Source of the DNA: an uncultured Poribacteria bacterium
GTDB taxonomy: Bacteria > Poribacteria > WGA-4E > WGA-3G
Assembly (NCBI GenBank): GCA_951813565.1
Contig: OX638351.1
Span: forward strand, 1,312,001-1,376,000
Length of the DNA: 64,000 bases
Reading direction: 5' to 3'
Below are positions 1-64,000 of the stretch, piece by piece (position 1 is the first letter of the stretch; each line of letters starts with the position of its first letter). The notes beneath the pieces are model-generated. The model made no database searches and was not told the DNA's origin. It was given only the letters and a program-made list of their open reading frames with translations. A program made the translations under genes and the position numbers.

Positions 1-531
1 TTCCGATGGGAACCGGGTGATACTGAATGGTATGACACCGGACAGGAAGAAACTGTTTGGTTGTCTTGGAAAATGATAGAAAGAGAGCTCAAACTTGCTG
101 TTTCAGGGGACACCGTCTACGTCGGAAAACGAGATGGACACCTCGTCGTATCGTTTGATCGGGGAACTAATTGGATTGATCTTACGCCAGCGCTGCCGTT
201 TCCATTTAAAACTTTCAAAGAGATCGTATTTGCGGGTTCTACTGTATATGTAGCAACGGACGCAGGTATTCTTACATCAGATGATGGAAGGCATTGGCGT
301 ACCGTCACTGATGCTGAGGGGACAAATCTCATCATGGAACACTTGGCTGTTGATGAAAATACGCTTTATGGTGTTACCAAAGACACAGGTATCTATCGCT
401 TGGAAAGCGGCACTTGGGAACAGGTTGTTTCAGAAATTCCTGATAGCGTAACGTCTCTTGCTGTTGATGGAGACACGTTATACGTAGGCACAGAAGACAA
501 CGGTATGCTTCATTTTAATCTTGAAAAATAA
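1..531 (+). CDS. C-terminal part of a beta-propeller (BNR/YVTN-like repeat) protein, 5'-truncated by the window
   Basis: Frame open from base 1 (FRWEPGDTEW...); repeated SxDxGxxW and LAVDGDTLYVG blades; TAA at 529-531. Confidence 0.75.
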   Translation, partial: FRWEPGDTEWYDTGQEETVWLSWKMIERELKLAVSGDTVYVGKRDGHLVVSFDRGTNWIDLTPALPFPFKTFKEIVFAGSTVYVATDAGILTSDDGRHWRTVTDAEGTNLIMEHLAVDENTLYGVTKDTGIYRLESGTWEQVVSEIPDSVTSLAVDGDTLYVGTEDNGMLHFNLEK

Positions 532-532
532 T

Positions 533-1027
533 CAATACCTTCGCCAATTATCCAGGGTTTAGTTCAGGTTATGTGTGATGAATAGCACCGATAGAAGTTA
601 TCTTTTTAGAGATTTGCTGAATAACAATCGGTTCAGGTTTTGCGGAAGTATTTTTAATGTTTCCTGTAATATTTCAATCCTCGGTATCGTGCCTTTAGGT
701 CTAAACACTAAACTCAGCGTGTTCGCAACGCAATGGTGCTGCAAGTTTCGAACTTACATTCACCATAAAAATGGATAAGTTTGCTGCAGTGTTGACAGGT
801 GTTTTGTTGACATTCATAAAATCTTCTAATCCGCAATACTGTTTCGCATCACGAAAGTTGAACTCAAGTTGGAAACGGAGTGCGTAATAATCTATCATTT
901 TATCAGCGTCTAATGTCAAGTCAGAACTGAATAATAAGATGTGCGATTGCTGTTTCGTCTTCAGATGTGTCTTGCGTATGCAAACCACATTGAGTAGGTC
1001 CGCGAACTTTTTTTGGCGAAGGTATTG
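533..1027 (-). mobile_element. Internally deleted, non-autonomous IS (DDE, IS4/IS701-like) with intact terminal inverted repeats
   Basis: TIR CAATACCTTCGCCAA at 533-547 and its reverse complement at 1013-1027. Interior encodes only a transposase C-terminus (YALRFQLEFNFRDAKQYCGLEDF) with single-base frameshifts. Confidence 0.85.
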
Positions 1028-1161
1028 ACGTTATTGTTAAGTTTTTTAAATGGCTCAATGTAAAATTTAGGTGAAATTATTTTTTTAATGTGGTAATATA
1101 TTCTACAACATAATTGTGCATCCTTTCAGTGCACAAATAACATTAAAACTTGGAGGCACAT

Positions 1162-1362
1162 ATGTTTGGTCATTGGGAGATAATAGCTATAGTCTTAGTT
1201 GCTTTACTTTTATTCGGTGGCAAGCGTATCCCCGAATTAGCACGCGGACTTGGTAAAAGTGTTACAAATTTTAAGGCTGGACTCAAAGAAGATCAGGTGG
1301 ATGAAACCGAAACGACTGCACAACAGGAAAAAGAAACACCACAGAAAGAAGAAGTTAGCTAA
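1162..1362 (+). CDS. tatA: Twin-arginine translocase TatA/TatE subunit
   Basis: LLFGGKRIPELARGLGKSVTNFK motif; GGAGG RBS upstream of ATG 1162. Confidence 0.92.
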   Translation: MFGHWEIIAIVLVALLLFGGKRIPELARGLGKSVTNFKAGLKEDQVDETETTAQQEKETPQKEEVS

Positions 1363-1376
1363 ATTTTTTACCAACA

Positions 1377-1706
1377 ATGAAAGATAAATTACCTGACTTT
1401 TTGCAGGGCGTCATAGATGAGTACCCTGAAGTTTGGAAAGCGTATCAGGCATTAGGTGAAACGTGCGGCACCGCCGGACCGATTGAACCTAAAACCGTCC
1501 GGCTTGTTAAGCTTGCGTTGGCTATCGGTGCGAAGTCTGAAGGTGCAGTACATTCGCATACGCGCCGCGCACTCCGCGAAGGCATCACACGGGAGGAGAT
1601 CCAACAGGTAGCGCTACTTGCGGTCACTTCTATCGGTTGGTCCTCAAGTATGGCAGCCTTATCTTGGATTCAAGATGTCTTGGATAAACAGACACAATCA
1701 GATTGA
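1377..1706 (+). CDS. Carboxymuconolactone decarboxylase (CMD/AhpD-like) family protein
   Basis: LVKLALAIG...GAVHSHTRRALREGITREEI motif. Confidence 0.85.
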   Translation: MKDKLPDFLQGVIDEYPEVWKAYQALGETCGTAGPIEPKTVRLVKLALAIGAKSEGAVHSHTRRALREGITREEIQQVALLAVTSIGWSSSMAALSWIQDVLDKQTQSD

Positions 1707-1716
1707 GAGTATTAGC

Positions 1717-2979
1717 ATGGAAGCAGTTTATAAACAACGAAATTCCATGTTTGCCTACGGAGTTTTAATCCTCACTACTGTTTTGTTGCTCATTCCGTCT
1801 GTTAGTAAAACTGAAACATCAGTATCGGAAATGCAACAAGGTGTGGAATACGTCAAACTCCGACTCTACCCACAGGCAGTTGATGCCTTCAATTCAATCT
1901 TATCACGAAATCCAACAGAAATAAGTGCGCTTTTTCAATTGGCGAATGTCTATAAGTTACAAGATGAGTTGGAATTAGCAATAAAGACGTTCGACCAGAT
2001 TATTATAATTGCTGACTCGCAAAATATACCTATAAATGATCGGGTATACGGGGTTACCCATCTTGCGCTCTCGGAAATATACTGCAAACAGAGTAAATTA
2101 GATATTGCTGAGCAGCAAGCAATGGAAGCAGTTCAAAGATGTCCTACAGATGCAGATATGTATTACCGACTCGGTTATATCTACACACATCAAGCGAAAT
2201 TTGACAAGGCACTGACAGCCTTTAAGCGGACACTCGAACTTAAACCTGATTTTGCTGAAGTCTATGAATGGCTCGGTTTGATTGCTCTTATGCAGCACAA
2301 ACCGCAGGAAGCGGTAAAACACTATAAGATAGCAATTCAGAAGAAGCCTTATGTTCAGAGCGCCTACTATAACCTTGCTAAGGCCTACCGACTCGTTGGC
2401 GATATGGAATCAGCAGCGGAACAACTAAAACTCTTCCAGCAGATGAAAACCTACTACGACAAGACTTATGCAATTGAAGGCACTTTGGCAGAAGACCCAT
2501 CAAACGCGGCACTTCGACTGAAATTAGCGGAAATTCATGTCGCGCACAAGCATATATCAGCAGCAGTCGCTACTTACCAAGCACTAATTCGGTTGAATCC
2601 AGAATTTATAGCAGGATATGACAAGTTGGGACGGTTGTATATGAATCTTAACATGTCACAGCGAGCGATACCGCTTTTCCATAAGGTACTTGAATTGAAT
2701 CCTAATGCTGTTGAAGCACATGTTCGATTGGGATGGCTTTATACTGTCCAAAAAGCATTTGGCAAGGCAGAAGCACATCTACAAAAGGCTATAGAAAAAA
2801 TGCCGAAACTTACGCTGGCATATCACGGATTGGCTGAGGTTTATATACAACAAGGACACATCGAAAAAGCAATTAACATTTACCAACACATTACACAAAT
2901 TGAACCTGATGATAAGGACGCTTGGTCGGCATTGAACAAATTAGAACGTCTGAAAAAGGAGGGACAAACGAAGCGGTAA
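1717..2979 (+). CDS. Secreted or membrane-anchored TPR repeat protein
   Basis: N-terminal hydrophobic segment followed by about 10 TPR repeats; start uncertain (1717 or 1747). Confidence 0.85.
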   Translation: MEAVYKQRNSMFAYGVLILTTVLLLIPSVSKTETSVSEMQQGVEYVKLRLYPQAVDAFNSILSRNPTEISALFQLANVYKLQDELELAIKTFDQIIIIADSQNIPINDRVYGVTHLALSEIYCKQSKLDIAEQQAMEAVQRCPTDADMYYRLGYIYTHQAKFDKALTAFKRTLELKPDFAEVYEWLGLIALMQHKPQEAVKHYKIAIQKKPYVQSAYYNLAKAYRLVGDMESAAEQLKLFQQMKTYYDKTYAIEGTLAEDPSNAALRLKLAEIHVAHKHISAAVATYQALIRLNPEFIAGYDKLGRLYMNLNMSQRAIPLFHKVLELNPNAVEAHVRLGWLYTVQKAFGKAEAHLQKAIEKMPKLTLAYHGLAEVYIQQGHIEKAINIYQHITQIEPDDKDAWSALNKLERLKKEGQTKR

Positions 2980-3005
2980 ATTTCTATAAGTTATCAGTTA
3001 TTTTT

Positions 3006-4706
3006 ATGTTAAAGATTAACTATTTTCGCACTCCGTATTTCTATCTCCTATTCGTATCAGCACTCATCACGAATCTCGTATGTTCTCAATACTGCGTACC
3101 CGCTTCAGCAGAATCTATTTTTGTTGACGTTACCGAGTTTGCGGGCATCACGTTTGAGCATACCGATGGTAGAAGCGGTAAAAGGCTTTTCAATGAATTT
3201 CTCGGTTCCGGCGGCGGTTTTTTTGATTATGATGGTGATGGGGACCTTGACATCTATCTCGTCAACGGTGCGATTCAAACAGAGAATACACAAGGTAAAG
3301 CACCACATAACAAACTCTACCGCAACAACGGTGATGGAACATTTACAGACGTTACAAAAAAAGCAGGTGTGGGCAGTAGGGCTTACGGTACAGGTGCTAC
3401 CGTTGGTGACTATGATAATGATGGGGACCTTGATCTTTACGTTACCAACTTTGGCAAAGATCAACTTTATCAAAATAACGGTGATGGAACATTTACAGAC
3501 GTTACAAAACAAGCTCAGGTTGGTAACCTAAACTGGGGAACGAGTAGTGCTTTTGCCGATTTTGATAATGACGGATACTTAGACCTTTATGTAGCGAACT
3601 ACGCCGCATATAATCCGAAGGATGATAAACAGTGTAAGGAACGTGGTGTCCATGTTTATTGTGGCCCTCATGCCTATCCTGCAGTTCACGATACTTTTTA
3701 CAAAAACAGTGGCGATGGCACTTTTACTGATGTTTCTACCGCATATCGCCCCTCTGACCTGATTCCTCAGCACGGATTAGGTGTGGCATTCGGTGATTAC
3801 GACGGTGACGGAGACGCTGATTTATATGTGGCGAACGATCAAGACCCAAACTTTTTATTTCAAAACGATGGAAAAGGACATTTTTTAGAACTTGCATTAA
3901 TTTCTGGCGTTTGCTACAATGATATGGGTAAAGAAGAAGCTGGAATGGGAACCGATTTCGGTGACTATGATAACGATGGAAAACTTGACCTGACTGTCAG
4001 CAACTATCAGACAGAGACAAATACCCTTTATCATAACCACGATAGCAATTTTTTTATTGATAGTACTATCGCGTCAGGAATAGCCGAAGTAACACACGGT
4101 TACCTTGGATGGGGTATAAAGTTTTTTGATTATGATAACGACGGGTACCAAGACATCTTTGTAGCGAATGGGCACTTGATGGATAACATCTCTGTGCTTG
4201 AAAAGCACGTGACCTATCCACAAAGGAATTTGTTGTTTAGGAATTTGGGTGATGGTACGTTCGCCAATGTCATGCCACAGACAGATGGTTTAGCCTTGAA
4301 AAAGGTCAGTCGTGGTGCCGCTATTGGCGATTACGACAATGATGGTGACCTTGATATTCTTGTTACCAACTGCAATCAACGTCCAGACTTACTTCAAAAT
4401 GTGGTTGGCAATAGGAACAATTGGATACAAATTCAGGTTGTCGGGCAGAAAAGTAACCGTTCTGGGATTGGCGCAAAAATAAAGGTAATAACCGGAACAC
4501 ACGTTCAGTATCGCGAGGTGCAGAGCGGTGGGAGTTATCTTTCTTTCCACGATCTGCGTGTGCATTTTGGCGTTGGAAAAGCGGAACAGATTGATACGCT
4601 TGAGGTGCAATGGCCTACTGGTCAAATTGACAAAGGCACACTTCTTTCTGTTAACCAGAGATATTTAGTTGTTGAAGGAGAAAAAATCGTTCCAATCGTT
4701 GACTGA
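3006..4706 (+). CDS. CRTAC1-family protein (FG-GAP/VCBS repeats plus ASPIC/UnbV domain)
   Basis: Repeated DYDNDGDLD motifs; C-terminal GGSYLS...HFGVG...WPTG; start uncertain. Confidence 0.9.
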   Translation: MLKINYFRTPYFYLLFVSALITNLVCSQYCVPASAESIFVDVTEFAGITFEHTDGRSGKRLFNEFLGSGGGFFDYDGDGDLDIYLVNGAIQTENTQGKAPHNKLYRNNGDGTFTDVTKKAGVGSRAYGTGATVGDYDNDGDLDLYVTNFGKDQLYQNNGDGTFTDVTKQAQVGNLNWGTSSAFADFDNDGYLDLYVANYAAYNPKDDKQCKERGVHVYCGPHAYPAVHDTFYKNSGDGTFTDVSTAYRPSDLIPQHGLGVAFGDYDGDGDADLYVANDQDPNFLFQNDGKGHFLELALISGVCYNDMGKEEAGMGTDFGDYDNDGKLDLTVSNYQTETNTLYHNHDSNFFIDSTIASGIAEVTHGYLGWGIKFFDYDNDGYQDIFVANGHLMDNISVLEKHVTYPQRNLLFRNLGDGTFANVMPQTDGLALKKVSRGAAIGDYDNDGDLDILVTNCNQRPDLLQNVVGNRNNWIQIQVVGQKSNRSGIGAKIKVITGTHVQYREVQSGGSYLSFHDLRVHFGVGKAEQIDTLEVQWPTGQIDKGTLLSVNQRYLVVEGEKIVPIVD

Positions 4707-4734
4707 TTTTAATTTTCTATAGGCACTGTTATTC

Positions 4735-5526
4735 ATGAAAATAAAACCTTTATTTGTAATACTCATCTCTATAGTATTTGTAGTATCTTTCGCACATGCA
4801 GCAAATGAACCGGAGGATTCGCTCATCCTTTACATGTCTTTTGATACGATTGATGGCAAAGGCACAATTGACCATTCAAAGTATGAGAACCATGGCGAAA
4901 TGATGGGTAATCCTAAACATGTTGCGGGCAAATTCGGAAAAGCTCTTAAGTTTGACGGCGTATCCGAATTTGTTGAAATCCCACACCATGAATCACTTAC
5001 CGTGGATCAGGATGTCACAGTCATGGCTTGGATTAATACCGAGAGACATACAGGACCTGATGACGCGCAATGGCAAGGTATCTTGGCAAAAGGGAACAAC
5101 CCACGTTCCTATAGTCTCTGGACTGAGAAAAATAGTAAATGTTTGCACTTCAGTGTAGGCCCACCACAAGGTGGTGGTAGTGTTTGCAAGGGTGAAGTCA
5201 AGTTAAACGAATGGCAACATGTTGTGGCACAAGTGAATAATGGAACCCACCGTTATTGGATTAACGGTCAGAAAGTTGGAGAAATCGTAAACAAACCGAA
5301 CCCTCCCGGTTTAGAAGATATATCACCTGTTGTTATCGGAACTGCGGGAGGAGGAAATATTAGATATTTCCTCGGTATGATTGACGAAGTTCGTATCTGG
5401 AACCGTGCCCTTTCTGAAGAAGAGATTAATAAACAGATGGAAAAAGGGCATTTTGAGATTTTCGCTGTTGACCCGAAACTAAAATTAGCTACCATTTGGG
5501 GCAATTTGAAGGCACAACAGCGATAA
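4735..5526 (+). CDS. Secreted LamG/ConA-like domain protein (paralog 1)
   Basis: Signal peptide; GKFGKAL, WQHVV, IDEVRIWNRALS motifs; C-terminal VDPKLKLATIWGNLK. Confidence 0.9.
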   Translation: MKIKPLFVILISIVFVVSFAHAANEPEDSLILYMSFDTIDGKGTIDHSKYENHGEMMGNPKHVAGKFGKALKFDGVSEFVEIPHHESLTVDQDVTVMAWINTERHTGPDDAQWQGILAKGNNPRSYSLWTEKNSKCLHFSVGPPQGGGSVCKGEVKLNEWQHVVAQVNNGTHRYWINGQKVGEIVNKPNPPGLEDISPVVIGTAGGGNIRYFLGMIDEVRIWNRALSEEEINKQMEKGHFEIFAVDPKLKLATIWGNLKAQQR

Positions 5527-5623
5527 AATGGACGGTCATTTTGATTCGTCCGCGAAGGGTTTCTGCTGTATATCCAAGAAAGACTTGCGGAGACTCTCTA
5601 ATTTATATAAATAAGGAGGAAAA

Positions 5624-6400
5624 ATGAAAACTCTATTTGTAATGTTAACAATTATAACGTTTGTGGCTTCTTTTGCCCACGCGTTGAGTGAACCAGAGGA
5701 ATCGCTTATCCTTTACATGTCTTTTGATACGATTGATGGTAAAAACACAATTGATCATTCAAAGTATGAAAACCATGGTGAAATGATGGGTAATCCAAAA
5801 CATGTTGAGGGTAAATTCGGTAAAGCGCTCGAACTGAACGGTTCAAGTGACTGGGTTGTTGTGCCACATGATGATATTCTCACCGTTGATGAGGATTTTA
5901 CCGTTATGGCTTGGATTAATACTGAGAGACATATGGGACCTAATGCCCAACGTTGGCAAGGAATTGTTGCAAAGGGCAATGCCCCTCGTTCTTATAGTTT
6001 CTATACTGAATCCCCGAGTGAATGTATGCACCTCAGTGTTAACGGTGGCGGAAGCGTTTGTCAAGAAGGGAAAGTCGCGTTAAATGAGTGGCAGCATGTT
6101 GTTGCGCAGTCGGATAATGGAACACACCGGTATTGGATTAACGGCAAAAACGTTGGTGAATACGGAGGAAAACCGAAGCCTCCCGGCAAAGCTGATACCG
6201 CAAATGTCCTTATCGGGAGAACACATGAAGGAAATCGCGAGCTCCTCGGTCTGATTGACGAGGTCCGCATCTGGAACCGTGCGCTTACAGAAGAAGAAGT
6301 TATTGAACAGATGGAGAAAGGACATTTTGAGCTTTTTCCTGTTGATCCACGTCAAAAATTGACAACGACGTGGGGAACTATTAAAACTCAAAAACGATAA
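5624..6400 (+). CDS. Secreted LamG/ConA-like domain protein (paralog 2)
   Basis: AGGAGG RBS; same LamG motifs; C-terminal VDPRQKLTTTWGTIK. Confidence 0.9.
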   Translation: MKTLFVMLTIITFVASFAHALSEPEESLILYMSFDTIDGKNTIDHSKYENHGEMMGNPKHVEGKFGKALELNGSSDWVVVPHDDILTVDEDFTVMAWINTERHMGPNAQRWQGIVAKGNAPRSYSFYTESPSECMHLSVNGGGSVCQEGKVALNEWQHVVAQSDNGTHRYWINGKNVGEYGGKPKPPGKADTANVLIGRTHEGNRELLGLIDEVRIWNRALTEEEVIEQMEKGHFELFPVDPRQKLTTTWGTIKTQKR

Positions 6401-6494
6401 ATTCAATTAATAGTGATACGGTTTGTTCCTGTCACTGTAATCTTAATGATATGACTTCGGGATTTCCGAAGTAAAATTTGGAGGAAAATAATTA

Positions 6495-7265
6495 ATGAGA
6501 AGTTTCTTTGTTGTATTAATTCTTACCGTGTTTGTTGCATTTTACGCTAACGCCGCAGATGAATCAGATGATTCACTTATCCTCTATTTCTCTTTTGATG
6601 AGCTTGATGGGGACATGACAATTGACCATTCAAAATATGCTAATAATGGTTCTATAACGGGTGCCCCTCAATTGGTAGATGGTAAGTTCGGAAAGGCGCT
6701 TAAATTTAATGGCACAAGTGATTGGATTGAAGTACCACACGACCCGATTCTTACCGTTGAAACGAGTGTAACCGTAATGGCATGGATTAATGCAGAAAGA
6801 CACATGGGACCGAATGAACAGCGTTGGCAAGGTATCCTTTCAAAGGGTAATAGTCCGCGTTCTTACAGTTTCTACACAGAATCACCGAGTGAATGCTTAC
6901 ATTTGAGTGCTGGCAATAGCGGAAGCGTTTGCGAAGGAAAGATTGCACTCAATGAGTGGCAGCATGTTGTTGGGCAGGTAGATGATGGCACACACCGTTA
7001 TTGGCTAAACGGCGAAATGGTCGGTGAATTTGGTGATAAAAATGCTCTGCCTGGCGCTGCTGATACTTCAAGTGTTTTCGTTGGAAGAACACCGGAAGGG
7101 AACCGCGAGTTCCTCGGTCTGATTGATGAGGTGCGTATCTGGAATCGCGCTCTCAGTGAAGAAGAAGTTATCGCTGAGATGGAATCCGGATATCAATCGA
7201 GTACTGCTGTTGATCCACGTGCAAAATTAACTACAACGTGGGGGACCATAAAATCCCATAAATAA
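6495..7265 (+). CDS. Secreted LamG/ConA-like domain protein (paralog 3)
   Basis: GGAGG RBS; same LamG motifs; C-terminal VDPRAKLTTTWGTIK. Confidence 0.9.
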   Translation: MRSFFVVLILTVFVAFYANAADESDDSLILYFSFDELDGDMTIDHSKYANNGSITGAPQLVDGKFGKALKFNGTSDWIEVPHDPILTVETSVTVMAWINAERHMGPNEQRWQGILSKGNSPRSYSFYTESPSECLHLSAGNSGSVCEGKIALNEWQHVVGQVDDGTHRYWLNGEMVGEFGDKNALPGAADTSSVFVGRTPEGNREFLGLIDEVRIWNRALSEEEVIAEMESGYQSSTAVDPRAKLTTTWGTIKSHK

Positions 7266-7296
7266 AGGATTGACAGTCATTATTCAAGTATTTCTT

Positions 7297-7621
7297 GTAG
7301 GTGAGCTTAATGCGCTCACCATAACTGTCAATTTAAGGTATTGAATCCGTTTTTAACGTTTGTTATAGCCTCGTAGAGGCGGTATGTTTATAGAAAAGGC
7401 GTTGTCCTGTGTTCTTGAGCCTCGTAGAGGCGGTATGTGTATAACTTATATGTCGCTCCTACGGAGCTCGAGAAGTGTCAATACCGGTTGCTATAAACAT
7501 ATCGCCCCGCTGGGGCTAAATGTAGGACAATCTCAATCATAATGTGTATTGAGAAAGGTTCATAAAAACATAGATGTTGTCTTAAATTGACGCCTATGGT
7601 GAGTTAAACACGCTCACCTAC
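7297..7621. repeat. Nested repeat: GTAG-REP doublet > TIR-MITE (7320-7598) > four-hairpin IS200-related element (7366-7518)
   Basis: GTAGGTGAGC..GCTCACC and GGTGAG..GCTCACCTAC outer arms; CATAACTGTCAATTTAAG / CTTAAATTGACGCCTATG inverted ends; hairpins GCCTCGTAGAGGC (x2), GCTCCTACGGAGC, GCCCCGCTGGGGC. Confidence 0.8.
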
Positions 7622-7693
7622 ATCCTCTGAAAAGAAACAAGAATTGAGATTGAAAGACGACTCTCTTAGTAAATAAAGGAGAATATATATAAC

Positions 7694-8095
7694 GTGAACG
7701 GAAAATTTATAGCGTCTCAAGAAGTTGAAAGAGATCATTTAGATTGGGGAATGATCGGCTGGCTTAGCCGCCCAGCAACAACAGGCGCAAAAGATATTGT
7801 TGCAATGGAAGTTAGCCTCTCACCTGGATACGGACATGATTTTCATAAACATTCCGACCAGGAAGAGGTTATCTACGTTATAGAAGGTAGCGTAGAGCAA
7901 TGGCTTGAAGATAAGAAGCAAACGCTAAATGCTGGTGATTCTGTGTTCATTGCAGCGGATATTGTTCACGCATCTTTTAATGTCTCAAATCAGCCTGCGA
8001 AGTTGTTTGTTACGTTGAGTCCAAGCAAAGGGGAAGAAGGATACCAACTCATTGATGTTTTTGATGAAGCGCCGTGGAATACACTCCGCTCATAG
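7694..8095 (+). CDS. Cupin domain protein
   Basis: HDFHKHSDQEEVIYVIEG and AGDSVFI...H cupin motifs; GTG start with AAGGAG RBS. Confidence 0.88.
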   Translation: MNGKFIASQEVERDHLDWGMIGWLSRPATTGAKDIVAMEVSLSPGYGHDFHKHSDQEEVIYVIEGSVEQWLEDKKQTLNAGDSVFIAADIVHASFNVSNQPAKLFVTLSPSKGEEGYQLIDVFDEAPWNTLRS

Positions 8096-8196
8096 TATGT
8101 GTAAGCGACATCGTCCTACGGACAGGTAAGGTTTAGAAACGCTTGGTGTCCTTGCAGTAGCAAAGATTCCTCATTCCGATCAGAAGGAACAACATC

Positions 8197-8610
8197 ATGA
8201 AACATACAACCCAAATAACACTTGCGAATCGTACAGATCAGTTTCTTGCAGAAGCTGGCTACATCAAACCTGAATCGGTTCGACAAGTAACTATTGAAGA
8301 TGCCGTTGTTGATACAGGCGCAACTCGATTGGCATTACCGAAACCGATCATTGAACAACTCGGCTTGACACCCGTTAGCAGTACGCCTGTTAGAACTACA
8401 AATGGCATCGTAAACCGGACTGTTTATTCGGAAGTTCGATTTACGGTCCTGGAGCGAGAGGGAACGCTTGATGTAACGGAACTACCAGCGGATTTGCCGG
8501 TTCTTGTGGGACACGTAGTTTTGGAACTGCTTGATCTTTGTGTTGACATCAAAAAAGGGTTAATCTATAATCCAGAACACGATGGGGAATGGATTATAGA
8601 CGAACTCTGA
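8197..8610 (+). CDS. Clan AA (retropepsin-like) aspartyl protease
   Basis: VVDTGAT catalytic motif; VLVG..LELLDL. Confidence 0.85.
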   Translation: MKHTTQITLANRTDQFLAEAGYIKPESVRQVTIEDAVVDTGATRLALPKPIIEQLGLTPVSSTPVRTTNGIVNRTVYSEVRFTVLEREGTLDVTELPADLPVLVGHVVLELLDLCVDIKKGLIYNPEHDGEWIIDEL

Positions 8611-8664
8611 CAATCCAATTATTTTTTACTGGACTGCAAATAAACGTATATAGTATCTCTTAAT

Positions 8665-9495
8665 ATGATGGAAACGCCTATACCTGAAACACCATTGCAA
8701 CTCCGTCAGCGAATGCGTGAGTTCTACGAAACGTCGGAAACCTATAAAGACCTCTTAGCTGCACATGATGAAGTCTACCTCCGACATTATGTAGAATTGG
8801 TCACCCGTTATGCACCGTCGGGTTCTAAGATTTTGGATCTCGGTTGTGGGAACGGTATTTCCGCTCGGCTGCTCAATCAGGCAGACTATGATGTCGTTGG
8901 AACAGACATTTCACCGCTGTTTCTTAAGGAAGCGCGGAACTGGGAAAACCCGAAACTACGCTATCAGGTGTGTGACGTTTTGGAACTACCGTTTGATAAT
9001 GAGTCTTTTGATGTTATCTGTTCAAACGAGTTAATAGAACATCTACCTGATGTGGAGACAGCATTGAAGGAGATGGGACGGGTTGTCCGCAAAGGTGGCA
9101 AGATTGTCCTTTCCGGACCAAACTTATGTTCGCCCTTAACACCTTTTCTTGATTGGATCAATCTGGTGTGTGGTAAACCCGGCAGGCCTGTTTGGGGAGA
9201 AACAAAACGGCAAGCATTGCAACAGTTTAAGCGGAACTGCGGACTTTACATAAAAAAGCGTTTTGTGACAAAAACACCGCACTTTATTTATCGTGACCCA
9301 GATTTGCAAGCAGATGCTATCGGCGGTGATGCCGACAGCGCGTATTACGCGAACCCGATTGATCTTGCACAATTTTTCAAACTGAACGGGTTCAGTATCG
9401 TCAAAAAAGCCGTTGGCTTTGGCATAAAAGGGAAATTTATTGCAAATATGTTTCCATATATCAGTCCCTATATCACTATGGTTGTCCAAAAATGA
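8665..9495 (+). CDS. Class I SAM-dependent methyltransferase
   Basis: ILDLGCGNG; LPFDNESFD; EH..D; 4-nt overlap with the next gene. Confidence 0.9.
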   Translation: MMETPIPETPLQLRQRMREFYETSETYKDLLAAHDEVYLRHYVELVTRYAPSGSKILDLGCGNGISARLLNQADYDVVGTDISPLFLKEARNWENPKLRYQVCDVLELPFDNESFDVICSNELIEHLPDVETALKEMGRVVRKGGKIVLSGPNLCSPLTPFLDWINLVCGKPGRPVWGETKRQALQQFKRNCGLYIKKRFVTKTPHFIYRDPDLQADAIGGDADSAYYANPIDLAQFFKLNGFSIVKKAVGFGIKGKFIANMFPYISPYITMVVQK

Positions 9496-10325
9496 ACATT
9501 CGTGCAGACGATTTTGTTTTAGAGATCGGAAGTGGACACAACCCCAAAACACGATCAGATGTTTTATGCGATAAATTCATAGATGATGACGAACAACGCG
9601 GCGGGACGGTTGTCGCGGACCGGCCGATGGTGGAAGCAGACGGGCAGTTTCTCCCTTTTGCAGACAAGACGTTTGACTACGTTATCTGTGCACATGTTTT
9701 GGAACATGTTGAGGATCCAGATTTACTCATTTCCGAGTTGATGCGTGTAGCACCTCGCGGTTATATTGAAACACCTTCTGAGATTGGAGAACGGATATAC
9801 GGATGGCATTATCACAATTGGGTTATTAATCTGATTGATGGTAGATTGGTGCTACAAAAGAACGATAGGAAATCCGAATTTGGTCAGCTTTTCCACACGT
9901 TGGCTGCAAAAGATAAGTACTGGAGGAAGTTTCATATTACGCATCATAACCTCTTTCTTGTTCAGTATGAATGGGAAGGTAAGATTGATTACGAGATATT
10001 GGATCAACAAGAATCGCCGTTGGATTTACAATCTCCACAGGCTGTTGAAAAACTTCTGACATCTACGTTTTCAAAGCAAACTGACAAAGATTTTTGGCTG
10101 ATGCTTAAAAGTGCTGTCCCGCGGACCATTGTATCTCGTGTAAAATCATCTTTAGCAAAAAGTAGAAACCGCCAAACGAAAACACTAAAAGAAATCCTTG
10201 CCTGTCCACAGTGTAAAGGTGAGATTACATCGGGAGAACAAAATCTCTACTGTAAATTTTGCAAGCAATCTTATCCGATTATTGATGGAATTCCGAGATT
10301 AACCGTAACACCATTCGCAGAATAA
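9492..10325 (+). CDS. Methyltransferase-like protein with C-terminal Trm112-like zinc-ribbon domain
   Basis: VLEIGSG, LPFADKTFD, HVLEH; C-terminal ILACPQCKG...CKFC..YPIIDGIPRL. Confidence 0.82.
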   Translation: MNIRADDFVLEIGSGHNPKTRSDVLCDKFIDDDEQRGGTVVADRPMVEADGQFLPFADKTFDYVICAHVLEHVEDPDLLISELMRVAPRGYIETPSEIGERIYGWHYHNWVINLIDGRLVLQKNDRKSEFGQLFHTLAAKDKYWRKFHITHHNLFLVQYEWEGKIDYEILDQQESPLDLQSPQAVEKLLTSTFSKQTDKDFWLMLKSAVPRTIVSRVKSSLAKSRNRQTKTLKEILACPQCKGEITSGEQNLYCKFCKQSYPIIDGIPRLTVTPFAE

Positions 10326-10426
10326 TTATAATAGATTTTACAATTAACAATACACCTTGATCGGCGCGTTTGCAAAGCGCGTCTGTCCAACTCTGAGATA
10401 CCTAATCTTAAGCAATTGAATATACA

Positions 10427-11389
10427 ATGAATACAAATACAAACAACATTGAAAATAGAAATATCGTAATAATTGGCGGTGGGACTGCTGGTTTTGCCGC
10501 AGGTGTCTACACATCCCGTGCGATGCTGGAACCGGTTCTAATCACGGGTGATGCACTTGGCGGGCAACTTTCGTTAACACTTGACCTTGAGAACTACCCC
10601 GGATTTTTCGGCAACGAGGCATCAGTCTTCATTCAAGGCATGCAGGAACAAGCAGAGCGGTTTGGCACTGAGGTTAAATTTGATACAGTAACAGCGGTTG
10701 ATTTCGCGCAACATCCATTTGTCGTCAATACTTATGGAAAAGAATACCACGCTAAATCTGTAATTATCTGCACTGGTGCTTCACCACGCACACTGGACAT
10801 TCCTGGCGAAGAGGGATATGGAGGACGCGGTGTTTCATACTGTGCGACGTGTGACGGATTTTTCTTCCAAGACCAGCGACTCATTGTGGTTGGTGGCGGG
10901 GACGCAGCATTGGAAGAAGGCATCTTCTTAACGAAATATGCCTCTGAGGTCTATATTGTCCATCGCCGAGACCAACTCCGTGCAAGCCAAATTATGCAGG
11001 AACGCGCATTCAAAAATGATAAAATCAAGTTTATTTGGGATACTATTGTTGAAGAAATTTGCGGAGATGACGAAAAAGTAACGGGTGCCAAACTCAAAAA
11101 CGTCAAAACGAATGAGACTGAACTTTTCCCGATTGACGGTGTGTTTATCTTTATAGGTCATATCCCGAACACAGAACTGTTCACAGATGTCATAAATATG
11201 GACGAGCAGGGGTATATCGTTGTGGACGAGATGCAGCGCACTAACATAGATGGCGTTTTTGCCGCGGGTGATGTGCATGACCACGTATTCCGTCAAGCAA
11301 TTACCGCTGCAGGGGCAGGTGCAGCGGCAGCTATCGCCTCAGAAAAATTCATCGCTGAATTGGAAAACCGTGCCTATCCAGGGAATTGA
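10427..11389 (+). CDS. trxB: Thioredoxin-disulfide reductase
   Basis: GGGTAG, SYCATCDG, GGGDAALEE, FAAGDV..RQAITAAG. Confidence 0.95.
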   Translation: MNTNTNNIENRNIVIIGGGTAGFAAGVYTSRAMLEPVLITGDALGGQLSLTLDLENYPGFFGNEASVFIQGMQEQAERFGTEVKFDTVTAVDFAQHPFVVNTYGKEYHAKSVIICTGASPRTLDIPGEEGYGGRGVSYCATCDGFFFQDQRLIVVGGGDAALEEGIFLTKYASEVYIVHRRDQLRASQIMQERAFKNDKIKFIWDTIVEEICGDDEKVTGAKLKNVKTNETELFPIDGVFIFIGHIPNTELFTDVINMDEQGYIVVDEMQRTNIDGVFAAGDVHDHVFRQAITAAGAGAAAAIASEKFIAELENRAYPGN

Positions 11390-11455
11390 TTCTTCAGAAT
11401 AGGTGCACTGTAAAGAAGGTTGATATTCAACGGCAGAATAGAGTACAATATTGAT

Positions 11456-12403
11456 ATGATCTACGTAAGAGAGCAGCCTGATTCAGACTTTGCATCACTG
11501 CCGCACGGTAGATATGATATTGTAACTAAAGATACTTTACAGAAATTCCCTAAAGACATCCTGCAGACCGTCTTGGAACGATCCGATTTTGAGTTTATAG
11601 AATTTGTTGAAGGTGAATTGACGACAGTAGAAGTTCGCCGGACAGATAATCTTATAAAGGTGCTACTGGGTGATGAATTGGTCTTGGTGCATATTGAGTT
11701 TCAAGTTGGCGACAGCACCGATCTTGAAATGGCGCGCCGCAACGTAGGTTATCTCGGTAGATGTTATGAAAGATACGGCTTGCCTATCTTTTCTCACGTA
11801 ATTTATCTCCGCTCCAATGCCGGGCAGAATGATCCAGGTGGTTACAGGCAAGACGTGCCTAATTACCGGTTCATTGTTGAGTACAAAGTGATTCGTCTCA
11901 TTCAACTTGATGGGCAATCTGTTTTTGATGAACAAAATGCTGGGCTTATGCCGTTCGCGCCGCTGATGCAGCCACTGGTTGGCATGGAACGGCTCCAATG
12001 GGCAATTCAATGTAACGAAAGGACAAAGACACTCTCGTTGCCCACAGATATTCGGAGTAATCTTCTCGTATCACAGTGGGTGATGAGTGGTTTAATTCAC
12101 CCGCATCAAGCAATTGCAGATTTTATAAAGGAGGGAATCGTGCAAGAATCTTCAGTATATCAACATCTCGTAGAAACGGCGGGAGAAGAGTATTATCAAC
12201 GGGGGGCACGACAAAGTACTATTAGAGATCTCTTTGCGGTGCTTGAGTTTCGGTTTGCTGGGCGCGACGTTCAAGTGCTTAGACCCGAATTGGAAAACAT
12301 CAAGGATCTTGAACGACTTCAAGAGTTGCATAACGAAGCTTTACGCGCAGAGAACTTTGAGGCGTTCACTCACATTTTGGGCATGAACAACGGCAGCGAG
12401 TAA
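11456..12403 (+). CDS. Rpn-like (PD-(D/E)XK) recombination-promoting nuclease / putative transposase family protein
   Basis: RRTD...HIEFQ motif; QESSVYQ and LEFRF...LERLQEL C-terminal region. Confidence 0.7.
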   Translation: MIYVREQPDSDFASLPHGRYDIVTKDTLQKFPKDILQTVLERSDFEFIEFVEGELTTVEVRRTDNLIKVLLGDELVLVHIEFQVGDSTDLEMARRNVGYLGRCYERYGLPIFSHVIYLRSNAGQNDPGGYRQDVPNYRFIVEYKVIRLIQLDGQSVFDEQNAGLMPFAPLMQPLVGMERLQWAIQCNERTKTLSLPTDIRSNLLVSQWVMSGLIHPHQAIADFIKEGIVQESSVYQHLVETAGEEYYQRGARQSTIRDLFAVLEFRFAGRDVQVLRPELENIKDLERLQELHNEALRAENFEAFTHILGMNNGSE

Positions 12404-12486
12404 TAGGTTACGGAGACGATTGAACTGGATAGTTGACATAGACTGCAGATATCCATATCAACCAGAATTGAGAGGAAATTGTTTCA

Positions 12487-14142
12487 GTGACTAAACATAA
12501 AAATCAACGTCTCGCACTCGGCTTAGACTCAAGCACACAGAGTTTATCGGCAATCGTTATTGATATAGACACAGCAGAGAAGTATTTTGAACACGCAATT
12601 GACTATCGCGCTGATAAACGTACCAACTGCTTCGGTATCGGAGAGGACTATATCTTACCACCGAAGTCTGAAGGTGAAGCAGAACAACCACCGTTGATGT
12701 TCCTTGCGTCACTCAATGCAATGTTCGCTGACATGTGCGAGGCAGGTGTTGCATTAGAGAATATCGTTGCTATCAACACATCGGGACAACAGCACGGGCA
12801 TGTTTATCTGAACCGAAACGCTGCGATTATATTCTCCAATCTACAAAGGACAGAAAGTAGTAGATTAGATTTAAACACGCTTTTAGCAGGTGTCTTCTCG
12901 TATTCCACTGCACCAATTTGGATGACTGCCAATACAGTTGTGCAGACAAATCATGTGCGAGAAGCCGTTGGTGGGAAAACAGAGATGATTGAACGTTCTG
13001 GCTCAGATGCACCGCTTCGGTTCACGGGTGCCGTGCTCCGCCGTGTGGCAGAACAATCATCACGCGCCTACGCGGCGACAGAAAAAATCCAACTCATTAG
13101 CAGTTTTATCCCCGCAGTGCTGTCGGCAAATCCATTAGTGCCGATTGATATTGGTAACGGATGTGGCATGTCGCTTATGAATTACCGGAACAAGATGTGG
13201 GATAACGAGCTGATAGCAGCAACGGCACAAGGCTTACCCGGTGGTCCAGAAGAATTACTGAGTAAATTGCCAGAACTTGCCCCGCCAGATTCTGTTGTAG
13301 GGAATATCGCGACGTATTTTGTGGAAAGGTATGGATTTTCTGAAACGTGTTCAATCATAGCAGGGTCAGGGGACAATCCGCAGGCGAAGGTTCCTGTTGC
13401 AGGAGATCTCCTCAGTCTCGGCACAAGTTTTGTCAATATGGTCTCAACAGATGGAGACACACTTGACCCAGAAGGTTTTGCAAACGCTATGTATGACGGC
13501 ATTGGTCGTCCGTTTATGTTCGGGTGCCGCACCAATGGTGCTATGGTGTGGGATGCTGTTAGAAATCACTATGGACTTGCAAAAGAGGAATATGAACCGG
13601 CGGAAGCAGCTTTGCGAAACGTTTCACCCGGACAGTTCATGACATTTTGGCAACCAAAAACGGAATCTTTTCCTGTTTCTGATGCCTTTGACTTTGTACG
13701 CTTAGCAGAATCGGAAACTCCAAATTTAGCGAAGGATTATACGGGTATAATTGAGACAAGCCTTGCAGCTGTTTATGTTTATTCCAAGGTTTTTACAAAA
13801 CCATCACAAGACCCTTTATATGTTACAGGAGGCGCGACTGGGAGTCCGCAAATTATGCGGCGCGTCGCAGGAATTTGGAACAGACCTGTCGTCCCCGTCC
13901 AAAAAGGAGGTGCTGCGCTCGGTGCTGCTGTAGCAGGTGTGAAAGCACATTGTGATCATATAGATGAACCGTTTGATGTGGAGGCATTTAGTGCTGCTGT
14001 CCTAAAACGCGGTGAACTTATTCAACCCAATCCGAGTGATGTTGAAGCGTATCACGGAAACGGGAATTATCTCCAACGATTCCGCCAGACCTATGAAGAA
14101 ATTATGATGGAAATGAAAGAAATTATAGAGAACCCGTTATAG
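12487..14142 (+). CDS. xylB: FGGY carbohydrate kinase, xylulokinase of the eukaryote-like (XKS1/XYLB) type
   Basis: LGLDSSTQSL, SGQQHGHVY, RFTG, GDNP, SLGTS, VTGGA motifs. Confidence 0.75.
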   Translation: MTKHKNQRLALGLDSSTQSLSAIVIDIDTAEKYFEHAIDYRADKRTNCFGIGEDYILPPKSEGEAEQPPLMFLASLNAMFADMCEAGVALENIVAINTSGQQHGHVYLNRNAAIIFSNLQRTESSRLDLNTLLAGVFSYSTAPIWMTANTVVQTNHVREAVGGKTEMIERSGSDAPLRFTGAVLRRVAEQSSRAYAATEKIQLISSFIPAVLSANPLVPIDIGNGCGMSLMNYRNKMWDNELIAATAQGLPGGPEELLSKLPELAPPDSVVGNIATYFVERYGFSETCSIIAGSGDNPQAKVPVAGDLLSLGTSFVNMVSTDGDTLDPEGFANAMYDGIGRPFMFGCRTNGAMVWDAVRNHYGLAKEEYEPAEAALRNVSPGQFMTFWQPKTESFPVSDAFDFVRLAESETPNLAKDYTGIIETSLAAVYVYSKVFTKPSQDPLYVTGGATGSPQIMRRVAGIWNRPVVPVQKGGAALGAAVAGVKAHCDHIDEPFDVEAFSAAVLKRGELIQPNPSDVEAYHGNGNYLQRFRQTYEEIMMEMKEIIENPL

Positions 14143-14163
14143 TAGCAAACAGTAAGTTGAACG

Positions 14164-14631
14164 ATGAACAAACTAACACACTTTGATGAAAAAGGCAATA
14201 CTCGGATGGTTGATGTTGGGGAGAAACCGGAAACGTTGCGCATCGCTATTGCCAAAGGACATGTGACGGCTCAACCTGAAACGCTCCACCGCATCTCTGA
14301 ACAGCAGATGAAGAAGGGTAATGTTTTGGAAGTCGCCCGACTCGCAGGTTATATGGCAGCAAAACGGACGAGTGAACTCATTCCGTTGTGTCATCCTCTT
14401 AATCTTACCTCTATTCGTGTGGATGTAGTGATTGTTGAAGACAAGATAGCGATTGAAGCAGAGGTGCAAACCGTCGGACGAACAGGTGTGGAGATGGAAG
14501 CACTCACTGCCGTATCCGTTGCTGGTTTGACCGTTTACGATATGTGTAAAGCCGTTGACCGAGAAATGTGTATATCCGAAATAAGGTTAGTCAAGAAAAC
14601 CGGTGGCGCAAGCGGCGATTTCAATTTGTAA
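14164..14631 (+). CDS. moaC: Cyclic pyranopterin monophosphate synthase
   Basis: [34 protein letters not shown]. Confidence 0.96.
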
Positions 14632-14740
14632 TTGCAAATTAACTTCATTTCACTGATAAGCGTGCTTTGTAAGCGCGTTGTCAATAATGTAGAATTATAT
14701 TTTTACCAATACACACTATGCTAAAACGGAGAAATAAAAA

Positions 14741-17665
14741 ATGCGTCGAATTATCATAGCAATCCTTGCTGTTTTTCTATCGGTTTCCACAACAGTTTTT
14801 GCAACAGATTATGTTCTAATTCTCGGTGGCGTTGGCGGTGAGAAATCCTACTATGACCAATTTTGGAGTGCGACTTCACGATTCCACCAGTTGCTTACAC
14901 AAGAATACGGATTTGCCCCAGAGCAGATTACCTTCCTTTTTGAGGATGAAGGCACGCTCCCGGGTCTCGTCACGGGTGAGGTAAAGCGAGAACCGGTTTT
15001 AGAGGCATTTGCCCAGCTTGCTGAAAAGGTTCAACCATCAGACAGGTTTATCCTCTTCATGGTTGGACACGCAACGCGCAGCCCATCCGGTATAAAATTT
15101 AATTTACCAGGACGCGATATCAGCCAACAAGAATATACTGACAGTATCAACAGCATTCGCGCTGAACAGCAGCTACTCGTCTTTGGGTTTCCATATAGTG
15201 CAGGGATAGTCCAAAAAATCAGCAAATCAGGACGCATAATTATTACATCAAGTTCTTCACGTGAAGGTTATGCCTCTCAAGCTGGTTTCGGTGATATCTT
15301 TGTTGATGCCTTCTCTGAATCATCTGCAGATACAAACGACGATGGAGCAATATCACTTTTAGAGGCATTTCTCTGGATGCAAACTCGCGTTGACGAATGG
15401 TATGCACAAGATGGCGCAATGCAAGCAGAACATCCTCATCTTGATGATAACGGTGATGGTCGTGCCTCGCGTAAGGATTTAGAAGCAAATGGTGAAGGAA
15501 CACTCACTGATAAGACATTTTTAGGAACACGGCGCACACCTCTACCGCCAAAAGAGCAAAGTGCTGTAGAAAACCCGCAAGAAGAACAAGACGAATCACT
15601 GGCTCCGCATACACAGGACAATGGTCATGTCCATGGCGAGGACCCTCCAGAGGAAGAGGAAAAAGAACAGGTAGAAATGAAAGGGAAATCGTCACTGCCG
15701 TATAATTTTATTAGCGAGGCAGACGAACAAGCTATTCAAAAGAGCATTGAAAACGCTCTTGCCGAACCAGGAAACCTTGAGGACAGTGCTGTTGTGCTGT
15801 GGGAAGCAGAAGTACATGACATTGATGAGGATGGCAGGCGTGTTTATTCTACACGACGAGTCGTCAAAATATTCAATGAAGATGGGTATCATTTCGGTGA
15901 AATTCGGATTCCTTATACACAGGATGCGGATGATGTTACTATCCATCATGCGCGAACACTTAAACCTGATGGTACTCAAGGGGAATTGGAGGAACGTAAA
16001 ATCGTTCGCGGGATTACACCAGCTGCTGCTACTGAAGCAGGACTGAACGTTAATACCCGTTTGATGTATTTTGAATTACCGAAGATATCCGACGGTTGTA
16101 TCATTGACTACGCCTATTCTACCAGAAACCCGCGAAGTGCCATGAAGGGCGAATTTTGGCGGCAAGTCTATTTTCAGGTTGATGTGCCTGTCCAATATTA
16201 CCGTCTTACGACACATATTCCGAAGAAAAAACCGCTATTTTACCAAGTAGATGGGCCTTCAATCGAGCCAACTGTCACTGAAAACAACTATAGTCGCACC
16301 TATACATTTGAAACGAAAGATGTGCCAGCCTTACGTCGCGAACCTTTGATGCCTGCTGTTTCGGATTTTGCTTATAACATTAGCCTCTCCTCAATTGATT
16401 CATGGGATAAATTGATCACGTGGTACGCGACATTAATTCGTGAACAGGATAGAATTACGAAGGAAATTGAGGAAAAAACGAAAGAGATACTCACCGGGGC
16501 ATTGTCACGTCAGGAAAAAATCAAGAGGCTCTATGAATTTGTTGCGACAACCATCAAGTACGCGGGAGATGAGCGTGGGATATGGGGTATCAAACCGTAT
16601 CCTGCCGCCAAAGTATTAGAGGGTGAATGGGGAGATTGTAAAGGCAAATCAACGCTACTTTCAACGATGCTGCGTGTCGCTGGAATTGATTCTTACCCGG
16701 TTCTTATCTCCGCTGGCAAGGCGAGTGAAATTGTCCCAGAAGTTCCATCGCTTGCATATTTTAATCACATGATTCTTGCGGTAGATGGCGGGAAAGATAA
16801 CGATTTAATATGGCTTGACCCGACCGCCCAAACATGTGCTTTTGGCGATTTTCCTGCCAGTGACCAAAATCGATGGACCCTGATTATTAATACCGATGCA
16901 CCAACAAAGGACGGAATTAGTGTAGATGCCGCAGACACATCTATCCAGGATCAGGAAAAACTTGACGGAGAAAAAGTGAAAAGCCTCCTTTATGCTTTTC
17001 AAAAGAGTCCTGCGCTCCCAGCAGATTCAAATGTGAGGCGGACTGCAATTCATGTCAAAGTCAAAAAGGATTTGAGTGTAGAGGTTACGCAGGAACTGCG
17101 GGTTTCTGGAGATTTCAACGCAAGATTGCGAGCGAGGCTTTTAGGTGTTGATCATCGTGAAGAACGAATCCGATTTCTTCGTAGTACTTTAGAATTGGAC
17201 GAACGTGCCAAAGTGGAACATTTTAAAATTTCGGAAACAAAACAACTGGGACCTGAATTAAAAATTAACCTAACGTGGTCATGTAAGGAATACCTATACA
17301 AAATGGGCGACCAATTCATTTTGGAACTGCCTATTGCTGAACATCCGTATGCCGAATTGTTAAGAGACGAGGAACGCGACCATCCGGCTGTTCTTGGGAA
17401 GGCACTTACTTTTGAAGACCAAATCACTGTTGATGCGGAGGCACCATTTGTCATAGAGATGATACCGGAGCCACAAAAACTCCAAACAGATGTCGCTGAA
17501 ATCCACTTGGATTATACAAAATCTGGACAGAAAGCAGAGATGAGACAGAAAATTCGTTTCCACGCGCCAAAGGTGGAAGCCACCAAAATCTCTAATCTCA
17601 CGAATGTTGTTAGAATTGCTTCAAGCCAAAGCACAAAACGATTTATCTTAACTCAAAAACCGTAG
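14741..17665 (+). CDS. Secreted fusion: caspase/legumain-like N-domain + DUF3857 + transglutaminase-like domain
   Basis: Signal peptide; ILFMVGH; DTNDDGAISLLEAF; IIDYAY; GDCKGKS / FNHMI / WLDPT triad motifs. Confidence 0.75.
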   Translation: MRRIIIAILAVFLSVSTTVFATDYVLILGGVGGEKSYYDQFWSATSRFHQLLTQEYGFAPEQITFLFEDEGTLPGLVTGEVKREPVLEAFAQLAEKVQPSDRFILFMVGHATRSPSGIKFNLPGRDISQQEYTDSINSIRAEQQLLVFGFPYSAGIVQKISKSGRIIITSSSSREGYASQAGFGDIFVDAFSESSADTNDDGAISLLEAFLWMQTRVDEWYAQDGAMQAEHPHLDDNGDGRASRKDLEANGEGTLTDKTFLGTRRTPLPPKEQSAVENPQEEQDESLAPHTQDNGHVHGEDPPEEEEKEQVEMKGKSSLPYNFISEADEQAIQKSIENALAEPGNLEDSAVVLWEAEVHDIDEDGRRVYSTRRVVKIFNEDGYHFGEIRIPYTQDADDVTIHHARTLKPDGTQGELEERKIVRGITPAAATEAGLNVNTRLMYFELPKISDGCIIDYAYSTRNPRSAMKGEFWRQVYFQVDVPVQYYRLTTHIPKKKPLFYQVDGPSIEPTVTENNYSRTYTFETKDVPALRREPLMPAVSDFAYNISLSSIDSWDKLITWYATLIREQDRITKEIEEKTKEILTGALSRQEKIKRLYEFVATTIKYAGDERGIWGIKPYPAAKVLEGEWGDCKGKSTLLSTMLRVAGIDSYPVLISAGKASEIVPEVPSLAYFNHMILAVDGGKDNDLIWLDPTAQTCAFGDFPASDQNRWTLIINTDAPTKDGISVDAADTSIQDQEKLDGEKVKSLLYAFQKSPALPADSNVRRTAIHVKVKKDLSVEVTQELRVSGDFNARLRARLLGVDHREERIRFLRSTLELDERAKVEHFKISETKQLGPELKINLTWSCKEYLYKMGDQFILELPIAEHPYAELLRDEERDHPAVLGKALTFEDQITVDAEAPFVIEMIPEPQKLQTDVAEIHLDYTKSGQKAEMRQKIRFHAPKVEATKISNLTNVVRIASSQSTKRFILTQKP

Positions 17666-17742
17666 AAGGCAGCGCACTTTCCATAATAGAAGGCGTTGAT
17701 ATTATATTTTCCAACTTTATCACCCATATAAGGAGTGAGTAG

Positions 17743-18750
17743 ATGCCAGCAACTGAAGAAGTCCAAGCTATTGAAGAGTTAATGAAAAGCCAAGAATCAA
17801 TTGTGGAGCAGTTGAAAAAAGTTATTATCGGCCAAGAAGAGGTAATCAATCAGATGTTGATGGCACTCTTTGCCGGTGGGCATTGCCTTGTCGAAGGTGT
17901 GCCGGGATTAGCGAAAACGTTGATGATCAAAACACTCGCTGAGATCCTCAATCTCAAATTTAAACGAATTCAGTTCACACCTGATTTGATGCCCGCTGAT
18001 ATTATCGGTACCGATGTGCTTGAGGAGGATCGCACTACAGGACATAGGACGATTCGGTTCATTCAAGGGCCTATCTTCGCGAATATCCTTCTTGCCGATG
18101 AGATTAACCGAACGCCGCCGAAGACACAAGCTGCGCTTCTGGAAGCAATGCAGGAATACCATGTTACTGCTGGTGGTAACGAATACGAATTGACTGAACC
18201 CTTCTTTGTGCTTGCTACACAGAATCCAATTGAGCAGGAAGGCACATACCCGTTGCCAGAAGCACAGCTTGACAGGTTCATGTTCAAAATCGTTATAGAC
18301 TATCCAGCAGAGGAAGAGGAAGTTAATATCATTTCTGCGACAACAGGCGCCGAAGAACCAGAATTAGATACAGCACTTTCAGGTGAAGCCATTGTTGCGT
18401 TGCACCAAATCGTTCGCAGAGTGCCTGCAGCAGATAACGTTGTACAATACGCCGTAAAACTGGCTCGGGCAACCCGTCCTAAAGAAAAGGATGCACCTGA
18501 CTTTATTCAACAGTGGGTGCGATGGGGGGCAGGTCCGCGTGCAGGTCAGTATCTGATATTAGGTGCGAAAGCCAGAGCTATTCTCAGAGGACGTTACAAC
18601 GCTTCGTGTGAAGATGTTAAAGCAGTAGCGCCGGCAGTGCTACGACATCGCGTGCTGACAAACTTTCATGCTGAGGCTGAAGGGGTTGATACCGATATAG
18701 TTATTGAACGCCTCCTTGAAACAGTACAAGAACCTGCTGCCAAAATGTAA
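17743..18750 (+). CDS. moxR: MoxR-family AAA+ ATPase
   Basis: [47 protein letters not shown]. Confidence 0.93.
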
Positions 18751-18793
18751 TTCTCTGCGCTAAGGACCCCTTAAATTATCTCCGTTCCCATCT

Positions 18794-19483
18794 TTGGAGC
18801 GCAAAATCTTGAAAGTTTCGGTCATCATTCCTGTTTTAAATGAAGAAGGCGCGATTGCAAATGTCATCAACGATATTCCAAAATCGTTAGTTCAAGAAAT
18901 AATCGTTGTAGACAATGGATGCACCGACCGGACAGTAGAAATAGCGCGTCAACACGGTGCAAAAGTCGTGACTGAGCCGCGCAGAGGCTATGGCAGCGCC
19001 TGTCTTGCAGGAATCGCTGCTGTTCAAGTAGCGGACATCATAGTTTTTTTAGATGGTGATTATAGCGATGATCCAACGGAGATGCCATCGCTTGTGCAAC
19101 CGATCCAAGAGGGGCTCGCGGAGTTTGTTGTCGGCACACGTGTGCCAAGTGAAAAGGGCGCGTTGCTACCGCAGGCACAATTCGGGAACAAACTTGCAAC
19201 CTTTTTAATGCGAATCTTTTTCGGCGTCCAGTATACCGATTTAGGACCCTTTCGTGCTATCCGTTACGAACAACTCCAGGCATTAGGCATGCAGGATAAA
19301 AACTTCGGATGGACAATAGAGATGCAACTCAAAGCAGCCAAAATGGGGATGAATGTCCGTGAGGTGCCAGTCAGTTATCGTAAACGTATCGGCACATCAA
19401 AAATTAGTGGTACCTTCATCGGAAGTATCCGAGCTGGTGCCAAGATACTGACAACACTCTTTCGGTATACAATTCTACGTTGA
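18794..19483 (+). CDS. Glycosyltransferase family 2 (DPM1-like)
   Basis: SVIIPVLNE, VVDNGCTD, FLDGD, TDLGPFRAI; TTG start 18794 or 18809. Confidence 0.9.
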   Translation: MERKILKVSVIIPVLNEEGAIANVINDIPKSLVQEIIVVDNGCTDRTVEIARQHGAKVVTEPRRGYGSACLAGIAAVQVADIIVFLDGDYSDDPTEMPSLVQPIQEGLAEFVVGTRVPSEKGALLPQAQFGNKLATFLMRIFFGVQYTDLGPFRAIRYEQLQALGMQDKNFGWTIEMQLKAAKMGMNVREVPVSYRKRIGTSKISGTFIGSIRAGAKILTTLFRYTILR

Positions 19484-19520
19484 TTTCTTCCGAGGGCGGG
19501 CGTTCTGTTGTAGGTAAAGC

Positions 19521-20492
19521 ATGAAAAATCTTGTTACAGAACATTTCTGGTACGTCAAACAGATACATGTTTTCCGAGACCTCTCCGAAGAAGATGCCCG
19601 CGTGTTAGCACAGATAGTCACATTCAAAAACCTAAAACACGAGGAGCGAATTCGCGAAGAAGGTGTTTATCTAATTAAAGAAGGGCGCGTTAAAATTTCC
19701 GAAAATCTATCAGATGCTGATTCTGAGAAAGTTGAAAAGCGTTCTAAGAATTCAGACTCCAATGAAAAGCAAGACCCAGAAACAAAAGATGTGCTGGAAC
19801 CGGGCGAGATATTTGGAGTAATCTCAGATGAAGGGGTTTTGAATGAAAATCGAACGACCTTCGCGGAAACTCTGACTGAAGTTTGGCTCGGCACAGCGAC
19901 AATTCGTGATTTTTCGTTTTTTCTTAAACGGAAACCGCATTTAGCACTACCACTACCTCGTAGGAGGCAGCTAGGTTTCTCTAATGTGTTTGGAGCATCC
20001 ACTAATCCATTTTTGAGATATAATAGGAATAAGAAACAAGAGGAACAACTTAATTCACGCAGCATATTGAAAACATCCGCTGCTCCAGATTGTAAACGTG
20101 CCAACGCGTTCAGAAATATTATGTTCCGAAGCACATCTTCTTGTCTTGCACTGCTATTACAGAATCTTGCTTTGACCCCAGATAGAAACGGTGTTGTGTT
20201 CGTGCCTCGTCTACCAATTAGGCGTATCTCAAGACTAATTGGCAGTTCAACGGAAACAACTGAGACACTATTAAAAACGTTTAAACAACATAATGTAATT
20301 GATACACGGCGCGGACAGATTCAGATTTTGAATCCGTGGCAGCTAAAGAAAATTGCAGTTGCGCGGATGAAAACATTATCGCCACCCGAAGTGCTTGTCA
20401 CTGCTTCCGATGATGATATTGATTTAGAAAAGCTTATTAATTTTCAGGAAGATGCCAGAACTGAACCCCGCTCTGCTGGACCTTCGGTGTAA
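19521..20492 (+). CDS. Divergent Crp/Fnr-family regulator
   Basis: VYLIKEGRVKI...LEPGEIFG cNMP-fold; C-terminal HTH-like ISRLIGSSTET..LLK.F. Confidence 0.65.
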   Translation: MKNLVTEHFWYVKQIHVFRDLSEEDARVLAQIVTFKNLKHEERIREEGVYLIKEGRVKISENLSDADSEKVEKRSKNSDSNEKQDPETKDVLEPGEIFGVISDEGVLNENRTTFAETLTEVWLGTATIRDFSFFLKRKPHLALPLPRRRQLGFSNVFGASTNPFLRYNRNKKQEEQLNSRSILKTSAAPDCKRANAFRNIMFRSTSSCLALLLQNLALTPDRNGVVFVPRLPIRRISRLIGSSTETTETLLKTFKQHNVIDTRRGQIQILNPWQLKKIAVARMKTLSPPEVLVTASDDDIDLEKLINFQEDARTEPRSAGPSV

Positions 20493-20543
20493 AACTTTGT
20501 TCACGTTACTTACACAAGAATAGAAACTGATTATTTGGAGAAT

Positions 20544-21920
20544 ATGAAAAACAAAAATCCTTACCTAAACATTGACCAGCAAATGGTCGGTGACATTTAT
20601 ACAAGCCGCGAGGCTATGGAGAATTTGACGGTTTTATGTGATGACTTCGGATCCCGCTTTGCAGGAACCCCCGAAGAATACAAGGCTGCTACTTTTATCT
20701 CTGAAACATTTACTCGCTACGGTCTCAAAAACGTTAGATTGGAGGAATATCCCTACGCAGGTTGGACACGCGGTGCAGCTACGCTCACAATCACAGAACC
20801 TATTGAACGGACTTTGCACTGCATTTCGCTACCTTACTGTCCGGCGGGTGATATTACAGGTGAACTCGTTTCTGTCGGACATGGAAGTCCTCCTGAATAC
20901 AGTGGACTTGGTGAAACAGCCCGTGGTAAACTCGTGATGGCGAAAAGTTCATCACCGAGAGACCTTGGTAGGTGGGTACATCGGAAAGAAAAGTATGAAC
21001 GTGCATTTCTCGGTGGGGCAAGTGCTTTCATTTTTGTGAGTGAACACCCTGGCGTTGGACCAGAAACCGGTAGCCTTCAAAATAACAGACCCGCACCTAT
21101 TCCTGGTATCTCTGTTTGTAAGGAAGATGGCGATTTTCTGACACGATGTATTGATCGTTATGGAAAGGTGACAATGCGTCTGCAAACGACAGACATTAAC
21201 GAGCCTCGCACCTCATGGAACGTAGTCGCTGACTTACCTGGGAAAGAAATTCCTGAAGAGATGATTGTTCTGGGATGCCATTACGATGGACACGACATTT
21301 CGCAAGGTGCGCATGACCCCGCCTCAGGTATGGTTTCCGTTATAGAAGCGGCGCGTGTGTTAGCAACCTACACATCGGATATGCTAAAACGTACCATCCG
21401 ATTTATCGCTTTCGGAACGGAGGAAATTGGGCTTACCGGCGCATTTCGCTATGTTGAAGTACATGCAAACCAGTTAGATAACATTCGGTTCATGTTGAAT
21501 ATGGACGCAGCCGGCGGCACAAGTCGAAAAGGGATTGTTTTGCATCAATGGGATACGTTGGTACCGTTCTTTCAAACAGCACAGCAACAGATGCATGCAG
21601 ATATGCCTGTAGGACAGAAGGTGCATTCCTACTCCGACCATTTTCCGTTTTTTCTTGAGGGGGTGCCATCATGTCACATGGGCGACCCTACTTCTGTTCC
21701 ATCTGGACGCGGTTTTGGACATACTGCTTATGACACATTGGAAAAGGTGGAGTTGGAAAACCTTCGACGTGCAAGCTCAGTCGGTGCAAGGGTAGCGCTC
21801 CGATGCGCAAACGTAGAAAAATTTCCCGCAAAACGCCGTTCTAACGAGGATGTGCAGAAAATTGTTGATACAGACCCAGGATTAGAAGGGTACCGCATCT
21901 CTCTGAAATTGAAAGCATAG
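20544..21920 (+). CDS. M28 family metallopeptidase with PA domain
   Basis: HYD, GAHDPASG, EEIGL, NMD, SDHFPF, HTAYD. Confidence 0.88.
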   Translation: MKNKNPYLNIDQQMVGDIYTSREAMENLTVLCDDFGSRFAGTPEEYKAATFISETFTRYGLKNVRLEEYPYAGWTRGAATLTITEPIERTLHCISLPYCPAGDITGELVSVGHGSPPEYSGLGETARGKLVMAKSSSPRDLGRWVHRKEKYERAFLGGASAFIFVSEHPGVGPETGSLQNNRPAPIPGISVCKEDGDFLTRCIDRYGKVTMRLQTTDINEPRTSWNVVADLPGKEIPEEMIVLGCHYDGHDISQGAHDPASGMVSVIEAARVLATYTSDMLKRTIRFIAFGTEEIGLTGAFRYVEVHANQLDNIRFMLNMDAAGGTSRKGIVLHQWDTLVPFFQTAQQQMHADMPVGQKVHSYSDHFPFFLEGVPSCHMGDPTSVPSGRGFGHTAYDTLEKVELENLRRASSVGARVALRCANVEKFPAKRRSNEDVQKIVDTDPGLEGYRISLKLKA

Positions 21921-21947
21921 ATTGAATAGGTTTCTGTGGTATAACGA

Positions 21948-23453
21948 ATGAAGGCAAGCAAAATCCAAAACAGATCTCTGTCATATAATATAGGGATTTT
22001 ACTAAAAGATTTCTTTGTGTTTTGTAAGCGTCCACGGATTGCAATTCTGCTTTTAGTGTTAGTCCTTTCACTGTTCAGTTTTTTGCTTCAAGCAAGTGTA
22101 CACGCCGAGCAAGACCTACAACGTGCCGTTACGCAATCGAGACGGACAGCAATCGTAACAGCAGTCGAACGCGCAAGTCCCGCAGTCGTGAATATCAGCG
22201 CTATACAGAGTGTTACGCAGCTAACATCCCTTGATGAGTGGTTTTTGAGAGAATTTTGGGGAGAAGTTCCACCTATTCGCAAACGTTCCCTACGTGAAGT
22301 CGGTTCAGGTGTAATTATCAGTGAAGATGGTTATATCCTTACGAATCATCACGTTATTAAAAAAGCAGAAAAGATCAGAGTTGCCATCCCTGACGGACGA
22401 GAATTTGATGCGCATGTACTCGGTTACGATTTTCTCTCGGACCTCGCGCTTTTGAAAGTGGATACTAAAGAAGATTTACCCCAAATTAAATGGGGTGACT
22501 CCGATAATTTACTCATTGGAGAATGGGCGCTCGCAATCGGAAATCCCTTTGGGTTATCATTTGGCAACGCTCAACCAACAGTAACAATTGGAATTGTCAG
22601 TGCTACACAACGTTCTCTGGCGCTAGATAATCGTTTTTATGAAACACTAATACAAACAGATGCCTCTGTTAACCCAGGAAATAGTGGTGGTGCTTTGGTA
22701 AATGTACACGGTGAACTTATCGGTATAAACACCGTCATCCGTTCAACAAGCGGTGGTTCGCAAGGGGTTGGATTTGCTATTCCTGCAAATAAAGCGAGAA
22801 AGGTAATTGAGAAAATTACAGAACACGGATGTATTGTCCCTCCTTATCTTGGTGTGGAGATACAATCTGTAACAGAAGAAATGGCTGAAAAACTTTTGGG
22901 GAAGGAAGCTTCACAAAAATCCGTTTTTTCGCGTGGCGTTTTAGTATCGGAACTGGAAAAACAGAGTCCTATTGCTGCTGCCGGTATTAAACGAGGTGAT
23001 ATTATCCGGTCCATCTCAGGGCATCAGACTAAGGATGAAACCGATTTTAAGGCGGTTGTACGCTTACTGCCGCTAAACCAAAACATAAAGTGTGAATTTA
23101 TCCGTCGTGGTAAAAAAAGAGAGACGAACTTGAAATTAAAGACACTGGAATGGGAATATGCACCACAAAGATGGGGACTCACACTCACGCAGCCCGATAA
23201 GAAGAGGGCAAAAAAATATAAACGCCGTGGTGTCCTCATTTCACACATTGAAAAAGGAAGTGGATTAGCAGAGGTTCTTAAGAAAGGGGATGTTATCTAC
23301 CAAATAAACGATATTGAAATTCATACTCTTGAAATTTTTAAAATTGTTGATGAACGGATTCATGCACCAAGTAGAATTCAAGTCTACTTCGAGAGAAATG
23401 GCGAACAGAAGTCTATCCCTATCACTTTTCATAGGAACAATCGTTGGAGATAG
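21948..23453 (+). CDS. HtrA/DegP-family serine protease with two PDZ domains
   Basis: TNHHV, DLALL, NPGNSGG triad motifs. Confidence 0.92.
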   Translation: MKASKIQNRSLSYNIGILLKDFFVFCKRPRIAILLLVLVLSLFSFLLQASVHAEQDLQRAVTQSRRTAIVTAVERASPAVVNISAIQSVTQLTSLDEWFLREFWGEVPPIRKRSLREVGSGVIISEDGYILTNHHVIKKAEKIRVAIPDGREFDAHVLGYDFLSDLALLKVDTKEDLPQIKWGDSDNLLIGEWALAIGNPFGLSFGNAQPTVTIGIVSATQRSLALDNRFYETLIQTDASVNPGNSGGALVNVHGELIGINTVIRSTSGGSQGVGFAIPANKARKVIEKITEHGCIVPPYLGVEIQSVTEEMAEKLLGKEASQKSVFSRGVLVSELEKQSPIAAAGIKRGDIIRSISGHQTKDETDFKAVVRLLPLNQNIKCEFIRRGKKRETNLKLKTLEWEYAPQRWGLTLTQPDKKRAKKYKRRGVLISHIEKGSGLAEVLKKGDVIYQINDIEIHTLEIFKIVDERIHAPSRIQVYFERNGEQKSIPITFHRNNRWR

Positions 23454-23562
23454 GTGTTTTAAGGGTGATAGAAAGCGAACACAGTGAGTTTGCTGTTAAG
23501 TAAAAATAATAAAGACAAAATAAGATATTAATTACATTAAACTACGACAATGGAGAACGAAA

Positions 23563-24276
23563 ATGAAATTGCAGCTACCCACACTCATTATTGTCTGTTT
23601 GTCTGTTGTGTTGATTCTTACTATATATTTTTTGGGTAGGAACACACAATCCATTCAAGAGTCTAACGAGGAAAGTGAAGAGTTTCAAACAGTTCGGATT
23701 GATGCTGAGAACGCTTACAACGCACAAAATTTCAATCAAGCTATAGAACTTTATGAACAGGCATTAGAGTTACGCCCTGAAAACGCTGAAATATATAACG
23801 ACCTCGGTTCTACTCATTACGATCTTGGATTGAAATATGCGGGACCGAAATGGCCCTCATGGCAGATTATGGACAAATCGGTTGAAGGCGCGCTTGCAGA
23901 GTTTGACCGTGCAATACAAATAACAGAGTCTGGATATATTGTTTTTGAAACGAGTTCGACTGAAATAGCAAAAGCAGTAGAAGAAAAGGCAAAGTTAAAG
24001 GGTGCTGCTGTCTTTCCTTACCATGGAAACTCACAGACTACACTCAATATCCTTATTGGGTCTACAAAAGATCATCTGCTACAGGCGCGTTGGATGTTTC
24101 GTAAGTCTATAGAATTGAAATCTACTTATGCTGCACCCTATCGTAATATCGGTGCGTTCTACATGAAAATAGGTATTAGAGATAAGGCTCTCAATTATTT
24201 GCGGGAAGCATACAAACGCGAACCGAGTGATGAGGTACTCGGGGAATATCTGCAACAATTCCGGAGTGAATTTTAG
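23563..24276 (+). CDS. Membrane-anchored TPR protein
   Basis: N-terminal TM helix; TPR repeats at both ends. Confidence 0.8.
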   Translation: MKLQLPTLIIVCLSVVLILTIYFLGRNTQSIQESNEESEEFQTVRIDAENAYNAQNFNQAIELYEQALELRPENAEIYNDLGSTHYDLGLKYAGPKWPSWQIMDKSVEGALAEFDRAIQITESGYIVFETSSTEIAKAVEEKAKLKGAAVFPYHGNSQTTLNILIGSTKDHLLQARWMFRKSIELKSTYAAPYRNIGAFYMKIGIRDKALNYLREAYKREPSDEVLGEYLQQFRSEF

Positions 24277-24353
24277 GCGTTACTTTATAGGTATTTTGGC
24301 AAGCACTACAGTCTATTTTTACCATACCTAATTGACTATTGATCATAATAACC

Positions 24354-24748
24354 TGTAGGTTGGGTAGAGCGCAGCGAAACCCATAAATCGACGCTATGAA
24401 TGCCTGAATCAACGCCAAATGCGCCTGTGGCATTTGGCGGGTGTAAACTTAAGGATTTATTTCAGATTTCACACATTTTAACCCAAACAACACCGTAATC
24501 CGATTGTAGGGGCGGGTCTCCGGGGAATGCCAAAAGGCATTCGGACCCGGTGAATGACTAAATGTCGTTCATACCGTTGATTTCTTGATTTGGTGCCCGC
24601 CCGTTGTTTGAATACATTAGCAATGGCGGGGCACAGAGACCCCGCCAAATGCCAAAAAGCGCATTTGGCGTTGATTTGGCCCTACAAGGTTTGACGGGAA
24701 TTATCCACTAAATTGACGCCTATAGGTAGAGCACAGCGAAACCCAACA
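24354..24748. repeat. Deeply nested REP / MITE / micro-hairpin cluster
   Basis: REP GTAGGTTGGG..AAACCC; MITE ends GGTGTAAACTTAAG / CTAAATTGACGCCTATA; interrupted REP doublet GTAGGGGCGGG..CCCTAC; five hairpin+TTGATT units. Confidence 0.8.
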
Positions 24749-24815
24749 ACTGAATGCTAAAGTTGGTTTCTCGTTCGCTACGGAGTCTGTATTATAGAAA
24801 TACAAAATATTAATT

Positions 24816-27800
24816 ATGAAAAGCCTAACGCAAAAACGTTGCACTGGCTGTGGTTTTATGAACCCAGCAGTCAATTTTTGTGGTGACTGTGGTCGCGAAC
24901 TTGGTGACACAGACATACCAATCAGTGCAACCCCTATCAGCAAGGCAGAAAGACGACAACTGACAGTTTTGTTCTGCGATGTTATAGATTCTACTGCATT
25001 GACAGAACAGTTGGATCCAGAGGATTTACGACAAGTATTGGACTCATATCGTGAATCTGTCGCAGAGGTCGTTTTAGAATATGATGGACATATCGCGCGT
25101 TATTTTGGCGATGGTATCTTAGTATACTTCGGGTACCCGATTGCACATGAAGACGCAACGCGTCGCGCTGTACAAGCAGGATTGAAGATTGTTGCTGGAT
25201 TAGATAGTCTAAATTTTCGCTTGACAGAGATATTTGGTATTCAGATACAGGTGCGCCTAAGTATAGATACCGGTTTGGTAGTCGTATGGGAAGTAGGGAT
25301 GCCCATCAGTAAGTCAAGCGAGCGTATATTTTCTTTAGAACATTATCATGGCGATGCGATAGATATTGTCGGAAAAACGCCGAATATAGCCGCTCGCATG
25401 CAGCAAGTTGCGCCACCAAACGGTATCGTGGTTGGTGAGACTACGCTCAGATTGATTGAAGGACTTTTTACATATCAAGACTTGGGCACATTAGCACTGA
25501 AAGGAATTTCGCAACCTGTTCCGATTTATCAGATACTCGGTGAACATCCGGATAGTGCACTCCCAGATTTCAGACGCGAACAAGCAAAACTTCCACTACA
25601 AAGCAATGTGACGCCTTTAATTGGACGAACGCGACAGGTAGCAACCCTAAAAGCACGATGGAAACTCGCTGCAGCATCGTCAGGACAGGTCGTCCTAATT
25701 GAAGGCGAAGCAGGCATCGGCAAATCACGCATTGTTGCTGTTATCGCCGATCAGGTGACAGAAACTGATACACAAATATTAGAATGCCGCGGTTCACCGG
25801 ATTCACAAAATAGTCCACTTCACCCAATTCTATCGCTTTTGCGACAACAACTCTTACGGTTCGGTGAAATGGACACCGGAAGTACGCAGCTGCAAAAACT
25901 GGATCAGTTTTTAAATACCCACGAACTTTCACAAAATCTGCTCCCTCTGTTGGCAGAACTCTTAGAGATAGATGCGGACTACCGAACTTTGGATTTAAAA
26001 CCAGAGCAACGTCGCAGACGCACTTTACAAGCACTTGTCCAGATTTTCCTGAAAACTGCTGCACGAAAGCCACTTTTACTGATCGCAGAAGACCTACATT
26101 GGGCTGATCCATCTACTTTGGAGTTGCTGCATCTGTTAATCTCGCGGATTGAAACCGCACCGATCCTCGCAATTTTGACATCGCGTGCCGAGATGGGGGT
26201 TCATCAGGATAGCACACAAGCAGAAGGGAGAGTAAAACTTAAGACACTTGCTGAATTAGAATGGGGAACCGAAATATCGCTCAAACGTTTGAACCGTAGG
26301 CAGGTTTCACAAATGATTGCAGAAGTGGCAGGCGATCGGGCAATACCTACGGATGTGTCAAAACAAATTGCAGCGAAAACAGAAGGCGTACCGTTGTTTG
26401 TAGAAGAATTAACACGCATGGCACTTGAAGCCGACCTGCAAAACATTGATGTTTCAACAGAAATACCAGCAACACTACAAGCGTCGTTGACTGCAAGACT
26501 CGACAGACTCGGTTCGAGAAAAGAACTCGTTCAGCTTGGCGCAACACTGGGTAGAGAATGGACAGCAGAACTGCTATATAAGGTCGTAGCGAGTATTGTT
26601 GAAGAACCTGAAGAGGGTGAGTTTCTTGCACATCATGATCTGTTTGCTGCACTCCCTCCGTTTCCAGAACAGCAGAATGATCTCACATGGGTTAAAAAAG
26701 AATTACAGCAGCTTGTTGAAGCAGAGATCTTAAGGTGTCGACAAACCCATGAGAATAAACAAATTTATACTTTCAAGCATCCGTTGATTCGGGAGACAGC
26801 GTATCAAACACTGCTTAAAAGCACCCGACACGCGTATCACCGACGGATTGCCAATGTGTTACGGCAAGCATTTGGGGATGTTGTGCGGGCTCAACCGGAG
26901 TTAGTTGCATACCACTACACGGAGGGTGAACTTCCTGAGCGGGCTATTGAATTTTGGCAACAAGCAGGACAACGTGCGGTAGAACGATCCGCAAATGTTG
27001 AGGGCGTTCGTCATTTGACGCAAGGATTGACTCTATTAGACACATTGCCAGAAACCCCTGCACGCTCAGCACGCGAATTGGTAATTCAAACAACTTTGGG
27101 CCCCGCACTTATTGCAACAATGGGTTATGCGGCACTTGAGGTAGAGAAAACATATACACGTGCAAAAGCACTGTTGGAAACTATGCCGAATAATGAGCGC
27201 ATGCCACTCCGATTCCCGATTCTATTTGGACTATGGCTCTCCTATTTGGTACGGGCAAAGTTACAAACAGCACGAGAACTCGGAGAACAGTGTCTTGTGA
27301 TGGCGCAACAACAAGCGAGCACAGTATTGGAAGTAGAAGCACATCGGGCATTAGGTGCAACACTTTACTACCTCGGCGAGTTAAGAATGGCACACGCTCA
27401 CGTTGAAGCAGGAATCGAACGTTATGACCCACATCAACACCCAGTACATGCGTTTTTTCATTATCTTGCTGATCCAGGGATGACCCTGCGTTCTTACTCC
27501 GCTCCGTTAGTGTGGTGTTTAGGATACCCCGAACAAGCCTTAACGCAGCTACAGGCAGCACAGCAGATGGGTGAGGAACGACCACATCCGTTTAGTCAAG
27601 TGGTTTCCCTACATTTTGGAGCACTGTTATACCAACAACGCCGCGATGTAGAGAAGGTCAACACGTATGCTACAGAACTACTCGTTATTTGCCGAGAGCA
27701 CGGTTTTTCCGTGTGGGAACCAACGGGTAGAATAATGAAAGGTTGGGCACTTCAACAGGACGCTGGTAATACACACGAAGAAGGAATAGCTTTGATTCGA

Positions 27801-28310
27801 GAAGGAATTGCCGATTGGGAAGCCAATCGATCTCGTGTCCTACGGCCTGTTTACTTAGGGATATTAGCACAGGCTTGTGGTCAGGCAGGAAAGTTTCAAG
27901 AAGGGATTCAGGCAATTGAAAAAGCACTTGAAGCCGTCGCGGAAAGTGGTGAACGCACCAATGAAGCAGAACTCTATCGACTCAAAGGAGAACTTTTGCT
28001 ACAATCGGGTAGAGATTCCCTGTTAACTTGTCAAGCAGACGAGCAAAACGAATGTTCTTTGACACATCAACGTGAGGCAGAGACATGTTTTGAAAAAGCG
28101 TTGACTATTGCGAGGCATCAAGAAGCGAAATCGTGGGAACTCAGAACTGCTGTCAGTTTAAGCAAACTTATGATAACACAGAATCGGCATGATGCTGCGC
28201 ACGCGCTACTTAAACCGATCTATGAATGGTTCACAGAAGGATTTGAGACTACTGACTTGACAGAGGCACGTGACCTATTGGAAATCTTGAAAAGAGGTGA
28301 AACGCTATGA
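24816..28310 (+). CDS. Class III adenylate/guanylate cyclase fused to STAND/AAA ATPase and TPR region, with N-terminal zinc ribbon
   Basis: CTGC..CGDC; LFCDVIDST, FGDG, NIAARMQ; GEAGIGKS; EDLHWAD; FKHPLIRETAY; WFTEGFET. Confidence 0.9.
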   Translation: MKSLTQKRCTGCGFMNPAVNFCGDCGRELGDTDIPISATPISKAERRQLTVLFCDVIDSTALTEQLDPEDLRQVLDSYRESVAEVVLEYDGHIARYFGDGILVYFGYPIAHEDATRRAVQAGLKIVAGLDSLNFRLTEIFGIQIQVRLSIDTGLVVVWEVGMPISKSSERIFSLEHYHGDAIDIVGKTPNIAARMQQVAPPNGIVVGETTLRLIEGLFTYQDLGTLALKGISQPVPIYQILGEHPDSALPDFRREQAKLPLQSNVTPLIGRTRQVATLKARWKLAAASSGQVVLIEGEAGIGKSRIVAVIADQVTETDTQILECRGSPDSQNSPLHPILSLLRQQLLRFGEMDTGSTQLQKLDQFLNTHELSQNLLPLLAELLEIDADYRTLDLKPEQRRRRTLQALVQIFLKTAARKPLLLIAEDLHWADPSTLELLHLLISRIETAPILAILTSRAEMGVHQDSTQAEGRVKLKTLAELEWGTEISLKRLNRRQVSQMIAEVAGDRAIPTDVSKQIAAKTEGVPLFVEELTRMALEADLQNIDVSTEIPATLQASLTARLDRLGSRKELVQLGATLGREWTAELLYKVVASIVEEPEEGEFLAHHDLFAALPPFPEQQNDLTWVKKELQQLVEAEILRCRQTHENKQIYTFKHPLIRETAYQTLLKSTRHAYHRRIANVLRQAFGDVVRAQPELVAYHYTEGELPERAIEFWQQAGQRAVERSANVEGVRHLTQGLTLLDTLPETPARSARELVIQTTLGPALIATMGYAALEVEKTYTRAKALLETMPNNERMPLRFPILFGLWLSYLVRAKLQTARELGEQCLVMAQQQASTVLEVEAHRALGATLYYLGELRMAHAHVEAGIERYDPHQHPVHAFFHYLADPGMTLRSYSAPLVWCLGYPEQALTQLQAAQQMGEERPHPFSQVVSLHFGALLYQQRRDVEKVNTYATELLVICREHGFSVWEPTGRIMKGWALQQDAGNTHEEGIALIREGIADWEANRSRVLRPVYLGILAQACGQAGKFQEGIQAIEKALEAVAESGERTNEAELYRLKGELLLQSGRDSLLTCQADEQNECSLTHQREAETCFEKALTIARHQEAKSWELRTAVSLSKLMITQNRHDAAHALLKPIYEWFTEGFETTDLTEARDLLEILKRGETL

Positions 28311-29167
28311 GACTTGGTGTCGTTGGCATGTGCAGTGATTTCCGAACGCTGAATCAGGAAGAGATAGCAGCAATCCAGAAATTGCAGTTTACTGGAGTGA
28401 GTTATCATTTCGCGAGTGCAAATATTCCGCTTGTTTCACCAGATGAGATTACGCGATGTCGTCATTTGCTTGACAAAGCACAACTCGATTTGGTACAATT
28501 TGGTATTACCTATGGGGAGTGTCTGTTTGATCCGCGTCCTTCAGTACGCGAAGCAGCGATTGAAGCAGTAAATTGTGGAATGCCCGTGGCGAAAGAACTT
28601 GGCGCGTTTTTTTACTTATTTCGACCGGGCAGCTTGAACCCGGATGGCGCGTGGACATCTCACCGGGATAACCATTTGCCTAAATCAATGGAATGCTTAA
28701 TTGAGACGCTTAAACCTATCGCAGAAAATGCTGAACGTGAAGCGTTAACACTTGTCATGGAAACACACGCGGTATCTATTATGGGTTCACCTGAGATATG
28801 TAAAGAGGTCGTTGAGAAAGTTGGCTCTGACAGACTTCGTATCGTCATGGACTTTGTAAATCATTTCCAAACGCTTCGTCAGGTCTATGAAAGCGATGTG
28901 AGGCTCAACCATATTTTTGATGTTATGGGACCGGTTGCTCCTATGGCGCATGTTAAGGATATTCGTGTTGAAAATGGGTTAGTTTTACACCTCAATGAGG
29001 AGGTGCCAGGTGAAGGAGAATTGGAGTTGGGTGTCGCGTTGAAGCGTTTTGATGGACTTTATCCAGATGGCTATGGATTGATAGAGCACCTACCTTTGGA
29101 GAAAATTCCGCTTGCCAACGAAAATGTACGCAAAATTGCAGCTGAAAATGGGGTTAATATCTATTAA
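28307..29167 (+). CDS. Sugar phosphate isomerase/epimerase (TIM barrel, AP-endonuclease-2 like)
   Basis: MET, MDFVN, HVKD, PGEG, IEH motifs. Confidence 0.85.
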   Translation: MRLGVVGMCSDFRTLNQEEIAAIQKLQFTGVSYHFASANIPLVSPDEITRCRHLLDKAQLDLVQFGITYGECLFDPRPSVREAAIEAVNCGMPVAKELGAFFYLFRPGSLNPDGAWTSHRDNHLPKSMECLIETLKPIAENAEREALTLVMETHAVSIMGSPEICKEVVEKVGSDRLRIVMDFVNHFQTLRQVYESDVRLNHIFDVMGPVAPMAHVKDIRVENGLVLHLNEEVPGEGELELGVALKRFDGLYPDGYGLIEHLPLEKIPLANENVRKIAAENGVNIY

Positions 29168-29183
29168 TGAGAGGATTCGCATC

Positions 29184-31571
29184 ATGTTAAAGAAAAGACA
29201 AATAATATTGCTAATTCTCGTTTTAGGGATGGTCTTTGTGGCTTATGCCGCGATGGCACAGGAAGAAACTACCGGGGGCGATTTACAGGGTAGTGTGAAG
29301 AATATTTGGGACAAAGTGAAATGGCCTATTATTGCTGCCGTTTCAATGTTTATTTTCCAAGGTGTCCTTTATATAATAAGCTTGTTTAAGAAAGACAGAC
29401 TCCTTAAAACGCTGTTGAACAAGTATGTGATCTTTCATATGAAGGACGGACGCCGCTACCAAGGTACTATGCGTTTAGATACCAGAGGAGCAGAAATTGT
29501 TTCCGAAGAATCCAGACAACGCGGGCAAGCCCCAAGCTATATTTTTAGCAAGGATCAATTGCAGACTGAAATTGGCTCATATATCCGTTACTTAGATACG
29601 ATGAATGATCGAGAAAAGCAGGAACGGAAATGGGAACTTGATCGGTTGATTAATCCGCCACTTTCGCACAGAATGGTCCGAAAAATCCGAAATATGTTTA
29701 TTGAACTTAATACAGCGGCAAAAAATGCCATCAGCATGGTATGGGGTGGAATCAGACAAGCGGCAAGTCCCCTACAGGCACAGTTGAATCGAATAAATAC
29801 AGCAGCTAAAGAATTTGGAGGGGAAGCCGCATCATTTGATCAAGTGGATATTAAAGAACAATCAAAAGAATTCTTGCAAGAAGAAAGTTATGAGAGGATT
29901 ATTGAACGCCTCGTTGGTACACGTGTCAAAATCCGGATAAAGGATGTGAAACATGCCGACGGTGAATATATGGCACTTTTCAAAGATTACAACGGAAAGC
30001 ACATGACATTCATGAATGTGAGGGATAAGGACAATAACGGTTACAGAGACCATTGGGGTTACGATCACGAATACAAACACGATATCAATAATTTCAACCG
30101 ACGCGATGACCGAGGACTTAGGTGTCGAATGGTAGAGGACAAGCAAGGCAGATACTTTTTAGTCTTTGAAAACAATACTTCTTATACTATCCAAGTCGGT
30201 AAAATTCGACTGTTTGATCCAGGTGAATGGGGGAGAAACCTTGAATATAAATGGCATATTGAGGGGCTCAGTGTTAGAAGACTTCGCCTCAACCCAGTAG
30301 CACAACATAATGTCGGTCCGTTTGAACGTGTCAGAACACTCGAACCTCGCACGCCGAGGCAATTTAAAAAGATAGGAGTTGAATTTCGCTCTTTTCGAGA
30401 CGCGGATGTTATCTTTCCGCGTACTGTTTGCACTATTATTGAAAGTGCTGAAAAGCATCAAGAGGAATTGTTCAGTATATCTGCCTTAACAGACGCTATT
30501 CTTGACCGGAGTGAATCTGAAGAAATCGCGATCCAGGATTCGGAAGGACGACCAATTCACGGTATGAATCTCGTTCATGGATACGTTACTAATGTAAATG
30601 AAGAACGAATTGACCTAAAATCAATTGATTCCAGTTATAGCCGACGTTGGGAGGTAGAAAGTGCTTATACGCATTTTGATAATACCTTACGCCATCGAGT
30701 TCCTGCACATCGGAAGTTGATTCCGTATTTCGCGAACCGCCTTGTTACACAAAACGCACTCGTTGAACAGTTAAGGGAAAACAAACTACAGCAAGAGACA
30801 TTTTCTCAGTTAGCGTATCCTAAACTCGTCAAAAGACAGTTACGAGTTCCATTGATGAAGTTGTTACCTTCAAATAATGGATTGCGTCTACCACTTAAGG
30901 TGATGGCACTCACAGGCAACGTCACTCATGAAGAATTCCCTATCCTTGAACGTTTTGAATATGTTTTGGAACATCATATGCTATATGAATCTGTTAATAA
31001 CATACGGAACGACCGGCTCGCAAAAATGGACATACTATGGATAGGTGCGGGTGAAATTTACAAGGCAGGTTACCGCCTTAATATTGATGCTGAACACCGA
31101 ATCAAAAATTTCGTTAGCCAAGGTGGGGTTGTGATTGTTTCGGGACAAGACGTTAAGACAAACTCCAGACAGAGGCGCGGGACAGGATGGATTCCAGAAC
31201 CACTGACAGGTGTAGAATATGATGAAACAGATGAACTTTTGCCAACCGCTCAAGGTAGAAGAAGCCGTATCTTCCATACCCCAAATACGCTTAACACCAC
31301 ACCAGATACCAAAGAGATCCCATTAGTTAAGCTTGACGATATGTGGGTAGATCCGCTCGGTAAATGGAATTCACTCGCTAAGTCTACTGAGCAGGACGCC
31401 TCAGCATTGCTTACGCTACCGTTTCAGAAAGGGTTATATATTGTCACAAGTTTGAAGAATGAGACGGGCAGGGATGTAGAAATAAACAATAAATTGATGG
31501 AAAACCTACTTCATTTCTCTGTTAAGTGGATAGATAATCAGAAGTGGAAACAACGCTTCTTACCCCGATAA
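29184..31571 (+). CDS. Large membrane-anchored hypothetical protein (possible Sm-like folds plus C-terminal GATase1-like domain)
   Basis: Long ORF with GAGG RBS; signal peptide plus TM helix; fold guesses from motifs only. Confidence 0.6.
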   Translation: MLKKRQIILLILVLGMVFVAYAAMAQEETTGGDLQGSVKNIWDKVKWPIIAAVSMFIFQGVLYIISLFKKDRLLKTLLNKYVIFHMKDGRRYQGTMRLDTRGAEIVSEESRQRGQAPSYIFSKDQLQTEIGSYIRYLDTMNDREKQERKWELDRLINPPLSHRMVRKIRNMFIELNTAAKNAISMVWGGIRQAASPLQAQLNRINTAAKEFGGEAASFDQVDIKEQSKEFLQEESYERIIERLVGTRVKIRIKDVKHADGEYMALFKDYNGKHMTFMNVRDKDNNGYRDHWGYDHEYKHDINNFNRRDDRGLRCRMVEDKQGRYFLVFENNTSYTIQVGKIRLFDPGEWGRNLEYKWHIEGLSVRRLRLNPVAQHNVGPFERVRTLEPRTPRQFKKIGVEFRSFRDADVIFPRTVCTIIESAEKHQEELFSISALTDAILDRSESEEIAIQDSEGRPIHGMNLVHGYVTNVNEERIDLKSIDSSYSRRWEVESAYTHFDNTLRHRVPAHRKLIPYFANRLVTQNALVEQLRENKLQQETFSQLAYPKLVKRQLRVPLMKLLPSNNGLRLPLKVMALTGNVTHEEFPILERFEYVLEHHMLYESVNNIRNDRLAKMDILWIGAGEIYKAGYRLNIDAEHRIKNFVSQGGVVIVSGQDVKTNSRQRRGTGWIPEPLTGVEYDETDELLPTAQGRRSRIFHTPNTLNTTPDTKEIPLVKLDDMWVDPLGKWNSLAKSTEQDASALLTLPFQKGLYIVTSLKNETGRDVEINNKLMENLLHFSVKWIDNQKWKQRFLPR

Positions 31572-31598
31572 TTCCATCTGGATGCGATTTCTATAGTG

Positions 31599-31653
31599 AA
31601 TACAATAGGGTTATTGGTTGGCGAATCTATCCAACCAATAACCCTATTGTATT
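31599..31653. terminator. Perfect 23-bp hairpin between convergent genes (bidirectional terminator)
   Basis: AATACAATAGGGTTATTGGTTGG, 9-nt loop, CCAACCAATAACCCTATTGTATT. Confidence 0.8.
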
Positions 31654-34600
31654 TTAATTCTGATTCTTTTTCTTTTTAGCAGCGTTTTTAGGAGCAGCCT
31701 TTTGTCCATTCCCATTTTCCGCAGCCGCGAGTGCCTTCCCGAACTCTTCTACTGCTTTTACAAGTACTTCAAACTGCTTTGAAAGGGTTGGTTCTTTTTT
31801 TTCGTCTGTCGGCGTTTCATCAGTATTGGATTCATCAATATTTTCTCCTACGATAATTTCTTTTAATTCCTCATAAAACGAAGTGTCAGAAGCAATTCTG
31901 TTTGCAGCAACGAACACTTCTCTAAGTTTTGGTCGTGTTTTTATGGGGTCCGCGGAAGTATCATCTGCAGAGTCATTTGCGAGAATTAGATAGACAGGTT
32001 CAACGTAAAAAATTCCCCCATCAATAGGAAATATTTGAATATTTCCGCGAACTTTAGGGTTTTGTGCCCAAACTTTATCAGCTAACTCATTAGTAATATC
32101 TGCTTCAACCTGTTTTGGCCCAGCAACCCCTTCGGGATCTGACAAGACGTAGACGATACGTTCCCCGTAGTGATCCGGATCACAGCGGGCAACCAACCAT
32201 GCCTTCATATTAAATTCTTTTGTTTCTGGTGTAAACGGAACCATGTTAACAAACTCTACTTGATCTTCTCCAGGTAATTTGAGCATGGCATAATACGGCA
32301 TCATCTCCTGATCTGGGTTTTCAGAATAATAAATCTCAGATGGGATATGCCACCGATCACCTCTATCGAAGAATTGTTCAGGTTCTTCCACATGATAAAC
32401 ACCGTAGATTTTGGCTTGAATACGGGTTAGATAATCTGGAAATCGAAGGTGTTCCTGCAGTCCTACGGGCATTTCGTCAAGCCCTTTAAATAGTTTCGGA
32501 AATGCTCGATGATATGCTCCTGTAATGACCTCATTATTTCTTTTAATTGCATAAAAACTCACCTCACCAGAATAAGCATTCACGACAGCTACACCTGAAT
32601 TTCGAATGTAATTAAACCGCTTAAACCGTTTAAATTGGGGTTCTACATAGTTGCTATCAGGTGTTGGTGATGTGTCATCTTCATAGAACTGTGCGTTAGG
32701 ATAATGTTTACTTGTCACATAGAAATCAACAATCCACCACAATTTTCCATTATTAATAACAATATACGGGTCTGGATCGTAATCTAAGAAGGGAGCTATA
32801 TGCGACAAGCGATCAGTAACCATTTTTTTTCCATGTCGCGTCCCAATCTTCCGCCAAAACATCAACCTACTATCTGGTTGCAGTGACTCATTCCTAAAAA
32901 TTCTAAAAGTGTTGAATCTGATTGCAAAACAGAGTCGTCTAAACCATCCACCTAATCGAACCCCTCCTGTTCCACCATAGTGAAATTTATTTTTTTTACC
33001 TTCCGGTATAGTTGTATTCTCATCATTATTAATTCCGTTCTCTTTTTTCTTGTGCTCAAGGTCGTGTTCAGATTCTGTGGTATTAACAATAACATAATCG
33101 TATGTCATTTCCCCATAGTAAATCCAGGGTTGGGCAACCTTTAACTCAGGATATTTTTCATTATAGTGGACTCGGGATTCCGTTGTCTCATTCTTCTTTT
33201 CGGAATGTGGAACACCCTTTACCCAAAAAATTGGATTCTTGCCTTCTATATCATTCACAGGGGACACATAGACTCCATAACCGTGTGTAAAACTAAGTTT
33301 CTGAAGCCTCCATCCTTCCACTTTATCTGGGTCAATTTCCTGTGCGGCGATTAACACTTGTCTATACTGTTCGGTAGATTCAGTCTCCGTATCTATCTCA
33401 TTTGATGCCTCAATTTCGACACTTTCTGCAGATTCGTTGTTTCCTACTCGTCCTGTAGGTGCCTGTTCCTGTTGTGTTGATTTAGAGATGGTAGGCCGCC
33501 CTACACGATACCTATCAACATCTGTATAACGATGGAAGTTGTGATGTTTAACACGATGGTCTGCGCGTAGTAAATTATATAACACCTGTCGATCCCAGAG
33601 TTGAATATTTTCGACAACATCTGGGTTCTGATTGACCATATCCAACGTGGCAAGCTCTTCGTTATAAACCTCTTCCTTAATAGTGTTTAAATCAAAAGCT
33701 TCACGTGTGCTTTGAATGTGTGATTTCAGATATTCTCCCTCTTTAATGAGTTCAACAGTTCGAACGTTCCACCAATGATTCACAAATGGATAAACGTGAA
33801 TGAGCGTAAGATAACTTAAACCCCAAACTCCAATTGCCATGTACCATACGATGCGTTTCCGAGAAAAGAGATTAATCAAGATTGCAATACCTATACTCAC
33901 GATTATTGCAGAATAGATCCAAGTTGCCCCCGCAAGTTGGAAATCCATATAGAAGAATCCGTGCAATTCTGTAAGATTGTCTGTAATCGGAGAAGTGTAA
34001 ACCTTGCCCCACAGATAAACATAAATTCTCCAAATATTCACTGCCAACAACATCAACCACAAGGCAGAACCGTGAAAAGCAATATTTCTTTTCACAAATC
34101 CCATAGATCGTGCATCCCGACGGTAGTAGAAGTTGTAGAGTAAACCCACTACGCCGCAGGTTACCCATAGTAAAATCTCTATCCAAAGACTTACCGCTTG
34201 ATGTATAGGGAAGGAAAAGAGATAAAAATTCCGATCTTTCCCTAAAAGAAAAGGTTCAACTTTTTCAGTTGGGCGTTCCAGATAGCGGATAAAAATATCT
34301 TGTAGGGACATCATAGGAATAGCGAAGAGAATAGCAAGCAGAATCGTGCTGATAAAAAAGGTGCGATGGAAGGAGACGGTACGTTGGTGGGTCCAACGAG
34401 AAAACTCCCGCGGTTCCGGACACAGCCGTTTCGCTATTACTGCGTTCAAATTCATAAACGCTAACGCAACGAAGAAAAATCCAAAAAAGAGGCCCCATCG
34501 TATCTTTCGGAGTTTCCAAAAAATTTCGGCATAATTAACACTTACAAACCAGAGATGCTCCGTATAGAGGTAGGAAAACGGAATCATACTACTCAAAAGC

Positions 34601-34758
34601 GCAATACCACCTATCCCCCAAAGCAGATATGCCTGGATTTTCAACGAAAGTTTCCGATACCAAATCCCTCGCCGAAACCGGAAGATACCCCATATAAGGG
34701 TAATCGTGACAAGAATGACATTGAAAATTAGCCAAGCAATTGCAAGATCAGGACTCAT
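31654..34758 (-). CDS. UPF0182 family membrane protein
   Basis: LWF...Y, TREAFDL, IQLWD, DVDRY, THGYG, APFLDYDPDPY, NYIRNS, FYVEPVY. Confidence 0.9.
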   Translation of the reverse strand: MSPDLAIAWLIFNVILVTITLIWGIFRFRRGIWYRKLSLKIQAYLLWGIGGIALLSSMIPFSYLYTEHLWFVSVNYAEIFWKLRKIRWGLFFGFFFVALAFMNLNAVIAKRLCPEPREFSRWTHQRTVSFHRTFFISTILLAILFAIPMMSLQDIFIRYLERPTEKVEPFLLGKDRNFYLFSFPIHQAVSLWIEILLWVTCGVVGLLYNFYYRRDARSMGFVKRNIAFHGSALWLMLLAVNIWRIYVYLWGKVYTSPITDNLTELHGFFYMDFQLAGATWIYSAIIVSIGIAILINLFSRKRIVWYMAIGVWGLSYLTLIHVYPFVNHWWNVRTVELIKEGEYLKSHIQSTREAFDLNTIKEEVYNEELATLDMVNQNPDVVENIQLWDRQVLYNLLRADHRVKHHNFHRYTDVDRYRVGRPTISKSTQQEQAPTGRVGNNESAESVEIEASNEIDTETESTEQYRQVLIAAQEIDPDKVEGWRLQKLSFTHGYGVYVSPVNDIEGKNPIFWVKGVPHSEKKNETTESRVHYNEKYPELKVAQPWIYYGEMTYDYVIVNTTESEHDLEHKKKENGINNDENTTIPEGKKNKFHYGGTGGVRLGGWFRRLCFAIRFNTFRIFRNESLQPDSRLMFWRKIGTRHGKKMVTDRLSHIAPFLDYDPDPYIVINNGKLWWIVDFYVTSKHYPNAQFYEDDTSPTPDSNYVEPQFKRFKRFNYIRNSGVAVVNAYSGEVSFYAIKRNNEVITGAYHRAFPKLFKGLDEMPVGLQEHLRFPDYLTRIQAKIYGVYHVEEPEQFFDRGDRWHIPSEIYYSENPDQEMMPYYAMLKLPGEDQVEFVNMVPFTPETKEFNMKAWLVARCDPDHYGERIVYVLSDPEGVAGPKQVEADITNELADKVWAQNPKVRGNIQIFPIDGGIFYVEPVYLILANDSADDTSADPIKTRPKLREVFVAANRIASDTSFYEELKEIIVGENIDESNTDETPTDEKKEPTLSKQFEVLVKAVEEFGKALAAAENGNGQKAAPKNAAKKKKNQN

Positions 34759-34878
34759 AAGAAAAACCTCTTTTGGTTTTCGTAGGGAGTAGCATCAAGC
34801 AGTTAAGCAAGTTAACATATCTATCTCAACGCCGTAGTCCGTTTGGACACATTCCTATGCTGTGAAACGCTTTAATAT

Positions 34879-34907
34879 AGAATACCATCATTTTTAACCG
34901 ATGTCAA
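34879..34907 (-). promoter_or_regulatory. Sigma70-like promoter for the UPF0182 gene
   Basis: TTGACA, 17 bp, TGn-TATTCT on the minus strand. Confidence 0.55.
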
Positions 34908-35084
34908 GGCAATCAACATAAGTCGCTATTGTCAATCCTAATCTGAATATACGTTTTTGATACACAACAAATCCTCTCAAAATTTTGTTTTTCATTTTTT
35001 ACATTTTTGCTATAATGTGATAGTTGCAAGATGGACTTGCAAATTACGACTTATACTCACCCATAATAAGCAAGGAGGCTTGTT

Positions 35085-35540
35085 ATGTTTGGAAGAAAAA
35101 AGAAAACGACAATGATCCCCACAATTAGTTCTGGGGTCACAGGTCCCCTCGGTGTGTTACATCTCCCTCGATTTTGGTCAAAGGTGTTGATGGATGCCAA
35201 AGGGGTACTCCATGAAGATTATCCCGCATGTGGCGCGGGGTACGATCAGATGGTGTTAGACGGGCTCGGACTTGATAAAGACGCTACACTGGCGTATATC
35301 CGAGACAATTCACCCACCTATCCGCAATTTGAAGCGTGGGTTTTGGAGCAGAGCGGCGGTAGTCTTGATGCTAACGCTGTTGCTGAGTTGAACGCCGCAA
35401 TTGAGGGGTACCATCATGATGACGATACCCGTAAAGGCATTCTCGGTGCAAGCGGAATCGAAGACGATGGTAGTATTTTAGACGCGGTTAATCTAAATAA
35501 CCTTGATGATTGGTCCGAATTTCATGCAAGTTTAGATTAA
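35085..35540 (+). CDS. DUF5069-like protein
   Basis: AAGGAGG RBS; GPLGVLHLPRFWSK N-terminal motif; TG-TATAAT at 35008-35016. Confidence 0.65.
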   Translation: MFGRKKKTTMIPTISSGVTGPLGVLHLPRFWSKVLMDAKGVLHEDYPACGAGYDQMVLDGLGLDKDATLAYIRDNSPTYPQFEAWVLEQSGGSLDANAVAELNAAIEGYHHDDDTRKGILGASGIEDDGSILDAVNLNNLDDWSEFHASLD

Positions 35541-35647
35541 ATGTTCGCTCATGTAAAAAGTGTGTGCGGTTGTTTTTAATGAAGGCAATGGCCACGCGGG
35601 TTAAACCTTTTGATTAGCACTCATTCTTTACATGAGCCTAAATGTTT

Positions 35648-35694
35648 AGACATCTCTATGTAGGCACGGAAAGCAAACCTACATGGAGATGTCT
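35648..35694. terminator. 17-bp hairpin between convergent genes
   Basis: AGACATCTCTATGTAGG ... CCTACATGGAGATGTCT followed by a T-rich tract. Confidence 0.65.
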
Positions 35695-35708
35695 GTTTTG
35701 TCTTTTAC

Positions 35709-36767
35709 TTATTTGTCTGCCGCTGAAGTTAGTTCGATTGCTTTACCCGTTTCAGAGGATTTGAGACCAGCAAGCAGGATTTCAGTGACATGCCGCGCCG
35801 TGTAAACGTTAGAGAGAGGCGGTTGTGTTCCTGCTCGGATATGTTCGGCAAAATGTGCATGCATCCCGCTTGGTGCAACGTCGCCGCAGTCAATCGCTTT
35901 GGTATCAACCGGAGCATGTTCGCGGGTATAAGAGGTAGGTGTCCATTGCGTTAGTGCAGCACCATCTTTACCGGGCATTGTGAATTTGCCTGCTGTGCCG
36001 TGGACACTTGATTCACCTGTTCGCGCAGGATCGCACCAACTGGTTTCTGCTGTGACAATACCACCCGATTGCATCTCAAGCACAAGCGTTGCAACATCTT
36101 CTAACGCTGTTGGTTTGTCAAAAGTGGAAACGAAGCCCGTTACGCGTTTGAACGTTCCGAGCATCGCGACAAGTCCGGAGACAGCATAAACACCCATATC
36201 AAAAAGTGCACCGACACTTGCTTGTTTCGCATCGAAAAACCACAGATCGTCTCCAGATTCACCGAAAATATCGCGAATTTCAGCATAGTAAATCTCAGGG
36301 CCGCCATGACTGCTGCGCATTCTTGCACCTGATACACGTCCAATGGCATTTTCAGCAATAAGTTGGCGAACTTTATAGATACCAGCACCGAAATGCGGGA
36401 GACACATAACTGTTTTACCACTCGCTTCAGCAGCATCAACAAATTGGTTTGCTTCGTCCATAGCGCCGCAGAGCGGTTTTTGCATCAGCACATGCTTGCC
36501 CGCTTGCAATGCCTTAACACCCCACGAAACATGTAAGGGATGCGGGGTACCGACAAGGATAGCGTCAAGTGTGTCGTCAGCAATAATGGCATCATAATCC
36601 TGCGTCCAACGTGGAATATCAAATTCTTTACATTGATGTTTAAGACGGTGTTCGCGTCTACCCCCAATAACAGTGACCTCAAAATCGTCACCTTTTGTCA
36701 AATCAGGTAGATGCATTCGGCAGACGATACCACCGGCACCAATAATGCCGAGTTTAAATTTATCCAT
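35709..36767 (-). CDS. Gfo/Idh/MocA family oxidoreductase
   Basis: GIIGAGGI, GTPHPLH, GKHVLMQKP, GALFDMGVY. Confidence 0.9.
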   Translation of the reverse strand: MDKFKLGIIGAGGIVCRMHLPDLTKGDDFEVTVIGGRREHRLKHQCKEFDIPRWTQDYDAIIADDTLDAILVGTPHPLHVSWGVKALQAGKHVLMQKPLCGAMDEANQFVDAAEASGKTVMCLPHFGAGIYKVRQLIAENAIGRVSGARMRSSHGGPEIYYAEIRDIFGESGDDLWFFDAKQASVGALFDMGVYAVSGLVAMLGTFKRVTGFVSTFDKPTALEDVATLVLEMQSGGIVTAETSWCDPARTGESSVHGTAGKFTMPGKDGAALTQWTPTSYTREHAPVDTKAIDCGDVAPSGMHAHFAEHIRAGTQPPLSNVYTARHVTEILLAGLKSSETGKAIELTSAADK

Positions 36768-36788
36768 AGTTTTAATAATTCCTTCTAA

Positions 36789-37298
36789 ATGAAACAGTTA
36801 CGAAATAAAGCTCTTAAACACTTTTTAAAACAGTCAGGTTCTCCAGTTGCCGAACTCGTTTTTGTTCTGCAAGATGTTGAAGACCCGGTTAACGTTGGTG
36901 CAACCTTCAGAATTGCCGATGCGTGCGGCGTTCGCGAGATTGTGTTAGCCGGTATTAGTGCACATCCGCCGCACCCAACTATCGCGGGTATCGGACGCGG
37001 CACACATCGCCGCGTTCCATGGAACACAACAAAATATGCTGCCGATGCCGTTGAAAAATATAAAGAAGAAGGCTATCTCGCGTGTGCCTTAGAGGTCGCA
37101 TCGGATGCCGTGCCTTATAATACGGTTGAATATCCTGAGAAAGTGTGTTTAATTGTCGGAAATGAATACCGTGGCATTTCACGACGCACATTCGAGGTTT
37201 GTGATATGGCGATTTACCTTCCGATGTATGGAAAAGTCGGATCGTTGAATGTACACGTCGCATTGGCAGTCGCGACATACCATATTTTACATAAATGA
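36789..37298 (+). CDS. TrmH/SpoU-family RNA methyltransferase
   Basis: DPVNVGATFR, VGNEYRG, LPMYG..SLNV. Confidence 0.9.
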   Translation: MKQLRNKALKHFLKQSGSPVAELVFVLQDVEDPVNVGATFRIADACGVREIVLAGISAHPPHPTIAGIGRGTHRRVPWNTTKYAADAVEKYKEEGYLACALEVASDAVPYNTVEYPEKVCLIVGNEYRGISRRTFEVCDMAIYLPMYGKVGSLNVHVALAVATYHILHK

Positions 37299-37305
37299 AA
37301 ACAAA

Positions 37306-37965
37306 TCAACCCTCAATCGGTGTCAAAACAACGTTGCGATACGCGACAGGACCGTGATCGCCTTGCAACAATAAAGGACCAGTAACCGCTTCATCTGCTA
37401 ACATTGCCCCGCGCGTAACCCCTGCCACTTCAACGTTCTCGTGAATTATTTGTCCATTCCACACGACTTTGACGAAAGTTGCATTAGCAGTTTTATTGTT
37501 GTTTGCATCATACCTTGGGGTGCGGAAGGTGATGTCGTACGTTTGCCATTCCCCTGGCGGTTTGCTCGCATTCACACGTGGTGGAACGCCATCTACAGGT
37601 TTATTGTCAATCCAGCGACAATACACACCGCCGCATGTCCCATAGTGTAGTTCCGTTGCGCCCCAACTATCTAATATCTGAATCTCATACCTACCCATCA
37701 CATAAACACCCGAATTTGATCCCTGAGGCACCATAAATTCAACGTGCAGTTCGCAATCACCATGTTCATATTCTGTGTAAAGATCTGTTGTTCGTCCTGT
37801 AGGACCGTTGTAAAAAATGCCTTCGCCAGCAGTTGCTGCTAACAACTTATGATCATCTGGATTGAGCGCGACATCACCGATAGCAGACCATGCGTGTTCC
37901 GAAGCACCGCCTCTCGCGTGCCAACCGTCCATGTTCTTACCATTAAAGAGAGCAATTTGGGACAT
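37306..37965 (-). CDS. DUF1080 (3-keto-disaccharide hydrolase-like) protein
   Basis: LFNGK..GW, NSGVY, EIQILDS, GEWQTYDI, LQGDHGPVAYRN. Confidence 0.88.
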   Translation of the reverse strand: MSQIALFNGKNMDGWHARGGASEHAWSAIGDVALNPDDHKLLAATAGEGIFYNGPTGRTTDLYTEYEHGDCELHVEFMVPQGSNSGVYVMGRYEIQILDSWGATELHYGTCGGVYCRWIDNKPVDGVPPRVNASKPPGEWQTYDITFRTPRYDANNNKTANATFVKVVWNGQIIHENVEVAGVTRGAMLADEAVTGPLLLQGDHGPVAYRNVVLTPIEG

Positions 37966-38022
37966 ATATCCCTCCTATGTAAATGTGTTAGATACTTTGA
38001 TAAATTTACCAAAAATTTATCA

Positions 38023-38051
38023 TTGACAAATTTTGAAAAATGACATACTCT
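38023..38051 (+). promoter_or_regulatory. Sigma70-like promoter for the cytochrome gene
   Basis: TTGACA, 17 bp, TACTCT. Confidence 0.5.
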
Positions 38052-38140
38052 ATATGGATAATGTATGATTCAAATGCTAACTGAATATAATACGGAAGTA
38101 AGTGTCTTTAGGAAATTATATTGAAGGATAATTAAAGCCT

Positions 38141-39067
38141 ATGAAACAAGCGTTCTTATTTTTATTTTTATCCCTACTGATGGGATCACTCGTTGTTTTC
38201 AAAATTGCTACGATCCAAGCGGATACTACGAATAAGCAAGAAAGCACTTCAGAGACTATAAAAACACCTTTTGCTGAAGGTTGCAACAAATGTCACGGAG
38301 ATGAAGATGCTTACAAAGAATGGACGCAGGCGGGGCATTCACATGCACTTGTCAATCTCCTTGAAGGACCGTATGAGGTAAAAACGTCTTGTCTGAGTTG
38401 TCACTCCTCTGGGTATACCCTGTTTGCCGAGCGAGGGATTCCAGGACACCCGTATAACGAAAAGACAGCGGTCAATGCAGTTGCGTGCTCTTCCTGCCAT
38501 TCACATTCCAGCAAAGAAGAACATTTATTGGTAGTACCAGCAAAAAAATTATGTATCAGTTGCCACAAGATGGACTGTGGGTGTGCTGGCGCTGGTATTG
38601 TACACCAATCGCAAGCAGAGATGTTTTTAGGACGTGAAGGTGCAGGTGTTAAACGGATGCCATCACCGCACGTACGTGCTATGAAAAAACGTTGTGTCCA
38701 CTGCCACATGGCAAAAAATGACCCGAAAAAAGACGGCCAAGAAACTGTCGCAAAACATGGTGGTCATACCTTCAAGGCGGACTTCTCAACTTGTGGCAGC
38801 GCGGGATGCCATGATAGTGTTGACAATGATATGGCAACAAAACTACCGCTGTATCGTGCTGAAATTGAGGCAAAAATGAAGGAAGTCAAAACAATGCTGG
38901 ACAACGCAGCAGATAACACTTCGCAAGCCTATAAAGATGCAAAGTTAAACTATGACATGGTGAAAGGAGACAGCGGCTACGGGTTACATAATATCCCTTA
39001 TGCCCGCGCTTTATTAGAGCATAGCCTCTCTCTAAAACCACAATTAACCTTTGCCAAAGATCAGTAA
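38141..39067 (+). CDS. Exported multiheme c-type cytochrome
   Basis: Five CxxCH motifs plus one CX4CH (CGSAGCH); C-terminal GDSGYGLHN helical region. Confidence 0.88.
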   Translation: MKQAFLFLFLSLLMGSLVVFKIATIQADTTNKQESTSETIKTPFAEGCNKCHGDEDAYKEWTQAGHSHALVNLLEGPYEVKTSCLSCHSSGYTLFAERGIPGHPYNEKTAVNAVACSSCHSHSSKEEHLLVVPAKKLCISCHKMDCGCAGAGIVHQSQAEMFLGREGAGVKRMPSPHVRAMKKRCVHCHMAKNDPKKDGQETVAKHGGHTFKADFSTCGSAGCHDSVDNDMATKLPLYRAEIEAKMKEVKTMLDNAADNTSQAYKDAKLNYDMVKGDSGYGLHNIPYARALLEHSLSLKPQLTFAKDQ

Positions 39068-39101
39068 ACGCTTCTACTAATGATTTAGCAGAGACAGAAT
39101 T

Positions 39102-39959
39102 TTAACTGCCACCATTCAGTGCCGATTTTAACGGAACATCCTTATCTTGCGGTATATAATAACTCAACGGGTCACTGACAACACCGATGAGCTGCTTTTG
39201 AATCGGAGTGCATTTGGCGACCAAGTTATCCGGCATCTGTATATAGTCCATCGGTTTGACCCAACGATAGGCATATCCCATAAAGATCGTTTTGCGCGGC
39301 AAACCTGACCAATTGTGTCCGATGCCATGATACGTCCGTTGTTCAAAGAGGAAGGCATCACCAGCATTGACGTTCATAGAAATCGCACCACGTGCCCAAC
39401 CTGTTTCAGGATCACGGGCAGGCATACCGGTTAATCGGTTACTTCCTGGTACTAACACCGTTGCACCTGAGGCAGGGTCAGACTGGTCACTGATAGCGTA
39501 CGCTATCTTGAGCAGGATACGCGGATGCGGTTCCTGCATCTCGCGATATGACGTTCCACCATCACGATGAAGTCCAATCTTCGTCTTGGCATCGTCAGCA
39601 GGTTCCTCTTTTGAAGGGAGAACAATCAGGTGTGACGTAATCATCTGGATGTTCCAATTCAACACACCGCAAGCGAGGGGAAAAGTATTGTCCCAGTCAA
39701 GCAGTTGGAGAAACGCTTCATGATGCGTAAGACAATTACGAAGATTCAGTTTACCGCCTTGTTCCAGATTGCCTGCTTCCTCTTGCGTGGCATAAACTTC
39801 GTCAACAGCAGCGTCAATTTCTGCCACGACATCTGATGGTAAAGCGTTTTTAATTAAGAGGTATCCGTTGTTATCAACAAACTGTTTTTGTTCAGACGAA
39901 AGGACTACCGCCTCAGACAAATCGTTCATCGTATCCATTTTTTCATCCTTTTTAGACAT
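39102..39959 (-). CDS. PhyH-family (phytanoyl-CoA dioxygenase-like) 2OG-Fe(II) dioxygenase
   Basis: HRDGG, GATVLVPGS, AGDAFLF..YH..R; start uncertain (39959 or 39938). Confidence 0.88.
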   Translation of the reverse strand: MSKKDEKMDTMNDLSEAVVLSSEQKQFVDNNGYLLIKNALPSDVVAEIDAAVDEVYATQEEAGNLEQGGKLNLRNCLTHHEAFLQLLDWDNTFPLACGVLNWNIQMITSHLIVLPSKEEPADDAKTKIGLHRDGGTSYREMQEPHPRILLKIAYAISDQSDPASGATVLVPGSNRLTGMPARDPETGWARGAISMNVNAGDAFLFEQRTYHGIGHNWSGLPRKTIFMGYAYRWVKPMDYIQMPDNLVAKCTPIQKQLIGVVSDPLSYYIPQDKDVPLKSALNGGS

Positions 39960-40111
39960 GTCTAAATTCAATTATGTAATTCCGATTTTGGACGCTTGGC
40001 TTTCCTTTAGTTTTAAAGTATACAAGGATTTACAGAAAATCTCAAGATAATTTTAGACAATATCAGCACTCTGAAGCTTAAGGCTACAACGCGGAAAGTT
40101 CAGAATCAATT

Positions 40112-42064
40112 TTGAGACCTACAACTTCACAGCAATCAGGGAACGTTCAAGAAAGGGCGCATCGTGAACTAACAACACAGAGACGGCAACATTCCGGTGC
40201 GACATGGCGTGCTATCTTAATCGGCACCGGACTCATTATACCCAATGTTTATTGGATTTTAGATTCAGCGGGACAAGGGTATCCGACCACGATTTCGCTC
40301 TATTTCAATGTCATCTTCTGTATCTTTGTTATGACAGGTGCAAATTTGGCATTGATGCGGTTTTTACCCCGCATCGCGTTCCAGCAAGGCGAATTGTTGA
40401 CGATCTATGTCATGCTCGCTATTGCTTCCTCCTTGGCAGGACACGATGTTCTCCGCGTCTTAATCCCGATGATTCCCTACGCTTTCTGGTATGCTACACC
40501 TGAAAACGATTGGACGCATCTATTTCATCGCTATATCCCTGATTGGATAGCAGTCAAAGATAAAACATTTTTAACGGAGTATTACCGAGGCGAAACGAGT
40601 TTATATCGCTGGGAAATTATAGAAGGATGGATCACCACCACCCTAACTTGGGGTGGTTTTTTATGCGCGCTTGTGTTCGTCATGGTTTTCATCAATACTC
40701 TCGTTCGCAAACAGTGGACAGAACACGAAAAACTGAGTTATCCGATTATTCAACTACCGCTTGAATTGACAAACGTCGGTAAAACAAACCTGCTGACAAA
40801 CAAGATGATGTGGCTTGGCTTCGGAATTGCGGGTACGATTGATATTCTCAACGGGTTGCACTATCTTTTTCCAACCGTGCCGAGCCTTGGTGGTCGTCTC
40901 TACGATATGCGTCCATTTTTTACACAAAAACCGTGGAGTGCGATCGGATGGACTCCCGTTGCTGTATTTCCATTTGCTGTGGGGATGGCATTTTTTATCC
41001 CACTGGATCTATCGTTTTCTTGTTGGTTTTTTTATCTGTTTTGGAAGGCGGAACGGATTTTTGGAGATGCGTTGGGAATCAGAGGTATGCCAAGCTTTCC
41101 GTTTACCGATGAGCAATCGTTTGGTGCGTATATAGGTTTATTCGTTATTGCTGTAATTGCTACGCGAAAACACCTCGCACAGGTGGTACGTAAAATCTTT
41201 AGGCAGCACAGAGGCGACGATTCTGACGAACCGATGTCTTATCGCGGCATGATAATCTGCCTTATTGGTAGCCTGATGTTTATCGCTATCTTTTGTAATA
41301 CCGCTGGGATGTCTGTGTGGGCGATTGTAGTTTTCTTCGGAATTTATTACGCAATTTCCACTGCTGTGACTCGTATGCGCGCCGAACTTGGCTCACCGGT
41401 CCACGATTTGCATTTCATCGGACCGGATGAGATGATGCCTCGAATCTTCGGAACGCGCCTGCTCGGACCACGAAACCTAACGATGCTTGCCTACCTCTTC
41501 TCTTTCAATCGTGCCTATCGTGGACATCCAATGCCGCATATCCTTGAAGGCTTTAAACTTGCTGAACGCACTCAAATCTCCAATCGCAGACTTCTCATTG
41601 CAATGTGTATAGCAATTGTTATCGGAACATTCGCATCATTTTGGGCATTTTATCATATTTCATACATTGAAGGTGCACGCGATTGGTTTGCAGGCAGACC
41701 GTTTAACAGGCTTCAGAGTTGGCTCACTTCACCCAAAGTGCCGGACGTGCCTGCTATTGTCGCAATGTGTGTCGGATTTCTGATTACCGGGTTCTTGATG
41801 ATTATGCGGATACGTCTGTTTTGGTGGCCCTTTCATCCCGCGGGGTTTGCTATTTCAAGCAGTTGGTCAATGAATGTGTTTTGGTTTTCCATCTTCGTCA
41901 GTTCCGTTATCAAGTGGATTATTCTGAAGCAAGGTGGGATGAACTTGCATCGCAAACTTATTCCGTTTTTTCTCGGTTTGATTCTGGGAGAATTTATTGT
42001 CGGTGGTGTGTGGAGTCTTATCGGGATTACGTTGAATACACCGATGTATCGGTTTTTGTTTTAA
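40112..42064 (+). CDS. Polytopic membrane protein, DUF6785/DUF6784-like (OPT-related putative transporter)
   Basis: Many TM helices; RKQW..EKLSYP, RMRAELG, WWPFHPAG, PFFLGLILG. Confidence 0.7.
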   Translation: MRPTTSQQSGNVQERAHRELTTQRRQHSGATWRAILIGTGLIIPNVYWILDSAGQGYPTTISLYFNVIFCIFVMTGANLALMRFLPRIAFQQGELLTIYVMLAIASSLAGHDVLRVLIPMIPYAFWYATPENDWTHLFHRYIPDWIAVKDKTFLTEYYRGETSLYRWEIIEGWITTTLTWGGFLCALVFVMVFINTLVRKQWTEHEKLSYPIIQLPLELTNVGKTNLLTNKMMWLGFGIAGTIDILNGLHYLFPTVPSLGGRLYDMRPFFTQKPWSAIGWTPVAVFPFAVGMAFFIPLDLSFSCWFFYLFWKAERIFGDALGIRGMPSFPFTDEQSFGAYIGLFVIAVIATRKHLAQVVRKIFRQHRGDDSDEPMSYRGMIICLIGSLMFIAIFCNTAGMSVWAIVVFFGIYYAISTAVTRMRAELGSPVHDLHFIGPDEMMPRIFGTRLLGPRNLTMLAYLFSFNRAYRGHPMPHILEGFKLAERTQISNRRLLIAMCIAIVIGTFASFWAFYHISYIEGARDWFAGRPFNRLQSWLTSPKVPDVPAIVAMCVGFLITGFLMIMRIRLFWWPFHPAGFAISSSWSMNVFWFSIFVSSVIKWIILKQGGMNLHRKLIPFFLGLILGEFIVGGVWSLIGITLNTPMYRFLF

Positions 42065-42093
42065 CTATAACAGTTATACCAATTCAAGAAGTT

Positions 42094-43524
42094 GGGTGTG
42101 TAAAGTTTTTGTAGAAACACTGATGTCCAGAGAGGTTGCGGTTATAGTAAAAATAGGGTATCCTATCCTAATAACCTTAGAAACACAGGAAGGATACCGA
42201 TGTTTAGTATACCATTAGAAAACCCGGAAGTCAAAGAGATTTTAGAAGACATTGCTCAGGTGGCAGGAGAACTTTCGTCATCCCGTTGCGTATCATTAGA
42301 AGCAGCTGAGACTTGTGTGCGAGACTTGATGAATAGAACGGGTCAAAAGTTGTTGGAAGTGTGTGTATCCGAAGCAGCATCTCAACAATCAACAGCACCT
42401 GTTGCTTGTCCACAATGTGAACAAGCGTGTCGTCCGATACAGAAACGCGGCGTGACTATCACAACACTTTGTGGCAGGATCCGTGTGCAGCGTTGGGTGT
42501 ATAAATGTGTGTCGGGTCATTATCATAGACCTTGGGATATGCGCCAGAAGTTGAAAGGTATATATACGTATCGTGTTGCAGAGCGGATGTGTTATCTGGC
42601 AGCACATTTTGACTATAGAGCTGCTGCGAAAGAGTTGTCTTTTCAAGGGATAGAAGTGAACCACACGACATTGCACCAAAAAGTGCGTGAGTGGTTATCA
42701 GAACTGCACGCATCGGAACAAGTAGAACCGCAAAAACTTGTTGCTCATCAGCGTTGGTATGTGGGGTGTGATGGGTGCTACACGAACTCGCCGGATGGAT
42801 GGAAAGAAGTGAAAGTCGGTTGTGTTTATAGAGATTATCCACAACTGGGTTCGGGGGCGACACCGAGTGCGAGAACAGAAAGTATTCGTTATGTTGCGGG
42901 GCGTGAGAATGCGGAACAGTTTGGGAAAAAGTTATTTGCGTTAGCAACGCAAAGTGGCATTTACCGAGACGATATAGATACCCAGGATGTTGTGTTTATC
43001 GGGGATGGTGCTGCGTGGATATGGAACTTAGCCGATGAATACTTTCCGAATGCCATTGAGATTGTGGATTACATGCATGCGAAATCCCATTTATATGAAG
43101 TGGCAAAACAGGCATTTGGGGAACATCAGACAACAACGATTGAAAAGTGGGTAGAGGCAACAGACTTTTTTCTTTATGAGGGAGACACAGCAGAACTCGT
43201 TTTACGCATTCGGGGTTTAGGTATAGAAAATCCAGATGTTGTGAATATCTTAGACAGGGAAGCAGGCTATTTCGAAAAGCACGCTGAACGCATGCAATAT
43301 AAAATGTTTAGAGAAAAAGGGTATCAAATCGGGAGTGGCGTGATTGAGAGTGCCTGCAAACATGTCGTGGGGCAAAGGTGTAAACAAGCTGCTATGGGGT
43401 GGCAGGAGAAAGGTATCAATCCAGTGCTTTCCGCACGATGTTTGATAAAAAATGGAGCGTGGGACAGATATTGGAATGAACTCAAACAGGCAGCATGAAC
43501 TTATAACCAAAACTTTACACACCC
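42094..43524 (+). mobile_element. ISKra4-like insertion sequence, copy 1
   Basis: TIRs GGGTGTGTAAAGTTTT / AAAACTTTACACACCC; encloses a 432-aa transposase; no clear TSD. Confidence 0.88.
42200..43498 (+). CDS. ISKra4-family (UPF0236-like) DDE transposase
   Basis: CPQC zinc finger; CDG; GDGAAWIWN; DYMHA; IGSGVIESACK. Confidence 0.88.
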   Translation: MFSIPLENPEVKEILEDIAQVAGELSSSRCVSLEAAETCVRDLMNRTGQKLLEVCVSEAASQQSTAPVACPQCEQACRPIQKRGVTITTLCGRIRVQRWVYKCVSGHYHRPWDMRQKLKGIYTYRVAERMCYLAAHFDYRAAAKELSFQGIEVNHTTLHQKVREWLSELHASEQVEPQKLVAHQRWYVGCDGCYTNSPDGWKEVKVGCVYRDYPQLGSGATPSARTESIRYVAGRENAEQFGKKLFALATQSGIYRDDIDTQDVVFIGDGAAWIWNLADEYFPNAIEIVDYMHAKSHLYEVAKQAFGEHQTTTIEKWVEATDFFLYEGDTAELVLRIRGLGIENPDVVNILDREAGYFEKHAERMQYKMFREKGYQIGSGVIESACKHVVGQRCKQAAMGWQEKGINPVLSARCLIKNGAWDRYWNELKQAA

Positions 43525-43540
43525 GAACATTGGTTTTCTA

Positions 43541-43569
43541 TTGACAACATTCAAGTGAAATGTTAGTAT
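43541..43569 (+). promoter_or_regulatory. Sigma70-like promoter
   Basis: TTGACA, 17 bp, TGn-TAGTAT. Confidence 0.5.
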
Positions 43570-43609
43570 GTTTTTACTGTATTTCATGCAATTGCATTTG
43601 GCTAAAATA

Positions 43610-43896
43610 ACGTGAGTTCGGCATAAGGAATTTTTTGTAGCGCAAACTGTATGAAGTTTAAAAAATAAATCGGTAATTTAGCGAGGTTAGGAAACCTCGC
43701 CAGCAGCGGGCACATCTGCCTCGTACGGACAGAAAATTACCGAATTAATAAATTAATCTTCATTCAGTTTGCGTTCCACGGATGCACAAACTAACAGTTT
43801 AATGCTCAAAGTGCAGTTAGAAACCGCACCTACCGTTGTTATTAGAGTAAAATTAAAAGCATTAAAAACTATATATCTCTTATACCGAGCTCACGT
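43610..43896. mobile_element. Composite MITE with 7-bp TSD; contains a REP and an inner MITE (43651-43763)
   Basis: Ends ACGTGAGTTCGG / CCGAGCTCACGT; TAAAATA duplicated at 43603-43609 and 43897-43903; inverted relative at 59763-59999. Confidence 0.85.
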
Positions 43897-43921
43897 TAAA
43901 ATATATTGAGGGAGCATTGAA

Positions 43922-44314
43922 ATGAGTACGAAAAATCGAAACTGGAAACGCCATCTGACTAAAGCGTTAACTGTTTTATTGATATTCATGGTTTGCCTTT
44001 CGATTTTACAGTGGTTTATCATTGGTGCACTTTTCGAATTTGGTTCGGAGACTTTGAAAGATGCAATGGTTAGACAAGCCCCAGAAGGTGTAAACCGCAA
44101 TGATATAATAAATACATTTGAACGAGTCAAAAGTGCAGCGCAACAACTACCTTTTAGTTTTATCACAGGAAAAATCAATCTGCGAAAAATAAAAGCTGCC
44201 GGTGAATATGCTCTTGAAGCAAACGCTAATGAAACTTGGGACGCAGAAGAAATCAATACTCTCCTGGGGATGCTCAATGCTGCTGTAGGATATAAACAAG
44301 AATTGAGCAACTGA
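43922..44314 (+). CDS. Hypothetical membrane-anchored protein
   Basis: GAGGGAG RBS; N-terminal TM helix; 5-nt gap to the next gene. Confidence 0.7.
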   Translation: MSTKNRNWKRHLTKALTVLLIFMVCLSILQWFIIGALFEFGSETLKDAMVRQAPEGVNRNDIINTFERVKSAAQQLPFSFITGKINLRKIKAAGEYALEANANETWDAEEINTLLGMLNAAVGYKQELSN

Positions 44315-44319
44315 CATCA

Positions 44320-45072
44320 ATGCTACTAACACCGCCTTACGAAAAATTTGCTTATGCCTATGACCGAATGATGCGGAACGTCAATTACTCACGCTGGAGC
44401 GATTATATTGAATCACTTTTCAGGATGTACGATTGTGAACCGCGTAAGATCCTTGATTTAGCGTGTGGCACAGGAGCATTGACTGCCTTGTTAGCTTCTA
44501 AGGGATATGTAATGACCGGCATAGATAGAGCAAAGGGAATGTTGGACGTTGCTCGCGAAAAGGCAAAAGAACAAAATTTACAAATCACATTCCATCACGG
44601 TGATATGCTCAATTTCCGGTTAAACCAGCAGTTTGACGCAATCCTTTGCACCTACGATAGCATAAACTACGCCTGCGACGAAAATGAATTAAGTGGTGTG
44701 TTCAAAACTGTTTCAGAACATCTCGCGGAAGATGGGTTGTTTATCTTTGACGTAACAACGGAACGGAACATCGTTGAACATTTCCACAACAAGACTTTCT
44801 CCGAAAACCACGAAGATTATTCCTATATTTGGAAAAATAATTACCTCTATCATACCAAAATGTGCCGCACCTTCCTGACTTTTTTTATTCGAGAAGGTGA
44901 ATTGTTTAGACGTTATGAAGAGATGCACAAGCAACGAATTTATGAGGTAGATACGGTCAATAAATTGCTGAAATCTACAGGCTACAAAATGCTGAGTGCT
45001 TTCGACATGTATACCTTCAATAAGTGGAGTCGTACTTCAGATCGAATCAACTTCACTGCACAGTTGACATGA
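44320..45072 (+). CDS. Class I SAM-dependent methyltransferase
   Basis: ILDLACGTG, GDM, DSINY, GLFIFDV. Confidence 0.9.
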   Translation: MLLTPPYEKFAYAYDRMMRNVNYSRWSDYIESLFRMYDCEPRKILDLACGTGALTALLASKGYVMTGIDRAKGMLDVAREKAKEQNLQITFHHGDMLNFRLNQQFDAILCTYDSINYACDENELSGVFKTVSEHLAEDGLFIFDVTTERNIVEHFHNKTFSENHEDYSYIWKNNYLYHTKMCRTFLTFFIREGELFRRYEEMHKQRIYEVDTVNKLLKSTGYKMLSAFDMYTFNKWSRTSDRINFTAQLT

Positions 45073-45108
45073 ATAGTGTCGTTGAAATCGTGGTTATACA
45101 AAACTCAA

Positions 45109-45259
45109 CAGGACTTACGCAAAATGAGCAGAAAAAGGAAATATTGGACTTAAAAAGCCGTAATTTCGGTATTTTATCTCCCCATACGCTATCGCTATGG
45201 GGGCCCGCCCCCTAAATCCCCCTTATCAGAGGACTTTAAGAAAAGGTGCGTAAGTCCTG
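45109..45259. mobile_element. 151-bp MITE with 5-bp TSD
   Basis: TIR CAGGACTTACGCA / TGCGTAAGTCCTG; CTCAA duplicated at 45104-45108 and 45260-45264. Confidence 0.88.
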
Positions 45260-45265
45260 CTCAAT

Positions 45266-46318
45266 TTACAAACCTTGTGCGATTAGGTCTCCGACTTCTT
45301 CAGTCGTGTAACCCATTCTTCCAGCCCCGAGGTCTTTTATTTTTCCGCTTGCGAGTAGATCACTGATAGATTTTTCAACTTTTGCTGCTGCGTCAGAATG
45401 CCCAAGATGTTCAAGCATCATACCTGCTGCGCCGACAGCAGCTATCGGGTTGATCTGATTTTTGCCGGTATACCGTGGCGCTGAACCGTGAATTGGTTCA
45501 AACATAGCGACACTCTCTGGGTTCAAATTACCTGATGCAGCTACACCCATACCCCCTTGAATCATCGCACCCAAATCGGTGATGATGTCTCCGAACATAT
45601 TACAGGTCACAATCACATCAAACCATTCTGGATTTTTTACCATCCACATCGTTGTCGCATCAACGATTGCGTATTCCCTTTTGATATCAGGATAGTCTTC
45701 TCCAACCTCGTCAAAGACGCGTCGCCATAAGTCGTGGGCATAGGTGAGAACGTTCGCTTTATCACATGAAGTTAAGGTATTCGTCTTGTTACGTTTTCGG
45801 GTGAGTTCATACGCATAGCGTACACACCTTTCAACACCTTTATAGGTGTTGATCATCTCTTGGATTGCGACTTCATCGCGTGTGCCGCGTTTCAAAAAGC
45901 CACCGATTCCGGAATATAAACCTTCCGTGTTTTCACGCACGATGATGAAATCAATATCTTCCGGACCTTTGTCCTTCAACGGTGTAGGCACACCAGGGTA
46001 GAGTTTAACAGGACGCAGGTTAATATAGAGATCGAGTTCAAACCGTACCTTTAGTAAAATCCCTTTCTCTAAAATTCCGGGTTTGACATCGGGATGTCCG
46101 ATTGCGCCGAGATAAATTGCATCAAGTCCGCGTAGTTCTTCAAGGACTGAATCGGGTAACACTTCACCAGTTTCCAGATATCGGTCTCCACCGACATCAT
46201 ACTCAACAGTTTCGTATTTAATACCTTCTTGTGCAGCTGCCGCCCCGAAGACCTTCATTGCTTCGCGCGTTACTTCGGGGCCAATTCCGTCTCCTGGAAT
46301 GAGACCGATTTTATACAT
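45266..46318 (-). CDS. leuB: 3-isopropylmalate dehydrogenase
   Basis: [52 protein letters not shown]. Confidence 0.85.
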
Positions 46319-46404
46319 GAATTCCCTCCACATGGTTGCGTCATAGTTTTTGACTCCTATATTTTAACATATTTGGGGTGAGATTGCAAATGTGGTATTT
46401 TGGG

Positions 46405-46498
46405 GGGTGTGTAATATTTGGTTACATAGGTTCAATTTGCAATGATTACGCGGCGTTTTCCACTGTAGGGCGGATTTCTACAAAAACTTTACACACCC
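46405..46498 (-). mobile_element. 94-bp miniature derivative of the ISKra4-like element
   Basis: Ends GGGTGTGTAATATTTGGTTA and TTTCTACAAAAACTTTACACACCC match the IS ends; flanked by an ATTTTGG(G) direct repeat. Confidence 0.8.
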
Positions 46499-46505
46499 AT
46501 TTTGG

Positions 46506-47937
46506 GGGTGCGTAAAGTTTTGGTTATAAGTGTCATGCTGCCTGTTTGAGTTCATTCCAATATTTGTCCCAGTCCCCATTTTTCACTAAACACCGTAAGG
46601 CAAGCACCGGGTTGATACCTTTCTCTTTCCACCTCATAGCAGCTTGTGGACACCTTTGTCCGACAACCTGTGGACAGGCACTCTCAATCACACCACTCCC
46701 GATTTGATACCCTTTTTCCCGAAACTTTTTATACCGCGGACGAGCAGCGTGTTTTTCAAAATACCGTGCTTCTCTTTCGAAAATATCCGATACTTCCGGG
46801 TGCTGTGTGTCTAAGCCACGAATGCGTGCGGCTACTTCTGTAATGTTGCCATCATAAAGGATAGGTTCTGTCCTTTTTACCCAGTCTTGTATCGCCTCTG
46901 TTTCAGTCTCTCCGAAGGCAACTTTAGCAACATCGGACAGATGAGATTTCGCGTGCTTGTAATCCACAATCTCAACAGCATTGGGAAAGTATTCATCTGC
47001 TAAGTTCCAAATCCACGCAGCACCATCACCAAGAAACACAATCTCTTGCGTATCAATAGCTTCTTGGTAGATGCCACTATTGGTTGCTAACGCATATAAC
47101 TCCTTACCAAAATGTGCTGCATCATTACGCGTTGCAACATAACGGATACTTGTCTCTCTCGCACTTGACACCGCATCAGAACCACATTGTGGATAATCTC
47201 TGTAAACACAACCGACTTTTGTCTCTTGCCATCCATCAGTAGAGTTGGTGTAGCATCCATCACAACTTACATACCAACGCTGATTAGCCGCAAGTATTTG
47301 CGGTTCAACTTGTGCTGACACGCTCAAGTCTGATGACCACTCAAGCACTTTTTCGCGCACTATCGTATGGCTCACTTCTATCCCTTGAAAAGCCAACGCT
47401 TTCGCAGCAGCTCTATAGTCAAAATGCGCCGCAACATAACACATCCGCTCTACAACACGACGCGTCCATTTACCTCGCAACTTTTGACACGCATCCCAAG
47501 GTCTATGATAATGACCCGACACACATTTATACACCCAACGCTGCACACGGATCCTGCCACAAAGTGTTGTGATAGTCACGCCGCGTTTCTGTATCGGACG
47601 ACACGCTTGTTCACATTGTGGACAAGCAACAGGTGCTGTTGATTGTTGAGATGCTGCTTCGGATACACACACTTCCAACAACTTTTGACCCGTTCTATTC
47701 ATCAAGTCTCGCACACAAGTCTCAGCTGCTTCTAATGATACGCAACGGGATGACGAAAGTTCTCCTGCCACCTGAGCAATGTCTTCTAAAATCTCTTTGA
47801 CTTCCGGGTTTTCTAATGGTATACTAAACATCGGTATCCTTCCTGTGTTTCTAAGGTTATTAGGATAGGATACCCTATTTTTACTATAACCGCAACCTCT
47901 CTGGACATCAGTGTTTCTACAAAAACTTTACACACCC
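46506..47937 (-). mobile_element. ISKra4-like insertion sequence, copy 2 (inverted)
   Basis: Same TIRs; 47493-47937 matches the reverse complement of 42094-42538. Confidence 0.88.
46533..47831 (-). CDS. ISKra4-family DDE transposase
   Basis: 432 aa; first ~113 aa identical to copy 1, then divergent. Confidence 0.85.
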   Translation of the reverse strand: MFSIPLENPEVKEILEDIAQVAGELSSSRCVSLEAAETCVRDLMNRTGQKLLEVCVSEAASQQSTAPVACPQCEQACRPIQKRGVTITTLCGRIRVQRWVYKCVSGHYHRPWDACQKLRGKWTRRVVERMCYVAAHFDYRAAAKALAFQGIEVSHTIVREKVLEWSSDLSVSAQVEPQILAANQRWYVSCDGCYTNSTDGWQETKVGCVYRDYPQCGSDAVSSARETSIRYVATRNDAAHFGKELYALATNSGIYQEAIDTQEIVFLGDGAAWIWNLADEYFPNAVEIVDYKHAKSHLSDVAKVAFGETETEAIQDWVKRTEPILYDGNITEVAARIRGLDTQHPEVSDIFEREARYFEKHAARPRYKKFREKGYQIGSGVIESACPQVVGQRCPQAAMRWKEKGINPVLALRCLVKNGDWDKYWNELKQAA

Positions 47938-48009
47938 CGATCCATTTTTGTGCTTGCCTTACCCGTTAAAGTTGTGATAAACTATAACAAAAAACGCATT
48001 GGGAAACAG

Positions 48010-48384
48010 ATGTCATCTATAACAGACCCATCTAAAGTTTTAGCAGAGATATTGACAACAGAAAAACCGTGGGGACGTTTTATCCAGTACGTTCTTAATC
48101 AACCGGTAACTGTCAAGGTTTTGGAGATACATGCAGGTGAACGGGTCAGTTATCAGTATCATCACCATCGGAGTGAACTGTGGATACCGCTTGACGAAGG
48201 TGCGTGTGTTCGCATTGAGGAGGAAGTGATACATCCCGATCCGATGGAGCCAGTTTTTATTCCACAAGGTGCGAAACATCAGCTCATTGGCGAATCTCAA
48301 GATTATAGGATACTTGAAATTGCTTTCGGACATTTTGATGAGGAGGACATTGTCAGACTTGACGATAAATATGGAAGAGTTTAA
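48010..48384 (+). CDS. Mannose-6-phosphate isomerase type II C-terminal cupin-like protein
   Basis: KPWG, SYQYHHHRSELW, FDEEDIVRLDDKYGR. Confidence 0.85.
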   Translation: MSSITDPSKVLAEILTTEKPWGRFIQYVLNQPVTVKVLEIHAGERVSYQYHHHRSELWIPLDEGACVRIEEEVIHPDPMEPVFIPQGAKHQLIGESQDYRILEIAFGHFDEEDIVRLDDKYGRV

Positions 48385-48469
48385 AAGAGAGATGTGATTA
48401 TTGAGTCTAAACTTGAATTTCAGTGGTTTTGGAAAACCTTAACCCGAATTGACAATTGAGGAGACAACC

Positions 48470-49249
48470 ATGAATCACTTGAAACACTTTCGTTTATTGA
48501 TATGCGCTGTTCTGTTGTTTAACTTTATAATGTCAGGGTTTGGACAAGGAGAGAAAGCAGAAACCCTCGTAGGACATTGGACATTTGAGAAAGGTGTTGA
48601 ACTAGAAGATATAACGGGTAACTTTGCCGATATTACGCTCATGGGTGCTGAAATTGAGAATGGGCAATTGAATGTTGACCTCGGTAAGTGGGCAATAGCG
48701 AGTGGCTATGATGGTCCGGATATTGAGGAAAAAACGTTGGTGTCGTGGGTTATCATGGATAACCTTGACGTGCAGGAAGGTTCAATATTAACTGTTGATC
48801 GCCTCTCCGATCAAACTTTTGACGGAATTGTTTTTGGGGAACGTCAGAAGCATCGTTGGATGGCAGGGAGCGGGTGGTTTCATCGCACCCAAGACCCTGA
48901 ACCCGGTTTTGAGGAAAAGAAAACGGGGGAGTTGATTATGATGGCAATTTCGTATGAGAATGATAACGGCATTGCACGCGTGAGACTATACCGTAACGGA
49001 GACGAAATCGGTGACTACACATTTGGTCAATTTGTGTCTTTTGCTAAAAACGATGCTGAGGCTATTTGGGGTAAGCGTCACGGTGGTGTCGCTGGAGGTC
49101 CTGGCGATCTTGACGTCCATATTGAAGATTCACGAATTTATGCTGCTGTCCTCAGTCAGGCAGAGATTAAGAAGTTATTGCCAGACACGCTTGAAGTGGA
49201 AGCGCGCGGTAAACTCGCCACTACATGGGCAAGGCTAAAGACAAGATAG
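48470..49249 (+). CDS. Secreted LamG-like protein
   Basis: GAGGAG RBS; signal peptide; HWTFE..RIY..LS; C-terminal VEARGKLATTWARLK. Confidence 0.8.
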   Translation: MNHLKHFRLLICAVLLFNFIMSGFGQGEKAETLVGHWTFEKGVELEDITGNFADITLMGAEIENGQLNVDLGKWAIASGYDGPDIEEKTLVSWVIMDNLDVQEGSILTVDRLSDQTFDGIVFGERQKHRWMAGSGWFHRTQDPEPGFEEKKTGELIMMAISYENDNGIARVRLYRNGDEIGDYTFGQFVSFAKNDAEAIWGKRHGGVAGGPGDLDVHIEDSRIYAAVLSQAEIKKLLPDTLEVEARGKLATTWARLKTR

Positions 49250-49338
49250 ATATTTGTAGGTGCAATTAGGAAACCGAACTATAGGCGTCAATTTAGCGTG
49301 GATACACGCATTTTGGGTGTTGATTGCCATTTATCTTA

Positions 49339-49427
49339 TACCAAATTAACGAGTTTTGTATTGTTTTCACTGCCGAGAACACGGGCGGGCACAGAGACCC
49401 GCCCCTACGATTTTGGGTAATTTGGTA
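49339..49427. mobile_element. 89-bp MITE with TTA TSD, carrying a GTAG-REP
   Basis: TACCAAATTA / TAATTTGGTA ends; TTA on both sides; inverted near-copy at 60757-60845. Confidence 0.85.
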
Positions 49428-49615
49428 TTAGCCTCAGCGGGGCGGAATGTTTATATTGTTATATGTCATTCCCGCTAAATGCTACACGCCAAATACCGGA
49501 AGCGCATTTGGCGTTGATTGGCAGTTTCAAACTGCGTCTAAAAAGATGGTGTTCACATGTTTTGGGATTTTCTATAAAAAAATGGGATTATTGGAGGTAA
49601 TAAAGAACAACATAA

Positions 49616-51049
49616 ATGAATTCAAGTTTAAAACAGATAGAACTGGGAAGCGATTCTGGTTTGAGACTCAAAATGCTTGTCTGTGCGGATACAGATGCAC
49701 AAGAGACAGATGAACTTGTTGATGCGCGTTTGGAAAATATTCAAGCACTCTTCAAGGCGGAGGTGGATGCACCACTATCCGTTTTAGAACAACATCTGCG
49801 TGCATGGACCCGCAGTCATCTACAAACAGAACATATTCAGCAAGTGCTTGACTTGTCTACCAAAGCAAGAAACGATTTCTCTGTTCTTGTAACTATCGGG
49901 ATAGGTGGGTCTGATTTAAGCGCGCGTGTTTTTCATGAAATTGCCAATCATCCGTATCACAATCTATTATCAATTTCCGAGCGGGGTGGTGCTCCAGAGG
50001 TTTACTTTACAGGTGATACGTTCGATCCGATTCGGTTGAAAGCATTACTTGAAATGCTGAAGTCTCGCAATTTGCTACACAAAACGCTTTTCAATGTCAT
50101 CAGCAAATCGGGGAAAACAGGCGAAACCCTCGCGACGTTAATGATTATTCGGGATAGACTCCAGCAAGAATTTGGGGAGTGGCAAAATCAGATCATCGCT
50201 ACTACTGGTTTGACGACAAAAAGTCTTCTCTATCAATTTCATCAGGAATCTTCGTTTTACGGTATACTCCCTGTTCCGGAAGGTGTTGGTGGTCGTTTTT
50301 CCGCTTTTTCACCAGTCGGTTTATTCTTTTTGGCGATGACTGCTGGGATTGGGAAGAGTCCAGAAGATAGTATAAACGCTGCGGTTGATGGTGTCCAACT
50401 TGCAGATGAGAACTTTCAACTGCCTTATGCGCATCCCAATAATATCGCATATCATCTTGCCCTATGGCTTGATTCTGTTGAGCAATATTACGGTGCGGGT
50501 AGCATTGTTTTCTATAATTACGCTGACAACAGTCGCCTTGGTGAGTGGTTTGTTCAGCTCTATACTGAATCGATTCAGGAACGCGGCTATGGGTCTAACG
50601 TTATTGCTGCGAAAGGTCCTACGAGTAATCATTCTATTCTCAACGGTATCCTTGCTGGGCCGAGAGATAAAGCAGTTATTTTTATCCATTGGGAAAACTT
50701 CGGCGCAGACTTAACAATCCCGTGTGGAAATGAAGGTAATGGATTAGAAGCGTTTGAAGGGCTTTCAATGAACGATAGTCAGACTGCATCCTATCAGGGA
50801 ACAGAGATGGATTTTACGGATAAAGACATTCCGAATGTTACGCTAACACTGCCCAGTCGAGATATTGGTAATGTGTGTCAATTGATGCGGACTCTAATGG
50901 ATACAGTGGCTATTAAAGGTAGGCTGCAAGAACTTCACCTTACCGATGGTATTTTGATGCCTGCAAAAGAGTTAACCTACCATCAATCGGCTGTTGAGGG
51001 ATATAAACAACGTACCGCAGAAATTGCTCGTGAAATGAAAAGGCGTTAA
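49616..51049 (+). CDS. pgi: Glucose-6-phosphate isomerase
   Basis: IGIGGSDL, ISKSGKTGET, VGGRFS, QL..ES, QSAVEGYK. Confidence 0.85.
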   Translation: MNSSLKQIELGSDSGLRLKMLVCADTDAQETDELVDARLENIQALFKAEVDAPLSVLEQHLRAWTRSHLQTEHIQQVLDLSTKARNDFSVLVTIGIGGSDLSARVFHEIANHPYHNLLSISERGGAPEVYFTGDTFDPIRLKALLEMLKSRNLLHKTLFNVISKSGKTGETLATLMIIRDRLQQEFGEWQNQIIATTGLTTKSLLYQFHQESSFYGILPVPEGVGGRFSAFSPVGLFFLAMTAGIGKSPEDSINAAVDGVQLADENFQLPYAHPNNIAYHLALWLDSVEQYYGAGSIVFYNYADNSRLGEWFVQLYTESIQERGYGSNVIAAKGPTSNHSILNGILAGPRDKAVIFIHWENFGADLTIPCGNEGNGLEAFEGLSMNDSQTASYQGTEMDFTDKDIPNVTLTLPSRDIGNVCQLMRTLMDTVAIKGRLQELHLTDGILMPAKELTYHQSAVEGYKQRTAEIAREMKRR

Positions 51050-51125
51050 CTGATTTTAAAATCAATTATTTGGTTGAATTTGGTCAGTTGTTTTGAGCGG
51101 TGTGAAATTCAACAGGGTCAAATTT

Positions 51126-53057
51126 ATGAGATATGCTCAAAAAATGCTCAGCAAATTGTCCGCGCTTCGGCTTCAGAACAAGATTTTTTTTACTTATAGT
51201 CTTGTGTTCCTACTCATGTTTGCTGTTATCTTTGGGATTGCCAGTTTTCTGATTGACCGTGCTTTTAATACGCAATTTGAGAAAGACGTCGTTGAGTTGA
51301 GAACAAAAATTTCCAATTTGTATACGCTGTTTGTTGACTCTATTAGAATTGAGGTAAAAGCAATAGGTGAAGACCGAGACTTACGTAATGCAGTGCGGCG
51401 AGCAGAGAGAGGCGGCAGAGACATTCCACAAACTAATTTTGATGTTTTTGAATGTGGTAACACTGAGGGAATACTGGTGCTAAGTAAACGGATAGATGAA
51501 CCGCGCATCGGGCGAAAAGAAACTGAGATCGCTAATGTGAAAGTAGACGCATCATTCAAAGAGGGAAAAGGCACGATCCGTGAGCGGACTATCAAAACCG
51601 GTGAGGAACCGGAGTTAGTAGTTGAGGTGACGCAGTGGTTGGATTGGGGCTTTGTTACCGGAGGGCGGTCACTTGAAAAATGGTTAAAAGGTGAACTGCT
51701 CATCCAGCCGTCTGAACATCCGATTTTTCTTGTCAAAAGAAAGAATGAGCAAGAAGAGTGGATTCCTTTAAACAATATTGCGTACCACACACCGACTTTG
51801 AAAGCTAAATGGGAGCAGCAAAAGCAAACGAATGAGGAAGAGGACAAATCCGTTGAGGCGTTGGTGATCACTTTGAGGGATATTCAGCAATCTGAAGCCA
51901 CAGAAGCATCAGATAACGGCACTCGGACGTCCACATTTACAGTTATCCGTGCCGACATCTTAAGCTCACCTTTTTCGGATACGCAACGATTGCCTTTTGT
52001 AGAGTTAATTATCGCTTATTCGCATCAGTATCGTATTCAATGGCAAGAACAGATGATGATAATTTTGTTGTGGAGCATTGGTGGTGGTGCTGTATTGGTC
52101 TACTGCAGTAGTTATCTCGTGAGTCGGCGGATCACTCGTCCAATTGCCCAGCTCCAGCGAGGGGTAAACGAGGTCGGTGCTGGGAACCTTACTTATCAGA
52201 TCGCTGTTCAATCCAAGGGGGAAATAGGGGCGCTTGCTGATGGATTTAACCGGATGGCACTTGCGTTGAAACAGAGTTTAGAGGAGCATAAGGCAGCTGA
52301 AAGGGTCGCTGTATGGCGGGATGTCGCGCGCCAGCTCGCGCATGAAGTCAAAAATCCGCTATTCCCGATTCAGCTTTCCGTTGAGAACTTGCAAGCAGCG
52401 AGAGAACAACCAGCGATTTTTGAGAAAATCTTTGATGAATGTACAGAAACAATTATTGAAGAAGTTGACCGCATTCGTGGACTAATAGATGAGTTTCACC
52501 AATATGCGCGGTTACCCGTGCCTGACCGACATCCAGTTAATTTAAATGATATTGTAAATGCTGTTTTGAAATTGTATATGGAGTTATCTCAAGCACAAAA
52601 TATTAAGGTTGAAAAACAGTTGAGCCCGCTGCCACCTCTTTCATTAGACCAAGAGCAGATGGAACGTGCTGTGGGTAATCTTGTTAAGAATGCCATTGAA
52701 GCGATGCCGAACGGTGGAACGCTCATCCTTAGAACTTTTTCTACATCAATTGAAAAGGGAAGGAATATCTCGCTTGAAGTGAAAGATACTGGACACGGAA
52801 TGTCCGAGGAGACTCAACAAAACCTTTTTGCTGCTGATTATACAACTAAATCTTACGGGACTGGTCTTGGCATGGCAATTGTGCGCCGTATTATCACTGT
52901 CCATGGTGGAGAGATAGCAGTAGAATCGGAGGAGAACACCGGAACAACGATACGGATTACCTTTAACGAAACCTCATACCTTACCGAGACTGCACCTGTT
53001 TTGATGTTACCTGAAACTGCTCCAATGCGTATTCCGAATGGTGAGGAAGAGGGTTAG
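51126..53057 (+). CDS. HAMP-domain sensor histidine kinase (NtrY-like)
   Basis: Two TM helices, HAMP, ARQLAHEVKNPL H-box, NLVKNA, DTGHG, GTGLG. Confidence 0.92.
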   Translation: MRYAQKMLSKLSALRLQNKIFFTYSLVFLLMFAVIFGIASFLIDRAFNTQFEKDVVELRTKISNLYTLFVDSIRIEVKAIGEDRDLRNAVRRAERGGRDIPQTNFDVFECGNTEGILVLSKRIDEPRIGRKETEIANVKVDASFKEGKGTIRERTIKTGEEPELVVEVTQWLDWGFVTGGRSLEKWLKGELLIQPSEHPIFLVKRKNEQEEWIPLNNIAYHTPTLKAKWEQQKQTNEEEDKSVEALVITLRDIQQSEATEASDNGTRTSTFTVIRADILSSPFSDTQRLPFVELIIAYSHQYRIQWQEQMMIILLWSIGGGAVLVYCSSYLVSRRITRPIAQLQRGVNEVGAGNLTYQIAVQSKGEIGALADGFNRMALALKQSLEEHKAAERVAVWRDVARQLAHEVKNPLFPIQLSVENLQAAREQPAIFEKIFDECTETIIEEVDRIRGLIDEFHQYARLPVPDRHPVNLNDIVNAVLKLYMELSQAQNIKVEKQLSPLPPLSLDQEQMERAVGNLVKNAIEAMPNGGTLILRTFSTSIEKGRNISLEVKDTGHGMSEETQQNLFAADYTTKSYGTGLGMAIVRRIITVHGGEIAVESEENTGTTIRITFNETSYLTETAPVLMLPETAPMRIPNGEEEG

Positions 53058-53069
53058 CAGACAAATAAG

Positions 53070-53326
53070 TGAGGGTGTGCATAAATAATTTCGATGTTAA
53101 ATATGCGCTTAAAGGTAGTCCGCACACGCCGTGGGTTTCCCACAAGTTCAAAGAGGCGCAGCATGCCACACGGGGAATGCCATAAGGCATTCGGACCGTT
53201 GATTTGGCGCATGCTGCGTTGATTTGGCAATGAATTGCGCGACTACAAACGCATTTCTATAAATCAAGTGGTACCTGGCGTTTGTCCCTGTCTGTGTTGA
53301 TGCGCCAAATATTTATGCACACCCCT
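53070..53326. mobile_element. MITE with GGGTGTG-type ends and 8-bp flanking repeat; contains REPs and two nested micro-hairpins
   Basis: GGGTGTGCATAAATA / TATTTATGCACACCC; CAAATAAG at 53062-53069 and 53327-53334. Confidence 0.8.
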
Positions 53327-53367
53327 CAAATAAGCTACGAACGTCCAAAATTCAGAGGCGGAGAGAT

Positions 53368-54747
53368 ATGAATACCATTCTTATTGTAGATGACGAAAAG
53401 AATATTCTGAAAATGCTTTCCCAAGGTTTAAGCATCAAAGGTTACAAAACCTTGACTGCAGCGAGTGGAGAAGAGGCGTTACAACTTTGTATGTCTGAGG
53501 ACATTGATCTTGTACTGTTAGATATTATGATGGAAAACGGCATAGATGGTATTGAAACGTTGACGAAATTACTTGAACAGCATCCTAATCTTAATGTCGT
53601 GATGATGTCTGCACAGCAGGATATTGAAATTGCTGTTAAAACATTGGAACTGGGTGCGAAACGCTACGTCACAAAGCCGATACGTATGGATAAAATTCTA
53701 TCCAATATTGAGCCGTTTTTAGAACTCGCGCGCTTAGCAAAAGAAAATGAAATACTTAAGTCCCAAATTGTAGTTGACGATGAAATGGTGGGTGAAAGCG
53801 CTGCCGTCTTCAAACTCCGCGCCGAAATTCGTCAGGTCGCATCAAGCGATCTTGGTGTGCTAATTTCTGGTGAAAATGGTACTGGTAAGCAGCTCGTTGC
53901 TAATGCAATACATAGATATAGCAAACGTTCTGACAACCCTTTTATTCCATTAAACTGCGCGGCGTTACCTGAAGAACTTGTTGAGAGCGAACTTTTTGGA
54001 CATGAACGAGGCGCGTTTACAGGTGCTGATTCTATGCGGCAGGGGCGGTTTGAACTGGCTGATGGCGGCACACTTTTCCTTGATGAAATAGGCGATATGA
54101 GTTTAAAAGCACAAGCAAAAGTGCTACGCGTGCTTGAATATGGAGAAGTGGAGCGGCTCGGAAGCCAACAGATTCGGAATGTGGATGTCCGAATCATCGC
54201 TGCAACTAACAAGGATCTTTCCGAAGAAATTGGGCGCGGGCAGTTCCGAACGGACCTCTATTATCGTCTCAAAATTGTTCCTATTGAGGTGCCACCACTA
54301 CGGGAAAGGTTAGACGATATCCCGATATTGGCGAAATATTTTGCTGAACGGCTACAGATGAATATGGCTTCTACACCGAAAACCTTTGCCGCGGAAGCAT
54401 ATCCTATTTTTCAATCTTATCGCTGGCCCGGCAACATCCGTGAACTCAAAAATATCGTTGAACGGCTACTCATCATGGTAAATCGGAAAATTATTTTGCC
54501 GACTGATGTTGCTGATGTCTTACCGATCAAAAAGAATGAAATGCAGATATTAGACGCTACAGCAGCTTATCAGTCGAATACGCCGCTGAGTACGATGGTT
54601 GATTCAGCCGAGGCACAATGTATTCTGGCAGCCTTGAAAGAGAATGATTGGAACATCCGTCGAACTGCCGAAGTATTGGAAGTAGAGAGAAGTAATTTGT
54701 ATAAAAAGATGAATAAATATAGTATTGCCCGTCCAGATTCAGGTTAA
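53368..54747 (+). CDS. Sigma54-dependent response regulator (NtrX/NtrC-like)
   Basis: Receiver domain; GENGTGK; GAFTGA; LFLDEIG; WPGNIREL; Fis-type HTH. Confidence 0.95.
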   Translation: MNTILIVDDEKNILKMLSQGLSIKGYKTLTAASGEEALQLCMSEDIDLVLLDIMMENGIDGIETLTKLLEQHPNLNVVMMSAQQDIEIAVKTLELGAKRYVTKPIRMDKILSNIEPFLELARLAKENEILKSQIVVDDEMVGESAAVFKLRAEIRQVASSDLGVLISGENGTGKQLVANAIHRYSKRSDNPFIPLNCAALPEELVESELFGHERGAFTGADSMRQGRFELADGGTLFLDEIGDMSLKAQAKVLRVLEYGEVERLGSQQIRNVDVRIIAATNKDLSEEIGRGQFRTDLYYRLKIVPIEVPPLRERLDDIPILAKYFAERLQMNMASTPKTFAAEAYPIFQSYRWPGNIRELKNIVERLLIMVNRKIILPTDVADVLPIKKNEMQILDATAAYQSNTPLSTMVDSAEAQCILAALKENDWNIRRTAEVLEVERSNLYKKMNKYSIARPDSG

Positions 54748-54941
54748 ATATTCATACGCAGTGGTAGGAGCGGTTTCCTAACCGCTCTGGGTCATATATG
54801 AAAACCGCATTCTACGCGCCGATCTCAGAAAATCTGTGTGCCGTTGTTTGGATAAGCCCGGTTCGGTTGGGAAACCGAACCTACCAGGGGCGGAGGTAAG
54901 TTACGCACTTGAGCTAAATTCACGTTAATTTGTATTATACT

Positions 54942-55096
54942 AACCTAAGTTGCTACGGACAAGATTTCAAGTTAGCAAACACTGCTTTTTACTGAAAAAA
55001 CAAGGCTTTTTCGCTGATTCTTATGTTTTTTGTTCTAAATCGGGGTTAGAAACCCCTCCTACAAGAGCATTTGCGAAATAGGTGGCAACTTGGGTT
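54942..55096. mobile_element. 155-bp MITE with 5-bp TSD, carrying a REP
   Basis: AACCTAAGTTGC / GCAACTTGGGTT; ATACT duplicated at 54937-54941 and 55097-55101; internal GGGGTTAGAAACCCCTCCTAC. Confidence 0.75.
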
Positions 55097-55141
55097 ATAC
55101 TATACCGATAGCCGATTGCTGAAAGCCAAAAGCCACAAAAT

Positions 55142-55561
55142 ATGAATGAAAACAGCGGCATGACCCGTATTCAACTTCTTATCTTGCTTGTAATTGTTAT
55201 TGTCATAGGAGTGTTCTCTTATCCGCCGTGGGCAGAATATCGCAAAGTTAGCCAAGCAGATGTAGATGTTGAAATGCTCGCCATAGCTATAAAGAAATAC
55301 TACAAACACACGCAGACGTATCCAGCAAATTTGGAGCAACTTGTAACCGATCCTGGCGTGGACGGTTGGCGCAGGACCTATCTAAAATCCGTCCCAAAAA
55401 CGCCTTGGGGTGGGAACTACGCGCTAATACAAGAGACCTATAAAGTCGGAATTGCGAAAAATCACCCGCGTGTACCAACAAAATATCAGATAGATGGGAT
55501 CGCTGAAATCAGCAGGGTTTATCACACGGACGCTGCACAAGGCGAAAAATACTGGTGGTAA
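55142..55561 (+). CDS. GspG-like pseudopilin
   Basis: Prepilin-like G|MTRIQLL followed by a hydrophobic helix; YP..LE.LV..P..W...YL..VP.TPWG..Y. Confidence 0.75.
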   Translation: MNENSGMTRIQLLILLVIVIVIGVFSYPPWAEYRKVSQADVDVEMLAIAIKKYYKHTQTYPANLEQLVTDPGVDGWRRTYLKSVPKTPWGGNYALIQETYKVGIAKNHPRVPTKYQIDGIAEISRVYHTDAAQGEKYWW

Positions 55562-55564
55562 TCT

Positions 55565-56368
55565 GTGGACGAAATCTGGATACAAATCATCATTTTTTTC
55601 TTAGGTTTAGCAATTGGCAGCTTTCTCAATGTCTGTATCTACCGCATCCCTCGCTCAGATATGTCTATTTATTCGCCGCGCCGCTCCTTTTGTCCTGAAT
55701 GTAATCAATCAATAAAGTTTTACGACAATATCCCGCTTCTGAGTTATCTGCTTTTACGCGGAAAGTGTCGGCATTGCAAAGCGAAAATATCTGTCCTCTA
55801 TCCGATAGTTGAACTCGTTACGGCAGTGCTATTTCTCGCGATGTCCTACCAATTTGGAAGGACACTTGATTTTCTGCATGCACTCATTTTTGTGTCTGTG
55901 CTGATACCAATTTTTGTCATTGATGCGCAACACTATATTATTCCGAATGTCATAAGCCTTACAGGATTGATACTTGGCTTGGGAATAGTGTGTACAATTG
56001 CTTATCATGGTAAAGATTTAGATTATCTAAAGATGCGACTCATTGGGTTTGTAGCAGGCGGTTTGGTGTTGTGGTTAATTGCGTTTATCGGTAGTGCAGT
56101 TATGCGTAAAAAGGCGATGGGTGGCGGAGACGTGAAACTCATGGCGATCATCGGATTGTTTCTCGGTGCGTGGCCAGAGTTACCAATGGTGATAGCGTTA
56201 TCTGCTTTCGGTGGTGCAGTTATCGGGACACTGCTGATAGTAACTGGCAGAAAAAGTCGACAAAGTCCAATTCCTTATGGGCCTTTTCTTGCTGGTGCTG
56301 CTGTGGTTGTGTTGCTGTGGGGCGATCCGCTCTGGGAGAAATACTTGCAATTGACTGGATGGAATTGA
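55565..56368 (+). CDS. pilD: Prepilin peptidase (A24)
   Basis: GSFLNVCIYRIP, CPEC..CRHC, ID, MGGGDVKL, PYGPFL. Confidence 0.93.
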   Translation: MDEIWIQIIIFFLGLAIGSFLNVCIYRIPRSDMSIYSPRRSFCPECNQSIKFYDNIPLLSYLLLRGKCRHCKAKISVLYPIVELVTAVLFLAMSYQFGRTLDFLHALIFVSVLIPIFVIDAQHYIIPNVISLTGLILGLGIVCTIAYHGKDLDYLKMRLIGFVAGGLVLWLIAFIGSAVMRKKAMGGGDVKLMAIIGLFLGAWPELPMVIALSAFGGAVIGTLLIVTGRKSRQSPIPYGPFLAGAAVVVLLWGDPLWEKYLQLTGWN

Positions 56369-56450
56369 CATAGTAGTAGACACACGTTGTGGTGCCATAG
56401 TCGTAATAGATAAAGTTATACAGTATAGTGGAATTAGTTTGTGATCTAAC

Positions 56451-56524
56451 AAGGAGGATTTTCATGGACGTAAAAGACGCAATACTTTCAAGACGTTCCA
56501 TTTTCAAATTCAAACAGGAACCCG
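56451..56524 (+). pseudogene. Duplicated RBS plus first 20 codons of the downstream nitroreductase gene
   Basis: 71 of 74 nt identical to 57272-57345; runs directly into the hairpin CGCTCCATCGGAGCG. Confidence 0.9.
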
Positions 56525-56613
56525 CTCCATCGGAGCGTTATGTCAATTTACACGTAAGTTGCTATCAGCATCTTCTAATGTAATAAATATTAGTGCTTTA
56601 GAGAAGAAATCCT

Positions 56614-57092
56614 ATGGCAAATACATATACCCAACTCTATATTCATGTTGTATTCGCTGTTAAAGGGAGACAGTCCCTCATTCCAAAACACCACAAAGAG
56701 GAACTTCACCAATACATCACGGGCATTATTACCAATAGAAGGCAGAAGTCATACAAATCAATTCAATGCCCGACCACATTCATATCCTTATAGATATGAC
56801 TCCAGATTGTAATCTTTCTGATTTAGTAAGAGATATTAAGGTGAGTTCAACAAAATTTATCAACAAAAACCGTTGGGTAGTAGGCCAGTTCAAATGGCAG
56901 GAAGGATTTAGTGCATTTACCTATTCACATTCTCAGTTGGGAGATGTTGCAAGATACATCCGAAATCAAGAAAAACATCATTCTCATAGAACATTCAGAG
57001 AGGAATATCTTGAGTTATTGAAACGTTTTGATATTGCTTACGATGAGAAGTATGTTTTTGAGGGTGTTGATGAGAATGCTCCAGAAACATAA
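56614..57092 (+). pseudogene. tnpA: IS200/IS605-family HUH (Y1) transposase, frameshifted near 56745
   Basis: MANTYTQLYIHVVFAVK in one frame; MPDHIHIL (HUH), WQEGFSAF, YIRNQEKHH in another; adding one A in CAGAAGTC restores the ORF; flanked by hairpins at 56523-56543, 57127-57150, 57171-57198. Confidence 0.88.
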
Positions 57093-57284
57093 TGTTCTGT
57101 TGGAATGAGGACAGTAAGTAGGTAACAACATACCGCTCCGCTGGAGCGGAGGAGAGTGCATAACATTTTTCTATAAACATATCGCTCCGCTGGAGCGACT
57201 GAATGTCTCTGATGCTATATGTAAAGGCTCTAATACTTTGCAACCAACCACCTAATAAACTATAATCCAAAAAGGAGGGATTTC

Positions 57285-57854
57285 ATGGACGTAAAAGACG
57301 CAATACTTTCAAGACGTTCCATTTTTAAATTCAAACAGGAACCCGTGCCGAACGATGTCCTTGAACAAATATTCAGTTACGGGATATGGGCACCGAATCA
57401 TCACGTTACAGAACCGTGGCGGTTTACCGTCATCGGCGAAAAAACGAAGTTGGTACTTGCGCAACGTTACCGAGAAATCAAGATGGAGGACACGCCAGAC
57501 CACGTTGATGCGGAAAATCTTGCCAAGATAGGCGAATTGGCTTACGAAAAATTTATGTCTAAGCCAACGATTATCGCTGTGTCCTGTGTCCAAGATGGGG
57601 ACGAACAACGGCAACGTGAAGATTACGCCGCTGCCTGTTGTGCAATGCAGAACGTCCAACTCGCTGCATGGGATGCAGGAGTCGGTATGCAGTGGAGCAC
57701 CGGCAGAATCACGATGGAAGAAAAGACCTATCAGTTGCTTGGAATAGATTCATCGCAGGAATACATTATCGGTTTTTTCTATACTGGTTATCCTGCAGAG
57801 ATTAAAGAACCGAATCGGAAACCTGCTGCTGAATTTATCCGCTGGGTTGCCTAA
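57285..57854 (+). CDS. Nitroreductase family protein (YdjA-like)
   Basis: SRRSI, WAPNH..TEPWRF, QN..LAA...G.G..W. Confidence 0.9.
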   Translation: MDVKDAILSRRSIFKFKQEPVPNDVLEQIFSYGIWAPNHHVTEPWRFTVIGEKTKLVLAQRYREIKMEDTPDHVDAENLAKIGELAYEKFMSKPTIIAVSCVQDGDEQRQREDYAAACCAMQNVQLAAWDAGVGMQWSTGRITMEEKTYQLLGIDSSQEYIIGFFYTGYPAEIKEPNRKPAAEFIRWVA

Positions 57855-57863
57855 ACCGATAAC

Positions 57864-58012
57864 CATAAGTGTCAACTTAAGGATATATTTTGTTGTAGGA
57901 GGGATTTTCAACTCCGATAAATCTGCATGCAAAGTAGTAGGCACACTCCGTGTAAACAAGATAAGGCGGACGGAGTATGCCTGCTACCTTTAGATCACTA
58001 TTGACACTTGTG
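57864..58012. mobile_element. MITE with CATAAGTGTCAA ends, filled with GTAG-REPs
   Basis: CATAAGTGTCAACTTAAG / TTGACACTTGTG; internal GTAGGAGGG.. and GTAGTAGGCACACTCCGT..ACGGAGTATGCCTGCTAC. Confidence 0.7.
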
Positions 58013-58018
58013 GGTGGC

Positions 58019-58855
58019 TTAAACTGATAGCTGATACGCAGTTTTTGCATTTTTCCAGAAGAACTTCGCCTTAACTTCATCGCCTTTTGGACTGAAGTAG
58101 TCGTTCACAATTTTTTGCACGACTTTATACTGTGCAAAACGTTCGGATACAGGCCAGTTGCTTCCGTAAATAAGTCTATCTTCACCAAACGCTTTCCATA
58201 AAACATCTATTGTTGGCGTGTAGTAGGCAACGTCTTCAGGGGCGGGAGTTTGTCCTGTATGCTCTGCCAAACCCGATACTTTACAGTAGACATTCGGATA
58301 GCGCGCAACTTCCTGTATGGTTGAAACCCATCCCGCATCGGGTGGATTACCATCGACTCGAACGCCAGCGATGTGGTTAATCACAACACGCATCGTTGGT
58401 GTATGTTCAACCAAGGCAGGCACGTTGCGTAATGCATCAGGGTTTATGAGCAGGTCTAAGGTGAGTTCCTTCTCAGCTAATTTCTCAATGTTCTTTAAGA
58501 AGTCAGCATCGCCGAGTGCTTGAAGATGACCGCCTCCGAGACGTATTCCTCGGAAAAGCGGATTGCCAGAAAACCGATTCAGGTTTTTCTCAAAGTCTGC
58601 ATCGTTAGGTGCTAAATTGCCAACGAACCCGACAATAAATGGTTCATTAGCCGCAAGGTCAAGGATCCATTGGTTGTCGTCAACCCACTTGCTTGCCTCA
58701 ACGACTACAGTTCCTGTTACGCCTTCAGGTACAGCGAGTTTTTTGTAATCGTTCGGCATAACGGTGCGGTAAAGTAAGTCATCATTAGGGTTTGGCCACG
58801 GCACACCTTCTGGTCGTGTCGGGTCATAAAAATGTGTATGTGTATCAATAATCAT
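58019..58855 (-). CDS. Amidohydrolase-2 family protein (L-fuconolactonase-like)
   Basis: IDTHTH, NH, CKVSG, FGEDRLIYGSNWPV; AAGGAG RBS. Confidence 0.88.
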   Translation of the reverse strand: MIIDTHTHFYDPTRPEGVPWPNPNDDLLYRTVMPNDYKKLAVPEGVTGTVVVEASKWVDDNQWILDLAANEPFIVGFVGNLAPNDADFEKNLNRFSGNPLFRGIRLGGGHLQALGDADFLKNIEKLAEKELTLDLLINPDALRNVPALVEHTPTMRVVINHIAGVRVDGNPPDAGWVSTIQEVARYPNVYCKVSGLAEHTGQTPAPEDVAYYTPTIDVLWKAFGEDRLIYGSNWPVSERFAQYKVVQKIVNDYFSPKGDEVKAKFFWKNAKTAYQLSV

Positions 58856-59758
58856 CAATACTCCTTTGTAAATACTGTAGGACAAGGTTTCCGTGCCTTA
58901 GTCCAGTTAGGTTTTCCCATTGTAGGACAAACTTCCTGTGTCTTAACGCTGTTATCCGTTCTACTGCTAACCTGTTTTCTATATGGATGTCCGGCTCCCG
59001 ATGAGGCACAACAGCAGCGGCGAGAACTCCAGCGCGATGCCTTAAAACTCAAAATGGGGCAAGAACTCAATCCCATTGATCCGGAGGGGCATGTTGCGTT
59101 AGGAAAAATCTATCATCAATTGGGTGAGCACGAGAAGGCGATAGAATCTTTTCAAACAGCAATTTCTCTTGACGAAAAACATCAGCATGCGTATAACAAT
59201 TTGGGTTTAATTTATATTGACCTCCGTCTATTTCTGCTGGCGATAGAAATGTTTCAAGCGGCGCTTGAAATTGAACCGGAGAACCCCGCTTTTTACAACA
59301 ATCTCGGCTATGCTTACGACATGTCGGACAGGTTTGATGAAGCACTGGAGGCTTATCGCAATGCCTTGGATGCCGACTCCGCGTTCGTGGATACCTATTA
59401 CAACCTTGCTGATGCCTATCTAAACCGAGAATCTTATCCAGAGGCCATTCAGTATTACAAAGCAGGTATAGAACTGGATGGTGGTGACGCGACAGTCTAC
59501 TTTAATATCGGTCTTGCATATCAAGAAACCGATGAACTGCTTAGTGCAATCCAAGCCTATGAAAAAGGTGTATCTCTGGATAGCGATGAGGTTGAGGCTT
59601 ACTATCGCCTTGCACTTGCCTATCAAAAAAAGGGTGATCACGTCATGATGCACCGTTATTTAGACACGTTTCTCAAAAAGGCTGAAGGTATCCATCGCTT
59701 TGAAAAACAATATCTCACTGCAAAGCGGATGCGTCAACAAGCATCGGGAGATAGGTAA
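58838..59758 (+). CDS. TPR repeat lipoprotein (start uncertain)
   Basis: Hydrophobic stretch plus LYGC lipobox-like motif; about 6 TPRs; the only in-frame ATGs overlap the divergent gene. Confidence 0.75.
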   Translation: MCINNHQYSFVNTVGQGFRALVQLGFPIVGQTSCVLTLLSVLLLTCFLYGCPAPDEAQQQRRELQRDALKLKMGQELNPIDPEGHVALGKIYHQLGEHEKAIESFQTAISLDEKHQHAYNNLGLIYIDLRLFLLAIEMFQAALEIEPENPAFYNNLGYAYDMSDRFDEALEAYRNALDADSAFVDTYYNLADAYLNRESYPEAIQYYKAGIELDGGDATVYFNIGLAYQETDELLSAIQAYEKGVSLDSDEVEAYYRLALAYQKKGDHVMMHRYLDTFLKKAEGIHRFEKQYLTAKRMRQQASGDR

Positions 59759-59762
59759 ACCT

Positions 59763-59999
59763 ACGTGAGTTCGGTGTCCAAGATATGAAGTTCTTAATGT
59801 TTTGAATTCTGCTCACATAACCACACTTTGTAGCACAAACTTTATGAAGATTAATTTATTAATTCGGTAATTTTCTGTCCGCACAAGGCAGGTGTACCCA
59901 CCTGCTGGCGAGGTTTCCTAACCTCACAAAATTACCGGTTTATTTTCTTAAACTTCATAAAGTTTGCGCTACAAAAAATTGTTTATACCGAACTTACGT
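59763..59999. mobile_element. Composite MITE with 7-bp TSD; contains a REP and an inner MITE (59844-59958)
   Basis: ACGTGAGTTCGG / CCGAACTTACGT; TAAACCT duplicated at 59756-59762 and 60000-60006; inverted relative of 43610-43896. Confidence 0.85.
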
Positions 60000-60046
60000 T
60001 AAACCTATAAGTTGGGTTTCGCTATCGCTCACTCATAAATCAACGC

Positions 60047-60642
60047 TGTGAAATCCCATCGATTATTCAGAGAGGGTTCGGATAAGCCTTTCCGCATAGC
60101 CGTTCTCCCAAGGGACACCCTCTGTGTGCCAACGAAATCTCAATTCCATAGCGGGTGAGTGTTGAAATATAGTCGGTTGATAATAGAGATTGCTTCGGTT
60201 GAAACCGAGTGTGTTACAAATCTGTCGCACTGAGTAATTGGTTCTCAAAACCTCTACTATTCCTCGTTTTTCATCTGGAGTCAACCCAGCCATGTTGAGA
60301 CTTTTTTTAGATGTCCAATTCCAGGGTCAACTTGCCAACGAGTTGCTCAAGTTGGGTAATTCGCTGTTGATAGGCATTGGTCTGTTTATCAGCAGGTTCA
60401 AAGAGTGTCGCCGTGTTATCAAGGAAGTGGCGTTTCCACCTTGTGAGTTGTTTTTTGCAGAGGTTATGTTGACGTCAGAGTTCCGCTTGTGAACTCTGAC
60501 CGCTAAGGGCCTCAATAACAACTTCAACCTTAAATTCGGAGTAAACTTTCGTCGTTTTGCCATCGGAAACTCCTTTCAATTATATTGTTATTATACCACA
60601 ATGTTGACTTAGAAAGTGGTCTGAAATTCCGATGGCAGTACA
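60047..60642 (-). mobile_element. Degenerate, internally deleted IS3-family element
   Basis: TG-start end at 60642; orfA MAKRRKFTP(E)FK... with a frameshift and stops; orfB fragments YSVRQIC..LG and PWENGYAERLIRTL; left boundary uncertain. Confidence 0.75.
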
Positions 60643-60756
60643 TGGCGTTGATTTGGCTGAATGCCAAAAGCGCATTCATAGCGTTGATTTAGGTTTCACG
60701 TTGTTCAATCCAACCTACAGGTTGTTTATATCGAAAACCGACAAAGAGACATTTTA

Positions 60757-60845
60757 TACCAAATTACCCTAAATCGTAGGGGCGGGTCTCTGTGCCCGCC
60801 CTTACCATCGGCAATGAAAACAATGCAATTCTCGTTAATTTGGTA
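60757..60845. mobile_element. 89-bp MITE with TTA TSD (second copy)
   Basis: Inverted near-copy of 49339-49427; carries the intact REP GTAGGGGCGGGTCTCTGTGCCCGCCC. Confidence 0.85.
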
Positions 60846-60857
60846 TTACTCAAAATT

Positions 60858-61901
60858 ATGACACCACTACTCACCGTCAATTCAGTAACAAAACAGTTTG
60901 CATCGACACCTATTGTCAAGGATATCAGCTTTGAGGTATATCCGAGGGAAATCTTCGCGCTCTTAGGGGCAAGCGGCTGTGGCAAAACAACAACGTTGCG
61001 TTTGATTGCAGGGTTTGAAAAAGCGAACGCGGGCGTAATTGTTATGGGAGATCGCGTTCTTGAAGACGATGGAATACACATTCCGCCAGAATCACGTGAA
61101 ATAGGGTTTGTTTTTCAAGATTTTGCACTCTTTCCTGACAAAAACGTTCTGGAAAATGTTGCATTCGGACTTAGCCGAAAAATGCGAAAAAAAGAACGGC
61201 ACGCGAATGCTTTGGAGACCCTCGAAAAAGTCGGGATTGCTCATCTACACGCACGGATGCCACATCATCTCTCTGGTGGTGAACAGCAACGAGTCGCTTT
61301 AGCGCGATCACTTGCTACCCAACCGAAGCTGCTGCTGTTAGACGAACCCTTTTCAAGCCTTGATACTGGGCTACGCCAAGCAACAAGAGAAGAGGTGCGC
61401 GGATTGTTAAAAACCTACGGTATCAGTGTGGTATTGGTGACCCACGATCAAGAAGAGGCGTTGAGCTTTGCCGAACGGGTTGCTGTCATGAATAGCGGCA
61501 CAATTGAACAGATTGGCACACCTGAAGATGTATACCGACAACCCAAAACTGTCCATGTTGCGAATTTTTTGGGAAAAACGAACATTATTGAGACGGACAT
61601 CAGAAACGGTTTCGCTGAAACACCTTTCGGTGCATTGGAGATAGATTTCCCAAACGCAACCGATGTTCTTCTCTCAATTCGTCCAGAACATATCACCATA
61701 GAGAAACATGTCTCAGATACCAGTGATGAAAACCCAGGACGCATTGCTGCTCGTGAATTCAAAGGGCATGATTTTACCTATCGCGTTGAGGTAGATGGTA
61801 AATCTTACTTTGTCCAAACTGACTATCAACGGCATTTCCAAGTGGGTGAAGCGGTTACATTGAAACCACTTGAAGCGGTTGTTATTGAAAATGAGGACTA
61901 A
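60858..61901 (+). CDS. ABC transporter ATP-binding protein, Fe3+/polyamine (FbpC/PotA-like) with TOBE domain
   Basis: GASGCGKT, FQDFALF, LSGGEQQR, LLLDEP, VTHDQEEA, IRPE. Confidence 0.9.
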   Translation: MTPLLTVNSVTKQFASTPIVKDISFEVYPREIFALLGASGCGKTTTLRLIAGFEKANAGVIVMGDRVLEDDGIHIPPESREIGFVFQDFALFPDKNVLENVAFGLSRKMRKKERHANALETLEKVGIAHLHARMPHHLSGGEQQRVALARSLATQPKLLLLDEPFSSLDTGLRQATREEVRGLLKTYGISVVLVTHDQEEALSFAERVAVMNSGTIEQIGTPEDVYRQPKTVHVANFLGKTNIIETDIRNGFAETPFGALEIDFPNATDVLLSIRPEHITIEKHVSDTSDENPGRIAAREFKGHDFTYRVEVDGKSYFVQTDYQRHFQVGEAVTLKPLEAVVIENED

Positions 61902-64000
61902 TTCTTTTTTGGTGTTTCTATCAAATATAGCTGCGCAATTATCCCATTAAGACCTTCAATCATTTGCTCAAACGCTTCAGCAAGTCGTGTAGCCTCCTCC
62001 TTTGCTTTTGCGACATCTCCCTGTTCAATCGCATCGCGTATCCCAGGAAAAACAACAGCAGCGTAGCCAGTATTCAAACCCGGTGCATATACAAGGTGCT
62101 TAAACCATGGACGCAAAGGTAACCCTGCTTCATCTGTCAATGTTCGTTCTAATTGATACAATCGCTGATTTATTTTTTCTATTTGTTCTTTGCTACCAGA
62201 CAATAAATATGTTTCAAGCTGTGCATTTAGTTTTGTCGCTGTTTGTTCCCATTCTGTAAGAAGATTGTGTAATCTATCTAATTCTATTGGCACACTGTTT
62301 TTGAACGTCTCCAATTCTAACAGTAGTGCTTTGGCATACACATCGTAATCAAAAGGCAAAATATCTGCATTTGAAAGGCGGAGCGCAATGATACCCCAAA
62401 TTTGTGCCATTGCAACCTGATACTGAAATGTCGGATCACCAAAATGTTCCATCCAATAATAATTGTCCTGCATCGCATGGTAAACACCATAGGGACCGCT
62501 AAATCCCATACTCACAGCAGATATACCGGCATGTCCAACAAATGGGGAATGATCTGAACCACTACCGAGATTACCGACTCTTGGTTCTGTAGCATTGTGC
62601 CGCTTTTTCCAGTTTTCATAAACCGGTTTCAAAGTTCTCGGATCAATTACCTCCTGTGTTGCTTCACGGACTAACTGTCTGAGCGTTGGAATCGCACTTG
62701 CATAAAAATTATTCCCTGTTGCGGCTATATCCACATTCAAGTAGGCTATCGCTTTCTCCTGTAATTCCAATTTTAGTTCCTCAACCCATTCAGTAGAACC
62801 GAGGATACCAAATTCTTCTGCATCCCATGAAGCGAAAATGATTGTCCTTTTCGGACGCATGCCTTGCTTTGCTAACGCACCTAAACATCTCGCCACTTCA
62901 AGCAAGGAGGTCGTCCCACTACTCGGATCCGCCGCGCCGTAAATCCAAGCATCGTGATGGTTACCTAAAATCACCCATTGGTCAGGATACTCCGATCCTT
63001 CTAAAGTTGCAATGACATTGTAAATCGAGCGGATGCTGTGTTCACATCGCACTTTGAGATGCACCTCTGCCGGCCCAGGTCCAATATGATATGCTAACGG
63101 CAAGCCTCCTTGCCAATTTGATGGCACATTTGGTCCAGCAAGTGCTTGTAACAAATGTTTAGCATCCTTATAAGCAATCGGGACAACGGGAATTTTGGGA
63201 AGGTCAGTTGCCTCATCCATTGGAAGTCTATCCGCATCTTCAATCGCTGCCCAACCTGGTGTTAACGGGTCGCTGGCATGCTGGAAAATATATTTTACCG
63301 TGCCACGTTGAATTGCATCGGCAGAACGCCACGGACCGCGCGGGTAAACATCACCCCGCGTATAACCGTCGTCCGCTGGATCAGAGTAAAAAATCAATCC
63401 AACCGCACCGTTATCTCCTGCCAACTTTGCTTTCACGCCACGGTAACTACCACCATATCGAGCAATACAGATTTTCCCTTCTATAGAGATACCACGTTCT
63501 CTCAGCACTCGGTAATCATCGGGCAATCCTCTATTGACATAAACTAACTCTGCCGTCACATCACCGTCAGGTGAGTAGGCATTGTATCCTGGTACAATAT
63601 CTGTCCGAAACGAATCTTTGTCCCATTCCCATCCCGATTCTTTGCTAACCGCTATATGTTTAGTCGGTGAGACGAGTTCAACATGCACTTCAAGCGGATG
63701 TGGAAGATACACCTGATATTCATATATCTTCACCTGCAAGCCGTAGCTTTCGTATTCACTGCGAAGATATTCTGCTACCTTACGACTATTTTCTGTTCCC
63801 GCGAGATGTGGTTCTTCTGTCAATCTCCGTAATTTTGTTCGACACATCTCTGGAGAAACCAGTTCTTTAAATGCTGCTTCTATATTTTGTTGTACCAATC
63901 CGTTTTTAGCAGTAAACCCACGAATGTCCGCGTCTGAATAAGCAAAAAGCGATGGAACCATTAACAAGCATATAAAACAACAGGCAAAATTCCATCGCGA
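61898..64000 (-). CDS. M28B glutamate carboxypeptidase II / NAALADase-like peptidase (5' end beyond the window)
   Basis: PA domain; GNHHDAW, GAADPSSG, WDAEEFG, NVD, GSDH, YH; TfR dimer-like PWFKHLVYAPG; frame open to 64000. Confidence 0.9.
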   Translation of the reverse strand, partial: SRWNFACCFICLLMVPSLFAYSDADIRGFTAKNGLVQQNIEAAFKELVSPEMCRTKLRRLTEEPHLAGTENSRKVAEYLRSEYESYGLQVKIYEYQVYLPHPLEVHVELVSPTKHIAVSKESGWEWDKDSFRTDIVPGYNAYSPDGDVTAELVYVNRGLPDDYRVLRERGISIEGKICIARYGGSYRGVKAKLAGDNGAVGLIFYSDPADDGYTRGDVYPRGPWRSADAIQRGTVKYIFQHASDPLTPGWAAIEDADRLPMDEATDLPKIPVVPIAYKDAKHLLQALAGPNVPSNWQGGLPLAYHIGPGPAEVHLKVRCEHSIRSIYNVIATLEGSEYPDQWVILGNHHDAWIYGAADPSSGTTSLLEVARCLGALAKQGMRPKRTIIFASWDAEEFGILGSTEWVEELKLELQEKAIAYLNVDIAATGNNFYASAIPTLRQLVREATQEVIDPRTLKPVYENWKKRHNATEPRVGNLGSGSDHSPFVGHAGISAVSMGFSGPYGVYHAMQDNYYWMEHFGDPTFQYQVAMAQIWGIIALRLSNADILPFDYDVYAKALLLELETFKNSVPIELDRLHNLLTEWEQTATKLNAQLETYLLSGSKEQIEKINQRLYQLERTLTDEAGLPLRPWFKHLVYAPGLNTGYAAVVFPGIRDAIEQGDVAKAKEEATRLAEAFEQMIEGLNGIIAQLYLIETPKKN

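Follow-up and report, generated by a model that had tools for sequence, protein, structure and literature searches.

The small dispersed repeats (SDRs) of cyanobacteria are said to be 21-27 nt long, to show compensatory stem changes and to nest in one another, and retroposition was reportedly proposed for them earlier. SDR1-8 of Nostoc and relatives are reportedly the subject of Elhai et al. 2008 (Genome Res 18:1484). SDR5, put at 21 nt in a part of PMC13756078, inserts precisely into the palindromic HIP1 according to a passage of PMC4390886, and SDRs are also treated in sections of PMC2884548. How repeats of fewer than 40 bases spread in bacteria is described as an open question for REPs in part of PMC8266576, and likewise for CGTC repeats in part of PMC3733652. 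Here we describe a family of hairpin-plus-tail units in sponge-symbiont Poribacteria that is real and is followed from one window (the whole stretch of DNA analysed, 64,000 nucleotides, numbered from its first base) to its source genome and genus.

The unit and its copies

A genome-wide scan of the source genome found 676 hairpin-plus-tail units at a score of 9 or more, compared with 5 in a control scan of the reversed genome; 562 of them have the top score, so the genome holds at least that many intact units, grouped into 470 arrays. Most arrays (410/470) consist of one intact unit and the remainder are direct tandems, with lengths among the 562 of 34 nt (n=259), 35 nt (n=236), 36 nt (n=60) or other (n=7). 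The unit folds into a strand-specific hairpin with a 10-11 bp stem and a bulge, its 5' end lying at the stem foot. The tail 3' of the stem does not pair and is invariant: GTTGATT followed by 1-2 bases. This tail and an AAT/ATT core are kept throughout the genus, and within the window the tail 8-mer occurs 14 times (shuffled mean 3.7; 14 or more in 0 of 100 shuffles). Covariation of the stem arms, already proposed in the preliminary description, holds: over 20 arm variants 94.5% of cells are paired, a figure inflated by the choice of these rows for pairing, and 16 cells are changed on both sides, with 0 of 500 shuffles as high and slid controls at 23-45% paired. The folded strand is the tail-3' strand, on which there are 91 G-T wobbles versus 25 A-C mismatches (35 versus 14 among distinct types, p 0.004). 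Not counting nested copies and those on the reverse strand, tailless hairpins are rare; double-tailed inverted forms occur.

The unit pattern was present in all 40 genus genomes searched, with 0-1 matches in each of 16 genomes of other families; in a collection search, 79 of 80 among the matches listed were titled Poribacteria. Viral contigs gave six matches, none of them the canonical unit by eye, and an Rfam search of 24200-25000 returned nothing near gathering score. Assignment as a CRISPR repeat was rejected, as the three arrays found have other repeats and unit tandems lack spacers.

All 11 copies first noted in the window are present where they were placed (Table 1).

Table 1. Units, hosts and neighbouring features in the window
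Feature	Position	Strand	Remarks
3' half of older unit	24385..24405	-	loop received the 24406..24438 copy; at edge of GTAG-tagged REP
Full unit, GCCAAATGC arm type	24406..24438	-	short tail ending TTGATTC; lead C at 24439
Composite	24522..24592	+	outer GGGGAATGCC-type unit in GTAG REP loop; inner unit interrupts stem foot
Inner 36-nt unit	24549..24584	+	bulged type; G-T wobble in stem; tail ending TTGATTTC
Full 35-nt unit	24644..24678	+	precise at C^G of inverted GTAG REP
Unit, tail one base short	49488..49520	+	removal gives back 19-nt palindrome
Outer unit, GCAGCATGC type	53158..53226	+	at C^G of REP; loop holds inner unit
Inner 35-nt unit	53172..53206	+	precise at C^G within outer unit's loop
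Unit tail remnant	60036..60046	-	cut off by left end of IS3-like remnant
IS3-like remnant, outside the family	60047..60642	-	NF033516, E 4e-6, below cut-off
Unit 3' remnant	60643..60655	+	cut off by IS end; tandem with next unit
Full 36-nt unit	60656..60691	+	last of tandem pair; inverted GTAG REP next
Intact empty GTAG REP	60777..60801	+	same family as the 24522 host

The claim that removing a unit restores the host palindrome was confirmed at 24644, where empty paralogs of the host site with long flanks exist, and at 49488, although a genome search found no paralog of the restored palindrome. At 24522 it needs correction, since the comparison REP at 60777 has T in place of the C of filled copies; genome-wide, the lead position of this REP type is T in 106 cases and C in 4. 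Within the 24522 composite, the outer unit lost its own G at the 24549 junction, so that excision there does not give back the outer unit, and the would-be empty form of this site has 0 copies in the genome. The 24384 unit lacks its 5' half, and the complete nested form is present elsewhere in the genome. For the REP hosting the 53158 unit, a cognate RAYT was seen in genome G045 (L065).

Empty and filled sites, junctions and hosts

Orthologous empty sites support the earlier proposal of a very small, single-hairpin unit that moves without target duplication. At three alignable coding loci we counted 45 empty versus 8 filled sites: 18 and 4 in an ISAs1 transposase gene (22 aligned of 24 examined), 17 and 2 in a lipoate-ligase-like gene (19 aligned of 20), and 10 and 2 genomes for an ABC permease (14 loci examined). 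Two of the three insertions are in frame, the unit (33-36 bases) adding 11-12 residues to conserved proteins and persisting across species. The filled ISAs1 copies share one bond in a non-palindromic gene, yet a single clade of them is rejected (p-AU 0.00013); they need four changes on the tree, at least two of them forced by strongly supported branches, and this bond was hit repeatedly. The unit is thus among the smallest DNAs with evidence of mobility.

Eight sites with unique flanks were compared with relatives. Three gave clean empty/filled pairs. At another, relatives were empty and the filled copy had lost about 8 additional bases, in a hairpin loop. Of the rest, two were occupied in all or most of the relatives that could be aligned, and two failed to align. 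For the window, orthologous intergenic spacers of other species were not alignable at 24276-24816; one metagenome contig, 99% identical, had three of three sites filled and hence showed no within-species presence/absence, and contigs of four runs broke at the repeats of a 20-kb region and were uninformative on this point. Two contig joints that skip units have sides of only 21-25 bases and were left out of the count.

These data also bear on the idea that the units derive from a larger catalogued IS or MITE, as its ends or through its decay, or are not mobile alone. It draws on the two partial units at 60036 and 60643, which abut the two ends of the IS3-like remnant, on the double-tailed inverted forms, and on the many copies spread within larger composite repeats; indeed, much of the copy number arose as host repeats were copied with a unit already within. 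At the same time, the sequences flanking ten other copies of the remnant's right end are unrelated, the spacing of outward-facing tail pairs does not peak at IS size, and the unit does not form the gene's own ends at any of 115 Y1/RAYT loci. Unit-exact insertions in orthologous coding DNA contradict the idea directly, leaving it barely credible.

Precise, duplication-free insertion at C^G is shown for the main class. To say that insertion is always at C^G would be an overstatement, as the clean junction (lead C plus TG|G) is found in 229 of 470 arrays; where the empty site is known, the non-clean arrays have mostly lost 1-3 target bases. This second junction class has the lead C in place of a T. 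No duplication was seen at orthologous sites, and junction bases proved non-random when 37 de-duplicated site types were compared with intergenic CpG sites as background, giving the consensus A-Y-C-C^G-notG: A at -4 in 22/37 (background 0.315), Y at -3 in 30/37 (0.50), C at -2 in 25/37 (0.215) and a base other than G at +2 in 37/37 (0.785). Every insertion places the unit's initial G next to the target C and so restores a C^G 5' of the unit, consistent with the head-to-tail arrays.

Units sit inside their own loop and foot, in feet and loops of REPs, and in coding DNA. A repetitive flank adjoins 416 of 470 arrays (31-42% background), hosts include REPs of at least nine RAYT types of the genus, and hotspots lie at the stem feet and in the loops of numerous repeats that are unrelated to one another. 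The picture of a hyperparasite of REPs therefore stands insofar as units nest in REPs and in themselves; it is not an obligate or REP-specific habit, however, as ordinary coding DNA is also entered, at sites not near any REP.

At the 3' junction, the base following the tail tracks the tail variant (among 562 units, TG precedes G in 337, CA precedes C in 85, TC precedes T in 36 and CG precedes C in 30), which suggests microhomology joining. Host replication or repair might copy the unit by template switching with no dedicated transposase: a 3' end that had stalled at a hairpin, or been nicked there, would jump to a unit, copy stem and tail, and return at 1-3 nt of microhomology. The variable 3' junction with its 1-3 lost bases and matching next base, the hotspots in unrelated repeats, the loss of about 8 bases in a hairpin loop and the lack of a cognate enzyme gene at the 115 Y1/RAYT loci all favour such copying. 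The sharp 5' end (lead C in 429 of 470 arrays), the rarity of tailless hairpins and the repeated hits on one bond of the ISAs1 gene do not, and the constancy of the unpaired tail and the AAT/ATT core throughout the genus points to recognition by a protein; we consider template switching unlikely, though of some weight.

Which machinery could move the unit

Under our preferred reading, to which we give a probability of roughly 0.45, the unit is a single-strand element that is not autonomous and depends on HUH/Y1 chemistry supplied in trans. This mobile element of 34-36 nt, spread through the genus, would travel as single-stranded DNA: an HUH (Y1) tyrosine transposase working in trans would cleave it at its two ends and link it to a single-stranded target that carries a nick. 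The most plausible enzymes are one or more of the genus's many RAYTs; the second junction class may reflect insertion at RAYT nicks in a host REP followed by end clean-up. We infer the HUH/Y1 mechanism from the lack of duplication and the 5' tetranucleotide preference, which resemble IS200/IS605 chemistry (as outlined in part of PMC3201880), and from the E. coli TnpA-REP cut site, CC^T within CTAC of inverted REPs in a passage of PMC3333891, whose register is shared by at least five T-class host sites here. That the hosts are REPs of at least nine RAYT types of the genus also favours it, as do the strand-specific fold and the empty and filled orthologs. Against it stand the failure to find an enzyme, a unit with neither GTAG tag nor guide 5' of the stem, the tracking of tail variant by next base, coding targets away from REPs, and the three of three filled sites in the 99%-identical contig, which gave no within-species presence/absence. 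Moreover, a single-bond HUH exchange alone deletes no target bases, which also counts against this reading.

IS608-type insertion prefers the lagging template (stated in a section of PMC3333891); here, arrays divide 157 versus 163 and 113 versus 126 by replication strand, on a contig whose GC skew is weak and changes sign.

The HUH/Y1 gene bounded by the unit that the preliminary description had looked to was not found: 0 of 115 Y1/RAYT loci examined, which are part of the genus's Y1 loci, use the unit as their own end, and in the 16 that hold a unit it lies inside a host repeat or a second unit. Searches with PF01797 (10 matches in the genome; genus also searched) and NF047646 (genus) gave no cognate gene, and a home-built Y1 profile run over all genome frames added only two weak matches (E ~0.4). 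In one genome we found no IS110 and no Ku, and an IS91 Y2 search gave 0 matches, a result made uninformative by controls that gave no match either. Absence of an enzyme from a genome is weak evidence, because cognate RAYTs are missing from REP-carrying genomes too.

The unit could instead be moved by a dedicated enzyme, a single-strand recombinase or nuclease not so far recognised, whose gene lies apart from the units and escaped the profiles tried. The clade restriction of the unit, its invariant tail and the lack of a cognate gene among known families point that way; no candidate gene emerged, the 34 genes with units on both sides being ordinary-looking by N-terminal sequence, and we regard this, too, as unlikely.

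Alternatively, the unit could be a small RNA from which a reverse transcriptase makes DNA, with a nick in the target as its primer. The strand-specific fold with G-T wobbles suits RNA as well as single-stranded DNA, and a fixed 5' end, ragged T-rich 3' end and microhomology resemble target-primed reverse transcription. Yet an RT domain was found in 18 of 40 genus genomes and not in the high-copy G006, G017, G048 and G049, and there is neither orientation bias to flanking genes (157 sense versus 130, p 0.12) nor an excess in convergent spacers, making such retroposition quite improbable. Cas1 occurs in 28 of 41 genomes, including families without units; neither RT nor Cas1 tracks unit copy number. 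A terminator role was rejected on the same lack of strand bias and of convergent-spacer excess.

A further version has the unit as a self-guided 34-nt single-strand transposon riding the RAYT enzymes of other repeats or an undescribed enzyme, with the invariant G-T-T-G at the stem's 3' foot as guide. Combined with the IS608 cross-pairing rule (as given in part of PMC3201880) and G-T wobble, this guide predicts A-Y-N-Y before the cut, and A-Y-C-C/T is observed, a match spotted post hoc with the data known. Such a guide would sit across the hairpin from its place in all described cases, and we hold this version to be rather improbable. If true, it would provide a minimal programmable insertion unit adding 11-12 in-frame residues to proteins.

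The family offers hundreds of copies, exact empty/filled orthologs, repeated hits at one bond and a target consensus that can be measured. With few RAYT clades as candidates, how such short repeats spread is testable by oligonucleotide cleavage assays. A single enzyme able to insert so small a hairpin-tagged cargo without duplication, if there is one, would be a very compact insertion system.

Comparison with described systems

The family was at first not recognised as a described one, and our literature searches found no description of the Poribacteria hairpin family; its kind, on the other hand, is not unprecedented, given the SDRs. MITEs differ in that the unit has a one-sided tail, no terminal inverted repeats and no target-site duplication at orthologous sites.

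With IS200/IS605 the unit shares the lack of target duplication, a 5' base preference and a strand-specific hairpin (parts of PMC3201880 and PMC3333891). In the portions of those accounts used here, however, the elements have separate left- and right-end hairpins with 5' guides, whereas the unit has one hairpin and a loose target, and its second junction class deletes bases; insertion at a short target word is loosely matched by the main class and not by the base-losing one. The left ends of five resident IS605-type copies are unlike the unit.

CGTC REPs, as portrayed in part of PMC3733652 (Di Nocera et al. 2013), are likewise tagged palindromes with no transposase gene beside them and with intragenic copies. 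The unit's tag is not CGTC, TGTC or CCTC, its stem is 10-11 bp with a bulge versus 8-9 bp, and it forms direct tandems and nests versus head-to-head dimers.

GTAG REPs and the REPIN-RAYT system resemble the unit in size, copy number, imperfect hairpin, intergenic location and probable single-strand processing (parts of PMC8266576, PMC3333891 and PMC3116915), and the published CC^T cut of inverted REPs falls exactly at some of the unit's insertion points. By consensus, the unit nevertheless has no GTAG-type tetranucleotide 5' of the stem on either strand, and has invariant unpaired bases 3' of it; orthologous single-unit insertions indicate movement as a single hairpin and not as an inverted doublet. 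At the 115 loci, none of the RAYT genes has the unit at its borders, and REPs are its hosts.

The closest kind would seem to be the cyanobacterial SDRs. The unit is longer (34-36 nt versus 21-27 nt), belongs to another phylum, and has RAYT-type REPs and coding DNA as hosts. Both are very small, dispersed, one-clade repeats that enter a palindromic target precisely and have no known mobiliser, and the compensatory structure, self-nesting, clade restriction and empty/filled sites ascribed to SDRs are all found in the Poribacteria unit.

The hairpin unit, its fold and its distribution

The unit, a hairpin with an unpaired 3' tail, is a real, genus-specific and very small mobile element. All 11 copies claimed for the window in the preliminary description were located at their positions, and the tail 8-mer occurs there 14 times against 3.7 expected, with 0 of 100 shuffles as high. 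A hairpin-plus-tail scan of the 5.43-Mb genome returned 676 units at a score of at least 9 (5 in the reversed-genome control), 562 of them with the top score, which is a lower bound for units since interrupted copies come on top. These 562 units, 555 of them 34-36 nt long, form 470 arrays of one or more adjoining intact units, 410 being single units. In the consensus, the lead C (the base directly 5' of the unit) is followed by G, three bases that vary, the core AAT, a loop with a one-base bulge, the complementary arm and C-G; the unpaired tail is TTGATT with one or two further bases.

Among 20 arm variants, selected for pairing, five of the 11 stem pairs show changes in both partners, amounting to 16 cells, a level that 0 of 500 shuffles matched, and a control with slid partners gave 0-1. 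At one locus with orthologous old copies, the interspecies differences are compensatory pairs. When the strand carrying the tail at its 3' end is read, G-T pairs are more frequent than A-C mismatches (91 vs 25; 35 vs 14 distinct types, p 0.004), and therefore this is the strand that folds. Rfam returned nothing for window positions 24200-25000. A terminator role is argued against by the lack of orientation bias relative to genes (157 vs 130) and of any excess in convergent spacers.

A relaxed unit pattern matched in all 40 genomes of the genus, with 43-788 matches per genome (8-28 in a backward control), and a stricter one in 24 of 24 genus relatives, with 0 or 1 match in each of 16 other-family genomes. 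A genome-collection scan found at least 122 stretches with the unit; among the 80 matches listed, 79 were titled Candidatus Poribacteria and one uncultured bacterium. Viral contigs gave six matches to the unit pattern, none of them, as judged by eye, a canonical unit. Sponge metagenomes were among the runs containing window sequence.

Empty and filled sites

Within this genome, 157 of the 470 arrays have an empty paralog (the site without a unit) with 24 matching bases on each side. Orthologs in coding DNA are the stronger test of mobility, and the proposed check for empty and filled orthologous sites revealed both states among relatives at three coding genes. At the unit site of an ISAs1 transposase gene, 22 of 24 loci could be aligned, 18 of them empty (C-G in 5, T-G in 11, other in 2) and 4 filled. 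For a lipoate-ligase-like gene 19 of 20 loci aligned, 17 empty and 2 filled, the filled relatives carrying a 36-base in-frame insertion common to this genome; in an ABC permease gene the alignment covered 13 of the 14 loci, with 10 genomes empty (counted by genome, as two rows are one locus), 2 filled and a 33-base in-frame gain. At the protein level (G000:C1:4511629 and 1292616 in this genome; loci L321, L342) this is +12 residues in the lipoate-ligase-like protein and +11 in the permease, retained in three species each.

A tree of 20 ISAs1 flanks requires four changes to account for its five filled copies, one of which sits on a long branch; at least two changes are imposed by branches with strong support, and a single group of all filled copies is rejected (p-AU 0.00013). 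For each of two filled lineages the closest relative is an empty C-G copy (96.5% and 92.8%), and the units inserted in them are distinguishable by loop or arm. Such recurrent insertion could be mimicked by gene conversion among IS copies, and the filled label clusters on the tree no more than in shuffles. The gene contains 59 CpG sites, and units were observed nowhere else in it.

In a 99%-identical contig 3 of 3 orthologous sites are filled, and two more unit sites are filled in most or all alignable relatives, which counts against current activity. One orthologous unit on that contig (L225:9080-9115) differs by three bases in loop and arm between identical long flanks, possibly through gene conversion among units. 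An old orthologous unit common to six species (G000:C1:3310560; loci L379-L383) has a loop that grew differently in each, in one case as a nested degenerate unit.

Host repeats and junctions

Repetitive sequence flanks 416 of the 470 arrays, compared with a background of 31% for intergenic positions and 40-42% for CpG sites between genes. The earlier view of the unit as a parasite of REPs (palindromic repeats) is upheld to that extent, but has to be widened, as insertions also lie in coding DNA at three genes. The host REPs represent at least nine types of RAYT (REP-associated Y1 transposase), each of which occurs next to its cognate enzyme in some member of the genus; loci L031-L070, L248-L287 and L414-L438 hold at least nine such types, each with its own REP alongside. 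The flanking repeats of one RAYT type of the genus are 5-bp hairpins that carry a 3' tail instead of a GTAG tag. Insertion points vary in position (stem feet, loop entries, loops), and several are CC^T within CTAC of inverted REPs. E. coli TnpA-REP cuts in vitro at this same place (PMC3333891), a coincidence noted by position. Shared flanks extending past the REP show that many copies spread within larger composites, and double-tailed hairpins most probably arose when two units lying back to back in the same REP were joined by a deletion.

Insertion is polar and has a target preference. The 5' junction is sharp, with C directly before the array in 429 of 470 cases; 30 arrays have G there, most of these being remnants of tandems, and 11 have T. 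Duplication-free insertion at C^G, as previously claimed, is exact in the main class (lead C, tail TG, then G; 229 of 470 arrays) but not in the remaining endings (C-A-C, T-C-T, C-G-C, T-A-T and rarer forms), where comparison with their empty families shows the lead C replacing the first target base and 1-3 target bases lost. Empty copies of one REP, for example, have T in 77 cases and C in none, those of another 95 vs 2, and the permease site has T in 10 of 10 empty genomes. The permease site is a wobble position, so that T may have changed to C there earlier; for one REP host, the version next to the RAYT gene of another species has the C form, so that some replaced-base cases may be ancestral C alleles.

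Tabulated as had been suggested, the junction bases proved non-random: the main class, pooled with relatives and de-duplicated, gave 37 site types with the consensus A-Y-C-C^G-notG, all positions being enriched relative to intergenic CpG (p between 4e-4 and 2e-9, optimistic values given the common REP ancestry of site types). Which base follows the tail goes with the tail variant, as expected if donors with 1-2 bases of flank were joined by microhomology, or if few founder events were amplified along with their hosts. Host-repair template switching, which could also spread the unit, seems rather unlikely to us. Arrays show no bias with respect to replication strand, as judged from a weak skew signal.

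Candidate enzymes and known systems

To our knowledge a 34-base double-stranded circle is implausible and, together with the strand-specific hairpin and its 5' target word, this points to single-strand HUH chemistry with a Y1 enzyme in trans. We tentatively favour such an enzyme, which would move the unit as a single strand, with a probability of roughly 0.45. TnpA genes of the IS605 type number five in this genome, as do RAYT-like genes, of which two are broken. The search for a HUH/Y1 gene flanked by the unit came up empty: 16 of the 115 Y1/RAYT loci examined in the genus hold a unit, always inside a host repeat or another unit, and 0 of 115 are bounded by it. IS110 and Ku, looked for in this genome, were not found. 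Reverse transcriptase (RT) is present in 18 of 40 genomes and Cas1 in 28 of 41, and neither tracks unit copy number. A dedicated enzyme outside the recognised families is an unlikely mover, and retroposition we regard as improbable.

Other features of the window and genus were recorded alongside. Between the partial units at 60036 and 60643 lies an IS3-like remnant, which is a later arrival because its right end recurs in ten further copies whose flanks are unrelated. The broken Y1/RAYT gene of the window is bracketed by an 81-base direct repeat, one copy on each side, that matches the start of a nitroreductase-like gene at 57285, and intact relatives are followed by the same neighbour. At G009:C1:783886 and at least seven other places, a Y1 transposase gene present in many copies is split over two frames. 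An RT gene adjoins cas1 and a CRISPR array at G000:C1:3989138-3996420 of this genome, and four compared genomes (G055, G015, G016, G050) are rich in long frames with an RT domain; these lie mostly on small contigs and may represent retroelements of the host that ended up in the genome bins.

Features recorded in the window
Feature	Position	Strand	Remarks
IS3-like remnant	60047-60642	-	internally deleted, frameshifted; longer relatives ~10x in genome
IS200-like Y1/RAYT gene, broken	56620-57060	+	frameshift and stop; own hairpin repeats alongside
Three tandem paralogous genes	4735-7265		~260 residues each
Gene with seven internal repeats	2922-4706		

On the features tested, the unit falls outside the GTAG REPs (PMC8266576, PMC3333891, PMC3116915), the CGTC REPs (PMC3733652) and the IS200/IS605 derivatives (PMC3201880, PMC3333891). 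It likewise falls outside the MITEs on the features tested, and a literature search, with most subscription journals outside its coverage, found no description of the hairpin-unit family. Small dispersed repeats of Nostoc were reportedly described by Elhai in 2008. By description, partly second-hand in PMC4390886, PMC13756078 and PMC2884548, these repeats are the system that the unit works most like. The kind of element is already known but unexplained, and the unit now adds to it ortholog-level evidence and a testable target rule.
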